This document shows positions 1 to 42,089 of a stretch of 42,089 nt of DNA, in pieces. The stretch is taken from positions 1-42,089 of the forward strand of contig JAJYVX010000006.1 of assembly GCA_021791795.1 (NCBI GenBank), read 5' to 3'. The notes below the pieces were generated by a model. It had not been told where the DNA came from. It worked only from the letters and a program-made list of their open reading frames with translations, and did no database searches. The stretch comes from Actinomycetes bacterium (GTDB lineage: Bacteria; Actinomycetota; Acidimicrobiia; Acidimicrobiales; Bog-793). Positions within the stretch are counted from its first letter, which is position 1; the number at the start of each line of letters is the position of its first letter. The position numbers and the translations under genes are program-made.

Positions 1-2
1 CC

Positions 3-383
3 GGTGAGTACGGTTGGGTACCCGTCGACCGCCACAGCCTGCGCCACGTCACCTACCCGGAGGTCTTCGCCCTCGGCGACGTGTGCGACGCCCCCACCTC
101 CAAGACCGGCGCGGCCATCCGCCGCCAGGCTCCGGTGGTTTCTCGAAACGTCCTCGCCGTGCTCTCAGGGCGCGAGCCGGTGGCTCGCTACGACGGCTAC
201 GCGGCGTGCCCGTTCACCACCGCTCGAGGCAAGATGGTCCTCGCCGAGTTCGACTACAGCCTCTCTCCGCACCCGACGCTGCCGTTCATCGACACGGAGC
301 GCGAGCGCTACGACATGTGGCTGCTCAAGCGCTTCGGATTGCCGGCGTTCTACTGGAACGTCATGTTGCGCGGTCTCGGTTGA
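3..383 (+). CDS. sqr: Sulfide:quinone oxidoreductase-like FAD-dependent oxidoreductase, C-terminal part (5' end outside window)
   Basis: Frame open from base 3: GEYGWVPVDRHSLRHVTYPEVFALGDVCDAPTSKTGAAIRRQAPVV...YDGYAACPFTTARGKMVLAEFDY...YWNVMLRG. SKTGAA, YxxCP and LAEFDY are typical of type II SQR C-termini. Confidence 0.8.
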   Translation, partial: GEYGWVPVDRHSLRHVTYPEVFALGDVCDAPTSKTGAAIRRQAPVVSRNVLAVLSGREPVARYDGYAACPFTTARGKMVLAEFDYSLSPHPTLPFIDTERERYDMWLLKRFGLPAFYWNVMLRGLG

Positions 384-577
384 ACCGTTGCCGGTTTGCT
401 CCCCCGATGGACGTGCCGGGTGCGATTCCTGCACCCGAACCCGCCCTGCTCGCAGGTCACGTCCGTCTCAGGCTGACTCCCGGTCCGCAAAAGACGCGGG
501 GCTTGGTGTTGACGGCCTGAGGCACTCAGCCTCAGACGGCGACGAAGAGGAGCAGATCTACCGGAGCGATCGCTCCA

Positions 578-2690
578 ACTCCCTTTCCGTACATCGAGCG
601 AGGGATATCGCGTCGGTCAGGGACGTGTCTGCCCGGTGAGGGTGTAGGCAGCGGCCGGGACCCCCGGCAGGCTGAGGACCTGCAGCTGGAGGCGGTGAGC
701 TGTGGCTCAGACACCTTGAGGGTGCGTCCGGTGCCGTCGTGAAGCGCGTGGCGTGAGACACCGGCGAAGATCTCGAGGACCCGCTCCGCACTCGGCGCCG
801 GGCAGTCGCGTAGCTCCGGGTAGAGCGGTATCGAGGAAGTGTTGGCTGCCTTCATCGCGCAGCGGATCTCCCGCTCGATGAGCGCCTGGACGAGCAGCGC
901 GAAGAACTGGCAGCACAGCAGTCCCTCGATGCGCACAGGGTCCTTCAGGTACACCGGGGCAACTGCCTGGTGGCTCTTCAGCTGTTCGTGGCGGCGTTCG
1001 AGGTTCGGTTGGTACTTGTAGGCGACGAGGACCGCCGCTGGCGTCATCGCCCTGTCGTTGGTGATGAGCAGGAACGTGCCGTCCAAGCGGGCATCGTCGG
1101 CGACGATCTCGGTGCGCACCGCAAAGGACAGTTCGAAGCGGGTGGTCGTGGTCTTGTAGTAGCGGGTGTTGGCTCCGGGCCGTCCCCGGCGCTCCTGGCG
1201 GAAGTCGTCGTCTTTGACCTCGGCGACGTGCACCGCGAAGAACCGGGCGGCGCCGGCCTCGCCCAACGCGTCCGCGGCCGCCTTCTCCACGGCGGGGACG
1301 CTCTTCATCCGGCAACGGGGCCCGGCGAGCTTGGCGGACAGCCTCGAGGGCCGCCTGGCCGGCCTCGATCCGTGACTGGCGACTGGCGGCGTCCCGGCCT
1401 CTTTCGTGCTCGAGTGCGCCCAGATGACGCGAAAGCCGCCTTCTGAAGGAAGCGGCGACTCGAAGGTCTGCCAGATCTCCGCGGGATCCCCGATGCGCCT
1501 GTCGGGGCGGCGCATGGCCTCGGTCCACTGCGGGGCATGGGTCTTCACCCAGTCGGCGAACCAGGTGACCTCCTTGCGCCCCACAGGCAGCACGGTCACG
1601 AAGCGCCCGCCGTTGCGGTCGATGTGGCCCATCGCCCCGGCGGAGGCGAGCTTGCAATCGGCGACGTACAAGAAGTTGGCCCTGCCGACGAGGCGGCGCA
1701 GCTCGTTCCAGGTGGGCACGTGGGTCACGTCGTCTGCGGTGTTGCCCGATGCCACCCGGTAGGCGATCGGCACTGCCCCGTCGGCTGACACGGTCAAGAT
1801 CCACACCAGCTGGCGAAGATCTGGGCGGAAGTCCTTGTTGTGACCGAAGGTCGGCTTCGCGACCGCCTTGCCGGCCCGGGTGCCGCCACCTCCTGGATAG
1901 TCGCTGCCGGTCAAGGTGATCGACGTCGAGTCGTTGTGCAGCTGGGTGAGCTCGACATCGAAGGCCCGCAGTGCACTACGACGCCGGTGAGCAGGCTCGC
2001 CCGATCGGCGTCGAAGAGACGGGCGAGCATCCGGCCGACCCGGTCGTCGTTCAGCGCAGAGACATCCTCGGGCTCGAGCCCGAGCAGTTCCGGCTCGTAG
2101 GTGGCGGCCCACTCGCCCATCGCGTAGACCGGGCCGTGGCGCACGCAGAGGTTGCGCACCACGACACCGAGCACCTTGGCTGGAGCGAGGCGCAGCCTCG
2201 CGTCGTCGTGGGGCACGGCCTCTTCGAGGGCGGCGTCGAGCTCCAAGCGAGCGATGAGGTGGTTCACGATCGGCATGGCGCCGACGAGGCGGCTTTGGAG
2301 CCGGAGGTCCGCCAGGTCGGGCGGAGGGCTTGACTCGGCCATGCCGGACGCCTATATACGTCCGGTTCATGGAGGGTGGATGGTGACCCGCGGGCAACTC
2401 GAACCGAGCCCGGCCGAGCGCCGTGCTCAAGAGCAGATCGCGCGTCGCCTCGCTGAGATCGGGTTAGTCCTGCCTGGCAGCGTCAGCTCACGCAGGAGCC
2501 GCTGTGGCAACCCCGGCTGCATCTGCCACGTCGACGAGACACGCCAGCACGGGCCTTATCTCACCTGGACCCGCAAGTTCGAGAACAAGACCCTGACCCG
2601 GGCGCTGAGTGCCGAACAGATCGAGCGCTACCAACCCTGGTTCGACGAGCACCGACGCCTACGGCAGCTCACGAAGGACCTCGAGGTCAC
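578..2690. mobile_element. Degenerate IS1634-family element (transposase plus divergent DUF6788-like gene); ends approximate
   Basis: Transposase remnant and companion ORF. Low-coordinate end tentatively near 578-600 (ccctttccgtacatcg); the other end appears deleted near 2690. No terminal IR pair or target duplication could be confirmed. Confidence 0.55.
617..2342 (-). pseudogene. IS1634-family DDE transposase, frameshifted
   Basis: N-terminus in ORF 1911..2342 (LNDDRVGRMLARLF), core in ORF 532..2430 (LHNDSTSITL, FGHNKDFRPDLRQL, YVADCKL, YKYQPNLERRHEQLK, PVYLKDPVRIEGLL). Frame changes at ~1975, ~1397, ~1340 and ~692; reconstructed stop TGA at 617-619. Confidence 0.85.
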
Positions 2691-2715
2691 CCCAGAGAGC
2701 GCTCAAGCAGGCTGA
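2380..2715 (+). CDS. DUF6788-like small IS-associated protein, C-terminus probably truncated
   Basis: ATG at 2380 after GGAGGG. LPGSVSSRRSRCGNPGCICH...HGPYLTWTRK...KTLTRALS matches the CGxxxCxC...HGPY pattern of DUF6788 proteins found beside transposases. Confidence 0.7.
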   Translation: MVTRGQLEPSPAERRAQEQIARRLAEIGLVLPGSVSSRRSRCGNPGCICHVDETRQHGPYLTWTRKFENKTLTRALSAEQIERYQPWFDEHRRLRQLTKDLEVTPESAQAG

Positions 2716-3204
2716 GGCGCCGTGGAAGTGACCGTGCAGCTGGGGGTCCGGGCTGAGTGCCGACCGCGTGACGCCCACCAACTCGTCGGCCCAAGCCGAC
2801 GCGAGGTCCTTCGATCCGCAAAGCTCGCCCCAGTAATCCGCCAACACCTCGATGTAGGGCATCTCGTCAGCTTCGTGCGCTGCCCAGAGTCGGTCGAGCC
2901 ATTTCCTGCGCGTGCTCGGGTCGGCTGGAGCTCTCGCGATGATCGGCACGAGCTCCTCGACGGCGTGGCTGACGGCCGTCCCGATGGCTCCGGAGGAACT
3001 GTCGACGTGCTCGAGCGCCGGCGACACACGCTCGAGGAACAGCACGGCACCCTCGGCACCGAGCACCGGGTCGCGCCGGGTGATGCTCTTGATCTCCGTC
3101 ACCGCCTGGCGCACCCGCTGGACAGCGGGCTGCGACCGCCAGCCGAAAGCATGGCGACGAAAGCGGGCCCGGAACTCGAAGCGGTGGGTGTCTGCTGCGC
3201 TCAT
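2659..3204 (-). pseudogene. Conserved hypothetical protein, N-terminal ~170 aa only
   Basis: FRARFRRHAFGWRSQPA...LFLERVSPALEHVDSSSGAIGTAV...GHFHGASACLSAL resembles a conserved hypothetical family I recall as much longer. The sequence then runs into the antisense of the DUF6788-like gene at ~2690. Confidence 0.55.
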
Positions 3205-3351
3205 GCGTGCGAACCGGAGAGAGCCTCAGCATTTGCAGCAGAGTGTGATCCGATGGCATCAAGAGAGCCCGTCGGTGAACAAGGCTCCGCCCCGACCAAG
3301 GGCAACCGCGCGACCTGGCATCGGGGCGCACGCGAAGGACAGACTGGTGGC

Positions 3352-3441
3352 GTGAACGACGTTCTTCTCGAATTGCTCCGACACAAGACGTGGGCCAGGC
3401 GGATCGAGGGAGACGGCGCCGGCGGCGAGCAACCCGCCTGA
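3352..3441 (+). pseudogene. Possible N-terminal fragment of a DinB-like protein
   Basis: GTG start gives MNDVLLELLRHKTWA, similar to DinB N-termini (LxELxRHxxWA). CAGACT hexamer 6 nt upstream. Stop after 29 codons. Confidence 0.3.
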
Positions 3442-3626
3442 GGGACCGCGCCGCGGCCGACACCGTGAGCCGGTGGGACAGTTCCGCTGCGGGTCCGAGT
3501 GCGCCGAATGGCGATTAGTCTGGGACACGACGTCGCTCCGACGCCACCGCTTTCGCGGCGACCGATGAGTTCCGCTCGCGCAGGCCGTCTCCACCATGAG
3601 GAGCTTCCGACTGACAAGGACGAGCG

Positions 3627-4406
3627 ATGACGAAACGAGAGTCCGCCCCGATCGGGGCACCGTGTTGGGTCGACTTGTGGACGTCCGACGTCGAGGGCAG
3701 CCGCCGGTTCTACGCCGAATTGTTCGGCTGGGAAGCAGAGCCGCCGAGCCCAGGGCACGGCAACTACTTCATGTTCACCAGGGAAGGCGTACCGATCGCC
3801 GGTGGGATGGGCGACATGGGCGAGATGCGCGCAGACGACACCTGGAAGCCGTACCTCGCCACGGACGACGTCGAGGCGACGCTGAAGGTCGCAACCGAAG
3901 AGGGCGCAACGGTGATGGCGCCAGCAATGGTGGTCGACGACCTTGGTGTCCAGGCGGTGATCACCGACCCGCAGGGGCTCGTCGTCGGTGTCTGGCAACC
4001 CGGCGGCTTCCCCGGTTTCACCGTGATCAACGAGCACGGCGCGCCGCTCTTCTTCGCCTTTGACACCGACGACTACCGCGGCGCGGTCGACTTCTACCGG
4101 CAGGCGTTCGGCTGGGACCCGCTCGAGGAGGCGACGGAGGACGGCCACCACTACGCCGGATACATGGACCCCGAGACTGACCGACCCCTCGCCGGCATCG
4201 GCGACGAGGTCGAGAACCTGGAGCAAGGCGAGAGGCCGGCCTGGTGGGTCTTCTGGCAGAGCGACGACGTCGACGCTTCCATCGAAACGGTGCTCGCCCT
4301 CGGCGGGACGGTGCTCGCAGCCGTGAGGGACGGTGGGCTCGGCCGGGCCGCTCGCGTGGCCGACCCCGCCGGCGCGCGCTTCTGGTTGTGCCAGCCGAAG
4401 CGCTAG
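3627..4406 (+). CDS. VOC family protein (tandem glyoxalase/bleomycin-resistance domains, CFP32/Rv0577-like)
   Basis: GAPCWVDLWTSDVEGSRRFYAELFGW...DPQG, with a second domain FYRQAFGW...ADPAGARF. AAGGA SD upstream. Confidence 0.9.
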   Translation: MTKRESAPIGAPCWVDLWTSDVEGSRRFYAELFGWEAEPPSPGHGNYFMFTREGVPIAGGMGDMGEMRADDTWKPYLATDDVEATLKVATEEGATVMAPAMVVDDLGVQAVITDPQGLVVGVWQPGGFPGFTVINEHGAPLFFAFDTDDYRGAVDFYRQAFGWDPLEEATEDGHHYAGYMDPETDRPLAGIGDEVENLEQGERPAWWVFWQSDDVDASIETVLALGGTVLAAVRDGGLGRAARVADPAGARFWLCQPKR

Positions 4407-4841
4407 CGGGATGGGGCTCATCGCGATCGGAGCTTGGCAGCGCGCCCTTTCCGCCGACCCGTGGACTGGCTCGCCCATCCTGTTGCCTCACGTCAAGACC
4501 TCCGGGAAGGCTGAGTCGTTGCCTCACCGAAGATCTCCGGATGGTTCGAGGAGTTGAACCCTCGGTTTACCCGTGGCTTGACCGGCGCTGGCGCCTTGGA
4601 GAGGCGATCCGCTCGAGGTGAGTGGCGAGCTCGGCAATGGCTCGGGACAGCTCGCCTGGGCGGACGGCGTCCATGTCTTGGTGAGTGCCCACCGCTCCTC
4701 GGCGTCGAGGAGATCTGAACCAGAGCAAGGGATCGACGACGACATCAGCGAGCATCCCCCACTCGCGACGACCACCGCACCAACCTTCGGAGAACCGACG
4801 AAACCGAGGGCAGTCGCCACTGCCGGGAGCGCCGATCCTGG

Positions 4842-5050
4842 ATGGCAGTCCTGGTCGGACCGGCAGCTCTCGGTGCGTTCCCCGGCGACAACCTCTCCTA
4901 CCTGGTCGGTCGCCGCCTCGGTCCGCTGACCACGCGCCGCTTCTTCTCCACCGAGAAGGGTGTGAACCGGCGGCGCCTGGACAGAACGTGCCCTCCGGGT
5001 CTACGGGCTCGTCTCATCCTCGCGTGTCGGGTCATCCTCGGCGAGCGGTG
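4842..5050 (+). pseudogene. DedA/VTT membrane protein internal fragment
   Basis: AALGAFPGDNLSYLVGRRLG...RFFS.EKG...RLILACRVILGER matches the DedA GAxxGDxxxYxxGR and RFIPGxR motifs. N- and C-termini are missing. Confidence 0.6.
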
Positions 5051-5233
5051 GAGGGCCGACGAAGATGAAAGGCGGCGTGACAGCGTCCGTGTTCCACCTA
5101 CCCGCCACGACGTGCAATCGTGTCCCGATATGGCAACGGAACCCGACCACCGAGACCGGAAGCCGGCCGGGCGGGCCGTGCTGACGCTGACCGAGCCGGG
5201 CGTGCGGAAGCCGGCCGGGCGCCGGCGCGGCCG

Positions 5234-6283
5234 ATGACCGCCGGATCGGTCGACTCCGTGCTCGGACCGGTTCCGGGCGAAGAGCTCGGACCGACCCTCG
5301 TGCACGAGCACCTGCTCGTCGACACGCGGACCACCGAGCACAAGGAGGCCAGTCATCGCGCGACGCCGCTCGGTCCGCACAACTACTACCTCTCGCGACG
5401 CCGCGACGACCATCCCCACGCCCTCGTCCTCGACTCGGTGAGCGAAGCCGTGGACGAGCTGCGGCACTTCCGCGATCTCGGTGGCCGCACTCTCGTCGAG
5501 GTCACCCCCCGCTGCCTCGCACGCAACCCGGCCGGGCTCGTCGCCATCGCGCGGGAGAGTGGTGTGAACGTCGTCATGGGCGGGGGCTTCTACGACCACC
5601 ACTACCACCAAGACGTCGTCCACCGCGCGTCCGTCGACGCGCTGGCCGAGCTCCTGGTGCACGACTGCACCGAGGGCGTCGACATCGGTGAGAGAAAGAC
5701 CGTCCGCTCGGGCGTGATCGGGGAGATCGGCCTCAGCTGGCCGGTGCTCGACTGCGAACGCAAGGCCCTCGTGGCTGCCTCCATGGCACAGGCGGCAACA
5801 GGCAAGGCGCTCGTGATCCATCCCGGACGGAACCCTGAGGGGCCTCGCTTCGCCCTCGACGAGGCAGAGCGCGCCGGTGCCGATCCCTCGCGGGTGGTCC
5901 TTTCTCACATCGACCGCACACTGGACGAGGCGGCGCCGATCGTGGAGCTGGCGCGGCGCGGCGCCTTCGTCTCGTTCGACCTGTTCGGAAACGAGTCGAG
6001 CTTCTACCCGTACTCGGACTTCCACATGCCGAACGACGGGGCACGCCTTCTTTTGATCCGGTCCGTGGCCGACCTGGGGGAGCTCGACCAGGTGGTCGTA
6101 TCTCAGGACATCTACCGCAAGACACATCTCCTCCGCTATGGCGGCGAGGGTTACGGTCACATACTCCGCGACGTAGTGCCGGTGATGGACAGGTTCGGGC
6201 TGGACGCCGGGATGCAACGGAGTCTGCTGACGGACAACCCCGCTCGTGCCCTCACAGGTCAGCCGGCGGCCACGCCGAAGTAG
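5234..6283 (+). CDS. Phosphotriesterase-family amidohydrolase, PTER/Php-like (Glu-bridged)
   Basis: SVLGPV...LGPTLVHEHL, GVIGEIGLSWP, IHPGRNP, SHIDRT, DLFG, SQDI, YGGEGYGHIL, DNPARAL. ATG 5234 chosen because family similarity begins there (ORF track starts at 5120). Confidence 0.9.
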   Translation: MTAGSVDSVLGPVPGEELGPTLVHEHLLVDTRTTEHKEASHRATPLGPHNYYLSRRRDDHPHALVLDSVSEAVDELRHFRDLGGRTLVEVTPRCLARNPAGLVAIARESGVNVVMGGGFYDHHYHQDVVHRASVDALAELLVHDCTEGVDIGERKTVRSGVIGEIGLSWPVLDCERKALVAASMAQAATGKALVIHPGRNPEGPRFALDEAERAGADPSRVVLSHIDRTLDEAAPIVELARRGAFVSFDLFGNESSFYPYSDFHMPNDGARLLLIRSVADLGELDQVVVSQDIYRKTHLLRYGGEGYGHILRDVVPVMDRFGLDAGMQRSLLTDNPARALTGQPAATPK

Positions 6284-7095
6284 GCGCGGCACTCCTGCGG
6301 TCCGGCCGGCCGCCGTCCTACCAGCTCGCACAGAACGACTGCCTGCTCGACGCGCTCGGCGTTCGAACCGGCGAGCACGCCGCGGCGCAGGTCGACGTCG
6401 TCCTCGAAGCCCACTCGGATCCCCGGCGCTCCGAGTGAGAGGGCGGCCATAAGCATCCGGGTCTGGTGGCGGCCCACCGCCGTGACGGTGAAGGGCGATC
6501 CTGCCGGTACGTGAGCCGCCATCGCGCTGAGCGCCGCCGTGGTCGGAGGCGCTCCGCCCACCACCCCGAAGACGAGGTTGAAGGGGGTGCTTGTGGGCAG
6601 CTCACCACGGGCGATCAGCTCGGCTGCGGCCACGACATGGCCGAGCTCGAACGCCTCGACCTCGAGCGGCTTGCCGAAGCCCCGCGCCACCTCGATCACC
6701 CTTGCGGTCTCGGCGCCGCTCGTGACGAAGGGGACGGCGCCGAAGTTCAAGGAGCCGGTCTCGACGCCGACGGCGTCCGGATCGGCATAGGCCCCCGCCA
6801 GGCGTTCCTCGAAGGTCATGCCGCTGCCTCCGCCCGTCGACACGCAGCAGAGCATCTCGGAGGCTCCGTGGACGCCCGCGATGACACCCTCGAACAGCCC
6901 TCGTTCCGCGCTCGGGCGACCGTCGACGTCGCGCACGTGCACGTGCACGACGCCCGCCCCGGCCGATCCCGCCCGCACCGCCTCGGCGACGATCTCCTCG
7001 ACCGTGTAGGGCACGTTCGGGTTGTCCTTCTTCGTCGGCTCGCTCCCCGTCGGCGCGACGGTGACCACCACCGCATCTCCTGTGACACTTCCCAT
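6259..7095 (-). CDS. kce: 3-keto-5-aminohexanoate cleavage enzyme family (Kce/BKACE, DUF849)
   Basis: TVAPTGSEPTKKDNPNVPYTVEEI, HVHVRD (Zn His pair), STGG, GSLNFG, VGRHQ, IRVGFED. ATG at 7095 with CAGGCT 6 nt upstream. Confidence 0.9.
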   Translation of the reverse strand: MGSVTGDAVVVTVAPTGSEPTKKDNPNVPYTVEEIVAEAVRAGSAGAGVVHVHVRDVDGRPSAERGLFEGVIAGVHGASEMLCCVSTGGGSGMTFEERLAGAYADPDAVGVETGSLNFGAVPFVTSGAETARVIEVARGFGKPLEVEAFELGHVVAAAELIARGELPTSTPFNLVFGVVGGAPPTTAALSAMAAHVPAGSPFTVTAVGRHQTRMLMAALSLGAPGIRVGFEDDVDLRRGVLAGSNAERVEQAVVLCELVGRRPAGPQECRAYFGVAAG

Positions 7096-7157
7096 GCCCA
7101 CAGCCTGCTTGCTCCCCGCCGGCGGCGCCACTACCGTGCGGCGGACCCGGAGGACCT

Positions 7158-8219
7158 GTGCAGGCGAGACATCCGCATCCGTTGGGCGCCGATCCTGCGG
7201 TGCTCGGCAGCTGGCGAGCGCTCGCGCCACCGGGGACGATGTTGCACATCGCCGACCGGGTCGACGCCGACTCGGCGGCAAACGAGCACGAGGCCGAGAT
7301 CGAGGTCGAGCTGCTCAACATCGACGCTGCGAGCTACCGCCAGATCCGCGAGGGCTGCGGGGGTGAAGCGGTGGCGATGGCATCCGCGATCAGAGAGGTC
7401 GTGACGCGGCGGGGGAAGATGCAGAACCCCACGACCGGCTCGGGCGGAGTCCTCATGGGGCGCCTCTTGAGTGTCGGGTCGGCTCGGCCCGAGCAGGGAG
7501 AGGACGCTCCGATCGGCGGCCGGGTCATCCCGCTTGCCTCGCTCATCTCCACGCCGCTCCGGCTCGACTCCGTCGGGCCACTCGACCCTGCCGACCCGCA
7601 GCTTCCCGCGAGCGGCCGCGCCATCGTCACCGGTCGGATGTCCTGGGCAGTGGTCCCCGACGACCTTCCTTTGTCGGCCGTCGTGACGGCGATCGACGTC
7701 TATCCGGCGGCCTCGCACACGAGGGCGCTCGCTCGCGATGGCGCCCACGTCGTCGTGCTCGGCTCTGGCCACTCCGGGCTTGCCGCCGTCGCGGCTGCCC
7801 GGGAGGGAGTCGGCCCGGCCGGCACCGTGACCGTGGTCGATCTGAGCGAAACGGCGCTCGAGCGCGCCAACCTCGTCGACCCCCGGGCGACCACCGTCGT
7901 AGGAGATGCCACGCAGCCCGTAGCAGTGGCGCAGAGTCTTGCTGCGCTCGGACTCCCGCCGTCCGACCTCACCCTTCTCTGCACGACGATCCAAGGTTGC
8001 GAGGGGGCGGCGATCCTCCTCACCTCGGACGAAGGGACGATCCTCTTCTTCTCGACAGCCACGTCGTTCGCGGCTGCAGGACTCGGCGCCGACTCGGTCA
8101 GCTCGCTGGCGTCGCTCTCGATCCCGAACGGCTACACGCCGGATCGGGGACGCTACCTTCTCGACCTCTTGCGGCGCACGCCTCCGCTTCTCGACTCCTT
8201 CACGCGGCACAGTCGCTGA
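7158..8219 (+). CDS. kdd: L-erythro-3,5-diaminohexanoate dehydrogenase homolog (divergent)
   Basis: LNIDAASYRQI, RGKMQNPTTGSGGVLMG, TPLRLD, DATQP, FFSTATSFAAAGLGA and NGY are collinear with Kdd. GGAGG SD upstream. Confidence 0.85.
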   Translation: MQARHPHPLGADPAVLGSWRALAPPGTMLHIADRVDADSAANEHEAEIEVELLNIDAASYRQIREGCGGEAVAMASAIREVVTRRGKMQNPTTGSGGVLMGRLLSVGSARPEQGEDAPIGGRVIPLASLISTPLRLDSVGPLDPADPQLPASGRAIVTGRMSWAVVPDDLPLSAVVTAIDVYPAASHTRALARDGAHVVVLGSGHSGLAAVAAAREGVGPAGTVTVVDLSETALERANLVDPRATTVVGDATQPVAVAQSLAALGLPPSDLTLLCTTIQGCEGAAILLTSDEGTILFFSTATSFAAAGLGADSVSSLASLSIPNGYTPDRGRYLLDLLRRTPPLLDSFTRHSR

Positions 8220-8279
8220 CGTCCTCGGGGTCGGGCAGCCATGAGCCTCGTCGGCGGGGACGTCGATCGCAGGCACTCC

Positions 8280-8480
8280 CGGATCGAGCGAACGTAGCGG
8301 TTCACCTCGTCCTCGCCCAGCACGGCCATCTCGCTCGCGATGACTTTCGCCACTCGTGCTCCCGAGCAGACGCGAACACCTTTCACCGTGGCCACGCCTG
8401 ACCAGTGCTTGGTCTCCACGACGAAGGCCCCGCTCGGGCTGTTCGCGCGGCGCGCATCCATCCCCTTGAGATGGCGACTG
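8280..8480 (-). pseudogene. NERD (nuclease-related domain) fragment
   Basis: RRANSPSGAFVVETKHWSG resembles NERD (IDH...GxFVIETKxWSG) with the IDH segment missing. No intact ORF context. Confidence 0.45.
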
Positions 8481-8625
8481 ATTGATACTTGTACGCCTTC
8501 AAGGAACACGTCGGTTCGGCCTCGCAGCAACTTTCCAGGACTCGGGCCGGTGACGCCGGTCGGCCCGCGACGAAGCGCAAGAAAGCCGCTCCGCAAAAGG
8601 TATCCTTGTCATCCGGGAGGTGCGC

Positions 8626-9897
8626 GTGTCCAGGACTGGGCCCGGGACAAGCAGATCCGGCGGCTTCACGGCCGCAGCCGCGAGGTCGCGACCGAACACG
8701 ACACGATGGATGCTCCTCGTGTTCATGTTCCTGAGCGGTTGCACTCAGATCGCCGTCGCTCCCCTTCTCCCGACATACGCGCACCAGTTCGGTCTCTCGC
8801 GCTTCGGGCAGGGCCTCCTGCTGGCGGCCACGGGGCTCGCCACGCTCGCCGTCGCCCTCCCGTCGGGCGCGCTGTCCGACCGGCTCGGATCACGCCGCGT
8901 CACGATCCTCTCCGGCGGCCTCATGGCGGGCGCCTCCTTGCTCCAGGCATTCGCTCCCTCGTTCGAGATGCTCCTCATCGCCCGCCTCATCTTCGGAGCC
9001 GGTTACGGCATCACCTGGACGTCTGGCCTCTCGTGGCTCTCCGACGTCACGCCGGCACGATCGAGCATCGGAGGTTCGGTGGCGAGCGCAGGCCTCGGCA
9101 ATGTCGTCGGCCCGGTGCTCTACGCCCTGCTCGTGGAGCACTTCGGGCTGTCGCTGCCGTTCATGGGTACGGCCTTCTGTCTTGCCGCGGTCACCGCCCT
9201 CCTCATGGGGCTCCGTGGTACCGACGCTCCGGCGGAGATGCCGGCCCCGATGCGCGCCGGCATCCTCCTCGCGGCTCAGGACCGGCTGACGCTCTCGGCT
9301 ACTGCCGCGATCGTGGTCGCCGGCGTCAGCTCAGGGGTCGCCTACCTCCTCGTACCCGGAGCTCTTCATGCCGACGGCGCCTCGACCGGCATGATCGGGC
9401 TCGTCTTCTCCGGGGCGGGGTTGCTCTTCGTAGCCGGGAGCGCGGTGACGTCGTGGTTCGGGCATGCCGCCATACGCCTTCGCGTCGCGATAGGCGGGAT
9501 GCTCGTCCTCGCGCTCGCCATCTCGCCGGCGGCAGCAAGCTCTGCCTCGCTGGCCATGATCGGGATGCTCTTCGCGACCTCGGCCGCTCGCTCGGTCGTC
9601 TGGACCGTCGCCTACCCGCTCGGAGCCGTAGGGGCTGAGGAGAGCGGCGCCGGCATAGGGCTTGTGATGGGGTTGCTCAACGGCGTCTGGGCCGCGACCG
9701 CAGTCGTCACCCCTTTGCTCGCGAGCGTCATCGCCGAGCACTCGAGCTTCCGTGCGGTGTTCGGGCTCGCCGAGATCGCGAGCGTCGTCCTCGCCGGCAT
9801 GCTCGCCGTGTTCGTCCTCAAGACGCCGGAGTCCCCGTACCGGACACTGCCCGCCAAGGCGATCCGGGCGCTTCGGGGGCTGCACCCGCACGACTGA
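8626..9897 (+). CDS. MFS transporter
   Basis: About 12 hydrophobic segments and motif A GALSDRLGSRRV. GGGAGG SD at 8615-8620 favours GTG 8626. Confidence 0.9.
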   Translation: MSRTGPGTSRSGGFTAAAARSRPNTTRWMLLVFMFLSGCTQIAVAPLLPTYAHQFGLSRFGQGLLLAATGLATLAVALPSGALSDRLGSRRVTILSGGLMAGASLLQAFAPSFEMLLIARLIFGAGYGITWTSGLSWLSDVTPARSSIGGSVASAGLGNVVGPVLYALLVEHFGLSLPFMGTAFCLAAVTALLMGLRGTDAPAEMPAPMRAGILLAAQDRLTLSATAAIVVAGVSSGVAYLLVPGALHADGASTGMIGLVFSGAGLLFVAGSAVTSWFGHAAIRLRVAIGGMLVLALAISPAAASSASLAMIGMLFATSAARSVVWTVAYPLGAVGAEESGAGIGLVMGLLNGVWAATAVVTPLLASVIAEHSSFRAVFGLAEIASVVLAGMLAVFVLKTPESPYRTLPAKAIRALRGLHPHD

Positions 9898-9990
9898 TTC
9901 GCGGTCACCCGGCCCGGAGCCTCTCGTCCGGCGGCGCCGCTCCCCCGGTCCGACGCCTGCCCACCGGTGGCGCCACCTCGCAAGACCTTC

Positions 9991-10029
9991 AAAGAAATGG
10001 AACGGGCACCCCGAGGGGCGCCCGTTCCA
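9991..10029 (-). terminator. Rho-independent terminator downstream of the ABC substrate-binding gene
   Basis: Minus strand TGGAACGGGCGCCC-CTCG-GGGTGCCCGTTCCA (14-bp stem, one G-U) followed by TTTCTTT, 23 nt after the stop codon. Confidence 0.85.
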
Positions 10030-10052
10030 GTCGGCAACTTGAGCTCAGAACG

Positions 10053-11720
10053 TCAGGTCAACCACATCATGCGGAAGCGGTACTCGATCCAGGGGTCTCC
10101 TGTCTTCTGGGCGATGACGCCGGCGAGGTTCGTCGCCTGGCCCACGATGACCGGGTTGAACGCGGGGATGATGTAGCCGCCTTCGTTGTAGTCCATGGTC
10201 ATCATCTCGTGGACGAGCCCCGTCTGCTTGGCCTGGTCCGGCTGGGCAAGCGCCTGCTTGTAGAGGTTGAGGTACGACGTCCCGTACTGGCTCGTGTCCC
10301 AGTGGGTCTCGTCCCACGGGGCGCCCGGGACCATGGAGTAGCCGGCCTGGCGCAGGTACGGGTACCCGCTCCACCAGTCCTGCGCGAACGTCCATTGCAG
10401 GTAGTTCGGGCCGAAGAACTCGCCGGAGGTCACTTGGTTGAGGTTGATGGTGATGCCGGCGGCGGAAGCCTGCTGCTTCAGCAGCTGGGCCATCTGCACC
10501 GCCCCGGTCTTGATCGGCCCGGTGGTGAGCGTCACCGTGAGACCGCTCCCGAAGCCCGCCTTCTTCAAGAGCGACTTGGCCTGCGGGATGTCCTGCACGC
10601 GCTGGGGGAGCGAGTGGTCGTACTCCGGGTCCGTGATGCTGAAGATGTCGTTGCCGAGGAAGCCGAAGCCCCCGTAGACGACCTTCTGCATCTGCGGGCG
10701 GTCGACCACGAGCCGCATCGCCTGCCTGACGTTCACATCGTTGAAGGGCGGCTTGTCGAGCCGCATGGTGAACGGGACCCAACCCGGGCCACCCCACACG
10801 TTCGCCACCTGGCCGCCGCCCCTCACCTCGGCGACGCTCGAGATCGACAGCTGGTCGCAGCACGTCGCCTGGTTCGACAGGAGCGCGTTCACCTGGCTCT
10901 GCTCGTCCGAGTAGTCCTGGATGACCAGCGTGTCGACGTAAGGCTCGCCCGTCACGAAGTAGTTCTTGTTCGCCGAGAACGAGCTCGACACGCCGGGGGT
11001 GAACTTGTCGCCCGCTGCCGGGTCGTACTTGAACGGACCGGTCCCGACGGGCAGCTTCGGGTTGTAGCCGACCGGCACGATGCTCATCTCGCCGTTGCCT
11101 ATGAGCGAGATGGGCAGGATCGAGTACGGCGAGCTGCAGGGGATCTGCACCGTGTAGTCGTCCAGCTTCTTCGCGTTCTTCAGCTCCAACGCCGCGAGCC
11201 CGGAAGCCGCCGAAAGCTTGTTGCTCACGATGCGGTTGAAGGTGTAGAGCACGTCGTCGACGGTGAGCGTCTTGCCGTTGTGGAACTCGATGCCCTTGCG
11301 CAGCTTGATGGTCCACTCGGTGGCACTCGGGTTGGCCGTCACCTCCTCGGCGAGGTGCGGCTGGATGACGTTGTCCTGGTTCAGCTCGAGGAGTGTGTCG
11401 TAGAGCTGAGGGGCACGTGCGAAGTCGAGGTTGGTGACCGCCTTGTTGCCGTCGAGCGTGTCGGCCGAGCCGCCGCCCGTGCTGGCGAGCGTGATCGTCC
11501 CGCCGCGCTTCGGCTTGCCTGCTCCCGATGTCGTCGTGCTGCTGCTGCTGCTGCCGCTGCTGCTCGGGGACGACCCGCACGCTTCGAGGGTGCCGCCCAT
11601 ACCGAGGACAGCGAGGCCACCGCCGGCGCGGATGAGGAAAGCGCGCCGAGAGTGCGGACCCAACAGACCGCCGCCCTCCGAACTACCTGGCTCCTGTTCC
11701 GGGCTCTTGTCTCGGGCCAT
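10053..11720 (-). CDS. ABC transporter substrate-binding protein, family 5 (peptide/nickel type), Tat-exported lipoprotein
   Basis: SRRAFL twin-Arg motif, LEAC lipobox, Ser/Thr linker, LRKGIEFHNGKTLTVDDVLYT, GTGPFK, PFNDVNVRQAM. Confidence 0.92.
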   Translation of the reverse strand: MARDKSPEQEPGSSEGGGLLGPHSRRAFLIRAGGGLAVLGMGGTLEACGSSPSSSGSSSSSTTTSGAGKPKRGGTITLASTGGGSADTLDGNKAVTNLDFARAPQLYDTLLELNQDNVIQPHLAEEVTANPSATEWTIKLRKGIEFHNGKTLTVDDVLYTFNRIVSNKLSAASGLAALELKNAKKLDDYTVQIPCSSPYSILPISLIGNGEMSIVPVGYNPKLPVGTGPFKYDPAAGDKFTPGVSSSFSANKNYFVTGEPYVDTLVIQDYSDEQSQVNALLSNQATCCDQLSISSVAEVRGGGQVANVWGGPGWVPFTMRLDKPPFNDVNVRQAMRLVVDRPQMQKVVYGGFGFLGNDIFSITDPEYDHSLPQRVQDIPQAKSLLKKAGFGSGLTVTLTTGPIKTGAVQMAQLLKQQASAAGITINLNQVTSGEFFGPNYLQWTFAQDWWSGYPYLRQAGYSMVPGAPWDETHWDTSQYGTSYLNLYKQALAQPDQAKQTGLVHEMMTMDYNEGGYIIPAFNPVIVGQATNLAGVIAQKTGDPWIEYRFRMMWLT

Positions 11721-11886
11721 AGGGCATCCCCCCTCTCAGCGCGCGGGCCTCGGCCCGACACGCGATCGTCAAGTATGCCTCACACTAGGAAAGGCTCGTA
11801 GGCTCTGCAAGAGCACCCTTTGCCTTGCATATCCTCCAGGGGACACTGAGGCAGGGTGACCTGCTCTTTCCCACGAGGTGGAACTG

Positions 11887-14800
11887 ATGGTGCACGAGTG
11901 CGACGGACACGACCACCGCTTCGAGCAGTACGCAACCTCTGATCGACGCCTGCTCGCTCTCGTGCGGGACTTCGACGAGCGCCTGGCCCAAGCCGCGGCA
12001 CGGGGCGCCGATCTCTCGAAGGTACTCGCCGCGCTCGATCCCGACCCCGCCCGGTACACCGACGTCGGGGAGGGCGGAGGCATCGTCGACGAGGTGCTCG
12101 CCGAGGCGGAGGAGGCACTCGCGACGGCCCCCGACATCCCGGGCTTCGCGAACCTGCGCAGCCTCCTGCTGCCGACATCTCGGCCGGCCAATCGCCCGGC
12201 GATCGCCTCGTGTCCCGACGGGCGGCTGCTCGCATCCTGGATCGAGTGGACGGAGCACGAAGGCGAGCAGGTGCACGCCGTCCTGCTCGACCGTGACGGC
12301 CGGCCACTTGCCGAGCCCCGGGCGGTGTCGGGGCAGCTCGCAGACTGCCTGCGGCCCTCTGTCGTCTTCGACGGTGACGGCACCGGATGGGTCTTCTTCG
12401 GCCTGCGCGCAGCAGAGGGTGTGGCGGTCTTCGCCACACGCGAGGAGGGCTCGGGCTGGCTGCCTCCTTTCCCGGTGAGCACGACGGCGCACCCGTCGTT
12501 CAACCAGGAGGTGGCGCTCCGCTGCGACGGCGCGCTCGAATGCTGCTGGCAGGGCTACGCCGGCGGGCGATTCCGCATCTACACAAGGACGGTCGGCCGT
12601 TCCCGCCTCGGCGACACCCGCCTCGTGAGCGCGGAGGACGAGCGCAACGTCTGGGACCCGGCGGTGGCCTGCGACTCGAGCGGCCGAACCTGCTTCGGGT
12701 GGACCACCTACGGCGAGCGAGGCTACGAGACCGCTCTCCGCATGAGAGAGACAGGCGGTGCCGAGTCGAGCAGGCTGATCGTCGCGCCTGAGGCTTATTC
12801 GCTGCACCCGAGCCTCGCCTTCACGCCCGACGGGGCCCTCTGGTGCGCATTCGACACGATCGCCCTCGGCGGCCACGCTGGATCCGGCCCGACCCGGCTC
12901 CGCACCCGCGAGGAGATGGCGTTTCCTCTGAGGACCGGTCGCAAGGCGGACGGGAGGGCGGTCCCCGCCGACCTCGCACCGGACGTGACCGCAGAGGTGA
13001 CGGTCGTGCGCATCGGCGACTTCGGCCACGCCGCGGAGCCAACAGGTCCGATCGGCGTGTCGACCCACGTGTCGCCGGCCGGACTGCCGCGGATAGCCGC
13101 GACCCCAGAGGGTTCCGTGGCGGTCGCATATCGCGCCATGCGCCGCCTGCCGTTGATGCTCTACTTCTGGGAGACCGTGCTCGAGTGGCACACCCCGAGA
13201 GGTTGGGGCAACCTCACGACCTTCGACGAGACGGACGGACCGCTCGAGGAGCCGGCCGTCGCCGCCCGGGAAGACGGAGTGGTCGCCTCGTGGCAGCAGG
13301 ACGGCCGGCAGGCGCGCGGCCTCGCGTGGACCGAGGGTTTCGGGGGTGAGGAGTGCCTCGCCCTTCGCGAGCACTACGGCGAAGTCGTCTGGCACACCCT
13401 CCACACGGGTGGGCACATACGCCTCGGCGCGGTTGACGTTCCTTTCGGGACGAGCACGGCTGCCGAGGGCTCATCGCCGGCGGCAGCCGGGGCGGCGGAG
13501 CCTCGATCGGCCACCGCGACGACGGCGGCGGACGCCCCGCACAGCGAGAGCCGTCCCTGGGCCGTGGCGCGGCGAGGCGGCCGGGGACACGACCGCTCCT
13601 GGCGCTACCGCACCACCGCGGACGGGCGCGACTACGGGCTCTACTGGGGCGACCTCCACCGCCACTCGCTCATAAGCAGGTGCACCGCCGGCGACGAGCC
13701 TGAGCTCGACGACTTCTACCGCTACTCCTTCGACGTCTGCGAGTACGACTTCTGGGCGGTCACGGACCACGCGGAGAACACATCGTCGTTCCAGTGGTGG
13801 TCAATCCAGAAACTGGCCGATGTGCTCAACGTCGAAGGCAGGTTCGTACCGTTCTACGGCTTCGAGTGGACTGCCGCCACCGGCCACCAGAACGTCATCT
13901 ACGAGTCGACGAGACGCGACGCACCCATCTACTCCTCGACGGCCGAAGCCACCCGCAACCCTGCCCAGCTCTGGTCGCACCTGCGCAGAGCCGGCCAGCG
14001 CAGTCTCACCATCCCGCACCACCCGGGATCGGCGATGGTGCCCTTCGACTGGTCCTACCGCGACGAGGAGATGTGCCGCCTCGTCGAGGTCTTCCAGGCC
14101 TGCCGGGGCAACTACGAAGACGACGGCTGCTTCCGGCAGTACTCCGACTGCACGCTCACCGGGACCTTCGTCGCCGACGGGCTGCGGGCCGGGCATCGCT
14201 TCGGCCTCATCTCGTCGTCGGACCACGGGAACGGGGCGAGCTTCGTAGGCGCCTTCGCGACGGATCTGACGCGAGCAGCCGTCTTCGACGCGCTCCACGG
14301 CCGCCGCACGATCGCCGCCACGACCCGCGACGTCATCGTCGACTTCAGGCTGAACGGCTGCTTCATGGGCTCGGAGGCACCCCCCGCCGAGAGCGTCTCG
14401 ATCGCTGCCGCGGCCGAGGGCTACTGCGACGTCGCCCGCTTCGACCTGCTGCGCAACGGCGAGGTCGTGCACCGCATCGAAGCCGACCTCGGCCTTGCTC
14501 CATCCGAGACCGCCTTCCCCCTCCGCGTCGAGTGGGCGGCGGGCGAGACCGGCCGCAGCGACTGGACCGGGAGCCTCCGTGTGGGCGGTGGTCGCATCCT
14601 CGAGACGAAGTACTGGTCGCCCGAGATAGTGGAGGTGTCGCACGACACCATCCGTTGGACCGCCGAGACGCGCAACTTCCGCTCGCAGTACGGCTTCCAG
14701 CGCGGCGGCGTGGAACTGACGGTTCTCGGCACGCCCGGCACGACGGTCGACATCGTCACAGCCTCGATGGGCGGGCGGACAACCCTGGGCGACGTAGCGC

Positions 14801-15006
14801 GTGACCGGAAGATCGAGATCGGGCACACCGCGGCCGGCACGCTCGCCCTGCAGCTGGCGACGGGCGGCCTCGTGAGCCTCGGCACCTCCACTGTCCGCAT
14901 GGACTACGAGGAGCCGCTCTCGCAACCCGGGTGGTACTACGCCCGGGTCATCCTGGAGGACGGGGAGATGGCCTGGTCCTCTCCCGTGTGGGTCAGTCCT
15001 TCCTGA
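11887..15006 (+). CDS. Large DUF3604/PHP-like metallohydrolase with N-terminal repeat (putative beta-propeller) region
   Basis: YWGDLHRHS, AVTDH, GFEWT..GHQNV, IPHHP, GLISSSDH, YYARV...MAWSSPVWV. GAGGTGG SD favours ATG 11887 (alternative GTG 11878). Confidence 0.8.
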   Translation: MVHECDGHDHRFEQYATSDRRLLALVRDFDERLAQAAARGADLSKVLAALDPDPARYTDVGEGGGIVDEVLAEAEEALATAPDIPGFANLRSLLLPTSRPANRPAIASCPDGRLLASWIEWTEHEGEQVHAVLLDRDGRPLAEPRAVSGQLADCLRPSVVFDGDGTGWVFFGLRAAEGVAVFATREEGSGWLPPFPVSTTAHPSFNQEVALRCDGALECCWQGYAGGRFRIYTRTVGRSRLGDTRLVSAEDERNVWDPAVACDSSGRTCFGWTTYGERGYETALRMRETGGAESSRLIVAPEAYSLHPSLAFTPDGALWCAFDTIALGGHAGSGPTRLRTREEMAFPLRTGRKADGRAVPADLAPDVTAEVTVVRIGDFGHAAEPTGPIGVSTHVSPAGLPRIAATPEGSVAVAYRAMRRLPLMLYFWETVLEWHTPRGWGNLTTFDETDGPLEEPAVAAREDGVVASWQQDGRQARGLAWTEGFGGEECLALREHYGEVVWHTLHTGGHIRLGAVDVPFGTSTAAEGSSPAAAGAAEPRSATATTAADAPHSESRPWAVARRGGRGHDRSWRYRTTADGRDYGLYWGDLHRHSLISRCTAGDEPELDDFYRYSFDVCEYDFWAVTDHAENTSSFQWWSIQKLADVLNVEGRFVPFYGFEWTAATGHQNVIYESTRRDAPIYSSTAEATRNPAQLWSHLRRAGQRSLTIPHHPGSAMVPFDWSYRDEEMCRLVEVFQACRGNYEDDGCFRQYSDCTLTGTFVADGLRAGHRFGLISSSDHGNGASFVGAFATDLTRAAVFDALHGRRTIAATTRDVIVDFRLNGCFMGSEAPPAESVSIAAAAEGYCDVARFDLLRNGEVVHRIEADLGLAPSETAFPLRVEWAAGETGRSDWTGSLRVGGGRILETKYWSPEIVEVSHDTIRWTAETRNFRSQYGFQRGGVELTVLGTPGTTVDIVTASMGGRTTLGDVARDRKIEIGHTAAGTLALQLATGGLVSLGTSTVRMDYEEPLSQPGWYYARVILEDGEMAWSSPVWVSPS

Positions 15007-15757
15007 GGAACCGGCCGATGCGGCTCTGCGACTCCCCTCCTTGCACCAGCGTCGCGTAGGCGAGCTGCTCGATGAACAGCGCGGTGGCGCGGGACGACTC
15101 CGCCGCGGCGTCGATCGCCCGCCTCGCGAGTGTCACCGCCAACGGCGGCAGCTCGGCGAGCGCAGCGGCCATCTCCATCGCCCGGGCGAAGGACTCGCCC
15201 TCGGGGACGAGCTCCGTGACGAGCCCGCAGGCGTGCGCCTCGCCGGCCGGGATTCGGCGCCGGAGAAGGACGAGCTCGCGCGCCTTGGCCGCTCCGACGA
15301 AGCGCGCCAGGCGCATGGTCCCCCCGGAGCTCGGCACTATGCCGATGTCCAGCTCGGGCAACCCGAACGTCGCCGTCTCTTCTGCAACCCGGAAGTCCGT
15401 CGCGAGCGCCAGCTCGAGACCGCCGCCGAGGCAGTAGCCGGCGATGGCGCTCACGGACGGCTGCGACAGCGAAGCGACGGCCTCGTACGCCGCGCCGCTC
15501 GCGGCGTAGTAGGCGAACACGCTTTCCGCGTCGACCGCCCTCATCTCCGACACGTCCGCCCCGGCGGAGAACGCCTTGGCGCCGCCGGTGACGACGACAC
15601 ACCGGCTGCTCGACACCTCGGGGCGCGAAATCGCCGTCTGCAGTGCCCCCTCGAGCGCCGAGGAGATGGCGTTGAGCTTCGAGGGCCTGTTCAGCCTGAG
15701 GACGGCGACGGGACCGTCCCTGGCGACGAGAACGAGCGGGTTGTCGGTCTCCACCAC
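14993..15757 (-). CDS. Enoyl-CoA hydratase/isomerase (crotonase family)
   Basis: LRLNRPSKLNAI, FSAGADV, GYCLGGGLELALATDFR, FGLPE (both catalytic Glu present). Start GTG 15757 or 15754. Confidence 0.92.
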   Translation of the reverse strand: MVETDNPLVLVARDGPVAVLRLNRPSKLNAISSALEGALQTAISRPEVSSSRCVVVTGGAKAFSAGADVSEMRAVDAESVFAYYAASGAAYEAVASLSQPSVSAIAGYCLGGGLELALATDFRVAEETATFGLPELDIGIVPSSGGTMRLARFVGAAKARELVLLRRRIPAGEAHACGLVTELVPEGESFARAMEMAAALAELPPLAVTLARRAIDAAAESSRATALFIEQLAYATLVQGGESQSRIGRFLRKD

Positions 15758-15789
15758 GGAGGAACGTACTCGCCGCGTAAGGTTGCCGC

Positions 15790-16590
15790 ATGCACCGGTC
15801 TTCGCTCGCGCCCGACGCCCACGCGGGTTCGGTGGCGCTCGTCTCGGGCGGAGGTACCGGGATCGGCCGGGCGGCGGCGCTCGAGCTCGCGAGGACCGGA
15901 GCAAGAGTCGTCGTCTGCGGGCGCCGGGCCGATCTCCTCGAGGAGACGGTGGCCGCGATCGCCGCCGTCGGGTCCGAGGCACTCGCCGTACCGGCGGACC
16001 TCCGGGAGCACGCGGCGGTCGCACAGGTGGTCGACGCCGCCCTCGAGCGGTTCGGCGCCGTCGACGTGCTCGTGAACAACGCCGGCGGCCAGTTCGAGGC
16101 GGCCGCGGAGGACATATCCCTGAATGGCTGGCGGGCGGTCCATCGGATCAGTGTCGACGCTGTCTGGGACATGACGCACGAGGTCGCCACCCGCTCGATG
16201 ATCCCGAACCGCCGGGGCGTCGTCGTCTTCGTCGGGTTCAGCCCGCGCCGGGCAGTGCCGAAGATGGCGCATGCCGCGGCCGCTCGGGCGGCGGTCGACA
16301 ACCTGGCGGCGGGTCTCGCGGCGGAGTGGAGCCGGTACGGGATACGCGCGGTCTGCGTCTCGCCGGGCAACATCGACACCGAGGCCATCGTCGCCTACGG
16401 CGAGGAGGAGATAGACGGCTGGCGACGCTCGGTGCCCCTCGGCCGCCTCGGTACAGCCGAGGAGGTTGCAAGCGTGATCGCCTTCGTCGCCTCCCTCGGC
16501 GCGAGCTACGTGACCGGCGCCACCATCCTCGTCGACGGCGGCCTCGACGCCTGGGGTCAGGGCTCTCCCCCGCCGGCGCCCGAGGCATGA
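15790..16590 (+). CDS. SDR family oxidoreductase (2,4-dienoyl-CoA reductase/AtuB-like)
   Basis: SGGGTGIG, CGRR, NNAGGQF, and HAAAAR in place of YxxxK, VPLGRLG. Confidence 0.85.
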   Translation: MHRSSLAPDAHAGSVALVSGGGTGIGRAAALELARTGARVVVCGRRADLLEETVAAIAAVGSEALAVPADLREHAAVAQVVDAALERFGAVDVLVNNAGGQFEAAAEDISLNGWRAVHRISVDAVWDMTHEVATRSMIPNRRGVVVFVGFSPRRAVPKMAHAAAARAAVDNLAAGLAAEWSRYGIRAVCVSPGNIDTEAIVAYGEEEIDGWRRSVPLGRLGTAEEVASVIAFVASLGASYVTGATILVDGGLDAWGQGSPPPAPEA

Positions 16591-18683
16591 GCCACGACCA
16601 TCCGGGCGTCCAGCCCCACCACCTCCGACGCCTCGACGACGAGCGGGTTGACTTCGAGCTCCAGCACCTCAGGGTGGGCGGCCGCCACCTCCGACAGAAC
16701 GGAGAGGGCTCGGGCCGCCTCCCCCACCGCCAGAGCCTGACGCCCCCGTGCGCCGAGCAGCAGCGGGGCGGCCCGTAGCCGGCCTATGAGCTCGAGCGCC
16801 TCATGCTCGTCGACAGGCGCGAGAGCCACGGCGGTGTCGTCGAGCACCTCGGCATAGATCCCGCCGAGCGCCACGAGAGCCACCGGCCCGAAGCGCGGAT
16901 CGCGCACCGCTCCGACGAGGAGCTCGACTCCCGACACGTTCGCCATGGGCTCCACAGAGAGGCGCGACTCACCGAATCTCTCGGCGAAACCCGCCACCGT
17001 CCTCCGCACCTCCCCCTCCCCACTCACGTCGAGCGCCACCCCGCCGGAGTCCGACTTGTGCTCGAGCTCGGCCGCCTTGATCACGACCGGATAGCCGACG
17101 GTCTCTGCCGCGAGGACGGCTTGCTCGACGGTCCTCGCCTCTTGCGCCGGCAGGAAGGGGAAGCCTGCTTCGGCGAGCAACGCCCTCGCTGCGAAGTACC
17201 CGCCCTCGGCGACCCGGCGGCCCGCCGGTCTCTCGACTCCACCAGCAGGGCGCGGCCGCCGCCTCTTGTGGAGGGACTCCGCCCGCCGCGTGAGACGGAC
17301 GAGCGCCTCTGCTGCGTCCTCCACGTTGGCATAGACCGGTACCCGCCCGTCGCGCAGCTTGCCGAGAGGACCCGCCTCCTCCCCCACCTTCTCCTCGTCG
17401 ACGAGCCGGTGCATCGAGTGCACGACCATGGGCTTCTCCGACGTCTGCATGATCGAGGCGAGGAAGCTGCCCACCTCGGCCTCCGCCTTCGCCATCTCGG
17501 GGCTGTACTGCCCGTAGCCGCCGAAGTAGCCGGTGAGGAGAACCGAGTCCACCTCGTCCGAGGCGGCGAGCGCCAGAGCGACGCGCGTGAACGACCAGAT
17601 GTCCTGCTCCCCCGCGCCGGCGAGGTCGACCGGGTTGTCCGTACCTCCCGCCGTCCCCGTCGCGCCCGCAAGCTCCTTCGTGAGAGCCGGCGAGAGCTCG
17701 GGCACCTCGAGGCCGCGCATCGCCACCGCGTCGGACGCGATGGCGCCGTGGCCGCCGCCGTCCGCCACCACGCCGACGCGCGGCCCTTTCGGGAGGAGCC
17801 CGAGGAGGAGCGACTGACAGGCGTCGATGAGCTCCTTCGGCGTGGAGACACGCTCGATGCCCGCCGCCCGGCAAGCCGCTTCGACGGCCGTCTGGGACGA
17901 CACGAGCGCCCCCGTGTGCGAGCGCGCGGCCCGGCGCGAGGCGTCGCTCTCCCCCGGCGCCAGGAGGACGACCGGCTTTCCCGCCTCTGTCGCCCTCGAG
18001 GCCACGTCGACGAAACCGCGACCGTCCCTGAAGTCTTCGCAGTACACGCAGATCACCTCCACCGACGGAGCATCGGTGAAGTCGTGGAGCAGATCTGATA
18101 CGTCGAGATCGGCCTGGTTGCCCACCGAGGCGAAACGGGCCACGCCGAGCCCGGCCTCCACCGCCTTCTGACCGAGCTCCAAGGCGAGGTTGCCGCTCTG
18201 GGAGATGAGACCGATCGGCCCAGGGGCGAGCTTGTTCGAGGAGAGGAAGAGGGACGCGGCGGCGTCGCTCAATCCGAGGCAGTTGGGCCCGAGGAGGACC
18301 GCGCCCGCCTGCCGCACCTTTGCTACTGCGGCTTCCTCTCGCGCCCTTCCTTCTCGTCCGGTCTCGGCCAGACCGGCCGTGATACCGACGAGCGCCCGCG
18401 CCCCTGCCGCAAGGGCGTCTTCGAGCGCCTGCTCGAAACCGGCCTCCGGCACGCACAGCGCCACGAGGTCGGGCGGCTCGGGCAGGTCGGCGACGGACTC
18501 GTAGGCCCGGTGGCCGAGGACCTCGCCGCCCCGCCGGTTCACGAAGTAGACCGAGCGCAGGTGGTCGCCTTCGAGGGAGCCGCGTGCGAGCCAGTGGCCC
18601 CACTTGTCCGGGTCGTTCGAGGCCCCGACGATGGCCACCGACGACGGGTTGAACAGGGGGCGCAGGTCCCTCTTCTCGGACAC
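16557..18683 (-). CDS. Acetate/acyl-CoA ligase (ADP-forming) family, fused CoA-binding and ATP-grasp domains
   Basis: SVAIVGAS, LLGPNCLG, SQSGN, SVGNQAD, SHTGAL (phospho-His), NPVDL, HKSDSGGV, DPRFGP, EVNPL. Confidence 0.92.
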   Translation of the reverse strand: MSEKRDLRPLFNPSSVAIVGASNDPDKWGHWLARGSLEGDHLRSVYFVNRRGGEVLGHRAYESVADLPEPPDLVALCVPEAGFEQALEDALAAGARALVGITAGLAETGREGRAREEAAVAKVRQAGAVLLGPNCLGLSDAAASLFLSSNKLAPGPIGLISQSGNLALELGQKAVEAGLGVARFASVGNQADLDVSDLLHDFTDAPSVEVICVYCEDFRDGRGFVDVASRATEAGKPVVLLAPGESDASRRAARSHTGALVSSQTAVEAACRAAGIERVSTPKELIDACQSLLLGLLPKGPRVGVVADGGGHGAIASDAVAMRGLEVPELSPALTKELAGATGTAGGTDNPVDLAGAGEQDIWSFTRVALALAASDEVDSVLLTGYFGGYGQYSPEMAKAEAEVGSFLASIMQTSEKPMVVHSMHRLVDEEKVGEEAGPLGKLRDGRVPVYANVEDAAEALVRLTRRAESLHKRRRPRPAGGVERPAGRRVAEGGYFAARALLAEAGFPFLPAQEARTVEQAVLAAETVGYPVVIKAAELEHKSDSGGVALDVSGEGEVRRTVAGFAERFGESRLSVEPMANVSGVELLVGAVRDPRFGPVALVALGGIYAEVLDDTAVALAPVDEHEALELIGRLRAAPLLLGARGRQALAVGEAARALSVLSEVAAAHPEVLELEVNPLVVEASEVVGLDARMVVAHASGAGGGEP

Positions 18684-18696
18684 CTCCGGCGTGCGG

Positions 18697-20490
18697 CTAG
18701 TAGCCGCTCAGCACCGGCTCGTCGGCCGGTGCCAGCTTCGGCACGTCCTCTATGAGCTTGATCGTGTAGGGGTCCTCGGGATGCTCGAGGACCTTCTCGA
18801 CCGAGCCATGCTCGACGATTCGTCCCTCGTTGAGGACGACGACCTTCTGCGCGACGGAACGGACAAGGGCGAGGTTGTGCGTGATGAAGACCATCGAGAG
18901 GCCATGCTCTCGCTGCAGGCGGCGCAGCAGCTCGACGATCACGGCCTGGACGGAGACGTCGAGGGCGGAGGTCACCTCGTCGCAGACGAGGACGTCCGGC
19001 TCGACGACTATCGCCCGCGCGATGGCGACGCGCTGGCGCTCGCCACCCGAGAGCTGGTCCGGGTAGCGGCCGAGGAAGTCCTCGCCGAGCGAGACCTCCT
19101 GCAGCACCTTCGCAGCCCGATCGCTCATCTCCCGCCGCGACATGTCGAAGTAGTGGTCGAGCGGCTGGGCGAGGATCTGGCCGATCGTCTTGCGCGGGTT
19201 GAGCGAGGTGTAGGGGTTCTGGAAGATGTACTGGATGCGCCGGAGCACGTCCTTCGAACGCCTGCGCGTGCCTCGGGCGAGGGGGTTGCCCTCGAAGCGG
19301 ATGTCGCCCTCCCAGTTCGAGTGGAGGCCGACGATGCAGCGGGCGAGCGTCGTCTTGCCCGAGCCGGACTCCCCGACGACAGCGACGCACCGCTCGGGCG
19401 CGAGGTCGAGGCTCACGCCGTGCAACACGGGCTGGCTGCCGTACTTCGCCGAGATGTCCTTCAGGGAGAGCGACGGCTCGGCGATGCTGTCCGGCAGTGG
19501 GGTGAGAACGACCCGCTCCCTCTCGGCGTGGACGATCTCGGACGCCCGGAAACAGCGTACGACCTGCGAGCGCACCTGTACGGGCGCGGGCGTCTCAACC
19601 CGGCATCGGTCGATGGCGAAGCTGCACCTCGGAGCGAAGAAGCATCCCTGCGGCCTGCGACCCGGCCGGGGTGGCTGCCCGTCGATGCCGGTGAGCACCT
19701 CCGCCCTCTCGGGCGAGGGCGCGGCGGCGAGGAGACCCCGCGTGTAGGGGTGAACCGGGGTGTTGAAGACGGGGTAGGTCGCTCCGAGCTCGATCACGCG
19801 GCCGGCGTACATCACAGCCACCTTCGAGACGAGACCCCCGACGACGGCGAGGTCGTGGCTCACGTACACGGCGGCGACGCCGTAGGTCTTGCAGAGGTTG
19901 CGGATGGTCTCGAGGACGTGGCGCTGCGTCGACACGTCGAGGCCTGTCGTCGGCTCGTCGAGGACTATGAGCGAGGGGCGGCAGCAGAACGCCATGGCGA
20001 TGGCCACCCGCTGCTGCTGGCCGCCGGAGAGCTGGTGCGGATAGCGCTTCATCATCTCCGGCTGGGCGTCGAGGCGTACCTCCGCCAGCACCTCGGCCAC
20101 CCGCGAACGGACCTCGTCCACGGCGCCCGGGTGCGAGGTGAGGCACTCGGTGAGCTGGGAGCCGATCTTGAGGGTCGGGTTGAGGGCGGCGGAGGGGTCC
20201 TGCGGCACGTATGCCACCTTGGCGCCGCGGAATTCGCGCATCTCTTGGGGCGAGAGCGTGAGGAGGTTCACGCCGTCGAGCGCGATCTCGCCCCGCGTGA
20301 TCTCGAGGCCTCGGCGGGCATGACCGAGAAGGGCGAGGGCGACCGTCGTCTTGCCCGAGCCGGACTCGCCGACGAGCCCGAGCACCTCGCCTGCGCCGAC
20401 GGTGAGAGACAACTCGCTCACGACGTCCCTGCCGGTACCGGCGAGGCAGATCTCGAGGTCCTTCACCTCCAGGCGTTCGTAGGCCCTCAT
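18697..20490 (-). CDS. Peptide ABC transporter ATP-binding protein (fused double NBD)
   Basis: Two GESGSGKT Walker A motifs, LSGGQQQR and LSGGERQR signatures, DEPTT/DEVTS. ATG 20490 overlaps the permease stop (ATGA). Confidence 0.93.
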   Translation of the reverse strand: MRAYERLEVKDLEICLAGTGRDVVSELSLTVGAGEVLGLVGESGSGKTTVALALLGHARRGLEITRGEIALDGVNLLTLSPQEMREFRGAKVAYVPQDPSAALNPTLKIGSQLTECLTSHPGAVDEVRSRVAEVLAEVRLDAQPEMMKRYPHQLSGGQQQRVAIAMAFCCRPSLIVLDEPTTGLDVSTQRHVLETIRNLCKTYGVAAVYVSHDLAVVGGLVSKVAVMYAGRVIELGATYPVFNTPVHPYTRGLLAAAPSPERAEVLTGIDGQPPRPGRRPQGCFFAPRCSFAIDRCRVETPAPVQVRSQVVRCFRASEIVHAERERVVLTPLPDSIAEPSLSLKDISAKYGSQPVLHGVSLDLAPERCVAVVGESGSGKTTLARCIVGLHSNWEGDIRFEGNPLARGTRRRSKDVLRRIQYIFQNPYTSLNPRKTIGQILAQPLDHYFDMSRREMSDRAAKVLQEVSLGEDFLGRYPDQLSGGERQRVAIARAIVVEPDVLVCDEVTSALDVSVQAVIVELLRRLQREHGLSMVFITHNLALVRSVAQKVVVLNEGRIVEHGSVEKVLEHPEDPYTIKLIEDVPKLAPADEPVLSGY

Positions 20491-21458
20491 GCGGTCTCCC
20501 CGAGCGTCGTCTCCGCCACCGCCGCCTCGTTGAGGACGAGCGCCTCCTGCGGGCGCCCCTCGATGCCGATGGCGACCCGGGCGACGGCGTCGGTGAAGGT
20601 GTTCGTCCCGATCGTGAGCAGAGCTATGAGGATCGTCGGCGCCACGACAGCCCACACGTTCCCCCCGATGAGGCCGCCGCGGTTCTCGTTGATCATGTAG
20701 CCCCACTGCGGCGAGGGTGGCGGCTGGCCGAAGCCGAGGAACGCCAGCCCCGCCATGACGACGATCGAGTAGGTGAGCCTGAGGCCCGCCTCGACCATGA
20801 GGGGTGTGATGAGGTTCGGGAGGATCTCGGACCACATGACCTTCACCGGCTTCACGCCCTGGAGCTCGATCGCCTTCACGTAGTCGCGCTCCGAGATGTC
20901 GAGCGTGGCCGACCGGAGCACCCGGGCGACCGCCGGGGCCTGGGTGAACCCGACGACTATGACGATCAGCCAGAGCTTCGGGCCGATGATGCTCACGAAA
21001 AGGAGGGCGAAGACGAGCTGGGGGAAGGCAAGGACGACGTCGACGGTCCTCATGATGATCCCGTCCCACTTGCCCCGCAGGTAGGCGGCGGAGATACCGG
21101 CTGCGCCTCCGACCACGACGCCGAAGACCGTCGAGCACAGGGCCATGACGAGCATGACCCAGCCGCCGTCGAGCACCCTCGAGAGCACGTCGCGGCTGAG
21201 GACGTCGGTCCCGAGGAGGTACTGGGCGCTCGGCTTGGCGAAGGGGAGCCCGCTCCCCACTATGGCCGTCGAGGAGTACGGCGTCACGAACGGACCGATG
21301 ACCGTGACGAGCGCGATGAAGAGCATGATGCCGAGGCCGACTCTCCCCCGGGTCGTGCGCGCGGCCGCGCCGAGAACGGCGAGCCACTGCCTGCGTGGTG
21401 TCCGGGGCGACCGGACGGCCGGTTCCTGCGGCTCGGTCGGAGCCGCGAGAGCGGTCAT
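20487..21458 (-). CDS. Peptide ABC transporter permease (DppC/OppC-like)
   Basis: LLGTDVLSRDVLSR, EILPN, FLGFGQPPPSPQWG. ATG 21458 overlaps the upstream stop. Confidence 0.92.
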   Translation of the reverse strand: MTALAAPTEPQEPAVRSPRTPRRQWLAVLGAAARTTRGRVGLGIMLFIALVTVIGPFVTPYSSTAIVGSGLPFAKPSAQYLLGTDVLSRDVLSRVLDGGWVMLVMALCSTVFGVVVGGAAGISAAYLRGKWDGIIMRTVDVVLAFPQLVFALLFVSIIGPKLWLIVIVVGFTQAPAVARVLRSATLDISERDYVKAIELQGVKPVKVMWSEILPNLITPLMVEAGLRLTYSIVVMAGLAFLGFGQPPPSPQWGYMINENRGGLIGGNVWAVVAPTILIALLTIGTNTFTDAVARVAIGIEGRPQEALVLNEAAVAETTLGETA

Positions 21459-22465
21459 CGTGCGATCCTCCGGCGCGGGGTCGCGAGGAGGGCGATCACG
21501 TCGGTGAGGATGTTCATGAAGACGTAGAAGGCGGCCAGGATCACGACGGTGAACTGGATGATCGGGATGTCGCGGTTGGTCACGGCATAGACGAGGCCCT
21601 GGCCGATGCCGGGGAAGTTGAAGATGTACTCGACGACCACGATCCCGCCGGCAAGGTAGAGGAAGTTGAGACCGATCACCTGGATCGTCGGGGCGATTGC
21701 GTTCGGCAAAGCGTGCACGAACACCACCCGCCATGCCTTGAGCCCCTTCAACCGGGCCATCTCGACGTAGTCGGACTCGAGCGCCTCGATCATGGCGGCT
21801 CTCATCATCCGCTGTATGTAGGGCACGATCACGATGACGAGCGTCGCCACGGGGAGCACGAGCATCTTCGGGTCGTTCCAGGCGTAGCTGCCCGGCGGGA
21901 TGAGGGACACGGCAGGGAGCACGTGCGAGACCGTCGTTGCGAACAGGATGATGAGCGCGATGGCGATGACGAACTCGGGGAGGGCGGTGATGCCGAGCGC
22001 CGCGACGGCCGAGATGTGGTCGAACCAGCCGTCCTTGCGCAGGGCCGCCATCGCGCCGAGGACGATCCCGAGTACCGATCCGATGATGCCCGCCACGAAG
22101 ACGAGGACGGCGGAGTCGATGAGGCGGGGCTCGATCTGCGCCCACACGCCGAGCCCGTTCGAGGTCGAGGTCCCCAGGTGTCCCGTGAACAGGCCCGTGA
22201 ACCACACCCAGTACTGGTCGACGAGCCCTCGGTCGAGGCCGAGCTGCTGCTCGAGCGCACGCACCCGGGCCGGAGTCGACGTCTTGCCGAGGATGGCGTA
22301 GGCGGCGTTCCCCGGGAGGACCTCGGTTGCGAGGAACACGATGATCGAGACGATGACGAGCGTGAGGAGGCCGACGAGCGTCCGCCGGATCACGAGGGCG
22401 AAGAGAGGATGCTGCTGGCTCCAGCGCAAAGAGCGCGCCGGCGGTGGAGCAACCGCTACCGCCAT
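21455..22465 (-). CDS. Peptide ABC transporter permease (DppB/OppB-like)
   Basis: LPGNAA, LGLDR, SDYVEMARLKG (EAA loop), HALPNA, FNFPGIG, RDIP. GGAGG SD before ATG 22465. Confidence 0.92.
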   Translation of the reverse strand: MAVAVAPPPARSLRWSQQHPLFALVIRRTLVGLLTLVIVSIIVFLATEVLPGNAAYAILGKTSTPARVRALEQQLGLDRGLVDQYWVWFTGLFTGHLGTSTSNGLGVWAQIEPRLIDSAVLVFVAGIIGSVLGIVLGAMAALRKDGWFDHISAVAALGITALPEFVIAIALIILFATTVSHVLPAVSLIPPGSYAWNDPKMLVLPVATLVIVIVPYIQRMMRAAMIEALESDYVEMARLKGLKAWRVVFVHALPNAIAPTIQVIGLNFLYLAGGIVVVEYIFNFPGIGQGLVYAVTNRDIPIIQFTVVILAAFYVFMNILTDVIALLATPRRRIAR

Positions 22466-22604
22466 GTCACACCTCCCCCTCGACAAGGACGAGCGGCAAC
22501 CTGCTGCCGCTTTGCGAGGAGCGGATTGTAGGCGACGGTCTCTTGTCCCGACAGAGCGAGCGACCCACCTCGTGCATCACCTGGTGAGAGTGGTCGTTCT
22601 GCCA

Positions 22605-23774
22605 CTAGTCCGAGAAAACGGCCCGCGAGATGACGAGGCGCTGGATGTCGGAGGTTCCCTCCTCGATCTCCTCCAACTTGGCGTCGCGCATCCACTTCTC
22701 GACGAGATGCTCACGCGAGTAGCCCCAGCCTCCGAGTGTCTGGACGGCCGCCCAGGTGGAGAACATCGCCGTCTCGGAGGCGAAGAGCTTTGCCATGGCC
22801 GCCTCCCTCGTGGCCTTCTCGCCGGCGTCGAGCCGCCGGGCGGCGCGCCACACCATGAGACGTGCGGCTTCGATGCGGGTCGCCATGTCGGCCACACGGA
22901 ACGCCACTGCCTGGTGCTTCGAGATCGACACCCCGAATTGCTTGCGTTCGGAGGCATAGTCCACGGCGTACTCGAGCGCCGCCCTCGCCACACCGGTCGC
23001 CGCGGCGGCGAGTATCACCCTCGAGGCGTCGAAGGTGTGCATGAGGCCGAGGAAACCCTGGCCCTCCTCGCCCAGCCTGTCCTCGACGGGCACGGCGACG
23101 TCGTCGAGGAAGATCTCCGTGTTGAGCAGTGCGCGCTGACCCATCTTCTTGAGCGGCGGACCGAACTGCATCCCCGCTCTCTCCTTCTCGAGAAGGAATG
23201 CGGTGACGCCCTTCGCCCTCTTCGTGGGGTCGACCGTGGCGAACACGACGTAGAAGCGCGCCACGCCGCCGTTCGAGATCCAGGCCTTCGTGCCCGAGAG
23301 CCGGTAGCCGTCGGCGGTGCGTTCTGCCCTCGTCGCCACGGCGGCCGCGTCTGATCCGACGTCCGGCTCGGTCACCGCGAGGGCGGTCAAGGGCGGCGGG
23401 TTCTCGCAGAGCGGCCTCAACCAACGCTCCTTCTGATCGGCCGTGCCGAGCTCGAGGAGCGGGTGGGCGAAGAAGCCGTTCGAGGTAAGCAGGTTGCCGA
23501 GGGCGAGATCGCCGGCGCACAGCTCCTCCTGCACGAGGCACTGGGTGAGCACGTCGGTGAAGCCGCCACCTCCGAGCTCGGCCGGGAGCATGAACGACGT
23601 GATGCCGGCGTCCGCCGCCTTCTCCCAGATGCCCCAGTGCATCTCGGTGTCGGCCTCGTCGACCTCACGGGCCACGGGGCGGATCTCGGTCTCGGCGAAG
23701 TGGCGACACATCCGGACGATCTCGTGCTGCTCTCCTGTGAGCGGTACCAGTTCCTCGGGCAACGAGGGGTGCAT
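22605..23774 (-). CDS. Acyl-CoA dehydrogenase
   Basis: TEPDVGSD, GTKAWISNGG, KKMGQRA, RKQFG, GGWGY, IEEGTSDIQR. ATG 23774 with TACTAT 6 nt upstream. Confidence 0.93.
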   Translation of the reverse strand: MHPSLPEELVPLTGEQHEIVRMCRHFAETEIRPVAREVDEADTEMHWGIWEKAADAGITSFMLPAELGGGGFTDVLTQCLVQEELCAGDLALGNLLTSNGFFAHPLLELGTADQKERWLRPLCENPPPLTALAVTEPDVGSDAAAVATRAERTADGYRLSGTKAWISNGGVARFYVVFATVDPTKRAKGVTAFLLEKERAGMQFGPPLKKMGQRALLNTEIFLDDVAVPVEDRLGEEGQGFLGLMHTFDASRVILAAAATGVARAALEYAVDYASERKQFGVSISKHQAVAFRVADMATRIEAARLMVWRAARRLDAGEKATREAAMAKLFASETAMFSTWAAVQTLGGWGYSREHLVEKWMRDAKLEEIEEGTSDIQRLVISRAVFSD

Positions 23775-23838
23775 GGACGCATAGTAGGGCGCACCGCCCA
23801 GCCCGGCACAAAGCGCCCTCGGTGTTGCAGACTGTGGC

Positions 23839-24807
23839 GTGGCCACCGCTCGGAACCTCGCCGTCATAACCGACCCGGACGAGATCGACCCCTCTCCGGC
23901 GGTGTCGGCGCTCGAGGAGGCCGGGTATGCCGTGGAGGTGCTCGGCAGCCGCGAGCCGTCGTTGATCGCCGCGGCCGCAGCCGAGGCGACGGCTCTCGTC
24001 GTCGGATACGCCAGGGTCGACTCCGGGCTTCTCGATCACCTCCCTCGGCTGCGCATCGTCGCGACGATGTCCGTCGGCGTCGACACGGTGGATCTCCGCG
24101 CAGCCGAGGAGCGCGGCGTCTGGGTGTCCAACGTGCCGGACGCCGCGACCGAGGAGGTCGCAGTCCACGCTCTCGCCCTGGCACTCGGGCTCGTGCGCCG
24201 CATCACCTTCCTCGACCGCCATGTGCGCTCGGGCGGTTGGGGCGTGGATGCCGCGGAGACGATGCGCCGGCCATCGCGCCTCTCGCTCGGGGTGGTGGGG
24301 TTGGGGCGGATAGGGCGCCGTTTTGCCGCTCTTGCGGGTCCGGCGTTCGGGGACGTGAGGGGATACGACCCGTTCGTGGCCCCGTCTGCCTGGCCGGCGG
24401 GCGTCATGGCCTGCGACCTCGACGAGCTGCTGGCGCGCTCCGACGTGGTGTCGCTCCACCTGCCCGGCGAGGCGGGTGCCCCGCCGCTTCTTCACCGCGG
24501 CAGGCTGTCCCTCCTGCCCGAGGGTGCCGCGCTCGTCAACGTGTCCCGCGGCAGCCTCGTCGACACCGAGGCTCTCGTCTCCCTGCTCGATGCCGGCCGC
24601 CTCTCGGGGGCGGGGCTCGACGTCCTCCCGGTCGAGCCGCCCGCGGCCGACGACCCCCTGCGGCGGCACCCGCGCATCGTGCTCACGCCTCACCTCGCCT
24701 ACCTCTCGGAGGAGAGCGCGATCGATTATCCCCTCAAAGCTGCGGAGAACGTCGTGGCGTGGTCGACTGGGGGAGAACCGCGGGACGTCGTCGTGCGCGG
24801 CCGATGA
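23839..24807 (+). CDS. D-isomer-specific 2-hydroxyacid dehydrogenase (CtBP/SerA-like)
   Basis: VGVDTVD, NVPD..TEEVA, GLGRIG, NVSRG, LDVLPVEP, TPHLA (Arg/Glu/His triad). Confidence 0.9.
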   Translation: MATARNLAVITDPDEIDPSPAVSALEEAGYAVEVLGSREPSLIAAAAAEATALVVGYARVDSGLLDHLPRLRIVATMSVGVDTVDLRAAEERGVWVSNVPDAATEEVAVHALALALGLVRRITFLDRHVRSGGWGVDAAETMRRPSRLSLGVVGLGRIGRRFAALAGPAFGDVRGYDPFVAPSAWPAGVMACDLDELLARSDVVSLHLPGEAGAPPLLHRGRLSLLPEGAALVNVSRGSLVDTEALVSLLDAGRLSGAGLDVLPVEPPAADDPLRRHPRIVLTPHLAYLSEESAIDYPLKAAENVVAWSTGGEPRDVVVRGR

Positions 24808-24864
24808 GCCGGCGCCACCCGGCGGCCCGGTGCAGCAGAGAGCGATGAGGAGGAGGAAGAGCCG

Positions 24865-26562
24865 ATGGAAGAGATGACCGGGGGCAAGGTCGTCGTGGAG
24901 TCGCTTCTGGCGAACGGCGTGGAGGTGGCGTTCGGCATCCCCGGCACGCACAGCCTCCCCATCTATCAGCACCTCGCCGCGAGCTCGATCAGACACGTCA
25001 CGCCACGTCACGAACAGGGCGCCGGCTACGCGGCGGACGGCTACGCCCGCTCGAGCGGACGGATCGCCGCTTGCCTCGTCACGACCGGCCCGGGAGTCAC
25101 GAACATCGCGACGGCCATCGGGCAGGCCTACTCCGACTCGATACCGCTTCTCGTCGTCTCGCCGGGGATGCCTGCTGCCATCGAGGGAGGCGACCACGGC
25201 TTCCTGCACGAGGCGAAGAACCAGAGCCTTCTCACCTCTGCCATCGCCGCCTGGAGCCACCGGGCGAGCTCGCAGCAGGACCTGGCGGACGCCCTCCGCC
25301 GGGCGTTCGCCCACCTGTCGGGCGGGCGGCCGAGGCCCGTCCACATCGAGGCGCCCATCGAGGTGCTGGCAGAGCAAGGCCCGGTCGACGAGATCCGGCC
25401 GGCCGAGCACGCGGCGCCCGTCTCGCCTGCCCCCGATGCCGTGGCCCGAGCCGCGCAGGCGCTCGCCTCGGGCCGCAGGCGTGCGCTCGTGCTCGGTGGA
25501 GGTGCCCGTGGCGCCGCCGCGGAGGCCACAGCCCTCGCCGAGCTGCTCTCCATGGCGGTCGTGACGACGACGAACGGGAAGGGGGTCGTGTCCGAACGGC
25601 ATCCGCTGTCCCTCGGCGCCACGGTCATGGCACGCTCCACGCGTGACCATCTGGCCGACTGCGACGTGGTGCTCGCGGTCGGTACCGAGCTCGGCGACTC
25701 GGACCTGTGGGGCGAGCCGCTCCGGGTGAACGGGACCGTCATCCGCGTGGACGTCGATCCGCAGCAGCTCGACAAGAACCTCGCCGCGGCGGTGAAGGTG
25801 CACGGCGACGCCGCGCTCAGCCTGCGGGCGCTCGCCGATCGCCTCGGGGGCTCGGCCGGGACCGGTGTGACCGCCGGGGCCGGTGTGACCGCCGGGGCCG
25901 GTGTGACCGCCGCGGGGGGCTCGGACGGCGTGGGGGGCGCCGGGCGGGCGGACGTCTGGCAGGATGCCTCGCTCGCCCTCGTGGCGGAGCAGGAGGTCGC
26001 ACGGGTGCGTGCCGGCGTCGCCACCGACCTCGCGGCCGACGTTCAACCGTTCGGTCCCCTCATGGCCTCGCTCGAGAAGGTCCTCGCCCCTGACGCCGTC
26101 GTCGCGGGCGATGCCGCGATGGCCTGCTACTTCGGGGTGCAGTACCTCCTCCCCTTCGAGCGGCCGTCACGGTGGCTGTTCCCGACCGGCTTCTGCACGC
26201 TCGGCTACGGTCTGCCGGCTGCGATCGGTGCGAAGCTCGCCGCGCCCGATCGCCAGGTCATGGCGATCATGGGCGACGGCGGGGTGATGTTCACCATCGG
26301 CGAGCTGGCGACTGCCGTGCAGGTCGGCCTCTCACTCCCTCTCGTCATCGTGACGAACAACGGCTACGGCGAGATCCGCAAGGAACTGGCCGCCATGGGC
26401 GTCTCGCCGCTCGGCACGGACTTCCCGGCGCCGGACTTCGTCGCTCTCGCAGGGGCGTTCGGCGCCCACGGCGTCCGGGTCGAGCCGGACGAGGTGGGCT
26501 CGGCAGTCGAGGAGGCCTTCGGGCGACCCGGCCCTACGGTCGTCGAGACCGCGGTCGGCTGA
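24865..26562 (+). CDS. Thiamine diphosphate-dependent enzyme, 2-ketoarginine decarboxylase (AruI)-like
   Basis: FGIPGTH, RHEQGAGYAADGYAR, TGPGVTN, GQAYSDSIP, TLGYGLPAAIGA, GDGG...NNGY ThDP motif. The subfamily call is tentative. Confidence 0.85.
   Translation: MEEMTGGKVVVESLLANGVEVAFGIPGTHSLPIYQHLAASSIRHVTPRHEQGAGYAADGYARSSGRIAACLVTTGPGVTNIATAIGQAYSDSIPLLVVSPGMPAAIEGGDHGFLHEAKNQSLLTSAIAAWSHRASSQQDLADALRRAFAHLSGGRPRPVHIEAPIEVLAEQGPVDEIRPAEHAAPVSPAPDAVARAAQALASGRRRALVLGGGARGAAAEATALAELLSMAVVTTTNGKGVVSERHPLSLGATVMARSTRDHLADCDVVLAVGTELGDSDLWGEPLRVNGTVIRVDVDPQQLDKNLAAAVKVHGDAALSLRALADRLGGSAGTGVTAGAGVTAGAGVTAAGGSDGVGGAGRADVWQDASLALVAEQEVARVRAGVATDLAADVQPFGPLMASLEKVLAPDAVVAGDAAMACYFGVQYLLPFERPSRWLFPTGFCTLGYGLPAAIGAKLAAPDRQVMAIMGDGGVMFTIGELATAVQVGLSLPLVIVTNNGYGEIRKELAAMGVSPLGTDFPAPDFVALAGAFGAHGVRVEPDEVGSAVEEAFGRPGPTVVETAVG
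25862..25912. repeat. 18-bp in-frame tandem repeat (~2.8 copies)
   Basis: CCGGTGTGACCGCCGGGG x2 plus CCGGTGTGACCGCCG; encodes GVTAGA repeats. Confidence 0.95.
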
Positions 26563-26605
26563 AGCACGGGCCCGGGCCGGCCCTGGGCAGCTCGCCGGGC
26601 GGGCC

Positions 26606-27775
26606 TCAGTCGGCCCAGGGCGTGAGGATGCCGTCGAGCCCGCGCTTCGAGATCTCGTTCGCGATGACGAGCCGCTGGATCTCGGAGGTGCCCTCCCATA
26701 TCCGGTCGACGCGGATGTCCCGGTAGAGCCGCTCGACGGCGTACTCGCGCATGTAGCCCCGGCCCCCGAAGATCTGCACCGCCCGGTCGATGACACGGCC
26801 GGCGGCTTCTGATGCCGAGAGCTTCACCATCGACGCCTTTGCGTGGAGCAGCTTGCGTGGTACGCCGGCGTCGGCTTCGGCACCCACCTGGTAGACGAAC
26901 GCACGATTCGTCGCGATCTCGACGGCCGAGTCGGCGAGCATCGCCTGGATCATCTGGTTCTCGATGAGACGCTTGCCGAACTGCTCCCGGGACGAGGCCC
27001 ACTCGGTCGCCTCCCGCAGTGCGCGCTCTGCTCCGCCGAGCGCCCGCGCGGCGATCATGAGCCGTTCCTCGACGAACCACTCCTGGGTCAGGGCGGCGCC
27101 CCCGCCGATCTCGCCGAGCACGCTGTCGGGGCCGACCTCGACCCCATCGAAGGTGAAGATCGGATGCTTGAAGACGAAGGTGTGCATGTAGGCCGGGGTG
27201 CGGAGCACGCTCACCCCAGAGAGGTCCCGGTCGACGAGAAAGAGCGTCGGGCGCTTGGCCGGCATCACCTGGGCGAGGACGATGAGGAAGTCGGCGACGT
27301 CCCCAACGGTCACGAACCACTTCTCGCCGTCGATCCTGAACCCCTCGCCCGAGGGAGTCGCCGTCGTCACGATCGCCGTGTAGTCCGAGCCCGCATCGGC
27401 CTCGGTCACCGCATAGGCGTCACGCCTCTCGCCGGCGATGCCCGGAAGCAGGTAGCGCTCGCGCTGTCCCTCGCTGCAGGCCTTGAGCGCGTTGGCCGGC
27501 CGCCACACGGTGTCCCAGAGCGCGTTCGTCAGCTGGCCGAGCTCCTCTTGCACGAGCACCTGCTCGAGGATGGATAAGCCCGCGCCGCCCCACTCCGCCG
27601 GCATGTTGACGGCGTTCAGGCCCGATTCCAGGACGGCCTTGGCGATGAGGGCGAGCGACTCGGCGGGCAGACCGTCGCCGGTCTCGCACTGATCCTCGTA
27701 GGTCTTGATGGTCGAAGCAAGGTCGCGGGCGCGCGCCTTCAGTTCGAGTTGACGTGACGTGTAGTTCCAATCCAT
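26606..27775 (-). CDS. Acyl-CoA dehydrogenase
   Basis: TEADAGSD, GEKWFVT, REQFG, FGGRGYM, IWEGTSEIQR. GGAGG SD before ATG 27775. Confidence 0.93.
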   Translation of the reverse strand: MDWNYTSRQLELKARARDLASTIKTYEDQCETGDGLPAESLALIAKAVLESGLNAVNMPAEWGGAGLSILEQVLVQEELGQLTNALWDTVWRPANALKACSEGQRERYLLPGIAGERRDAYAVTEADAGSDYTAIVTTATPSGEGFRIDGEKWFVTVGDVADFLIVLAQVMPAKRPTLFLVDRDLSGVSVLRTPAYMHTFVFKHPIFTFDGVEVGPDSVLGEIGGGAALTQEWFVEERLMIAARALGGAERALREATEWASSREQFGKRLIENQMIQAMLADSAVEIATNRAFVYQVGAEADAGVPRKLLHAKASMVKLSASEAAGRVIDRAVQIFGGRGYMREYAVERLYRDIRVDRIWEGTSEIQRLVIANEISKRGLDGILTPWAD

Positions 27776-27797
27776 GGCAGCCTCCAACCTCCGTTAC

Positions 27798-27817
27798 ATA
27801 ACATCACAGCGCTGTGA
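27798..27817 (+). promoter_or_regulatory. Candidate -10 (TAACAT) followed by a perfect 14-bp palindrome (putative operator)
   Basis: TAACAT at 27798-27803 and TCACAGCGCTGTGA at 27804-27817, within the 49-bp spacer between divergent genes. Confidence 0.5.
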
Positions 27818-27824
27818 GGACCAG

Positions 27825-28925
27825 ATGGACAATTCGGTGAGAATTCGCGCGGCCGTGTGCCACGGCTTCAAAGAGGTCCTCATGGTGGAGGAGCTGGACC
27901 TGCGCCGGCCCGGGCCGGGCGAGGTCACGGTCGCGGTGAGCGCGTGCGGCGTGTGCCACAGCGACCTCACGTACTGGAGCGGCGCCTGGGGCGGCGGCGT
28001 TCCCGCCGTCTACGGTCACGAGGTGGCGGGTGTGGTCGAGGAGCTTGGGCCTGGGATCGTCGGCATCTCGGAGGGCGACCACGCCGTCGTGACGCTCATC
28101 CGGGCCTGCGGGCGATGCCGTCTCTGCCAGAAGGGCCTGCCGGCGCTCTGCGAGCAGATGGGGGCGTTGCCGCTCTCTCGCAACTCGCCTCTCACCACCG
28201 TCGGGGGTGGAGGTGTGGTGCAAGGTTTGCGGACGGCGGGTTTCGCCGAGAAAGTCACCGTCCACGAGTCCCAGGTGGTCCCCATCGCCAAGCACCTGCC
28301 CCTCGACGTCGCCTGCATCGTCGGCTGCGGGGTCGTCACCGGTGCAGGCGCGGTTCTCAACACCGCAGGCGTCGAGCCGGGCTCGTCGGTGGCCGTCATA
28401 GGTGCCGGCGGGGTCGGCCTCAACGTCGTGCAGGGGGCCGTCGTCGCGGGAGCGAGCGACGTCGTGGCGATCGACGTTCTCGCAGCAAAGCTCGCCGCCG
28501 CCCGCACCTTCGGCGCCACCTGCACGGCCGACGCCCGCTCAGGGGAGGTGGAGGCCGTGGTGACGACCGTCACGGCGGGAAGGGGCTTCGACTACGTCTT
28601 CGTCGCCGCCGGGTCGGTACCGGCAGTAGAACAGGGCCTCGGCCTCGTGGCAAAGGGCGGCACGGTCGTCATCCTCGGCATGCCCGAGGGCATGCGTGCG
28701 TCCTTCGACCCCGAGGCGATCGCAGACCGCGGCGTCCGGGTGCTCGGCAGCAAGGTCGGGTCCGTGCGCCCGCAGGTGGACATACCGGCACTGCTCGGAC
28801 TGTACGAGCAAGGGCGGCTCAAGCTCGACGAGCTCGTCACCCACCGCTTCGCTCTCGACGCCGTCAACGAGGCCTTCACAGCTGCGGCGAGCGGAGAGGC
28901 GCTGAGGGCCGTTGTCCAGCTCTGA
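27825..28925 (+). CDS. Zn-dependent alcohol dehydrogenase (MDR family)
   Basis: GVCHSD, GHEVAG, CGRCRLC...C structural Zn site, GCGVVTG, GAGGVG. Confidence 0.92.
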   Translation: MDNSVRIRAAVCHGFKEVLMVEELDLRRPGPGEVTVAVSACGVCHSDLTYWSGAWGGGVPAVYGHEVAGVVEELGPGIVGISEGDHAVVTLIRACGRCRLCQKGLPALCEQMGALPLSRNSPLTTVGGGGVVQGLRTAGFAEKVTVHESQVVPIAKHLPLDVACIVGCGVVTGAGAVLNTAGVEPGSSVAVIGAGGVGLNVVQGAVVAGASDVVAIDVLAAKLAAARTFGATCTADARSGEVEAVVTTVTAGRGFDYVFVAAGSVPAVEQGLGLVAKGGTVVILGMPEGMRASFDPEAIADRGVRVLGSKVGSVRPQVDIPALLGLYEQGRLKLDELVTHRFALDAVNEAFTAAASGEALRAVVQL

Positions 28926-30039
28926 CCCTGTCGTCACCGCAGTCGAGACCTACTCGACGCCAGACGTCTGCGTGGTGCGCGTCGCCACCGACTCGGGCGA
29001 GGAGGGCTTCGGCCAGACGGCGCCCTACAACGCCGACATAACCGCCGCCGTGATCGAGCGGCAGGTCGCGCCGCACGCGCTCGGCGCTGCGGTCACGGGG
29101 CCGGGCGATCTCGACGCCCTCGGCACCCGGATACTCGAGCGCGAGTTCAAGTTCCCGGGCTCCTACGTCTGCCGGGCGCTTGGCGGAGTCGACACCGCGC
29201 TCTGGGACCTCCTCGGCAAGAGGGAGGGCAAGACCGTCGCCGGGATGCTCGGGTCATCGGCCCGCTCCTGTCCCGTCTACGCCTCGAGCATGCGCCGGGA
29301 CATCGCGCCCGCCGAGGAGGCAGCCCGCCTCGTCGAGCTGAGGGACCGCTTCGGCTACCGGGCGTTCAAGGTGCGGGTCGGCTCCGAGTGCGGGCACGAC
29401 CGTGACGAATGGCCCGGGCGCACCGAAGAGCTCGTCCCCACCATGAGACGCGCCCTCGGGGACGAGGCGATCATGCTCGTCGACGGCAACAGCTGCTACA
29501 CGCCCGCAAAGGCGATAGAGGTCGGCCGGCTCCTCGAGCAGCACGGCTACGCCCACTTCGAGGAGCCCTGCCCCTACTGGGAGCAGGAGTGGACCGCCGA
29601 GGTCACCGCTTCACTGGCGCTCGACGTGGCCGGCGGCGAGCAGGACTGCCTGATGGCCACGTGGCGACGCATGATCGAGCTGCAGGCCGTCGACGTCGTC
29701 CAGCCGGACGTGTGCTACGTCGGTGGTCTGAGCCGGGCGCTTCGCGTCGCCGGCCTCGCCGTCGAGGCCGGTCTCCCCGTGACCCCGCACTCGGCCAACC
29801 TGAGCCTCGTCACGGTGTTCTCGCTCCACCTGCTGGCCGCGATCGAGAACGCCGGGCCGTACGCGGAGCTCTCGATAGAGCCCGACGAGTACTACCCGTG
29901 GCAGAGCGGGATCTTCGAGCCGGCCCTCGTCGCCCACGACGGCGTGCTCGACATCCCCGACCTCGGCCCGGGCTGGGGGGTCGAGATCAGGCGTGACTGG
30001 CTGGAGAGGGCCACGAGGACGGTGATGGCGCGGGGTTGA
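28912..30039 (+). CDS. Mandelate racemase/muconate lactonizing enzyme family (enolase superfamily)
   Basis: DTALWDLLGK, YASSM, FKVRVG, DGN, EEP, GGEQ, QPDV, TPH. TTG start overlaps the ADH 3' end. Confidence 0.9.
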   Translation: MSSSDPVVTAVETYSTPDVCVVRVATDSGEEGFGQTAPYNADITAAVIERQVAPHALGAAVTGPGDLDALGTRILEREFKFPGSYVCRALGGVDTALWDLLGKREGKTVAGMLGSSARSCPVYASSMRRDIAPAEEAARLVELRDRFGYRAFKVRVGSECGHDRDEWPGRTEELVPTMRRALGDEAIMLVDGNSCYTPAKAIEVGRLLEQHGYAHFEEPCPYWEQEWTAEVTASLALDVAGGEQDCLMATWRRMIELQAVDVVQPDVCYVGGLSRALRVAGLAVEAGLPVTPHSANLSLVTVFSLHLLAAIENAGPYAELSIEPDEYYPWQSGIFEPALVAHDGVLDIPDLGPGWGVEIRRDWLERATRTVMARG

Positions 30040-30062
30040 CCACCGCGTCGCCGCGTCCGCCC

Positions 30063-32522
30063 TCAGACGAGGACGTTCACGATCTTCGGCGGCCGGGCGA
30101 TCACCCGCGTGGGCTCCTTCCCGCCGAGGAAGCCCTGCACCCTGTCGGAGGCGAGCGCCGCGGCGACAGCGCCCTCCTCGCTCACGTCCGGGTCCACCTC
30201 GACCACGTCGCGGGTCTTCCCGTTCACCTGCACGGGCATCTTGACCCGCTCGGCCCGGAGGAGCGCCGGGTCGGCGACCGGCCACGGCTGGATGTGCACG
30301 TGCTTGCCCGTGCGGCGCTCGTAGGCCTCGGCCGCCAGGTGGGGGGCGAACGGTGCGAGCAATTCGAGCAGCGTGTCGATCGCATCTTCGACCGCGACCG
30401 GGTCGGCTCCCCCGCCTCGATGCTTGTAGATGGAGTTCGTGAGCTCCATCAGTGCGGCCACGGCGGTGTTGAAGGCGTAGCGCTCGATGTCGTCGGACAC
30501 CCGGGCGATCGTGCGGTGCACCTCGCGGCGGAGGTCGGACGACCCGACGCTCGAATCGTCCGTCTCGACCGGGCGGCTCCCCGCTGCCTCGCCGACAGCG
30601 AGCCGCCACACGCGCGCGAGGTAGCGCGAGCAGCCCTCGATGATGTCGTCGCTCTGGTCCGTCCAGTCGACGTCCTCGACTGCCGGGCCGATGAAGAGAT
30701 GGAAGAGCCGCAGCGCGTCGGCGCCGACCGTCTCGAAGTACTGGTCGGGCGACACGACGTTGCCGCGCGACTTCGACATGGCGCTCCCGCCGAGGCGGAT
30801 CATCCCCTGGCAGAACAGCTGGGAGAACGGCTCCCGCAACTCGGCCGGCGACAGGCCGACCTCTCCGAGGGCGCGGGTGTAGAAACGGGCGTAGAGCAGG
30901 TGCAGGATGGCGTGCGTGATCCCGCCGATGTAGCGGTCGACGGGCATGAAGCGGCGAGCGGCGGCCTTATCCACCGGTGCGTACTCGTCGTGCGGATTGG
31001 CGAAACGCAGGAAGTACCACGACGAGTCCACGAACGTGTCCATCGTGTCCGTCTCCCGGACGGCCGGTCCGCCGCACGTCGGGCAGGTCGCACGGCGGAA
31101 CCCCTCGTGGAACCTGAGGGGCGACTCCCCCGTCGGCCTGAACTCGACGTCCTCCGGCAGGAGGATCGGGAGCTCCTCGGCGGGCACGGGAACCATGCCG
31201 TCGGCCGGGCAGTAGACGACGGGGATCGGGCAGCCCCAGTAGCGCTGCCGGCTGATGAGCCAGTCCCGCAGGCGGTAGTTGACGGTGCGGTGGCCTATGC
31301 CCTCGCGCTCGAGCCACTCGATCGCCTTGGCTTTGGCCGCGTCGACGTCGAGCCCGTTCATCCACTCGCTGTTCACGTGGGCGCCGTCGCCGGTCCACGC
31401 CTCTCCGTCGAAGTCGCCAGGCGGCTCGACCGTCCGCACGATCGGGAGGCCGTAGGCCTTGGCGAAGTCGTAGTCGCGCTGGTCCTCGGCGGGTACGGCC
31501 ATGATCGCCCCGGTGCCGTAGCTCCCGAGCACGTACTCGGCGACGTATACGGGCACGGGCTCGCCCGAGAACGGGTTGACGCAGTGGGCGCCGGTGAAGG
31601 CCCCGCGCTTCTCGAGGGCTCCCTCGGCGGACAGCCGCTCGAGGTCGGTCGAGTGGCGGGCGTGCTCGAGGATCCGCTCGACGTCCTCGCGCTGCTCGGG
31701 CGTCGTCACGACGTCGGCGAGCGGGTGCTCCGGTGCGAGCACGGCATAGGTCATGCCGAAGCCCGTGTCCGGCCGCGTCGTGAACACCTCGACCTCGAGG
31801 TGCTCGTGCCCCACGAGAGGCATGCGGAACTGGGCGCCTTCTGAGCGGCCGATCCAGTTGCGCTGCATCGTCTTCACCCGCTCGGGCCAGTCGAGCGCGT
31901 CGAGCGACTCGAGCAGCTCGTCGGCGTACTTTGTGATGCGGAGGAACCACTGCTCGAGGTAGCGCCGCTCGACGACGTCGCCCGAGCGCTCGCAGGTGCC
32001 GTCGGAGAGGACCTGCTCGTTGGCGAGCACCGTCTGGCAGCCGGGGCACCAGTTGACCGGCGCCTTGGCGCGGTAGGCGAGGCCGGCTCGGAGCAACTCC
32101 TCGAAGATGACCTGGTTCCACTTGATGTAGTCCGCGTCGTGGCTGCGCAGCTCGCGGCGCCAGTCGTAGACGGCGCCGAGGCGCTGCACGGAGCGCTTCA
32201 GCTCGGCGATCCGCTTCTCGGTGTAGACGCGGGGATGCTCGCCGCCCTTGATGGCGGCGTTCTCCGCCGGCAGGCCGAAGGAGTCGAAGCCGAACGGGGT
32301 GAGGACGGCGTCGCCCTTCATCGTCCTGTAGCGGACGAGCACGTCGCCGAAGGTGTAGTTGCGCACGTGGCCCTGGTGCGCCGGCCCGCTCGGGTACGGG
32401 TACATGCACAGGACGTAGTACTTGGGCCGCGGGTCGTCGAGGTCGACCTGGTACGTGCCTTCGTCAGCCCAGCGCCGTTGCCAGCGCTCCTCTACCTCCC
32501 TGAAGTCGTACGCGTCGGACAT
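30063..32522 (-). CDS. leuS: Leucine--tRNA ligase
   Basis: MYPYPSG.AHQGH (HIGH), [52 protein letters not shown] (KMSKS), QVNGK. Confidence 0.97.
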
Positions 32523-32528
32523 ACATCA

Positions 32529-32534
32529 AGGTTA
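32529..32534 (-). promoter_or_regulatory. Putative -10 element (TAACCT) of a leaderless leuS transcript
   Basis: TANNNT hexamer 6 nt upstream of the ATG, no SD, overlapping the upstream gene's TAA stop. The same layout occurs before several other genes. Confidence 0.55.
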
Positions 32535-33551
32535 GTTGCCCGCTCCCTTGCCGAATCCCCCGAGCGCGGCCGCCCACTGCTCGGGAGAGAGCCCGTATGG
32601 GGCGTAGAAGGAGAACCTGTCCACGAGGTCGCCGAAGCGCTCGTGCACCTTCGCCGCCACCTGTGCCGGCGGTGCGACGACGGCGAAGGCATCGAGCATC
32701 TCGTCGGTGACGAGCTCGCCCATCTTCGCCCACTCGCCCCGCTTCGAGAGGGCGTTGAGCTCCGGTTGAGCGTCTCCCCAGCCGTGTGTCTCGAGCACGC
32801 CACGGTAGGCGGGCGTGGAGGCGTAGAAGGCGATCTGCGCCTTTACCGCCGCTGCGGCAGCCTCGAGCTGCTCGTCGCCCTCGCCTGTCACCACGAAGCC
32901 CGCATAGCTCACCTCGAAGGCATTCCTCTCCCTCGAGGCCTTCGCGAGCCCCCGGGACAGAGACGGCACCGTCACCTCACGGATGTAGCGCTCGGTCGTG
33001 AAGCCGTGGACGAGGAGGCCGTCGCAGACCTCACCCGCCACCTCGGTCATGAGTCCGCCGACGGCGGCGAGGAAGACCTTGGGGGCGCCGTACGGGTTCG
33101 GCCCGGGGGAGAAGAAGGGCGTCATGAGCGTGTGGGTGTAGAACTCGCCCCGGAACTCGAGCTTCGTGTTCTCGTTCCAGGCCTGCCATATGGCCCGCAT
33201 CGCAAGGACGTACTCACGCATCCTCGCCGCCGGGTGCGACCAGGGCATCGAGAACCGCTTCTCGATGTGGGGCTTGATCTGGGAGCCGAGGCCGAGCATG
33301 AGCCGCCCCTTCGAGAGCAGCTGCACGTCGTTCGCCATGGTGGCGGTGATCATCGGGCTCCGCCCGAACGCGACGACGATGCCGGTGCCGAGCATGATCC
33401 GGTCCGTCTCCTGTGCCGCCAGGGCGAGCATGAGGAGGGGGTCGTGTCCGGTCTCGGTCGCCCAGGCGCCGTCGTAGCCGGTCTCCTCCGCCTTGCGGGC
33501 CTGCTCTCCTATCCCTTCAGGGTCGAAGCCGATCGCACCGTCTACGAGCAT
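32532..33551 (-). CDS. F420-dependent LLM-class oxidoreductase (TIGR03617-like)
   Basis: ETGHDP, GLGSQIKPHIEKRFSMPWS, FYTHTLMTPFF, FYASTPAYR. Confidence 0.88.
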   Translation of the reverse strand: MLVDGAIGFDPEGIGEQARKAEETGYDGAWATETGHDPLLMLALAAQETDRIMLGTGIVVAFGRSPMITATMANDVQLLSKGRLMLGLGSQIKPHIEKRFSMPWSHPAARMREYVLAMRAIWQAWNENTKLEFRGEFYTHTLMTPFFSPGPNPYGAPKVFLAAVGGLMTEVAGEVCDGLLVHGFTTERYIREVTVPSLSRGLAKASRERNAFEVSYAGFVVTGEGDEQLEAAAAAVKAQIAFYASTPAYRGVLETHGWGDAQPELNALSKRGEWAKMGELVTDEMLDAFAVVAPPAQVAAKVHERFGDLVDRFSFYAPYGLSPEQWAAALGGFGKGAGN

Positions 33552-33579
33552 CCCCGGAGGCTAGCCGGGGGCTGTGTCG

Positions 33580-34473
33580 TCAGTTCTCGCCCGTCTCGCC
33601 TCTGAGGTAGCGCTCGAGCTCGGCCGCGATCTCGTCGCCTGAGGGCACCTCGTGAGTGCTGAAGGCTTCGTCCGGTCCCTCGACGGCGTCTATCGCCCGC
33701 TCCAGCTGGCGCACCATGGCGGCATGCTCGGCACTGCCGGCGATCGTCTCGTCGACCTTCGCCCTCGCCGCCTCGGCCGCTTCGTTGAGAACGGACGTGT
33801 CGATGACAAGGCCTGACAGCGATGCCAGGCCGTCGAGGAGGGCTATCGAAGCGGCGGGGAACGGCATGGCCGAGACGTAATGGGGCACCCGCGCCCAGAG
33901 CCCGACGGACGGAATGCCGACGCCCTCGAGCGCCTCCTCGAGGACGGCCTGGATGCCGGCGGGCACCTCGATGGCCCCGCCCACGAAGCCGACCTGCTGG
34001 GCCTGTTGGGCGTTTCCCGCCGTCGTGGCGAGTTTGACGGCCCTCGTATGAGGCGCGGGCGCCGGGAAGCCGCCGAAGCCGACCATGAGGCGAACCCCCA
34101 TGCCGGCGGCAAGCTCAACGATGGAGGCTGCGAAGGCCCGCCAGTGGAAGTCGGGCTCCGGGCCGCTCAGCACGGCGATGCCCGAGCCGATGCGATCGCG
34201 GCCGACCCGGACGACAGGCTCGGGCCAGGCGAGTGCCGTTCGCACGCCGTCCTCGATCATGAGGTGCGGGCGTCTCGCCCGCTGGTCTATGAGGTCCTCG
34301 CCATCGAAGAGCGCGTACGGCTCGAGGTCGATCGCCTCCTCGAGGGCCGTAAGAGCGGTCGCGGCCGCGAGGCCGGCGTCGATCCAGCCGTCCACCACGA
34401 CGACCAGCACGGGGTCGGGCGGTGCCGGCGCTCCCGTCAGGCGGAAGAGCGGTCGCTCTCCGGGAGAGCTCAT
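33580..34473 (-). CDS. PAC2 family protein (proteasome assembly chaperone-like)
   Basis: GWIDAG, RARRP, GPEPDFHW, PHTR, WARVPHY, DEIAAELERYLR. Confidence 0.88.
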   Translation of the reverse strand: MSSPGERPLFRLTGAPAPPDPVLVVVVDGWIDAGLAAATALTALEEAIDLEPYALFDGEDLIDQRARRPHLMIEDGVRTALAWPEPVVRVGRDRIGSGIAVLSGPEPDFHWRAFAASIVELAAGMGVRLMVGFGGFPAPAPHTRAVKLATTAGNAQQAQQVGFVGGAIEVPAGIQAVLEEALEGVGIPSVGLWARVPHYVSAMPFPAASIALLDGLASLSGLVIDTSVLNEAAEAARAKVDETIAGSAEHAAMVRQLERAIDAVEGPDEAFSTHEVPSGDEIAAELERYLRGETGEN

Positions 34474-35534
34474 GCGGCCATTCCCCTCTCCGCTCTGTCG
34501 GCCGCCTCGGCGAGAGCCTTCACCTGGTTCGCGAAGAGGTCCACCCCTCCGCTCCGGTCGCCGCCGGCGGCACCGCCGAGGTAGCGGTACATCACTCCCT
34601 GCAGGATGCAGGCGAGCTTCCAGTAGCCGAACGCCACGTAGTAGTCGAGGCTGTCGATGCTTCGGCCGGTGCGCTCCGAGTACCAGTCCCTGAGCTCGGC
34701 CCTGCTGGCAAAACCCGCTGCCATCGTCGGCGCCGGACCGAGCGCCGTCATCGGGTCGCCCGGCTCCGCCCAGTAGACCATGAGCAGCCCGAGGTCGGCG
34801 AGAGGGTCGCCGAGCGTGCAGATCTCCCAGTCGAGCACCGCCCGGACGGCGCCGTCGTCGCCGAGCAGCGTGTTGTCGAGCCTGTAGTCGCCGTGCACGA
34901 TCGCCGTCTGTCGCTGGCGGGGAGCCGAGGCCGAGAGCCGCTCGTAGAGCTCGTCGACGAGTACGACCCGTTCGAAGCCGGAGCCTGCTGGCTGCATCTT
35001 GTCGAACTGCCCGTGCCAGCGCTCGAGCTGGCGGCTCAGGTAGCCCTCCCGCCGGCCGAGGTCGCCGAGCCCGACCGCGTCGACATCGACCAGGTGGAGC
35101 TCGGCGAGCACGCGGGCGAGCGACTCGCTCGCCCGTTGCCTGGCCGCTTCGTCGAGGGCGCCCTCGGCCGAGGCCGAGTCGCGGATCACGTGGCCGGGGA
35201 CGAAGTCCATGACGTAGAAGGGCGCGCCCGTGACGTCATGCTCGGTGCAGAGCGCTCGCGTCTTCGGGACCGGCACGGCCGTCGGGCTGAGGGCGCTCAG
35301 CACGCGGTGCTCCCGGACCATGTCGTGCGCCGTCGGGAGGACGTGCCCGGTCGGGGGGCGGCGAAGGACCGCCTGCTCGCCTGTGGCGTCTGTCAGCTTG
35401 TAGGTGAGGTTGGACCGGCCGCCGGCGATGAGCTCGAAAGTGATCGGCGGACGAAGGCCGACCTCTTCCTCGAGCCACTCCGCCGTGCGTAGCGCGTCGA
35501 TGCCCTCGACGGCTCCGTCGCCGCTGCCCTCCAT
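34470..35534 (-). CDS. Phosphotransferase family protein (APH/ACAD10-like)
   Basis: GGRSNLTY, LRRPP, AHDMVRE, HGDYRLDN, LDWE, GDPLADLG. ATG 35534 with TAGCCT 7 nt upstream. Confidence 0.9.
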   Translation of the reverse strand: MEGSGDGAVEGIDALRTAEWLEEEVGLRPPITFELIAGGRSNLTYKLTDATGEQAVLRRPPTGHVLPTAHDMVREHRVLSALSPTAVPVPKTRALCTEHDVTGAPFYVMDFVPGHVIRDSASAEGALDEAARQRASESLARVLAELHLVDVDAVGLGDLGRREGYLSRQLERWHGQFDKMQPAGSGFERVVLVDELYERLSASAPRQRQTAIVHGDYRLDNTLLGDDGAVRAVLDWEICTLGDPLADLGLLMVYWAEPGDPMTALGPAPTMAAGFASRAELRDWYSERTGRSIDSLDYYVAFGYWKLACILQGVMYRYLGGAAGGDRSGGVDLFANQVKALAEAADRAERGMAA

Positions 35535-35616
35535 CCGAGGGAGGCTAGCCAGCAACCTGCCCGTCCCGTCTACAGCGGCCGGGGCGCGGTGGCGACCCCC
35601 AGCATCGGCTACGGCC

Positions 35617-36729
35617 TCAGGCCTCCACCACGTGGAGTGCGTGGTCCACCATGTTGCACGGGATCGGGCCTTCGTCGGCCGCCACCACGATGTCCTCGAT
35701 GCGTGCCCCGAAGCGCCCTCGGAGATAGATGCCCGGCTCGACCGAGAAGGCGTGCCCACTGACGAGCACCTCGTCGTTGCCCGCCACCATGTAGGGGTCC
35801 TCGTGCTCCTCGATGCCGATCCCATGCCCTATCCGGTGGATGAATGCCCCGCCGAAACCGGCGGCATCGATGATGCGCCGCCCGATGGCGTCGACCTCTT
35901 CACATGATGTCCCGACTGTGGCGCCCTTCGATGCGGCTGCCTGCGCCTCTTCGAGGACGTCGTAGAGGTGGCGGAATTCGGGATCGGGCTCGCCGGTGAC
36001 GACGGTCCGGGTGATGTCCGAGCAGTAGCCGGCCGCGTCGTCCAGATGGAGCGTCCCGCCGAAGTCGCAGACGACCGCCTCGCCCGGCCCTATCAACCGG
36101 GAACCCGGCTCGTGGTGCGGGCTCGCCGAGTTCGGCCCGCTCCCGACTATGGCGAAGTTGACCTTCGCATGCCCCTCGTCGACGAGCCGGCGTCCCAGCT
36201 CGGCCGAGACGTCCGCCTCCGTCCGCCCGATGAGTCGGATTTCGCCGCCGAGCAGCGCCGTGGCAACCCGGTCCGCTGCCGCCCCAGCAGCCTGCAGGGC
36301 CGCTATCTCCGTCCGGTCCTTCACGGCACGAAGCGGCGACGTCACCCGACTCGCAGGCAACCACTCGGACCCAGGCAGGAGAGACCGCAGCGCGAGCAGG
36401 TGGACAGCCCACGTCCGGTCGGAAACACCGATGCGGGACGGGGAACCTGCTGCGTGGGCGATCAAGGCGAGCGGGTCCTCCGTCTCTTTCCAGGGCCGCA
36501 TCCGAAAGAGGCTCCCGTCGGTAGCGACACGAGGTGCCTCCAGCTCGGGCACGAAGAGCGTCGCTTCCTCGTCACGAGGGAGCACGAGCATCGTGATGCG
36601 CTCGAGCGGCATCGCCTCGTAGCCGGTCAGCCAAGGCAGGTCCGCACCGAGCGACAAGAGCAGGCAGTCAACCCTGAGCTCGCCCATCCGCCGCCTGACA
36701 CGATCGAAGCGCGCACGCCGCTCGCTCAC
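35617..36729 (-). CDS. Xaa-Pro peptidase (M24 family)
   Basis: GPNSASPHH, DFGG, GYCSDITRT, HRIGHGIG..HEDP, SVEPGIY, RIED. Confidence 0.92.
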   Translation of the reverse strand: MSERRARFDRVRRRMGELRVDCLLLSLGADLPWLTGYEAMPLERITMLVLPRDEEATLFVPELEAPRVATDGSLFRMRPWKETEDPLALIAHAAGSPSRIGVSDRTWAVHLLALRSLLPGSEWLPASRVTSPLRAVKDRTEIAALQAAGAAADRVATALLGGEIRLIGRTEADVSAELGRRLVDEGHAKVNFAIVGSGPNSASPHHEPGSRLIGPGEAVVCDFGGTLHLDDAAGYCSDITRTVVTGEPDPEFRHLYDVLEEAQAAASKGATVGTSCEEVDAIGRRIIDAAGFGGAFIHRIGHGIGIEEHEDPYMVAGNDEVLVSGHAFSVEPGIYLRGRFGARIEDIVVAADEGPIPCNMVDHALHVVEA

Positions 36730-38474
36730 GCCGTGCCTCCTCCACCACCTACCGCCGCGCCGGCCACGACCACCTCAGCAGCGGAAGCCGGCGCCGGCAC
36801 CGGCACCGGCACACCGGCCGAGGAAGCGGCCCGCCGGGCGTGATAGCTGGAGCGCGTGAGCGGGGAAGCCTCGACGTGGCTGAACCTCATGGCCTCGGCC
36901 GCCTCGCGCAAGGCCACGAACTCGGCAGGTGTCCACCACTTCGCTACTGGCAAGTGCCGCGAGCTCGGCCGGAGGTACTGGCCGATGGTGAGGATGTCGA
37001 CACCGACGGACCTGAGGTCGGCAAAGGTCGAGAGGAGCTCCTCGTAAGTCTCGCCGAGGCCGACCATGATGCTGGACTTGGTGACGAGGCTGGCGCGTTT
37101 CGCCCTGGCGAGGACTGCCAGGCTGCGGGCATAGGACGCCGACGGGCGCACGGCTCTCTGCAGGCGGCTCACCGTCTCGACGTTGTGGTTGAGCACGTCC
37201 GGCCTGGCGGCGAACATCGAGTCGAGCGCAGCTTCGTCACCCTTGCAGTCGGGGATGAGCACCTCGACGGACGTCCCCGGGCACTCCGCCCTCACGGCCT
37301 CGATACACGCCACGAAACCCGCCGCTCCCCCATCGACCAGGTCGTCCCGTGCGACCGCTGTGATGACAGCGTGAGCCAGCCCCATCCGCTTCACGGCAGA
37401 GGCGAGACGTCGAGGCTCGTCGGGATCCGGTGGCAGCGGATGCCGGGTGTCCACCAGGCAGAACCCGCAGGCACGGGTGCAGCGCTCGCCGTTGATCATG
37501 AACGTGGCCGTCCCGTCCGACCAGCACTCCGAGCGGTTCGGGCAGCCCGCCTCCTCGCACACGGTGACGAGCTCGAGGCCCTTCAGCATCGAGCGAAGGC
37601 CGAGCACGTTCGAGCCGAGCCGGACAGGGGCGCGCATGTAGTCGGGCTTGCGCTCCCGGAACGAGATCCCCTGAGCTGCGTCCACCCCGGCGGCGCTGAG
37701 TCGGCGCTCGAGTGGCGTCGCAGGCGGAGGAGGGTTGGGGGAGGGAGTTGGCATCGCTTTGCTGCTCGGACCGCTCTGCGATCTCGAGAAGGCGACGTCC
37801 CTCCGGTCGACCGGCCTCGCCCGGCCGCCGAAGCTGAAGGCCTCCCCGGCGTGCCGTGCGACGAGATCGACGACGTCGCGCATCGCCGCGTCGACCCTCT
37901 CTCTCGCGAGCGAGGTCACCGGCTTGTCCGGGATGCCGCACGGCACGATGTGGCCGAACATCGAGAGGTCCGGATCGACGTTGAGGGCGAAGCCGTGCAG
38001 CGACCGCCCCCGGTCGACCCTCACTCCGATCGCACATATCTTGCGTGGCTCTTCGGCCGAGCCGACCCAGACGCCCGGGTAACCGGCGAGCCGGCCGGCC
38101 GCCAAACCGAGATCGGCGAGCACGTCGACGACGAGCTGCTCGATCCGATGGACGAAAGCCGGTATGGAGCCGGAGGTGACCGGCACGTCGAGCACGGGGT
38201 AGCCGACCAGCTGTCCCGGTCCGTGGTACGTCACATCACCGCCGCGGTCGGCCTTCACGACAGCCGCCCCGGATGATGCGATGGAAGGCAGCAGGTTCGC
38301 CGCCCGCGTCCTCACCCCGCAGGTGTAGACGGGCTGGTGTTCGAGGAGGAGGAGGTAGTCGCCCGAGCGGTTGTCGTGCATCGCCCGCTGCAGCACGGCG
38401 GCCTCTTCGTAACGGACCCGTCCGAGCCAGCGGAGCCGCAGCGGCTCGGGCTCGGGCTCCGGCTCGCGTGTCAC
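36726..38474 (-). CDS. lipB-lipA: Fused octanoyltransferase (LipB) - lipoyl synthase (LipA)
   Basis: LipB part: LLEHQPVYT, DRGGDVTYHGPGQ, RKICAIG, HGFALN, IVPCG. LipA part: CEEAGCPNRSEC, CTRACGFC, NHNVET, GQYLRP, RSSY. One uninterrupted frame. Confidence 0.93.
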   Translation of the reverse strand: MTREPEPEPEPLRLRWLGRVRYEEAAVLQRAMHDNRSGDYLLLLEHQPVYTCGVRTRAANLLPSIASSGAAVVKADRGGDVTYHGPGQLVGYPVLDVPVTSGSIPAFVHRIEQLVVDVLADLGLAAGRLAGYPGVWVGSAEEPRKICAIGVRVDRGRSLHGFALNVDPDLSMFGHIVPCGIPDKPVTSLARERVDAAMRDVVDLVARHAGEAFSFGGRARPVDRRDVAFSRSQSGPSSKAMPTPSPNPPPPATPLERRLSAAGVDAAQGISFRERKPDYMRAPVRLGSNVLGLRSMLKGLELVTVCEEAGCPNRSECWSDGTATFMINGERCTRACGFCLVDTRHPLPPDPDEPRRLASAVKRMGLAHAVITAVARDDLVDGGAAGFVACIEAVRAECPGTSVEVLIPDCKGDEAALDSMFAARPDVLNHNVETVSRLQRAVRPSASYARSLAVLARAKRASLVTKSSIMVGLGETYEELLSTFADLRSVGVDILTIGQYLRPSSRHLPVAKWWTPAEFVALREAAEAMRFSHVEASPLTRSSYHARRAASSAGVPVPVPAPASAAEVVVAGAAVGGGGGTA

Positions 38475-38487
38475 CGCCGCAACCCAG

Positions 38488-40029
38488 TCACAGCTCGGCC
38501 GACCAGTCCCGCATGGCGATCTCGTCGGCCAGGGCACGGAGGAATGCGGAGGCATACGCCCCGTCGACCGCTCGGTGGTCGAAGGAGAGGCCGAGCATCC
38601 CGACCGAATGGATGGCGATCGCCTCGCTCCCGTCCGGACCGCTGACGACGACCGGCCGGCGCTTCACGCCGTCAGTCGAGAGGATGGCCACCTGGGGCTG
38701 GCTGATGATCGGTGCCGTGAGGAACGTGCCGAACGGGCCCGGGTTCGTGACGGTGAAGGTCCCTCCCACCACGTCGTCGGGAGAGATCCGCCTCGTGCGA
38801 GCACGGGCGGCAAGGTCCGCCATCGCCCGGGCGAGCCCCCTCAGCGACTGCCCGTCCGCATTGCGCACGACCGGGACGATGAGACCTTGGCGGTCGAGGT
38901 CGACGGCGATGCCGAGATGGACGTCACGGTGGATGACGAGCGAGTCCTCCCCGACCGAGGCGTTCATGTGGGGGAAGTCACGAAGCGCGTCGACCAGGGC
39001 CCGCGCCACGAAGGGCAGGTAGGTGAGGCTGATCCCCTCCTCCTCCTTGAAGCGGTCCCTGTACTCCCGCCGCACCTTCTCGATCGCTTCGTAGTCTGCT
39101 TCGACAGCCACGAGCGTGTGTGCAGATGTGGCCTTCGAGCGCACCATGTGCTCGGCGGTGAGCCGGCGGATGTTGGTGAAGGGGACGACCTCGTCCCGCT
39201 CCCCGGGAGCGCTCGGCGGGAACGCCCGCGCGGCGACCGCCGCCGGGGGCGCTGCTGAAGCGCCCGATCCCGGCGCGGGCGCCGGGCGCCCTGTGGAGGT
39301 CGAGGTCGGCGCCCCAACTTGGGCTTGGGAGGCAGGGGACGCCGCGGTACCCCCCGAAGCAGCACGCTGGTCGAGGTACGTGAGCACGTCGCCCCGCGTG
39401 ATGCGGCCGCCCTGACCGGTTCCCGGAATCTGCGAAGGATCGAGGTCGTGCTCGTTGATGAGCTTGCGCACGACCGGCGAGAGCAGCAGAGCCCCACCGC
39501 CGCCTGCACCTCCGGCCTGGGGCTGCGACGCCCGGCCGTTGCCGCCGGGCACGGTGCGGGCCGGTTGTGCGTTGGCGGGAGCCGCTCCGGTGTCCGGGGT
39601 CCGGGCCCCTGTCCCGACGGGAGCAGGCACCGAGTCAACCGCCGCCTCGGGCGGCGGCTCCTCGTTCGCCGCCTCCGCCGTGGCGGGTGCGCCGGCGGCA
39701 GGCGCCGGCTCGGTCGGCTCGGCAGGCTTGGCCGGCTCGAGAGGCGCGGCCTGCTCGACCGCAGGCGTTCCCGCGGCAGCACCCTCGCTGCCAGCCTCCT
39801 CTCCGATGACGGCGAGGCGCGTGCCCACGTCGACGGTCTCGCCCTCGTCCACCAGTATCTCGGTGAGATAGCCGTCCACAGAGGAGGGAACCTCCGAGTC
39901 GACCTTGTCCGTCGAGACCTCGAAGAGCGGCTCGTCCTGTGCGACGGGCTCGCCGACCTTCTTCAGCCAGCGGATGATCGTGCCCTCGGTCACGGTCTCG
40001 CCGAGCTGAGGCATCGTTATGTCAGCCAA
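38488..40029 (-). CDS. dlaT: 2-oxoacid dehydrogenase E2 (dihydrolipoamide acyltransferase, DlaT/SucB-like)
   Basis: Single lipoyl domain (STDKVDSE), Ala/Pro linker, E3-binding domain (GTGQGGRITRGDV), catalytic FDHRAVDG. Confidence 0.9.
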   Translation of the reverse strand: MADITMPQLGETVTEGTIIRWLKKVGEPVAQDEPLFEVSTDKVDSEVPSSVDGYLTEILVDEGETVDVGTRLAVIGEEAGSEGAAAGTPAVEQAAPLEPAKPAEPTEPAPAAGAPATAEAANEEPPPEAAVDSVPAPVGTGARTPDTGAAPANAQPARTVPGGNGRASQPQAGGAGGGGALLLSPVVRKLINEHDLDPSQIPGTGQGGRITRGDVLTYLDQRAASGGTAASPASQAQVGAPTSTSTGRPAPAPGSGASAAPPAAVAARAFPPSAPGERDEVVPFTNIRRLTAEHMVRSKATSAHTLVAVEADYEAIEKVRREYRDRFKEEEGISLTYLPFVARALVDALRDFPHMNASVGEDSLVIHRDVHLGIAVDLDRQGLIVPVVRNADGQSLRGLARAMADLAARARTRRISPDDVVGGTFTVTNPGPFGTFLTAPIISQPQVAILSTDGVKRRPVVVSGPDGSEAIAIHSVGMLGLSFDHRAVDGAYASAFLRALADEIAMRDWSAEL

Positions 40030-41479
40030 CGTGCAGGCCCCTTCCGGTGAGTGCGAGAACTGTCTCGCCGAACGTCTCGGACAGAGTCGGGTGCGGCTGG
40101 ATGAACGCGGCCACCTCTTCGGGCGTCGCCTCCCAGTTGACGGAGAGATACGCCTGACCCAGCTGCTCGGTCACCCACGGCCCGACCATGTGCACCCCCA
40201 ACAGACGGCCGGCCGACCCGTCGGGGCGCTTCTCGCAGATGACCTTAACCATCCCCTCGGTCTCACCGAGGATCTTCGCCCGGGAGTTGCCGCCGAAGGG
40301 ATCCTTCTTCACGACGACGTCGATGCCGGCGGTGCGGGCGTCCTCCTCCGTCAGACCGACGAAGGCGACCTCGGGGTGGCAGTAGATGCCCCACGGCACC
40401 GCCCCGTAGTTCACCGGCGTGACGCTCTCTGAGAGGATCTGCTTCACGATGACGATGGCCTCGGCAAAACCCACATGAGCCAGCTGTGGCGTAGCGACCA
40501 GGTCGCCCGCCGCGAACACCCCGTCTGGCCCGGTGCGCATCCACTCGTCCACCTTGACGAAGCCCCGCTCGTCGACCTCGACTCCGGTCCCCTCCCCGAG
40601 GAGGTCTTCCGAGAGTGGCCGGCGCCCGACCGAGACGATGACGGTGTCGACGACGACCTGCTCGCCGTCGCCGAAGCGCACCGTCGTGCCGCTCTCGTGG
40701 GGCTCGTGCCCGGAGACGGCGACTCCCGTGCGCACGGTGATGCCCCGCTTCTTGAAGGAGCGGGCTACGACGTCGGCGACGTCCCGGTCACAACCGGGGA
40801 GGAGCTTCGGCAGTGCCTCGAGCACCGTCACCCGGACGCCGAGGTCGGACATCATCGAGGCGAACTCGCAGCCGATCGCCCCGCCGCCGATGACGACCGC
40901 GGAGCGGGGGAGGGACGTGAGCGACAGCACCTCGTCGGAGGTGAGCACGTAGCGGCCGTCCACCGCGAAACCCGGGATCGTCCGCGGCACCGATCCTGCC
41001 GCAAGGACGATGTTGCGGCCGCGTATCCGGCGGAGGGAGCCGTCCGTCGCGGTCACCTCGACGACATGGCCCCCGAGCAGGCGGCCGGTGCCCTCGAAGG
41101 TCTGGTTCTTGCGCTGCCTCATGAGTCCGGAGAGCCCCTTGTGCAGCTGGTCGACGACCTTCTGCTTGCGATCCTGGCTGATGGCGAAGTCCACCGTGGG
41201 CTGGCTCACCTGCACGCCGAACTCCTTCGCGCCCGAGACGGTGCGGTAGACGGCGGCCGTCTCGAGGAATTCCTTGGCAGGGATACAGCCCCGGTGGAGG
41301 CACGTCCCGCCGACCTTGTCCTTCTCCACCACGGCCACCGACAGGCCGGCGGACCCGGCGTAGAGGGAGGTCGCGTAGCCGGCGGGCCCGCCGCCGATCA
41401 CCACTACGTCGAACTCGGCCGCGTCGCCGTCCGCCTGTAGAGACTCTTTCCCACCCGCTCCGGCTCTTGGTTCGCTCAC
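40022..41479 (-). CDS. lpdA: Dihydrolipoyl dehydrogenase
   Basis: GGGPAGY, GGTCLHRGCIPAK, GGGAIG, HPTLSE. GTG 41479 with TAGGCT 8 nt upstream. Confidence 0.95.
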   Translation of the reverse strand: MSEPRAGAGGKESLQADGDAAEFDVVVIGGGPAGYATSLYAGSAGLSVAVVEKDKVGGTCLHRGCIPAKEFLETAAVYRTVSGAKEFGVQVSQPTVDFAISQDRKQKVVDQLHKGLSGLMRQRKNQTFEGTGRLLGGHVVEVTATDGSLRRIRGRNIVLAAGSVPRTIPGFAVDGRYVLTSDEVLSLTSLPRSAVVIGGGAIGCEFASMMSDLGVRVTVLEALPKLLPGCDRDVADVVARSFKKRGITVRTGVAVSGHEPHESGTTVRFGDGEQVVVDTVIVSVGRRPLSEDLLGEGTGVEVDERGFVKVDEWMRTGPDGVFAAGDLVATPQLAHVGFAEAIVIVKQILSESVTPVNYGAVPWGIYCHPEVAFVGLTEEDARTAGIDVVVKKDPFGGNSRAKILGETEGMVKVICEKRPDGSAGRLLGVHMVGPWVTEQLGQAYLSVNWEATPEEVAAFIQPHPTLSETFGETVLALTGRGLHVG

Positions 41480-41490
41480 GTGAGCGCAGC

Positions 41491-42066
41491 CTAATGGCCG
41501 CGCGGCGCCGGCTTGCCGAGAAGGCCGCTCTCGTCGAGCACCGTGAGCACTTCCCTCGCGCATTCCTCGGGCGATCGTCCGACGGTCTTCAACACGACGT
41601 CGGGATCGCGCGGCTCCTCGTAGGGCGACGAGATGCCGGTGAAGCGCGGCACCTCGCCCCGCCTCGCCCTCTCGTAGAGGCCCTTCGGGTCGCGCTCCTC
41701 GCAGACCTCGAGAGGCGTGGCGACGAAGACCTCGACGAAGCCCAGTCCGGCCTCCCTGTGCCGGTCCCGCACCGCCTGACGCCCCGCCTCGAAGGGGCTT
41801 ATGACCGTGACGAGCACCACGTGGCCGATGTCGGCGACCAGCATCGCGACCTCGCCCACCCGCCGCACGTTCTCGAGACGGTCCTCCTCGCTGAAGCCGA
41901 GGTCGCGGTTGAGGCCGGTCCGCAGCATGTCACCGTCCAGCAGGAACGACCTGACCGCGCGCTCGTCGAGCATCGCTTTCAGGCTGGAGGCCACCGTCGT
42001 CTTGCCCGCTCCCGAGAGGCCGGTGAACCAGACGGTGGTGCGGTGCTCGCCCTCGGGGCCGGTCAC
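41491..42066 (-). CDS. cysC: Adenylyl-sulfate (APS) kinase
   Basis: WFTGLSGAGKTT, LDGD.LR, LGFSEEDR.EN.RR, RDPKGLY, FTGISSPYE. Confidence 0.95.
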   Translation of the reverse strand: MTGPEGEHRTTVWFTGLSGAGKTTVASSLKAMLDERAVRSFLLDGDMLRTGLNRDLGFSEEDRLENVRRVGEVAMLVADIGHVVLVTVISPFEAGRQAVRDRHREAGLGFVEVFVATPLEVCEERDPKGLYERARRGEVPRFTGISSPYEEPRDPDVVLKTVGRSPEECAREVLTVLDESGLLGKPAPRGH

Positions 42067-42089
42067 TCGTTCCTCCGCAACAACATCCC
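42063..42089 (-). CDS. 3' end of an upstream gene (possibly sulfate adenylyltransferase subunit 1)
   Basis: Reads GMLLRRNE*, with TGA overlapping the cysC GTG (GTGA). GML resembles the CysN C-terminal AGM(I/L); only 8 residues are visible. Confidence 0.35.
   Translation of the reverse strand, partial: GMLLRRNE

Follow-up and report, generated by a model that had tools for sequence, protein, structure and literature searches.

A putative modular catabolic gene cluster pairing a PTER-type amidohydrolase with a Kdd-like β-amino-acid dehydrogenase in an actinobacterial genome

Our analysis of a 42,089-nucleotide stretch of actinobacterial DNA (contig JAJYVX010000006.1; hereafter, the window) points to a modular catabolic gene cluster at positions 5234–30039, the conserved core of which would comprise a deacylase followed by a β-amino-acid dehydrogenase—a reading that, as part of the overall explanation developed below, we hold with a probability of about 0.55. 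GC3-based gene calling, combined with Pfam and NCBIfam scans, placed exactly 18 genes in this interval (Table 1), bearing out a preliminary description that had listed 18 contiguous catabolic or transport genes and named their families. The cluster is flanked on the left by an IS1634-family transposase ORF (3–5 kb away; NCBIfam) and by DUF4277/DUF6788 pieces (Pfam, NCBIfam), and on the right by leuS (30063–32522; Pfam). Because the genes are split over both strands in at least eight transcription units, we refer to a cluster rather than to a single operon; no regulator gene is present in it, and a search for a common operator returned none. The modules are interleaved: ACAD2 separates the ThDP and ADH genes, and ACAD1 and the CoA ligase share an operon with the ABC genes. 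The grouping exceeds chance; orthologues of most of the genes recur beside Kdd-like genes in other genomes.

Table 1. Genes of the cluster, supporting matches and relatives in related loci (L) or genomes (G); relatives are orthologues unless stated otherwise.
Feature	Position	Strand	Evidence	Relatives (identity)
PTER-type (phosphotriesterase-related) binuclear-metal amidohydrolase; proposed N-acyl-β-amino-acid deacylase	5234–6283	+	PF02126, 191.7 bits	
BKACE (β-keto acid cleavage enzyme), Kce-like, not Kce equivalog	6259–7095	-	PF05853, 241.3 bits; start ATG at 7095	
Kdd-like NAD(P)-dependent β-amino-acid dehydrogenase, non-aminomutase clade	7158–8219	+	NF052381, PDB 7dl3, tree	
MFS transporter; weak likeness to organic-anion symporters	8620–9897	+	PF07690; NCBIfam matches weak only	58–59%, near Kdd-like gene in L004, L005
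Family-5 (peptide/opine/nickel type) ABC substrate-binding protein (SBP5)	10053–11720	-	PF00496, 222.5 bits	50–69%: L005, L010, L065
Cytoplasmic DUF3604/CehA-McbA (PHP-like) metallohydrolase, 1039 aa	11887–15006	+	PF12228, NF038032	63%, adjoining SBP5 in L005
Crotonase/enoyl-CoA hydratase (ECH)	14993–15757	-	PF00378	51–64%, grouped with ACAD2, SDR, ACS in L009, L013, L016, L017, L061, L062
SDR oxidoreductase (presumably 3-hydroxyacyl-CoA or 3-oxoacid reductase type)	15790–16590	+	PF13561	60–72%, adjoining Kdd-like gene in L005, L009, L013, L016, L017, L071, L083
ADP-forming acyl-CoA synthetase (ACS), last in ACAD1-permease-ATPase operon	16557–18683	-	PF13549, PF13607, PF13380; NCBIfam matches all below cut-off (acetate-, 4-hydroxybutyrate-, 3-hydroxypropionate-CoA ligase types)	48–57%: L009, L015, L017, L061, L072, L076, L079, L086
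Fused DppD/DppF-type ABC ATPase	18697–20490	-	two PF00005 domains, PF08352; start ATG at 20490 overlaps PermC stop	66–68%: L010, L067
ABC permease, OppC/DppC type (PermC)	20487–21458	-	PF00528, PF12911	
ABC permease, OppB/DppB type	21455–22465	-	PF00528, PF19300	68–70%: L010, L067, L069
Acyl-CoA dehydrogenase 1 (ACAD1), short-chain type, start approximate	22605–23774	-	PF00441, PF02771, PF02770; top NCBIfam match AcrC-type, below cut-off	60–68%: L009, L015, L071, L081
D-isomer-specific 2-hydroxyacid dehydrogenase	23839–24807	+	PF02826, PF00389	homologues, 42–45%: L009, L017
ThDP-dependent 2-oxoacid decarboxylase-type enzyme	24865–26562	+	NF005712 (5-guanidino-2-oxopentanoate decarboxylase subfamily), 507.5 vs cut-off 500	homologues, 31–46%, beside or near Kdd-like gene in L007, L017, L018, L072, L083
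Acyl-CoA dehydrogenase 2 (ACAD2)	26606–27775	-	Pfam ACAD domains	66–79% overall; 79%, within CoA module of G688, G689
Zn-dependent alcohol dehydrogenase (class-III/NDMA-ADH-like; ZnADH)	27774–28925	+	PF08240, PF00107; NCBIfam matches below cut-off	50–57%, directly after Kdd-like gene in L010, L066, L067, L068; near in L005
Enolase-superfamily (MR/MLE) enzyme, predicted	28912–30039	+	PF13378, PF02746	66%, after ZnADH in L010, L067, L068

Two of the enzymes had been named Kdd and Kce in the preliminary description; relatives of both are indeed present, but each falls below the NCBI curated cut-off. The Kdd-like enzyme scored 137.5 on NF052381 against a cut-off of 200 (a control Kdd from a Kam cluster reached 232.9), and the BKACE scored 223.5 on NF052387 (Kce) against a cut-off of 382. 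The Kdd-like protein, encoded by a single-copy gene without a match in our Pfam scan and carrying a precomputed PF26370 assignment, matched the 3,5-diaminohexanoate dehydrogenase structure 7dl3 over its full length (132.4 bits, residues 17–349). The BKACE, also the only copy in the genome, matched the Kce structure 2y7d with 143.7 bits, and its aligned His-x-His, Arg and Glu-Asp motifs are conserved. A tree of 41 Kdd homologues contained a branch with an SH-aLRT support of 100 that separated 24 sequences with KamA, KamD or Amidohydro_3 neighbours from the window enzyme and 16 others, the neighbours of which were PTER-like (six rows, the window included), creatininase-like (six) or HDAC-like (two), with none seen in three. 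The neighbour labels require six changes on this tree, against a mean of 16.3 after shuffling, and none of 200 shuffles gave a value as low. These comparisons indicate that the Kdd-like enzyme is a relative, not an orthologue, of Kdd, set apart from every Kdd adjoining lysine aminomutases, and that the BKACE is likewise a relative, not an orthologue, of Kce.

Co-occurrence in other genomes had been put forward as a test of the cluster, and the neighbourhoods of 44 related loci agree with it. Among the 25 informative loci, i.e., those in which the Kdd-like gene is flanked by 1.2 kb or more on each side, 18 carried a PTER-like, creatininase-like or HDAC-like amidohydrolase within 1.5 kb of that gene and seven did not; over all 44 loci we counted 12 PTER-like, 11 creatininase-like and two HDAC-like enzymes, numbers that overstate independence because the loci come from related lineages and include near-copies (L067 and L068 resemble L010). 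In six of the 25, and also in L004 and the window, the Kdd-like gene had a BKACE gene no more than 2.5 kb away. In two actinobacterial classes, the surroundings of the Kdd-like gene repeatedly contain BKACE, the CoA module, ThDP/aminotransferase, ADH/enolase and ABC uptake genes, and no single related locus contained all 18 genes together. The CoA-module orthologues travel together. In genomes labelled Solirubrobacterales they adjoin the Kdd-like gene, and in three genomes ACAD2 had its best match among 13–14 ACAD hits (66–69% identity; next, 46–50%) in the copy beside that gene. Actinomycetota have ACAD, ECH and SDR genes in large numbers, which weakens the neighbourhood argument. ThDP and HisC-like aminotransferase genes adjoin the Kdd-like gene in L072, L073 and L083, and the ZnADH and enolase-family genes lie directly 3' of it in L010, L067 and L068. 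The same PotD-type transporter (binding proteins 67–85% identical) and the same Kdd-like clade are accompanied by either a PTER-like or a creatininase-like enzyme (L066, L070 and L074 versus L009–L018), as is typical where non-orthologous enzymes replace each other in a single step. The binding protein is of the peptide type in the window, whereas most relatives have the PotD type, a difference that counts against the preferred reading. Further polyamine-type families found in relatives were PuuC-like ALDH, the HDAC/acetylpolyamine-amidohydrolase family, flavin amine oxidase and OYE/FadH-type flavoenzymes.

The PTE-family protein is of the PTER type, its top PDB match being 9efa ("Phosphotriesterase-related protein", 227.9 bits), and the ATG at 5234 chosen in the preliminary description lines up with the starts of orthologues. 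The window protein retains the metal ligands, Tyr131, Arg209, Arg238 and Tyr268 of sponge PTER, and has Tyr in place of His305 and Phe270. All six metal ligands and the same four residues are kept in seven of seven PTER-like proteins adjoining Kdd-like genes; His305, the proposed proton donor of PTER, is Tyr in all seven bacterial proteins, which counts against the amidase reading. Because a nearer bacterial relative, 3k2g, is a carboxylesterase, the substrates of the enzyme may be esters or lactones instead of amides. A study on mouse PTER (PMC13311154) describes a preference for N-acetyl-β-alanine, acceptance of N-acetyltaurine and inactivity on N-acetyl-α-alanine, N-acetyl-GABA, carnosine and pantothenate.

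Drawing on family membership and gene neighbourhood, from which the catalytic steps, their order and the substrate are all derived, we propose that an N-acylated (most likely N-acetylated) small β-amino acid, or a conjugate containing one, would enter the cell through the MFS transporter, the Dpp-type ABC system or both, with the DUF3604 protein as the putative first hydrolase, possibly trimming larger conjugates. The PTER-type enzyme would strip the acyl group to give the free β-amine, and the Kdd-like enzyme would oxidatively deaminate the resulting β-amino acid to a β-keto acid and ammonia. With acetyl-CoA as co-substrate, the BKACE would then place the acyl portion on CoA and release acetoacetate; in loci devoid of BKACE, the acid would be activated by the ADP-forming ligase. 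The SDR, the crotonase and the two acyl-CoA dehydrogenases could process the CoA esters, and the 2-hydroxyacid dehydrogenase/ThDP/ADH/enolase-family arm might handle a second moiety or make the β-amino acid from a precursor. The probability given at the outset applies to this entire sequence—deacylation, Kdd-like deamination, and consumption of the β-keto acid by BKACE and the CoA enzymes. An N-acylated β-amino or diamino acid substrate had been suggested before, and the interchange of three unrelated deacylase-type families beside the Kdd-like gene supports that idea. Compared with the order formerly proposed (Kdd, Kce, then acyl-CoA deacylation), a deacylation that immediately precedes Kdd-like deamination is more likely, because the deacylase and Kdd-like genes directly adjoin and because PTER, according to the study cited above, acts on free N-acetyl-β-amino acids and not on N-acetyl-GABA. 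The leading candidate substrates are N-acetyl-β-alanine and N6-acetyl-β-lysine: as a rough estimate, N-acetyl-β-alanine or β-alanine (e.g., from acetylpolyamines) is a tentative choice, N6-acetyl-β-lysine or β-lysine a weaker one, and another β-amino acid takes the remaining, larger share of the odds.

A lysine-derived substrate deserves attention, as the closest characterised relatives of both core enzymes use lysine-derived C6 compounds, and the literature searched yielded no description of genes for Barker's aerobic pathway. The cluster would then represent a gene-level form of that pathway for N6-acetyl-β-lysine or a β-lysine conjugate: the Kdd-like enzyme would deaminate C3 first, the BKACE would cleave 3-keto-6-acetamidohexanoate to 4-acetamidobutyryl-CoA and acetoacetate, and the PTER-like enzyme would deacetylate last. 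In L049 and L050, the Kdd-like and BKACE genes have next to them a deacetylase of the HDAC family, whose members act on terminal acetamides, and a preprint (PMC12873775) reports that PTER and HDAC pockets are alike. We nonetheless consider this version doubtful: N-acetyl-GABA, the free-acid analogue of the substrate to be deacetylated, is listed as not hydrolysed in the mouse PTER study; the conserved anion-binding residues suit a two-carbon spacer; and the neighbourhoods show nothing lysine-specific. The N6-acetyl-β-lysine proposal survives as one candidate that nothing singles out. For two of the four Barker-pathway steps the window offers no candidate, as the Pfam scan detected neither an acetyltransferase nor an aminotransferase there. 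Searches of the genome also found no β-lysine-forming aminomutase, although uptake would make one needless. That the enzymes serve canonical lysine fermentation, the other genes of which would lie elsewhere in the genome, is a notion invited by JGI/NCBI annotations of relatives as 'L-erythro-3,5-diaminohexanoate dehydrogenase', but it is barely credible given the separate clade and sub-cut-off scores of the Kdd-like enzyme. The earlier remark that the Kdd and Kce relatives occur without KamA, KamDE and Kal extends to the whole 91.9%-complete assembly, in which tblastn with actinobacterial KamA-like, KamA, KamD and KamE sequences returned nothing at E ≤ 1e-5. LAM_C had no match in the genome (its control was positive in 4 of 14 genomes), Lys-AminoMut_A had none either (its control also matched nowhere), and the Kal-Kce model was matched in its BKACE portion alone.

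The functional unit could also be confined to the PTER-like, BKACE and Kdd-like genes, perhaps with the MFS gene. The ABC system, DUF3604 gene, CoA module, ThDP arm and ADH/enolase pair would then be independent catabolic operons gathered by chance beside a mobile-element zone. We regard such a mosaic as possible but not probable. It would fit the nearby transposase, the two-stranded layout lacking a shared regulator or operator, and the lack of any related locus with all modules. G688 and G689 carry the CoA module apart from the Kdd-like gene, on a separate contig or at a distance of 1.2 Mb, and the module of G689 adjoins another BKACE (31% identity); DUF3604 homologues have unrelated neighbours in other actinobacteria. 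Against this, each module is found again beside a Kdd-like gene in one or more other lineages, with identities at the orthologue level and in two classes, and the window has the modules interleaved. A taurine route, in which the PTER-like enzyme would free taurine, the Kdd-like enzyme would serve as an NAD-linked taurine dehydrogenase and an Xsc-like ThDP enzyme would act on sulfoacetaldehyde, is very unlikely: PTER hydrolyses N-acetyltaurine, the sulfonate-binding arginines are kept and ThDP enzymes adjoin the Kdd-like gene in L072 and L083, but these enzymes score 210–220 bits on Xsc models with cut-offs of 620–676, BKACE and the CoA module would have no role, and no genes for handling sulfite were seen.

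No close solved structure was found for the family-5 binding protein, the gene of which is followed by a strong hairpin terminator (9998–10029), and a sequence search yielded no PDB relative for the 1039-aa DUF3604 protein. Among the loci analysed, DUF3604 co-occurs only in L005, and in two distant genomes examined its homologues had no neighbours in common. Its layout—an N-terminal β-propeller, the DUF3604/CehA-McbA metallohydrolase and a C-terminal β-sandwich—is kept whole at 48–67% identity in Actinomycetota, and in the AF2 model (pLDDT 74.7) the propeller resembles lectins and glycosidases only generically. The enolase-family enzyme matched the unnamed structural-genomics entry 3t8q with 482.6 bits, and 3u4f, 3tcs and 3t9p also matched.

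The window is the whole of contig C2 (42,089 bp) in a 351-contig, 3.45-Mb assembly with a completeness of 91.9%, and at a G+C content of ~70% its composition runs without a break at the cluster. Because G+C is high, genes were called by third-position GC and then scanned with Pfam and NCBIfam, which returned the 18 genes of the preliminary description with families exactly as named there. The genes are spread over both strands; the clearest operon comprises ACAD1, permease B, permease C, the ATPase and the CoA ligase, in which start and stop codons overlap, and the binding-protein gene is closed by a terminator with a 14-bp stem—the sole strong terminator found. No regulator gene lies within the cluster, no 8-mer recurred across intergenic regions conspicuously enough to suggest a shared operator or regulon, and no sigma-70-like promoters, riboswitch or tRNA clues were found. 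Between the Kdd-like and MFS genes, a gap of 400 bp includes a short ORF, probably a gene remnant, that weakly matches a NERD nuclease (E 0.0074, under cut-off). Elsewhere in the window, an ORF for an IS1634-family transposase (182 bits) is overlapped by a DUF4277 piece in another frame of its strand and by a DUF6788 ORF on the other one, and the whole looks like a disrupted insertion sequence.

Features discussed in the text; positions are those of the window unless another contig is named, and cluster genes carry their number in the cluster
Feature	Positions	Strand
Insertion-sequence region	532–2715	
Cluster of 18 genes	5234–30039	
1, PTE-family hydrolase (PTER-like)	5234–6283	+
2, BKACE	6259–7095	-
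3, Kdd-like dehydrogenase	7158–8219	+
Short ORF in the Kdd-like/MFS gap	8153–8596	-
4, MFS transporter		
5, family-5 binding protein		
6, DUF3604/CehA-McbA metallohydrolase (1039 aa)	11887–15006	+
7, crotonase (ECH)		
8, SDR		
9, ADP-forming acyl-CoA synthetase (ACS)		
10, fused DppD/F ATPase		
11 and 12, two permeases		
13 and 16, two acyl-CoA dehydrogenases (ACAD)		
14, D-2-hydroxyacid dehydrogenase		
15, ThDP enzyme		
17, Zn-ADH		
18, enolase-superfamily enzyme	28912–30039	+
M24 gene	35617–36729	
LipB/LipA frame	36726–38555	-
Second flavoenzyme/Zn-ADH set (same genome, G000 contig C65)	5834–9529	
CoA module beside a different BKACE (locus L061)	G689:C3:365000–384900	

The two genes that lend the cluster its character belong to the families of the lysine fermentation enzymes Kdd and Kce. 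The Kdd-like protein aligns over its full length with 7dl3, a solved 3,5-diaminohexanoate dehydrogenase (E 2.5e-37, query 17–349, chain 9–347), and scores 137.5 bits on the Kdd equivalog model NF052381, below the cut-off of 200; as a control, a homologue inside a KamA-like/KamD/KamE cluster (locus L051) reached 232.9 bits. The BKACE passes PF05853 with 241.3 bits (gathering score 24.8), and its alignment with 2y7d shows identity at the His-x-His, Arg and Glu-Asp motifs, which correspond to residues that bind Zn or take part in catalysis in Kce. On the Kce equivalog model NF052387 it scores 223.5 bits, below the cut-off of 382. Full-length matches to the same model by the BKACEs of five other genomes (three bearing Kam genes and two from an HDAC-linked subclade) reached 240–346 bits and also fell short, suggesting that the cut-off is strict, with the window BKACE still the most divergent of those scored. 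Both genes are single-copy in the genome. The preliminary description, which had called them Kdd and Kce, holds at the family level and fails at that of the equivalogs. An active-site clue to the Kdd-like substrate was considered and dropped: it concerned the position of Glu310 of Kdd, here an invariant Asp, which we had assumed to bind the 5-amino group of the substrate. According to the available text of a review, Glu310 hydrogen-bonds the NADPH amide (PMC9902596). Published active-site groups gave no substrate class for the window BKACE either; its conserved residues are family-wide.

The remaining partners of lysine fermentation, described as missing from sequence alone, could be found neither in the window, where Pfam scans showed no lysine 2,3- or 5,6-aminomutase, nor in the assembled 92% of the genome, to which the absence of KamA, KamDE and Kal applies. 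The LAM_C profile for KamA had no match in the window's genome, with a positive control found in four of 14 reference genomes. The Lys-AminoMut_A profile for KamD also gave none; its positive control matched in no reference genome, and the absence was therefore rechecked by tblastn with actinobacterial KamA-like, KamA, KamD and KamE proteins from related loci, which found nothing at E <= 1e-5 in the window's genome. The bifunctional Kal-Kce model, the sole probe for Kal, was matched in its BKACE part only (positions 114–437). The cluster is not lysine fermentation.

To place the Kdd-like enzyme among its relatives, we examined protein, genome and metagenome collections. Of the 8000 candidates that a protein search scored, 410 were relatives; among the best 120 listed, those with an organism label are given as Acidimicrobiales, Actinomycetota or Solirubrobacteraceae MAGs, the majority being unlabelled, and relatives had been annotated as Kdd by the JGI and NCBI pipelines. 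A phylum sample held a homologue in 33 of 400 other genomes, all at <= 45% identity, and a plasmid collection yielded only canonical Kdd (34% identity) in Acetoanaerobium and Fusobacterium. The gene is patchy in occurrence, with no match in 300 further genomes from the order to which the window belongs, a count with no bearing on function. We built a tree of 41 Kdd homologues, excluding exact duplicates, a split match (L014) and rows with in-frame stops (L022, L025, L032 and L057). A branch with an SH-aLRT of 100 separates the 24 that have KamA-like, KamA, KamD or Amidohydro_3 genes as neighbors from the window protein and 16 others. Neighbor labels changed six times on this tree against a mean of 16.3 in shuffles, none of 200 shuffles being as low—a test inflated by relatedness, with four of the 24 aminomutase-side rows from genomes flagged unpublished. 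The Kdd-like protein belongs to a separate clade, none of which stands beside aminomutases among the 41 rows. No cultured carrier of this clade was named among the protein relatives listed or the species-representative loci. As an observation in its own right, the 24 high-G+C Actinomycetota of the phylum sample (L051–L060 and L023–L048, including the four flagged rows) carry compact clusters of KamA-like/KamA, Kdd, Amidohydro_3, KamD and KamE genes with an AsnC or TrmB regulator. To our knowledge, an amidohydrolase between kdd and kamD lies outside the textbook lysine fermentation set.

Gene neighborhoods were compared across 15 loci from species-representative genomes, 27 from metagenome contigs (pattern scans), and L049 and L050 from the phylum sample, using tblastn with the window proteins and Pfam and NCBIfam scans of unassigned ORFs. 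In the non-aminomutase clade, an amidohydrolase gene from one of three unrelated families usually adjoins the Kdd-like gene. Across the 44 loci, PTER-like proteins account for 12, the creatininase family for 11 and the HDAC/acetylpolyamine-amidohydrolase family for two, 25 in total; where at least 1.2 kb was available on both sides (25 loci), an amidohydrolase lies beside the Kdd-like gene in 18. PTER-like and creatininase-like genes share one PotD-type transporter (67–85% identity between binding proteins) and one TetR/Kdd-like arrangement, as seen by comparing L066, L070 and L074 with L009–L018, L071, L076 and L078; the query proteins behind the creatininase, TetR and PotD counts were taken from L009, a locus in a genome flagged unpublished, and the same families were found by Pfam in L017. 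From this shared setting we read the interchange of amidohydrolase families as the signature of non-orthologous displacement at one catalytic step, which would most simply be deacylation.

Further modules also lie near Kdd-like genes. A BKACE is found within 2.5 kb at L004, L005, L006, L049, L050, L066 and L074. In Solirubrobacterales-labelled genomes, the CoA module (SDR, ACS, ACAD2, ECH and ACAD1) forms a divergent operon adjoining the Kdd-like gene, and in three of them the ACAD2 orthologue (66–69% identity) ranks top of 13–14 ACAD matches, the runner-up standing at 46–50%; in two Acidimicrobiia-type genomes the module is present away from the Kdd-like gene. At L061, in one of these two genomes, ACS, SDR, ACAD2 and ECH are joined by a family-5 binding protein and by another BKACE that shares 31% identity with the window's, so the CoA module partners BKACE enzymes even without a Kdd-like gene. 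Zn-ADH and enolase-family genes directly follow the Kdd-like gene at L010, L067 and L068; at L072, L073 and L083 its direct neighbors are HisC-like aminotransferase and ThDP genes, which lie nearby at L007, L009, L017 and L018; and DUF3604 and the family-5 binding protein recur at L005. With the deacylase pairing in 18 of 25 informative loci and these modules around it, the gene set first noticed in the window does recur in other genomes: it is a real, recurrent catabolic cluster. No related locus has all 18 genes; modules found elsewhere in subsets seem to be assembled and interleaved in the window with unusual completeness.

The PTER-like protein has as its best solved relative 9efa, a 'Phosphotriesterase-related protein' (227.9 bits, residues 41–379). 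The available text of a 2026 preprint on sponge PTER crystal structures names His27, His29, Glu174, His206, His235 and Asp303 as metal ligands, Tyr131 as oxyanion stabilizer, His206, Arg209, Arg238 and Tyr268 as sulfonate-binding residues, and His305 as the proposed proton donor to the leaving amine (PMC12873775). The preprint gives no PDB code; at a +2 offset inferred from the alignment, every one of these residue types fits the 9efa chain, and on this fit we take 9efa to be the sponge PTER of the preprint or a close orthologue. The window protein resembles eukaryotic PTER, a hydrolase of N-acetyltaurine and N-acetyl-β-alanine, along its whole length, including the helical insert region: the six ligands of the binuclear metal center are kept in it and in 6/6 orthologues beside Kdd-like genes, and the oxyanion Tyr131 and anion-binding Arg209, Arg238 and Tyr268 in all seven PTER-like proteins. 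However, His305 and the channel residue Phe270 are replaced by Tyr in each of the seven bacterial proteins, and the window gene lies inside a catabolic cluster. In the accessible part of a study of mouse PTER, N-acetyl-β-alanine was preferred and N-acetyltaurine also hydrolyzed, with no activity on N-acetyl-α-alanine, N-acetyl-GABA, carnosine or pantothenate (PMC13311154); pantothenate, considered as a substrate, was set aside on this result and has no other support. Judged by these conserved residues, the PTER-like protein offers the strongest functional clue in the region.

From sequence and gene neighborhood, we infer all five steps of a putative pathway. Following uptake, the PTER-like enzyme would deacylate the compound and the Kdd-like enzyme would deaminate it oxidatively; the BKACE would then cleave the product with acetyl-CoA—or CoA ligation would take over where no BKACE is present—and the SDR, crotonase and ACAD enzymes would process what results. 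Deacylation is thereby placed ahead of the Kdd-like step, and the order in the preliminary description, with deacylation last and on an acyl-CoA, is not retained. We regard the core as a Kdd/Kce variant joined with a deacylase, not as something categorically new: the window pair shares with Kdd and Kce the two folds and families, the adjacency of the genes and, presumably, an NAD(P)-linked deamination of a β-amine followed by acetyl-CoA-dependent cleavage of a β-keto acid. Unlike that system, it falls under the equivalog cut-offs and into a separate clade, with no KamA, KamDE or Kal found, and its neighbors are deacylases, transporters and CoA-oxidation genes.

Barker's aerobic β-lysine pathway reportedly runs via N6-acetyl-β-lysine and involves an acetyltransferase, a transaminase, β-keto cleavage with acetyl-CoA and a deacetylase acting on an acyl-CoA. 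The window would match it in joining β-keto acid cleavage with acetyl-CoA to a deacetylase in an aerobe without aminomutases, the BKACE and PTER-like genes being the candidates for these steps; it differs in having a dehydrogenase and neither acetyltransferase nor transaminase, since Pfam and NCBIfam assign none of the 18 genes to an acetyltransferase or aminotransferase family, and an orthologue of the HisC-like aminotransferase stands by itself on contig C8 of the same genome. N6-acetyl-β-lysine is a candidate substrate favored by the C6 substrates of the nearest characterized relatives and by HDAC-type neighbors. N-acetyl-β-alanine, which arises from acetylpolyamine oxidation via 3-acetamidopropanal, is a candidate favored by PTER specificity and by polyamine-type families in relatives, i.e., PotD-like binding proteins, PuuC-like aldehyde dehydrogenase, HDAC-family proteins, flavin amine oxidase and OYE/FadH-type flavoenzymes.

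Were N-acetyl-β-alanine the substrate, the product of the Kdd-like enzyme would be malonate semialdehyde. A bacterial PTER would then deacetylate N-acetyl-β-alanine derived, e.g., from acetylpolyamine breakdown, the Kdd-like clade would represent a new NAD(P)-dependent β-alanine dehydrogenase, and the adjacent BKACE could convert malonate semialdehyde and acetyl-CoA to formyl-CoA and acetoacetate; in relatives lacking a BKACE, the SDR, ADP-forming ligase, crotonase and ACAD might lead from malonate semialdehyde through 3-hydroxypropionate to propionyl-CoA. This BKACE reaction has a precedent in the CORE cycle, a synthetic CO2-reduction cycle published in 2025, the accessible text of which reports that more than 20 of 124 BKACEs catalyze it and that it works in vivo from β-alanine; there, the authors call it new-to-nature, with malonate semialdehyde as a non-native substrate, and claim no natural pathway (PMC11961710). 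The window BKACE could do the same if its neighbor supplied the semialdehyde, yet its relationship to BKACE15 is distant (8rip, 87.5 bits). That the core is a natural β-alanine route described by nobody, from N-acetyl-β-alanine through malonate semialdehyde to formyl-CoA and acetoacetate, strikes us as quite unlikely.

A literature search confined to non-subscription articles found no published description of the cluster or of such enzymes, and the available portion of the NetSyn preprint, which analyzes BKACE contexts, mentions neither Kdd nor lysine. Since 3,5-diaminohexanoate dehydrogenase is the sole β-amino-acid dehydrogenase reported according to the accessible review text (PMC9902596), a Kdd-like clade with another substrate would supply the second natural enzyme of this kind and a new biocatalyst source for chiral β-amino acids. 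If the proposal is true, bacterial PTER homologues would gain a physiological role tied to the newly found hydrolysis of N-acetyltaurine and N-acetyl-β-alanine by mammalian PTER, and uncultured Actinomycetota of soil and water would have a catabolic route for an acylated β-amino compound, possibly an osmolyte or polyamine product. The hypothesis is open to a direct, cheap biochemical test, as it involves three small soluble enzymes.

Other cluster proteins gave leads of their own. The ThDP enzyme narrowly passes the 5-guanidino-2-oxopentanoate decarboxylase subfamily model (507.5, cut-off 500). The enolase-superfamily enzyme scores 448–483 bits (top 482.6) against 3t8q, 3u4f, 3tcs and 3t9p, function-unassigned structural-genomics entries for whose codes the literature search found no relevant paper; such scores indicate a tightly conserved activity without assignment. 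The architecture of the DUF3604 protein is conserved at 48–67% identity in Actinomycetota including Streptomyces and Nonomuraea, all unannotated, with no relative in the PDB by sequence and, in two distant genomes, no neighbors in common with the window. Its model has an N-terminal β-propeller, a low-confidence catalytic domain and a C-terminal β-sandwich; Atlas leads are weak and BNR/sialidase-like (0.82–0.89), and in a fold search the predicted propeller resembled lectins and glycosidases generically.

An ectoine connection was considered for the M24 gene and rejected: on the ectoine hydrolase model the gene reaches 74, compared with 575, and it resembles PepQ. Next to it, a single 609-aa frame combines a LipB-type octanoyltransferase (residues 53–235) with a lipoyl synthase radical-SAM domain (300–513) and appears to be a LipB-LipA fusion, upstream of E2 and E3 genes. 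Finally, a second gene set on another contig of the window's genome (C65) encodes a formaldehyde-activating enzyme, a flavoenzyme of the OYE/FadH type and a paralogue of the Zn-ADH (41% identity); it parallels genes near the Kdd-like ones at L005 and L010 and may point to N-demethylation chemistry.

Follow-up and report, generated by a model that had tools for sequence, protein, structure and literature searches.

The locus raises the question of whether a gene pair resembling the kdd and kce genes of lysine fermentation serves that pathway or another one. In the window, i.e., the whole stretch of 42,089 nucleotides that was analysed, a gene for a Kce-like beta-keto acid cleavage enzyme of the BKACE family (6259–7095, reverse strand, 278 aa) and a gene for a Kdd homologue (7158–8219, forward strand, 353 aa) are placed head to head. 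The open reading frames found were 6259..7281 on the reverse and 7158..8219 on the forward strand, with coding-type GC3 values of 0.86 and 0.83, respectively. In the former the BKACE domain begins only at residue 71, and the ATG at 7095 gives a protein of 278 aa, comparable to the 280-aa orthologue in locus L003. Homology of the Kdd-like protein to PDB 7dl3 extends from residue 17 and the start of translation is therefore upstream of the MLHIA motif; a GGAGGA at 7149–7154 precedes the GTG at 7158. With these two starts the divergent intergenic spacer spans 7096–7157, so that the arrangement and the 62 bp given in the initial annotation were borne out by the reading frames and the sequence. A consensus scan of 4400–10100 gave no sigma-70-like site.

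Homology, modelling and phylogeny place the Kdd-like protein in the Kdd family, with a predicted 3,5-DAHDH fold. A phmmer match to 7dl3 covers the full length (residues 17–349 against 9–347, E 2.5e-37), and Foldseek aligned the AF2 model (pLDDT 93.3) to 7dl3, 7dl7, and 7dl0, the wild-type and E310G/A314Y entries of 3,5-DAHDHcca, at TM 0.82–0.86, and to 7dl1 at 0.79. The crystallised enzyme (7dl3/7dl7) thus has the same fold as the model (TM 0.82–0.83) at 29–30% identity, and the two have in common NxDxxS, (R)GKxxNPxTGSGG, GxGxxG, and a Gly at the position of Gly323. All 37 positions invariant in aminomutase-linked (Kam-linked) Kdds and in the two clades described below, B and C, are found here, and the invariant family motifs NxDxxS, GKxxNPxTGSGG, GxGxxG, and FxSxATxF are present. 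The initial annotation had reported that NIDxAS and RGKMQNPxTGSGG were retained while several other motifs had changed. Both are in place, as NIDAAS (54–59) and RGKMQNPTTGSGG (85–97), and every altered motif is present: MLHIA (28–32), SLISTPL (128–134), DVYPAAS (180–186), FFSTAT (297–302), GADS (310–313), and PNGY (323–326). The consensus with which they had been compared (LPQPA, SLSLTPL, DVAGAPA, FFSMAT, GAEG, GNGY) is indeed that of 7dl3 and the aminomutase-linked Kdds. Relative to the crystallised Kdd, Asp replaces Glu310, His replaces the Lys of GxGKSG and the Gln of LPQxA, Pro replaces Gly in both DVxGAPA and IGNGY, and Thr replaces the Met of FFSMAT. The NCBIfam KDD model (NF052381, equivalog) gives the protein 137.5 bits, below the cut-off of 200; three other members of clade C score 116–148 bits and five canonical-motif Kdds, four of them aminomutase-linked and the fifth from locus L025, score 239–267.

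Most of these changes are clade markers rather than private to this protein. In a midpoint-rooted tree of 269 sequences it falls in clade C (123 tips, support 1.0), the members of which are mostly Acidimicrobiales and other Actinomycetota; clade B as defined here (20 tips, support 0.991) belongs to Solirubrobacterales/Thermoleophilia, and clades B and C group together with a support of only 0.52. Relatives carry automatic annotation as 3,5-diaminohexanoate dehydrogenase. When positions had to be at least 85% conserved within clade C (121 sequences) as well as within the Kam-linked set (39) but to differ between them, 20 positions separated clade C from the 39 aminomutase-linked Kdds. They include the replacements of Gln30 by His, Gly183 by Pro, Lys205 by His, Met300 by Thr, Glu312 by Asp, and Gly323 by Pro, in a numbering where 312 is Glu310 of the crystal structure. 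The recurrence of the changes across the clade, at positions 87–100% conserved in the 39 aminomutase-linked Kdds, goes beyond chance; the alignment and phylogeny with which the initial annotation proposed to check its claim mark the substitutions as features of a well supported clade. One exception is the Leu of MLHIA: the clade-C consensus is LPHIA, and the Pro-to-Leu change is therefore private to this protein. In Rossmann folds the second strand usually suggests NAD as cofactor when it ends in Asp; such an Asp is found in 123/123 sequences of clade C, 20/20 of clade B, and 11/39 of the Kam-linked set, which suggests that NAD is used in clades B and C, while the crystallised Kdd was solved with NADPH. 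Apart from Glu310 and Gly323, the roles given to residues of Kdd are our assumption. At the position of Glu310, all 39 Kam-linked Kdds (100%) have Glu and all 121 clade-C sequences (100%) have Asp. In the crystallised enzyme Glu310 and Gly323 are described as sitting at the nicotinamide, with Glu310 contacting the amide of NADPH and E310G altering the substrate scope (PMC9902596).

The partner enzyme (Pfam PF05853, 241.2 bits, gathering cut-off 24.8) gives a similar picture. Its score with the NCBIfam model Lys_ferment_KCE is 223.5 bits, under the cut-off of 382; the clade-C values are 224–253 bits, and those of two Kam-linked loci 393 (L043) and 374 (L074). It is 72–77% identical to its orthologues in L003 and L004 and about 35% identical to Kam-linked Kce (tblastn). 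The alignment with PDB 2y7d (E 8e-41) superimposes the HxH, R..E-D, and TG(A/S)E positions: HVH and R..FED match the metal-site HxH, Arg, and Glu-Asp, and TGSE retains the Glu that 2y7d has in TGAE. The TGSE and FEDD pointed out in the initial annotation are both present. FEDD, i.e., EDD for EDN, is private to this BKACE, the orthologues in L003 and L004 retaining EDN, and together with the Leu of MLHIA it carries little weight, being private to this genome. The roles of the residues aligned with the 2y7d metal site, and of Glu14 of Kce, are presumed here. Given the role we take it to have, the retained Glu would suit a cationic substrate, as the initial annotation remarked, in agreement with a deacetylase acting first.

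A candidate for such a deacetylase is encoded next to the pair. The gene at 5120..6283 (forward strand) is convergent with kce, its 3' end overlapping the kce stop by 25 bp; its start is uncertain because homology begins near residue 41. The product is a PTER-like binuclear-metal amidohydrolase of the PTE family (PF02126, 191.7 bits), proposed from its sequence to be an N-acetyl-beta-amino acid deacetylase. Its closest solved relative is 9efa/9efb, "Phosphotriesterase-related protein" and probably the sponge PTER enzyme (E 2.3e-66; 228 bits, compared with 176 for the next, 3k2g). PTER is a eukaryotic hydrolase of N-acetyltaurine and N-acetyl-beta-alanine, whereas the protein described here is bacterial and encoded in a catabolic gene cluster. 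PTER is reported to cleave these two compounds but neither N-acetyl-alpha-alanine nor N-acetyl-GABA (PMC13311154); the substrate range of the mammalian enzyme is said to be very narrow, and the preprint on the structure likens its pocket to that of HDACs (PMC12873775). Read against the residues named in that preprint, with a chain numbering offset of +2 that we infer, the alignment shows that, besides the metal ligands, the two proteins share the oxyanion Tyr and general-base Asp as well as the four acid-group residues: positions aligned with Tyr131, His206, Arg209, Arg238, Tyr268, and Asp303 are retained. At the gate, Thr stands in for Phe34; Phe270 is replaced by Tyr, as is His305, which is proposed to donate a proton to the departing amine (PMC12873775). 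Six of the seven acid-binding (His206, Arg209, Arg238, Tyr268) and catalytic (Tyr131, Asp303, His305) residues are thus kept. As the PTE family also holds lactonases and esterases, deacetylase activity is not assured. The orthologues of L004, L028, and the L003 genome are 70–75% identical to the PTER-like protein. The gene is present in 4/5 clade-C genomes, being adjacent in the loci of the window, L004, and L028 and placed at another site of the L003 genome; none was found within 1 kb beyond kce in L003, nor in the genome of L007 at E ≤ 1e-20.

Clade B, the Kdd clade nearest to clade C, shares with it the Glu-to-Asp and Lys-to-His changes, the Rossmann Asp, an adjacent BKACE, and a neighbouring small-molecule deacetylase. 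Its kdd loci carry a BKACE gene (15/17), a hotdog thioesterase gene (14/17, also in L084), and a gene resembling acetylpolyamine amidohydrolase (APAH; 12/17; E 7.8e-73 to 3q9b). This deacetylase has the HDAC/APAH fold and is unrelated to the PTER-like protein, for which 3/3 clade-B genomes searched gave no match at E ≤ 1e-20. With a PTER-like protein in clade C and an APAH-like one in clade B, two unrelated deacetylase families accompany the two clades; PTE and HDAC-like queries matched 0/39 of the Kam-linked loci. Clade B differs in that its Kce has Asp in place of Glu (GADVFR) and EDV/EDA, its Kdd keeps LPQPA, FFSMAT, and IGxG, and the thioesterase is present. One clade-B locus, L010, has caprolactamase-like HyuA/HyuB and a class-III aminotransferase instead of the deacetylase.

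Further neighbours recur in clade C, where only five loci have readable surroundings; in one of these, L028, kdd is split over two frames and there is no BKACE gene within 8 kb of it. Downstream of kdd an MFS transporter (8620..9897, forward strand, start anywhere within 8554–8620; PF07690, 112.7 bits) has orthologues near kdd in L003 and L004 (58–59% identity) and is proposed as a candidate importer of the substrate. A terminator-like hairpin is located near this gene, at 9998–10029. The SBP_bac_5 solute-binding protein (10053..11720, reverse strand; PF00496, 222.5 bits) is a conserved neighbour: L004 has a homologue (66%) adjoining its PTER-like gene, and so does L087, which belongs to the genome of L003 (45%); the membership of the binding protein in the module is uncertain. 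A large metallohydrolase of the DUF3604/CehA-McbA type (11878..15006, forward strand; PF12228, 38 bits; NCBIfam NF038032, 67.4 bits, below the cut-off of 80) is likewise conserved, with a 63% identical homologue in L004, as is an SDR oxidoreductase (15790..16590, forward strand; PF13561, 172 bits), the 71–72% identical homologue of which is directly downstream of kdd in L004. The protein of the ADP-forming acyl-CoA synthetase type (16557..18707, reverse strand; CoA_binding_2, Succ_CoA_lig, and ATP-grasp_5 domains) has a 54% identical homologue divergent to the clade-C kdd in L007 and, speculatively, could be an outlet for an acyl-CoA product.

The genomes also set the pair apart from Kdd proper, which has different neighbours and accompanies aminomutase genes; lysine 2,3- and beta-lysine 5,6-aminomutases would supply its substrate. 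A profile search found lysine 5,6-aminomutase KamD (PF09043) in 0/5 clade-C genomes, and the KamA family (TIGR00238) gave no match in the genome of the window and none reaching the cut-off in the four others; the former is a MAG, 91.9% complete, and the others are MAGs of unstated completeness. KamD scored 775 bits in the positive control Anaeromyxobacter soli, which has a canonical-motif Kdd, and 4/5 clade-B genomes have no KamD. The Kdd-like protein is very unlikely to be an L-erythro-3,5-diaminohexanoate dehydrogenase proper, given the KDD score below the cut-off, Asp for Glu310, and no aminomutase match in the genome. The altered substrate specificity suggested in the initial annotation gains support from four independent lines, namely the scores below the cut-offs, the 20 substitutions including Asp312, the absent aminomutases, and the different neighbours. 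Since the family branch is separate, the PTER-like gene is a neighbour and the genomes are without aminomutases, a different, possibly N-acetylated, beta-amino acid is probably degraded.

On balance we favour, with some reserve, that the pair is not the Kdd/Kce of lysine fermentation and that it would instead form the core of a small catabolic module of some Acidimicrobiales and other Actinomycetota. Computation gave the family membership, the separate clade with its shared substitutions, the missing aminomutases, and the recurring neighbours; from sequence and gene context we infer the catalytic steps, their order, the cofactor, and the substrate. The conserved MFS protein would take up an exogenous, probably N-acetylated, beta-amino acid, perhaps helped by the SBP_bac_5 protein, and the PTER-like amidohydrolase would then strip the acetyl group. 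The Kdd-like enzyme, proposed to be a beta-amino acid dehydrogenase that depends on NAD and uses a substrate different from L-erythro-3,5-diaminohexanoate, would catalyse oxidative deamination of the free 3-amino group to give a beta-keto acid, which the BKACE would convert with acetyl-CoA to acetoacetate and a shortened acyl-CoA. Our guess at the most likely substrate is a beta-amino acid bearing a distal positive group, e.g., a diamino acid of the beta-lysine type.

Other readings of the same genes deserve consideration. It is conceivable, albeit unlikely, that the Kdd-like enzyme and the BKACE degrade a free, non-acetylated beta-amino acid and that the PTE-family neighbour is unrelated or serves some other purpose, for instance by opening a precursor that is a lactone, lactam, or ester, or by dealing with a by-product. 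The lactonases, esterases, and phosphotriesterases among its relatives, the replaced His305, and L003 and L007 without an adjacent PTER-like gene speak for this, and HyuA/HyuB in L010 suggest lactam chemistry for at least one relative. On the other hand, among solved relatives PTER comes first with a wide lead (228 bits, 176 for 3k2g), the four acid-group residues and the oxyanion Tyr are kept, and clade B independently carries another deacetylase family. Quite improbable to us is an acetyl group on the distal amine, with the Kdd-like enzyme and the BKACE acting on the acetylated compound and the deacetylase following cleavage. Such a scheme would be similar to the beta-lysine route of Pseudomonas B4, which reportedly runs from N6-acetyl-beta-lysine via 3-keto-6-acetamidohexanoate and 4-acetamidobutyryl-CoA to GABA and is said to include deacetylase and thiolesterase activities; we know of no genes assigned to it. 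Its chemical logic is the same, leading from an acetylated beta-lysine to a 3-keto acid, on to CoA-dependent cleavage, and then to deacetylation; as in the module proposed here, cleavage gives acetoacetate and an acyl-CoA, reportedly with a transaminase in place of the dehydrogenase. The BKACE, thioesterase, and acetylpolyamine-type deacetylase of clade B match these activities. However, Asp312 of Kdd and the Glu of TGSE in Kce, presumably facing the distal amine, are kept acidic and would suit a charged group better than an acetamide. Furthermore, the literature searched for the pathway intermediates gave no relevant paper, and mammalian PTER is described as rejecting N-acetyl-GABA (PMC13311154).

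That the pair is an ordinary L-erythro-3,5-diaminohexanoate dehydrogenase plus Kce, with aminomutase genes in unassembled parts of the MAG, is very unlikely. Automatic annotation of the relatives and the KDD and KCE models as best family matches would fit, as would a genome 92% complete, but both scores are under the curated cut-offs, Glu310 and 19 other residues conserved in the Kam-linked set are replaced, and all 5/5 clade-C genomes are without KamD and have the KamA family under its cut-off, while the control has KamD. We give hardly any credence to the biosynthetic direction, in which a BKACE-type condensation and reductive amination would yield a beta-amino acid for export by the MFS protein. 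In principle either reaction can be reversed, and variants of Kdd have been engineered that serve reductive amination (PMC9902596), but family scans found no NRPS, PKS, or tailoring genes in the window, the surroundings are of a catabolic type (acyl-CoA dehydrogenases, SBP, hydrolase), and the conserved partners are a hydrolase and a thioesterase.

Returning to the catabolic module, the gene context suggests a pathway absent from the literature searched. It is tempting to speculate, although we hold the idea as a whole only tentatively, that soil Actinomycetota possess an undescribed route for breaking down N-acetylated, cationic beta-amino acids, fed by unrelated deacetylases, PTER-like or APAH-like depending on lineage, and employing a second natural specificity class of NAD-dependent dehydrogenase with a matching BKACE. 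If this is true, bacterial PTER homologues would gain a physiological role, and a testable one, the animal relative having only recently been shown to be an N-acetyl amidohydrolase. It would also place other natural beta-amino acid dehydrogenases next to 3,5-diaminohexanoate dehydrogenase, which a 2023 review names as the only one reported and whose strict specificity is said to limit use in making chiral beta-amino acids (PMC9902596). As clades B and C are already changed at and around the engineered hotspot Glu310, their members are ready-made biocatalyst candidates. Surveys that use kdd and kce as markers of lysine-to-butyrate conversion would miscount these proteins, which databases name "L-erythro-3,5-diaminohexanoate dehydrogenase".

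The BKACE gene (6259-7095, minus strand, ATG at 7095, 278 aa) and the Kdd homologue (7158-8219, plus strand, GTG start preceded by GGAGGA, 353 aa) lie head-to-head with a 62-bp spacer, an arrangement proposed in the initial annotation and borne out by the ORF coordinates in the window sequence; a promoter scan of the spacer found no site. Third-position G+C of the two frames is 0.86 and 0.83, respectively, which is coding-type, in a window of 69% G+C from a MAG of 3.45 Mb and 91.9% completeness. The kce-side protein is clearly a BKACE (PF05853 at 241 bits; 2y7d at E 8e-41). The window Kdd aligns over its whole length, at about 30% identity (E 2.5e-37), with 7dl3, the Candidatus Cloacamonas 3,5-diaminohexanoate dehydrogenase, and its AlphaFold model (mean pLDDT 93.3) superposes with TM 0.82-0.86 on 7dl3, 7dl7 and 7dl0, which cover the wild type and the E310G/A314Y variant, and with 0.79 on 7dl1. 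Local Pfam-A gave no family for this protein, while precomputed tables give PF26370 for every relative, and the database label on these relatives is 3,5-diaminohexanoate dehydrogenase.

In a midpoint-rooted FastTree of 269 Kdd sequences (79 from genomic loci including the window, 116 full-length homology hits and 74 full-length cluster representatives) the window Kdd belongs to a 123-tip clade (support 1.0), here called clade C. The nearest clade, clade B, has 20 tips from Solirubrobacterales and Thermoleophilia (support 0.991), and the grouping of the two is weakly supported, with a value of just 0.52 that rises to 0.92 once one further representative is added. The score on the NCBIfam KDD model cleanly tells the groups apart, being 239-267 in five canonical-motif Kdds (four of them aminomutase-linked, plus the Kdd of locus L025), 161-188 in three members of clade B and 116-148 in three other members of clade C. 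The window Kdd scores 137.5, below the equivalog cut-off of 200, and its BKACE partner scores 223.5 on the KCE model, below the cut-off of 382. About 115 of the clade-C proteins are metagenomic, and the loci nearest to the window come from Acidimicrobiales MAGs. No other Kdd homologue was found among 200 genomes of the same order at E<=1e-30, so kdd is evidently rare in that order; a metagenome scan with a single Kdd protein matched three loci, none of them of clade C.

Every Kdd and Kce motif quoted in the initial annotation is present in the window proteins, and the Kdd motifs that it gave as normal are found both in the crystallised enzyme and in aminomutase-linked homologues. Nearly all of the changes it assigned to this Kdd are in fact clade-wide in clade C; the Leu of MLHIA is private to this protein, with Pro at that place across the clade. 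From canonical to clade-C sequences LPQxA becomes LPHxA (Gln to His), SLSLTPL becomes SLIAxPL (Leu to Ala; Ser in the window protein), DV(A/C)GAPA becomes DVYPAAS (Gly to Pro among the changes), FFSMAT becomes FFSTAT (Met to Thr), GAEG becomes GAD(S/A) (Glu to Asp), IGNGY becomes IPNG(Y/L) (Gly to Pro) and, among further positions beyond the list in the annotation, GxGKSG becomes GxGHAG. Altogether 20 positions are clade-specific, i.e., at least 85% conserved in both 39 aminomutase-linked Kdds and 121 clade-C sequences with differing residues, and clade B has seven of the 20 clade-C changes, Glu to Asp and Lys to His among them. In the crystallised Kdd Glu310 hydrogen-bonds the NADPH amide, the E310G substitution is reported to alter substrate scope markedly, and Gly323 is 3.8 Å from the NADPH amide (PMC9902596). 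By alignment Glu310 corresponds to Asp312 in the window Kdd, Gly323 to a conserved Gly325 and Gly321 to Pro323; it is from Glu310 and Gly323 alone that the substitutions are placed at the active site. An Asp ends the second Rossmann strand in all clade-B and clade-C sequences, as against 11 of the 39 aminomutase-linked Kdds. As such an Asp usually goes with NAD+ preference, this suggests that the enzymes of both clades favour NAD+.

The BKACE partners also differ between the groups. Among 30 BKACE genes from Kdd loci, those linked to aminomutase genes read GAETTR ... EDN, those of clade C GSEPT(K/R) ... EDN and those of clade B GADVFR ... ED(V/A). The Glu that the initial annotation saw retained in Kce, which we take to be the binder of the substrate amine, is thus kept across the clade-C partners. 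The FEDD motif is likewise present in the window Kce but is confined to this genome, and for that reason is given little weight. Together the retained acids, Asp312 of Kdd and this Glu of Kce, suggest a substrate that retains a positive group at its far end, and the side chain of Asp, shorter than that of Glu310, would match such a group placed one carbon farther out.

The database label would fit true lysine catabolism, and the distribution of aminomutase genes bears on this alternative. The window's genome has one Kdd and one BKACE, and neither KamD (PF09043) nor the KamA family (TIGR00238) gave a match in it; KamD is absent from the four other clade-C genomes, also MAGs, as well, and in none of these four did the KamA family give a match above cut-off. 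KamD was not found in four of five clade-B genomes, the fifth having a fragmentary and weak hit at 90 bits. As a control, the genome of Anaeromyxobacter soli, whose canonical-motif Kdd has no aminomutase within 8 kb, does encode KamD at another place (775 bits). Any single absence is weak because the genomes are MAGs, but the pattern across genomes is not, and it speaks against a route to 3,5-diaminohexanoate.

Gene neighbourhoods were compared at 81 loci with a Kdd hit. Aminomutase genes lie within 8 kb in 39 of them (Actinomycetes, Myxococcia and Elusimicrobia), and at 23 no query gene is close by. In ten actinomycete lysine-type loci an Amidohydro_3 gene stands between kdd and kamD (e.g., L062:8804-10564; also L067, L075, L079, L042, L044, L049, L052, L073 and L078); none of the 26 Kam-only loci, these ten included, has a BKACE within 8 kb, and in Myxococcia and Elusimicrobia kce is retained nearby.

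Clade C is represented by five loci (the window, L003, L004, L007 and L028). The window and L004 have in common a PTE-family hydrolase (5120-6283, plus strand, in the window), BKACE, Kdd, MFS (8620-9897, plus), SBP_bac_5 (10053-11720, minus), a large DUF3604/CehA-McbA-type hydrolase and an SDR; the identities are 58-72% and the gene order is rearranged. L003 carries BKACE, Kdd and MFS, with two ORFs beyond kce that have no Pfam match, and the PTE-family orthologue of its genome (74-75% identity) lies beside an SBP_bac_5 gene on a separate short contig. At L028, from a long-read MAG, a PTE-family gene is directly upstream of kdd and no BKACE occurs within 8 kb; kdd matches in two frames with a break at L028:8761-8768, attributable to a frameshift or else to an indel of the assembly. 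L007 has neither a PTE-family gene nor BKACE; the ADP-forming acyl-CoA synthetase of the window has a homologue there. The PTER-like gene is therefore adjacent at three of five clade-C loci and present in four of five genomes.

In clade B, BKACE occurs at 15 of 17 loci and a hotdog thioesterase at 14 of 17, between kdd and BKACE where both occur, and metagenome contig L084 shows the same kdd-thioesterase-BKACE arrangement. An HDAC-fold gene is found at 12 of the 17, its best solved relative being acetylpolyamine amidohydrolase (E 7.8e-73). In this Solirubrobacterales/Thermoleophilia clade the 4HBT thioesterase, of about 130 aa, directly follows kdd (e.g., L005:9018-9419; further such loci include L008, L009, L013, L016, L021, L029, L030, L056, L076, L082 and L084), usually with an APAH-like gene flanking. 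At the clade-B locus L010 (3797-11606) caprolactamase-like HyuA/HyuB take the place of the deacetylase and stand, together with a class-III aminotransferase, by kdd, thioesterase and BKACE, an arrangement that may point to a related pathway working on lactams.

The closest solved structure to the window PTE-family protein is 9efa/9efb, "Phosphotriesterase-related protein" (E 2.3e-66), followed by 3k2g (1e-50). PTER is described as an N-acetyltaurine hydrolase (PMC11374699), and in the account cited it accepts N-acetyl-beta-alanine and does not accept N-acetyl-alpha-alanine or N-acetyl-GABA (PMC13311154). According to a preprint on sponge PTER structures, His206, Arg209, Arg238 and Tyr268 surround the product sulfonate, Tyr131 is the oxyanion residue, Asp303 the base and His305 the proton donor, and the pocket resembles that of HDAC (PMC12873775). 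If the residue numbers of the chain and of the preprint are offset by +2, as deduced in this analysis, six of these seven residues are kept in the window hydrolase and His305 is replaced by Tyr; at the gate, Thr takes the place of Phe34 and Tyr that of Phe270. An enzyme that reads an acetamide two carbons from the acid would supply the free 3-amino acid for a Kdd-type enzyme.

We infer every function in the module. In the most likely scheme the substrate would be taken up, deacetylated, oxidatively deaminated at C3 in an NAD-linked step and cleaved by BKACE with acetyl-CoA to acetoacetate and an acyl-CoA. In clade B the thioesterase would then free this acyl-CoA; in clade C the ADP-forming synthetase may do so. 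That the substrate is acetylated is argued chiefly from the observation that unrelated small-molecule deacetylase families stand beside both non-lysine Kdd clades, while HDAC-like and PTE queries matched none of the 39 aminomutase-linked loci. Against the scheme as a whole count the PTER catalytic residue that is not kept, the activity of PTE-family enzymes on lactones and esters too, the weak support for joining clades B and C, and a clade-C context of just five loci, three of them with the PTER-like gene adjacent. Rival readings, each held less probable, are that the substrate is a free beta-amino acid and the hydrolase unrelated, that the acetyl group is distal and comes off after cleavage, that the pair serves true lysine catabolism, and that the module is biosynthetic. 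For the substrate, a beta-lysine-type diamino acid is the leading guess, held with low confidence. Chemically, 3-aminobutyrate and beta-alanine look improbable, since cleavage by BKACE of the keto compounds they yield would be pointless or odd.

The enzyme families are already known, but neither the specificity clade nor the gene module seems to have been described: a literature search found no paper on Kdd homologues beyond lysine fermentation, nor on any that neighbour PTER or HDAC genes, and the BKACE family study and the Kdd structure paper may bear on this. Elsewhere in the window, a single 645-codon stop-to-stop frame (36726-38663, minus) encodes a LipB-type octanoyltransferase followed by LIAS_N and radical-SAM lipoyl synthase domains, and represents a lipB-lipA fusion or else a pair of genes sharing one frame. 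An ORF upstream of the cluster (1911-2351, minus) has a DUF4277 domain, which is presumably transposase-associated. The kdd-MFS interval (8220-8619, about 400 bp) is without a convincing ORF, its 147-aa minus-strand ORF having no Pfam match. The MFS and SBP_bac_5 genes converge on a hairpin at 9998-10029, with a 14-bp G+C-rich stem and a T-rich tail, that looks like a bidirectional terminator.
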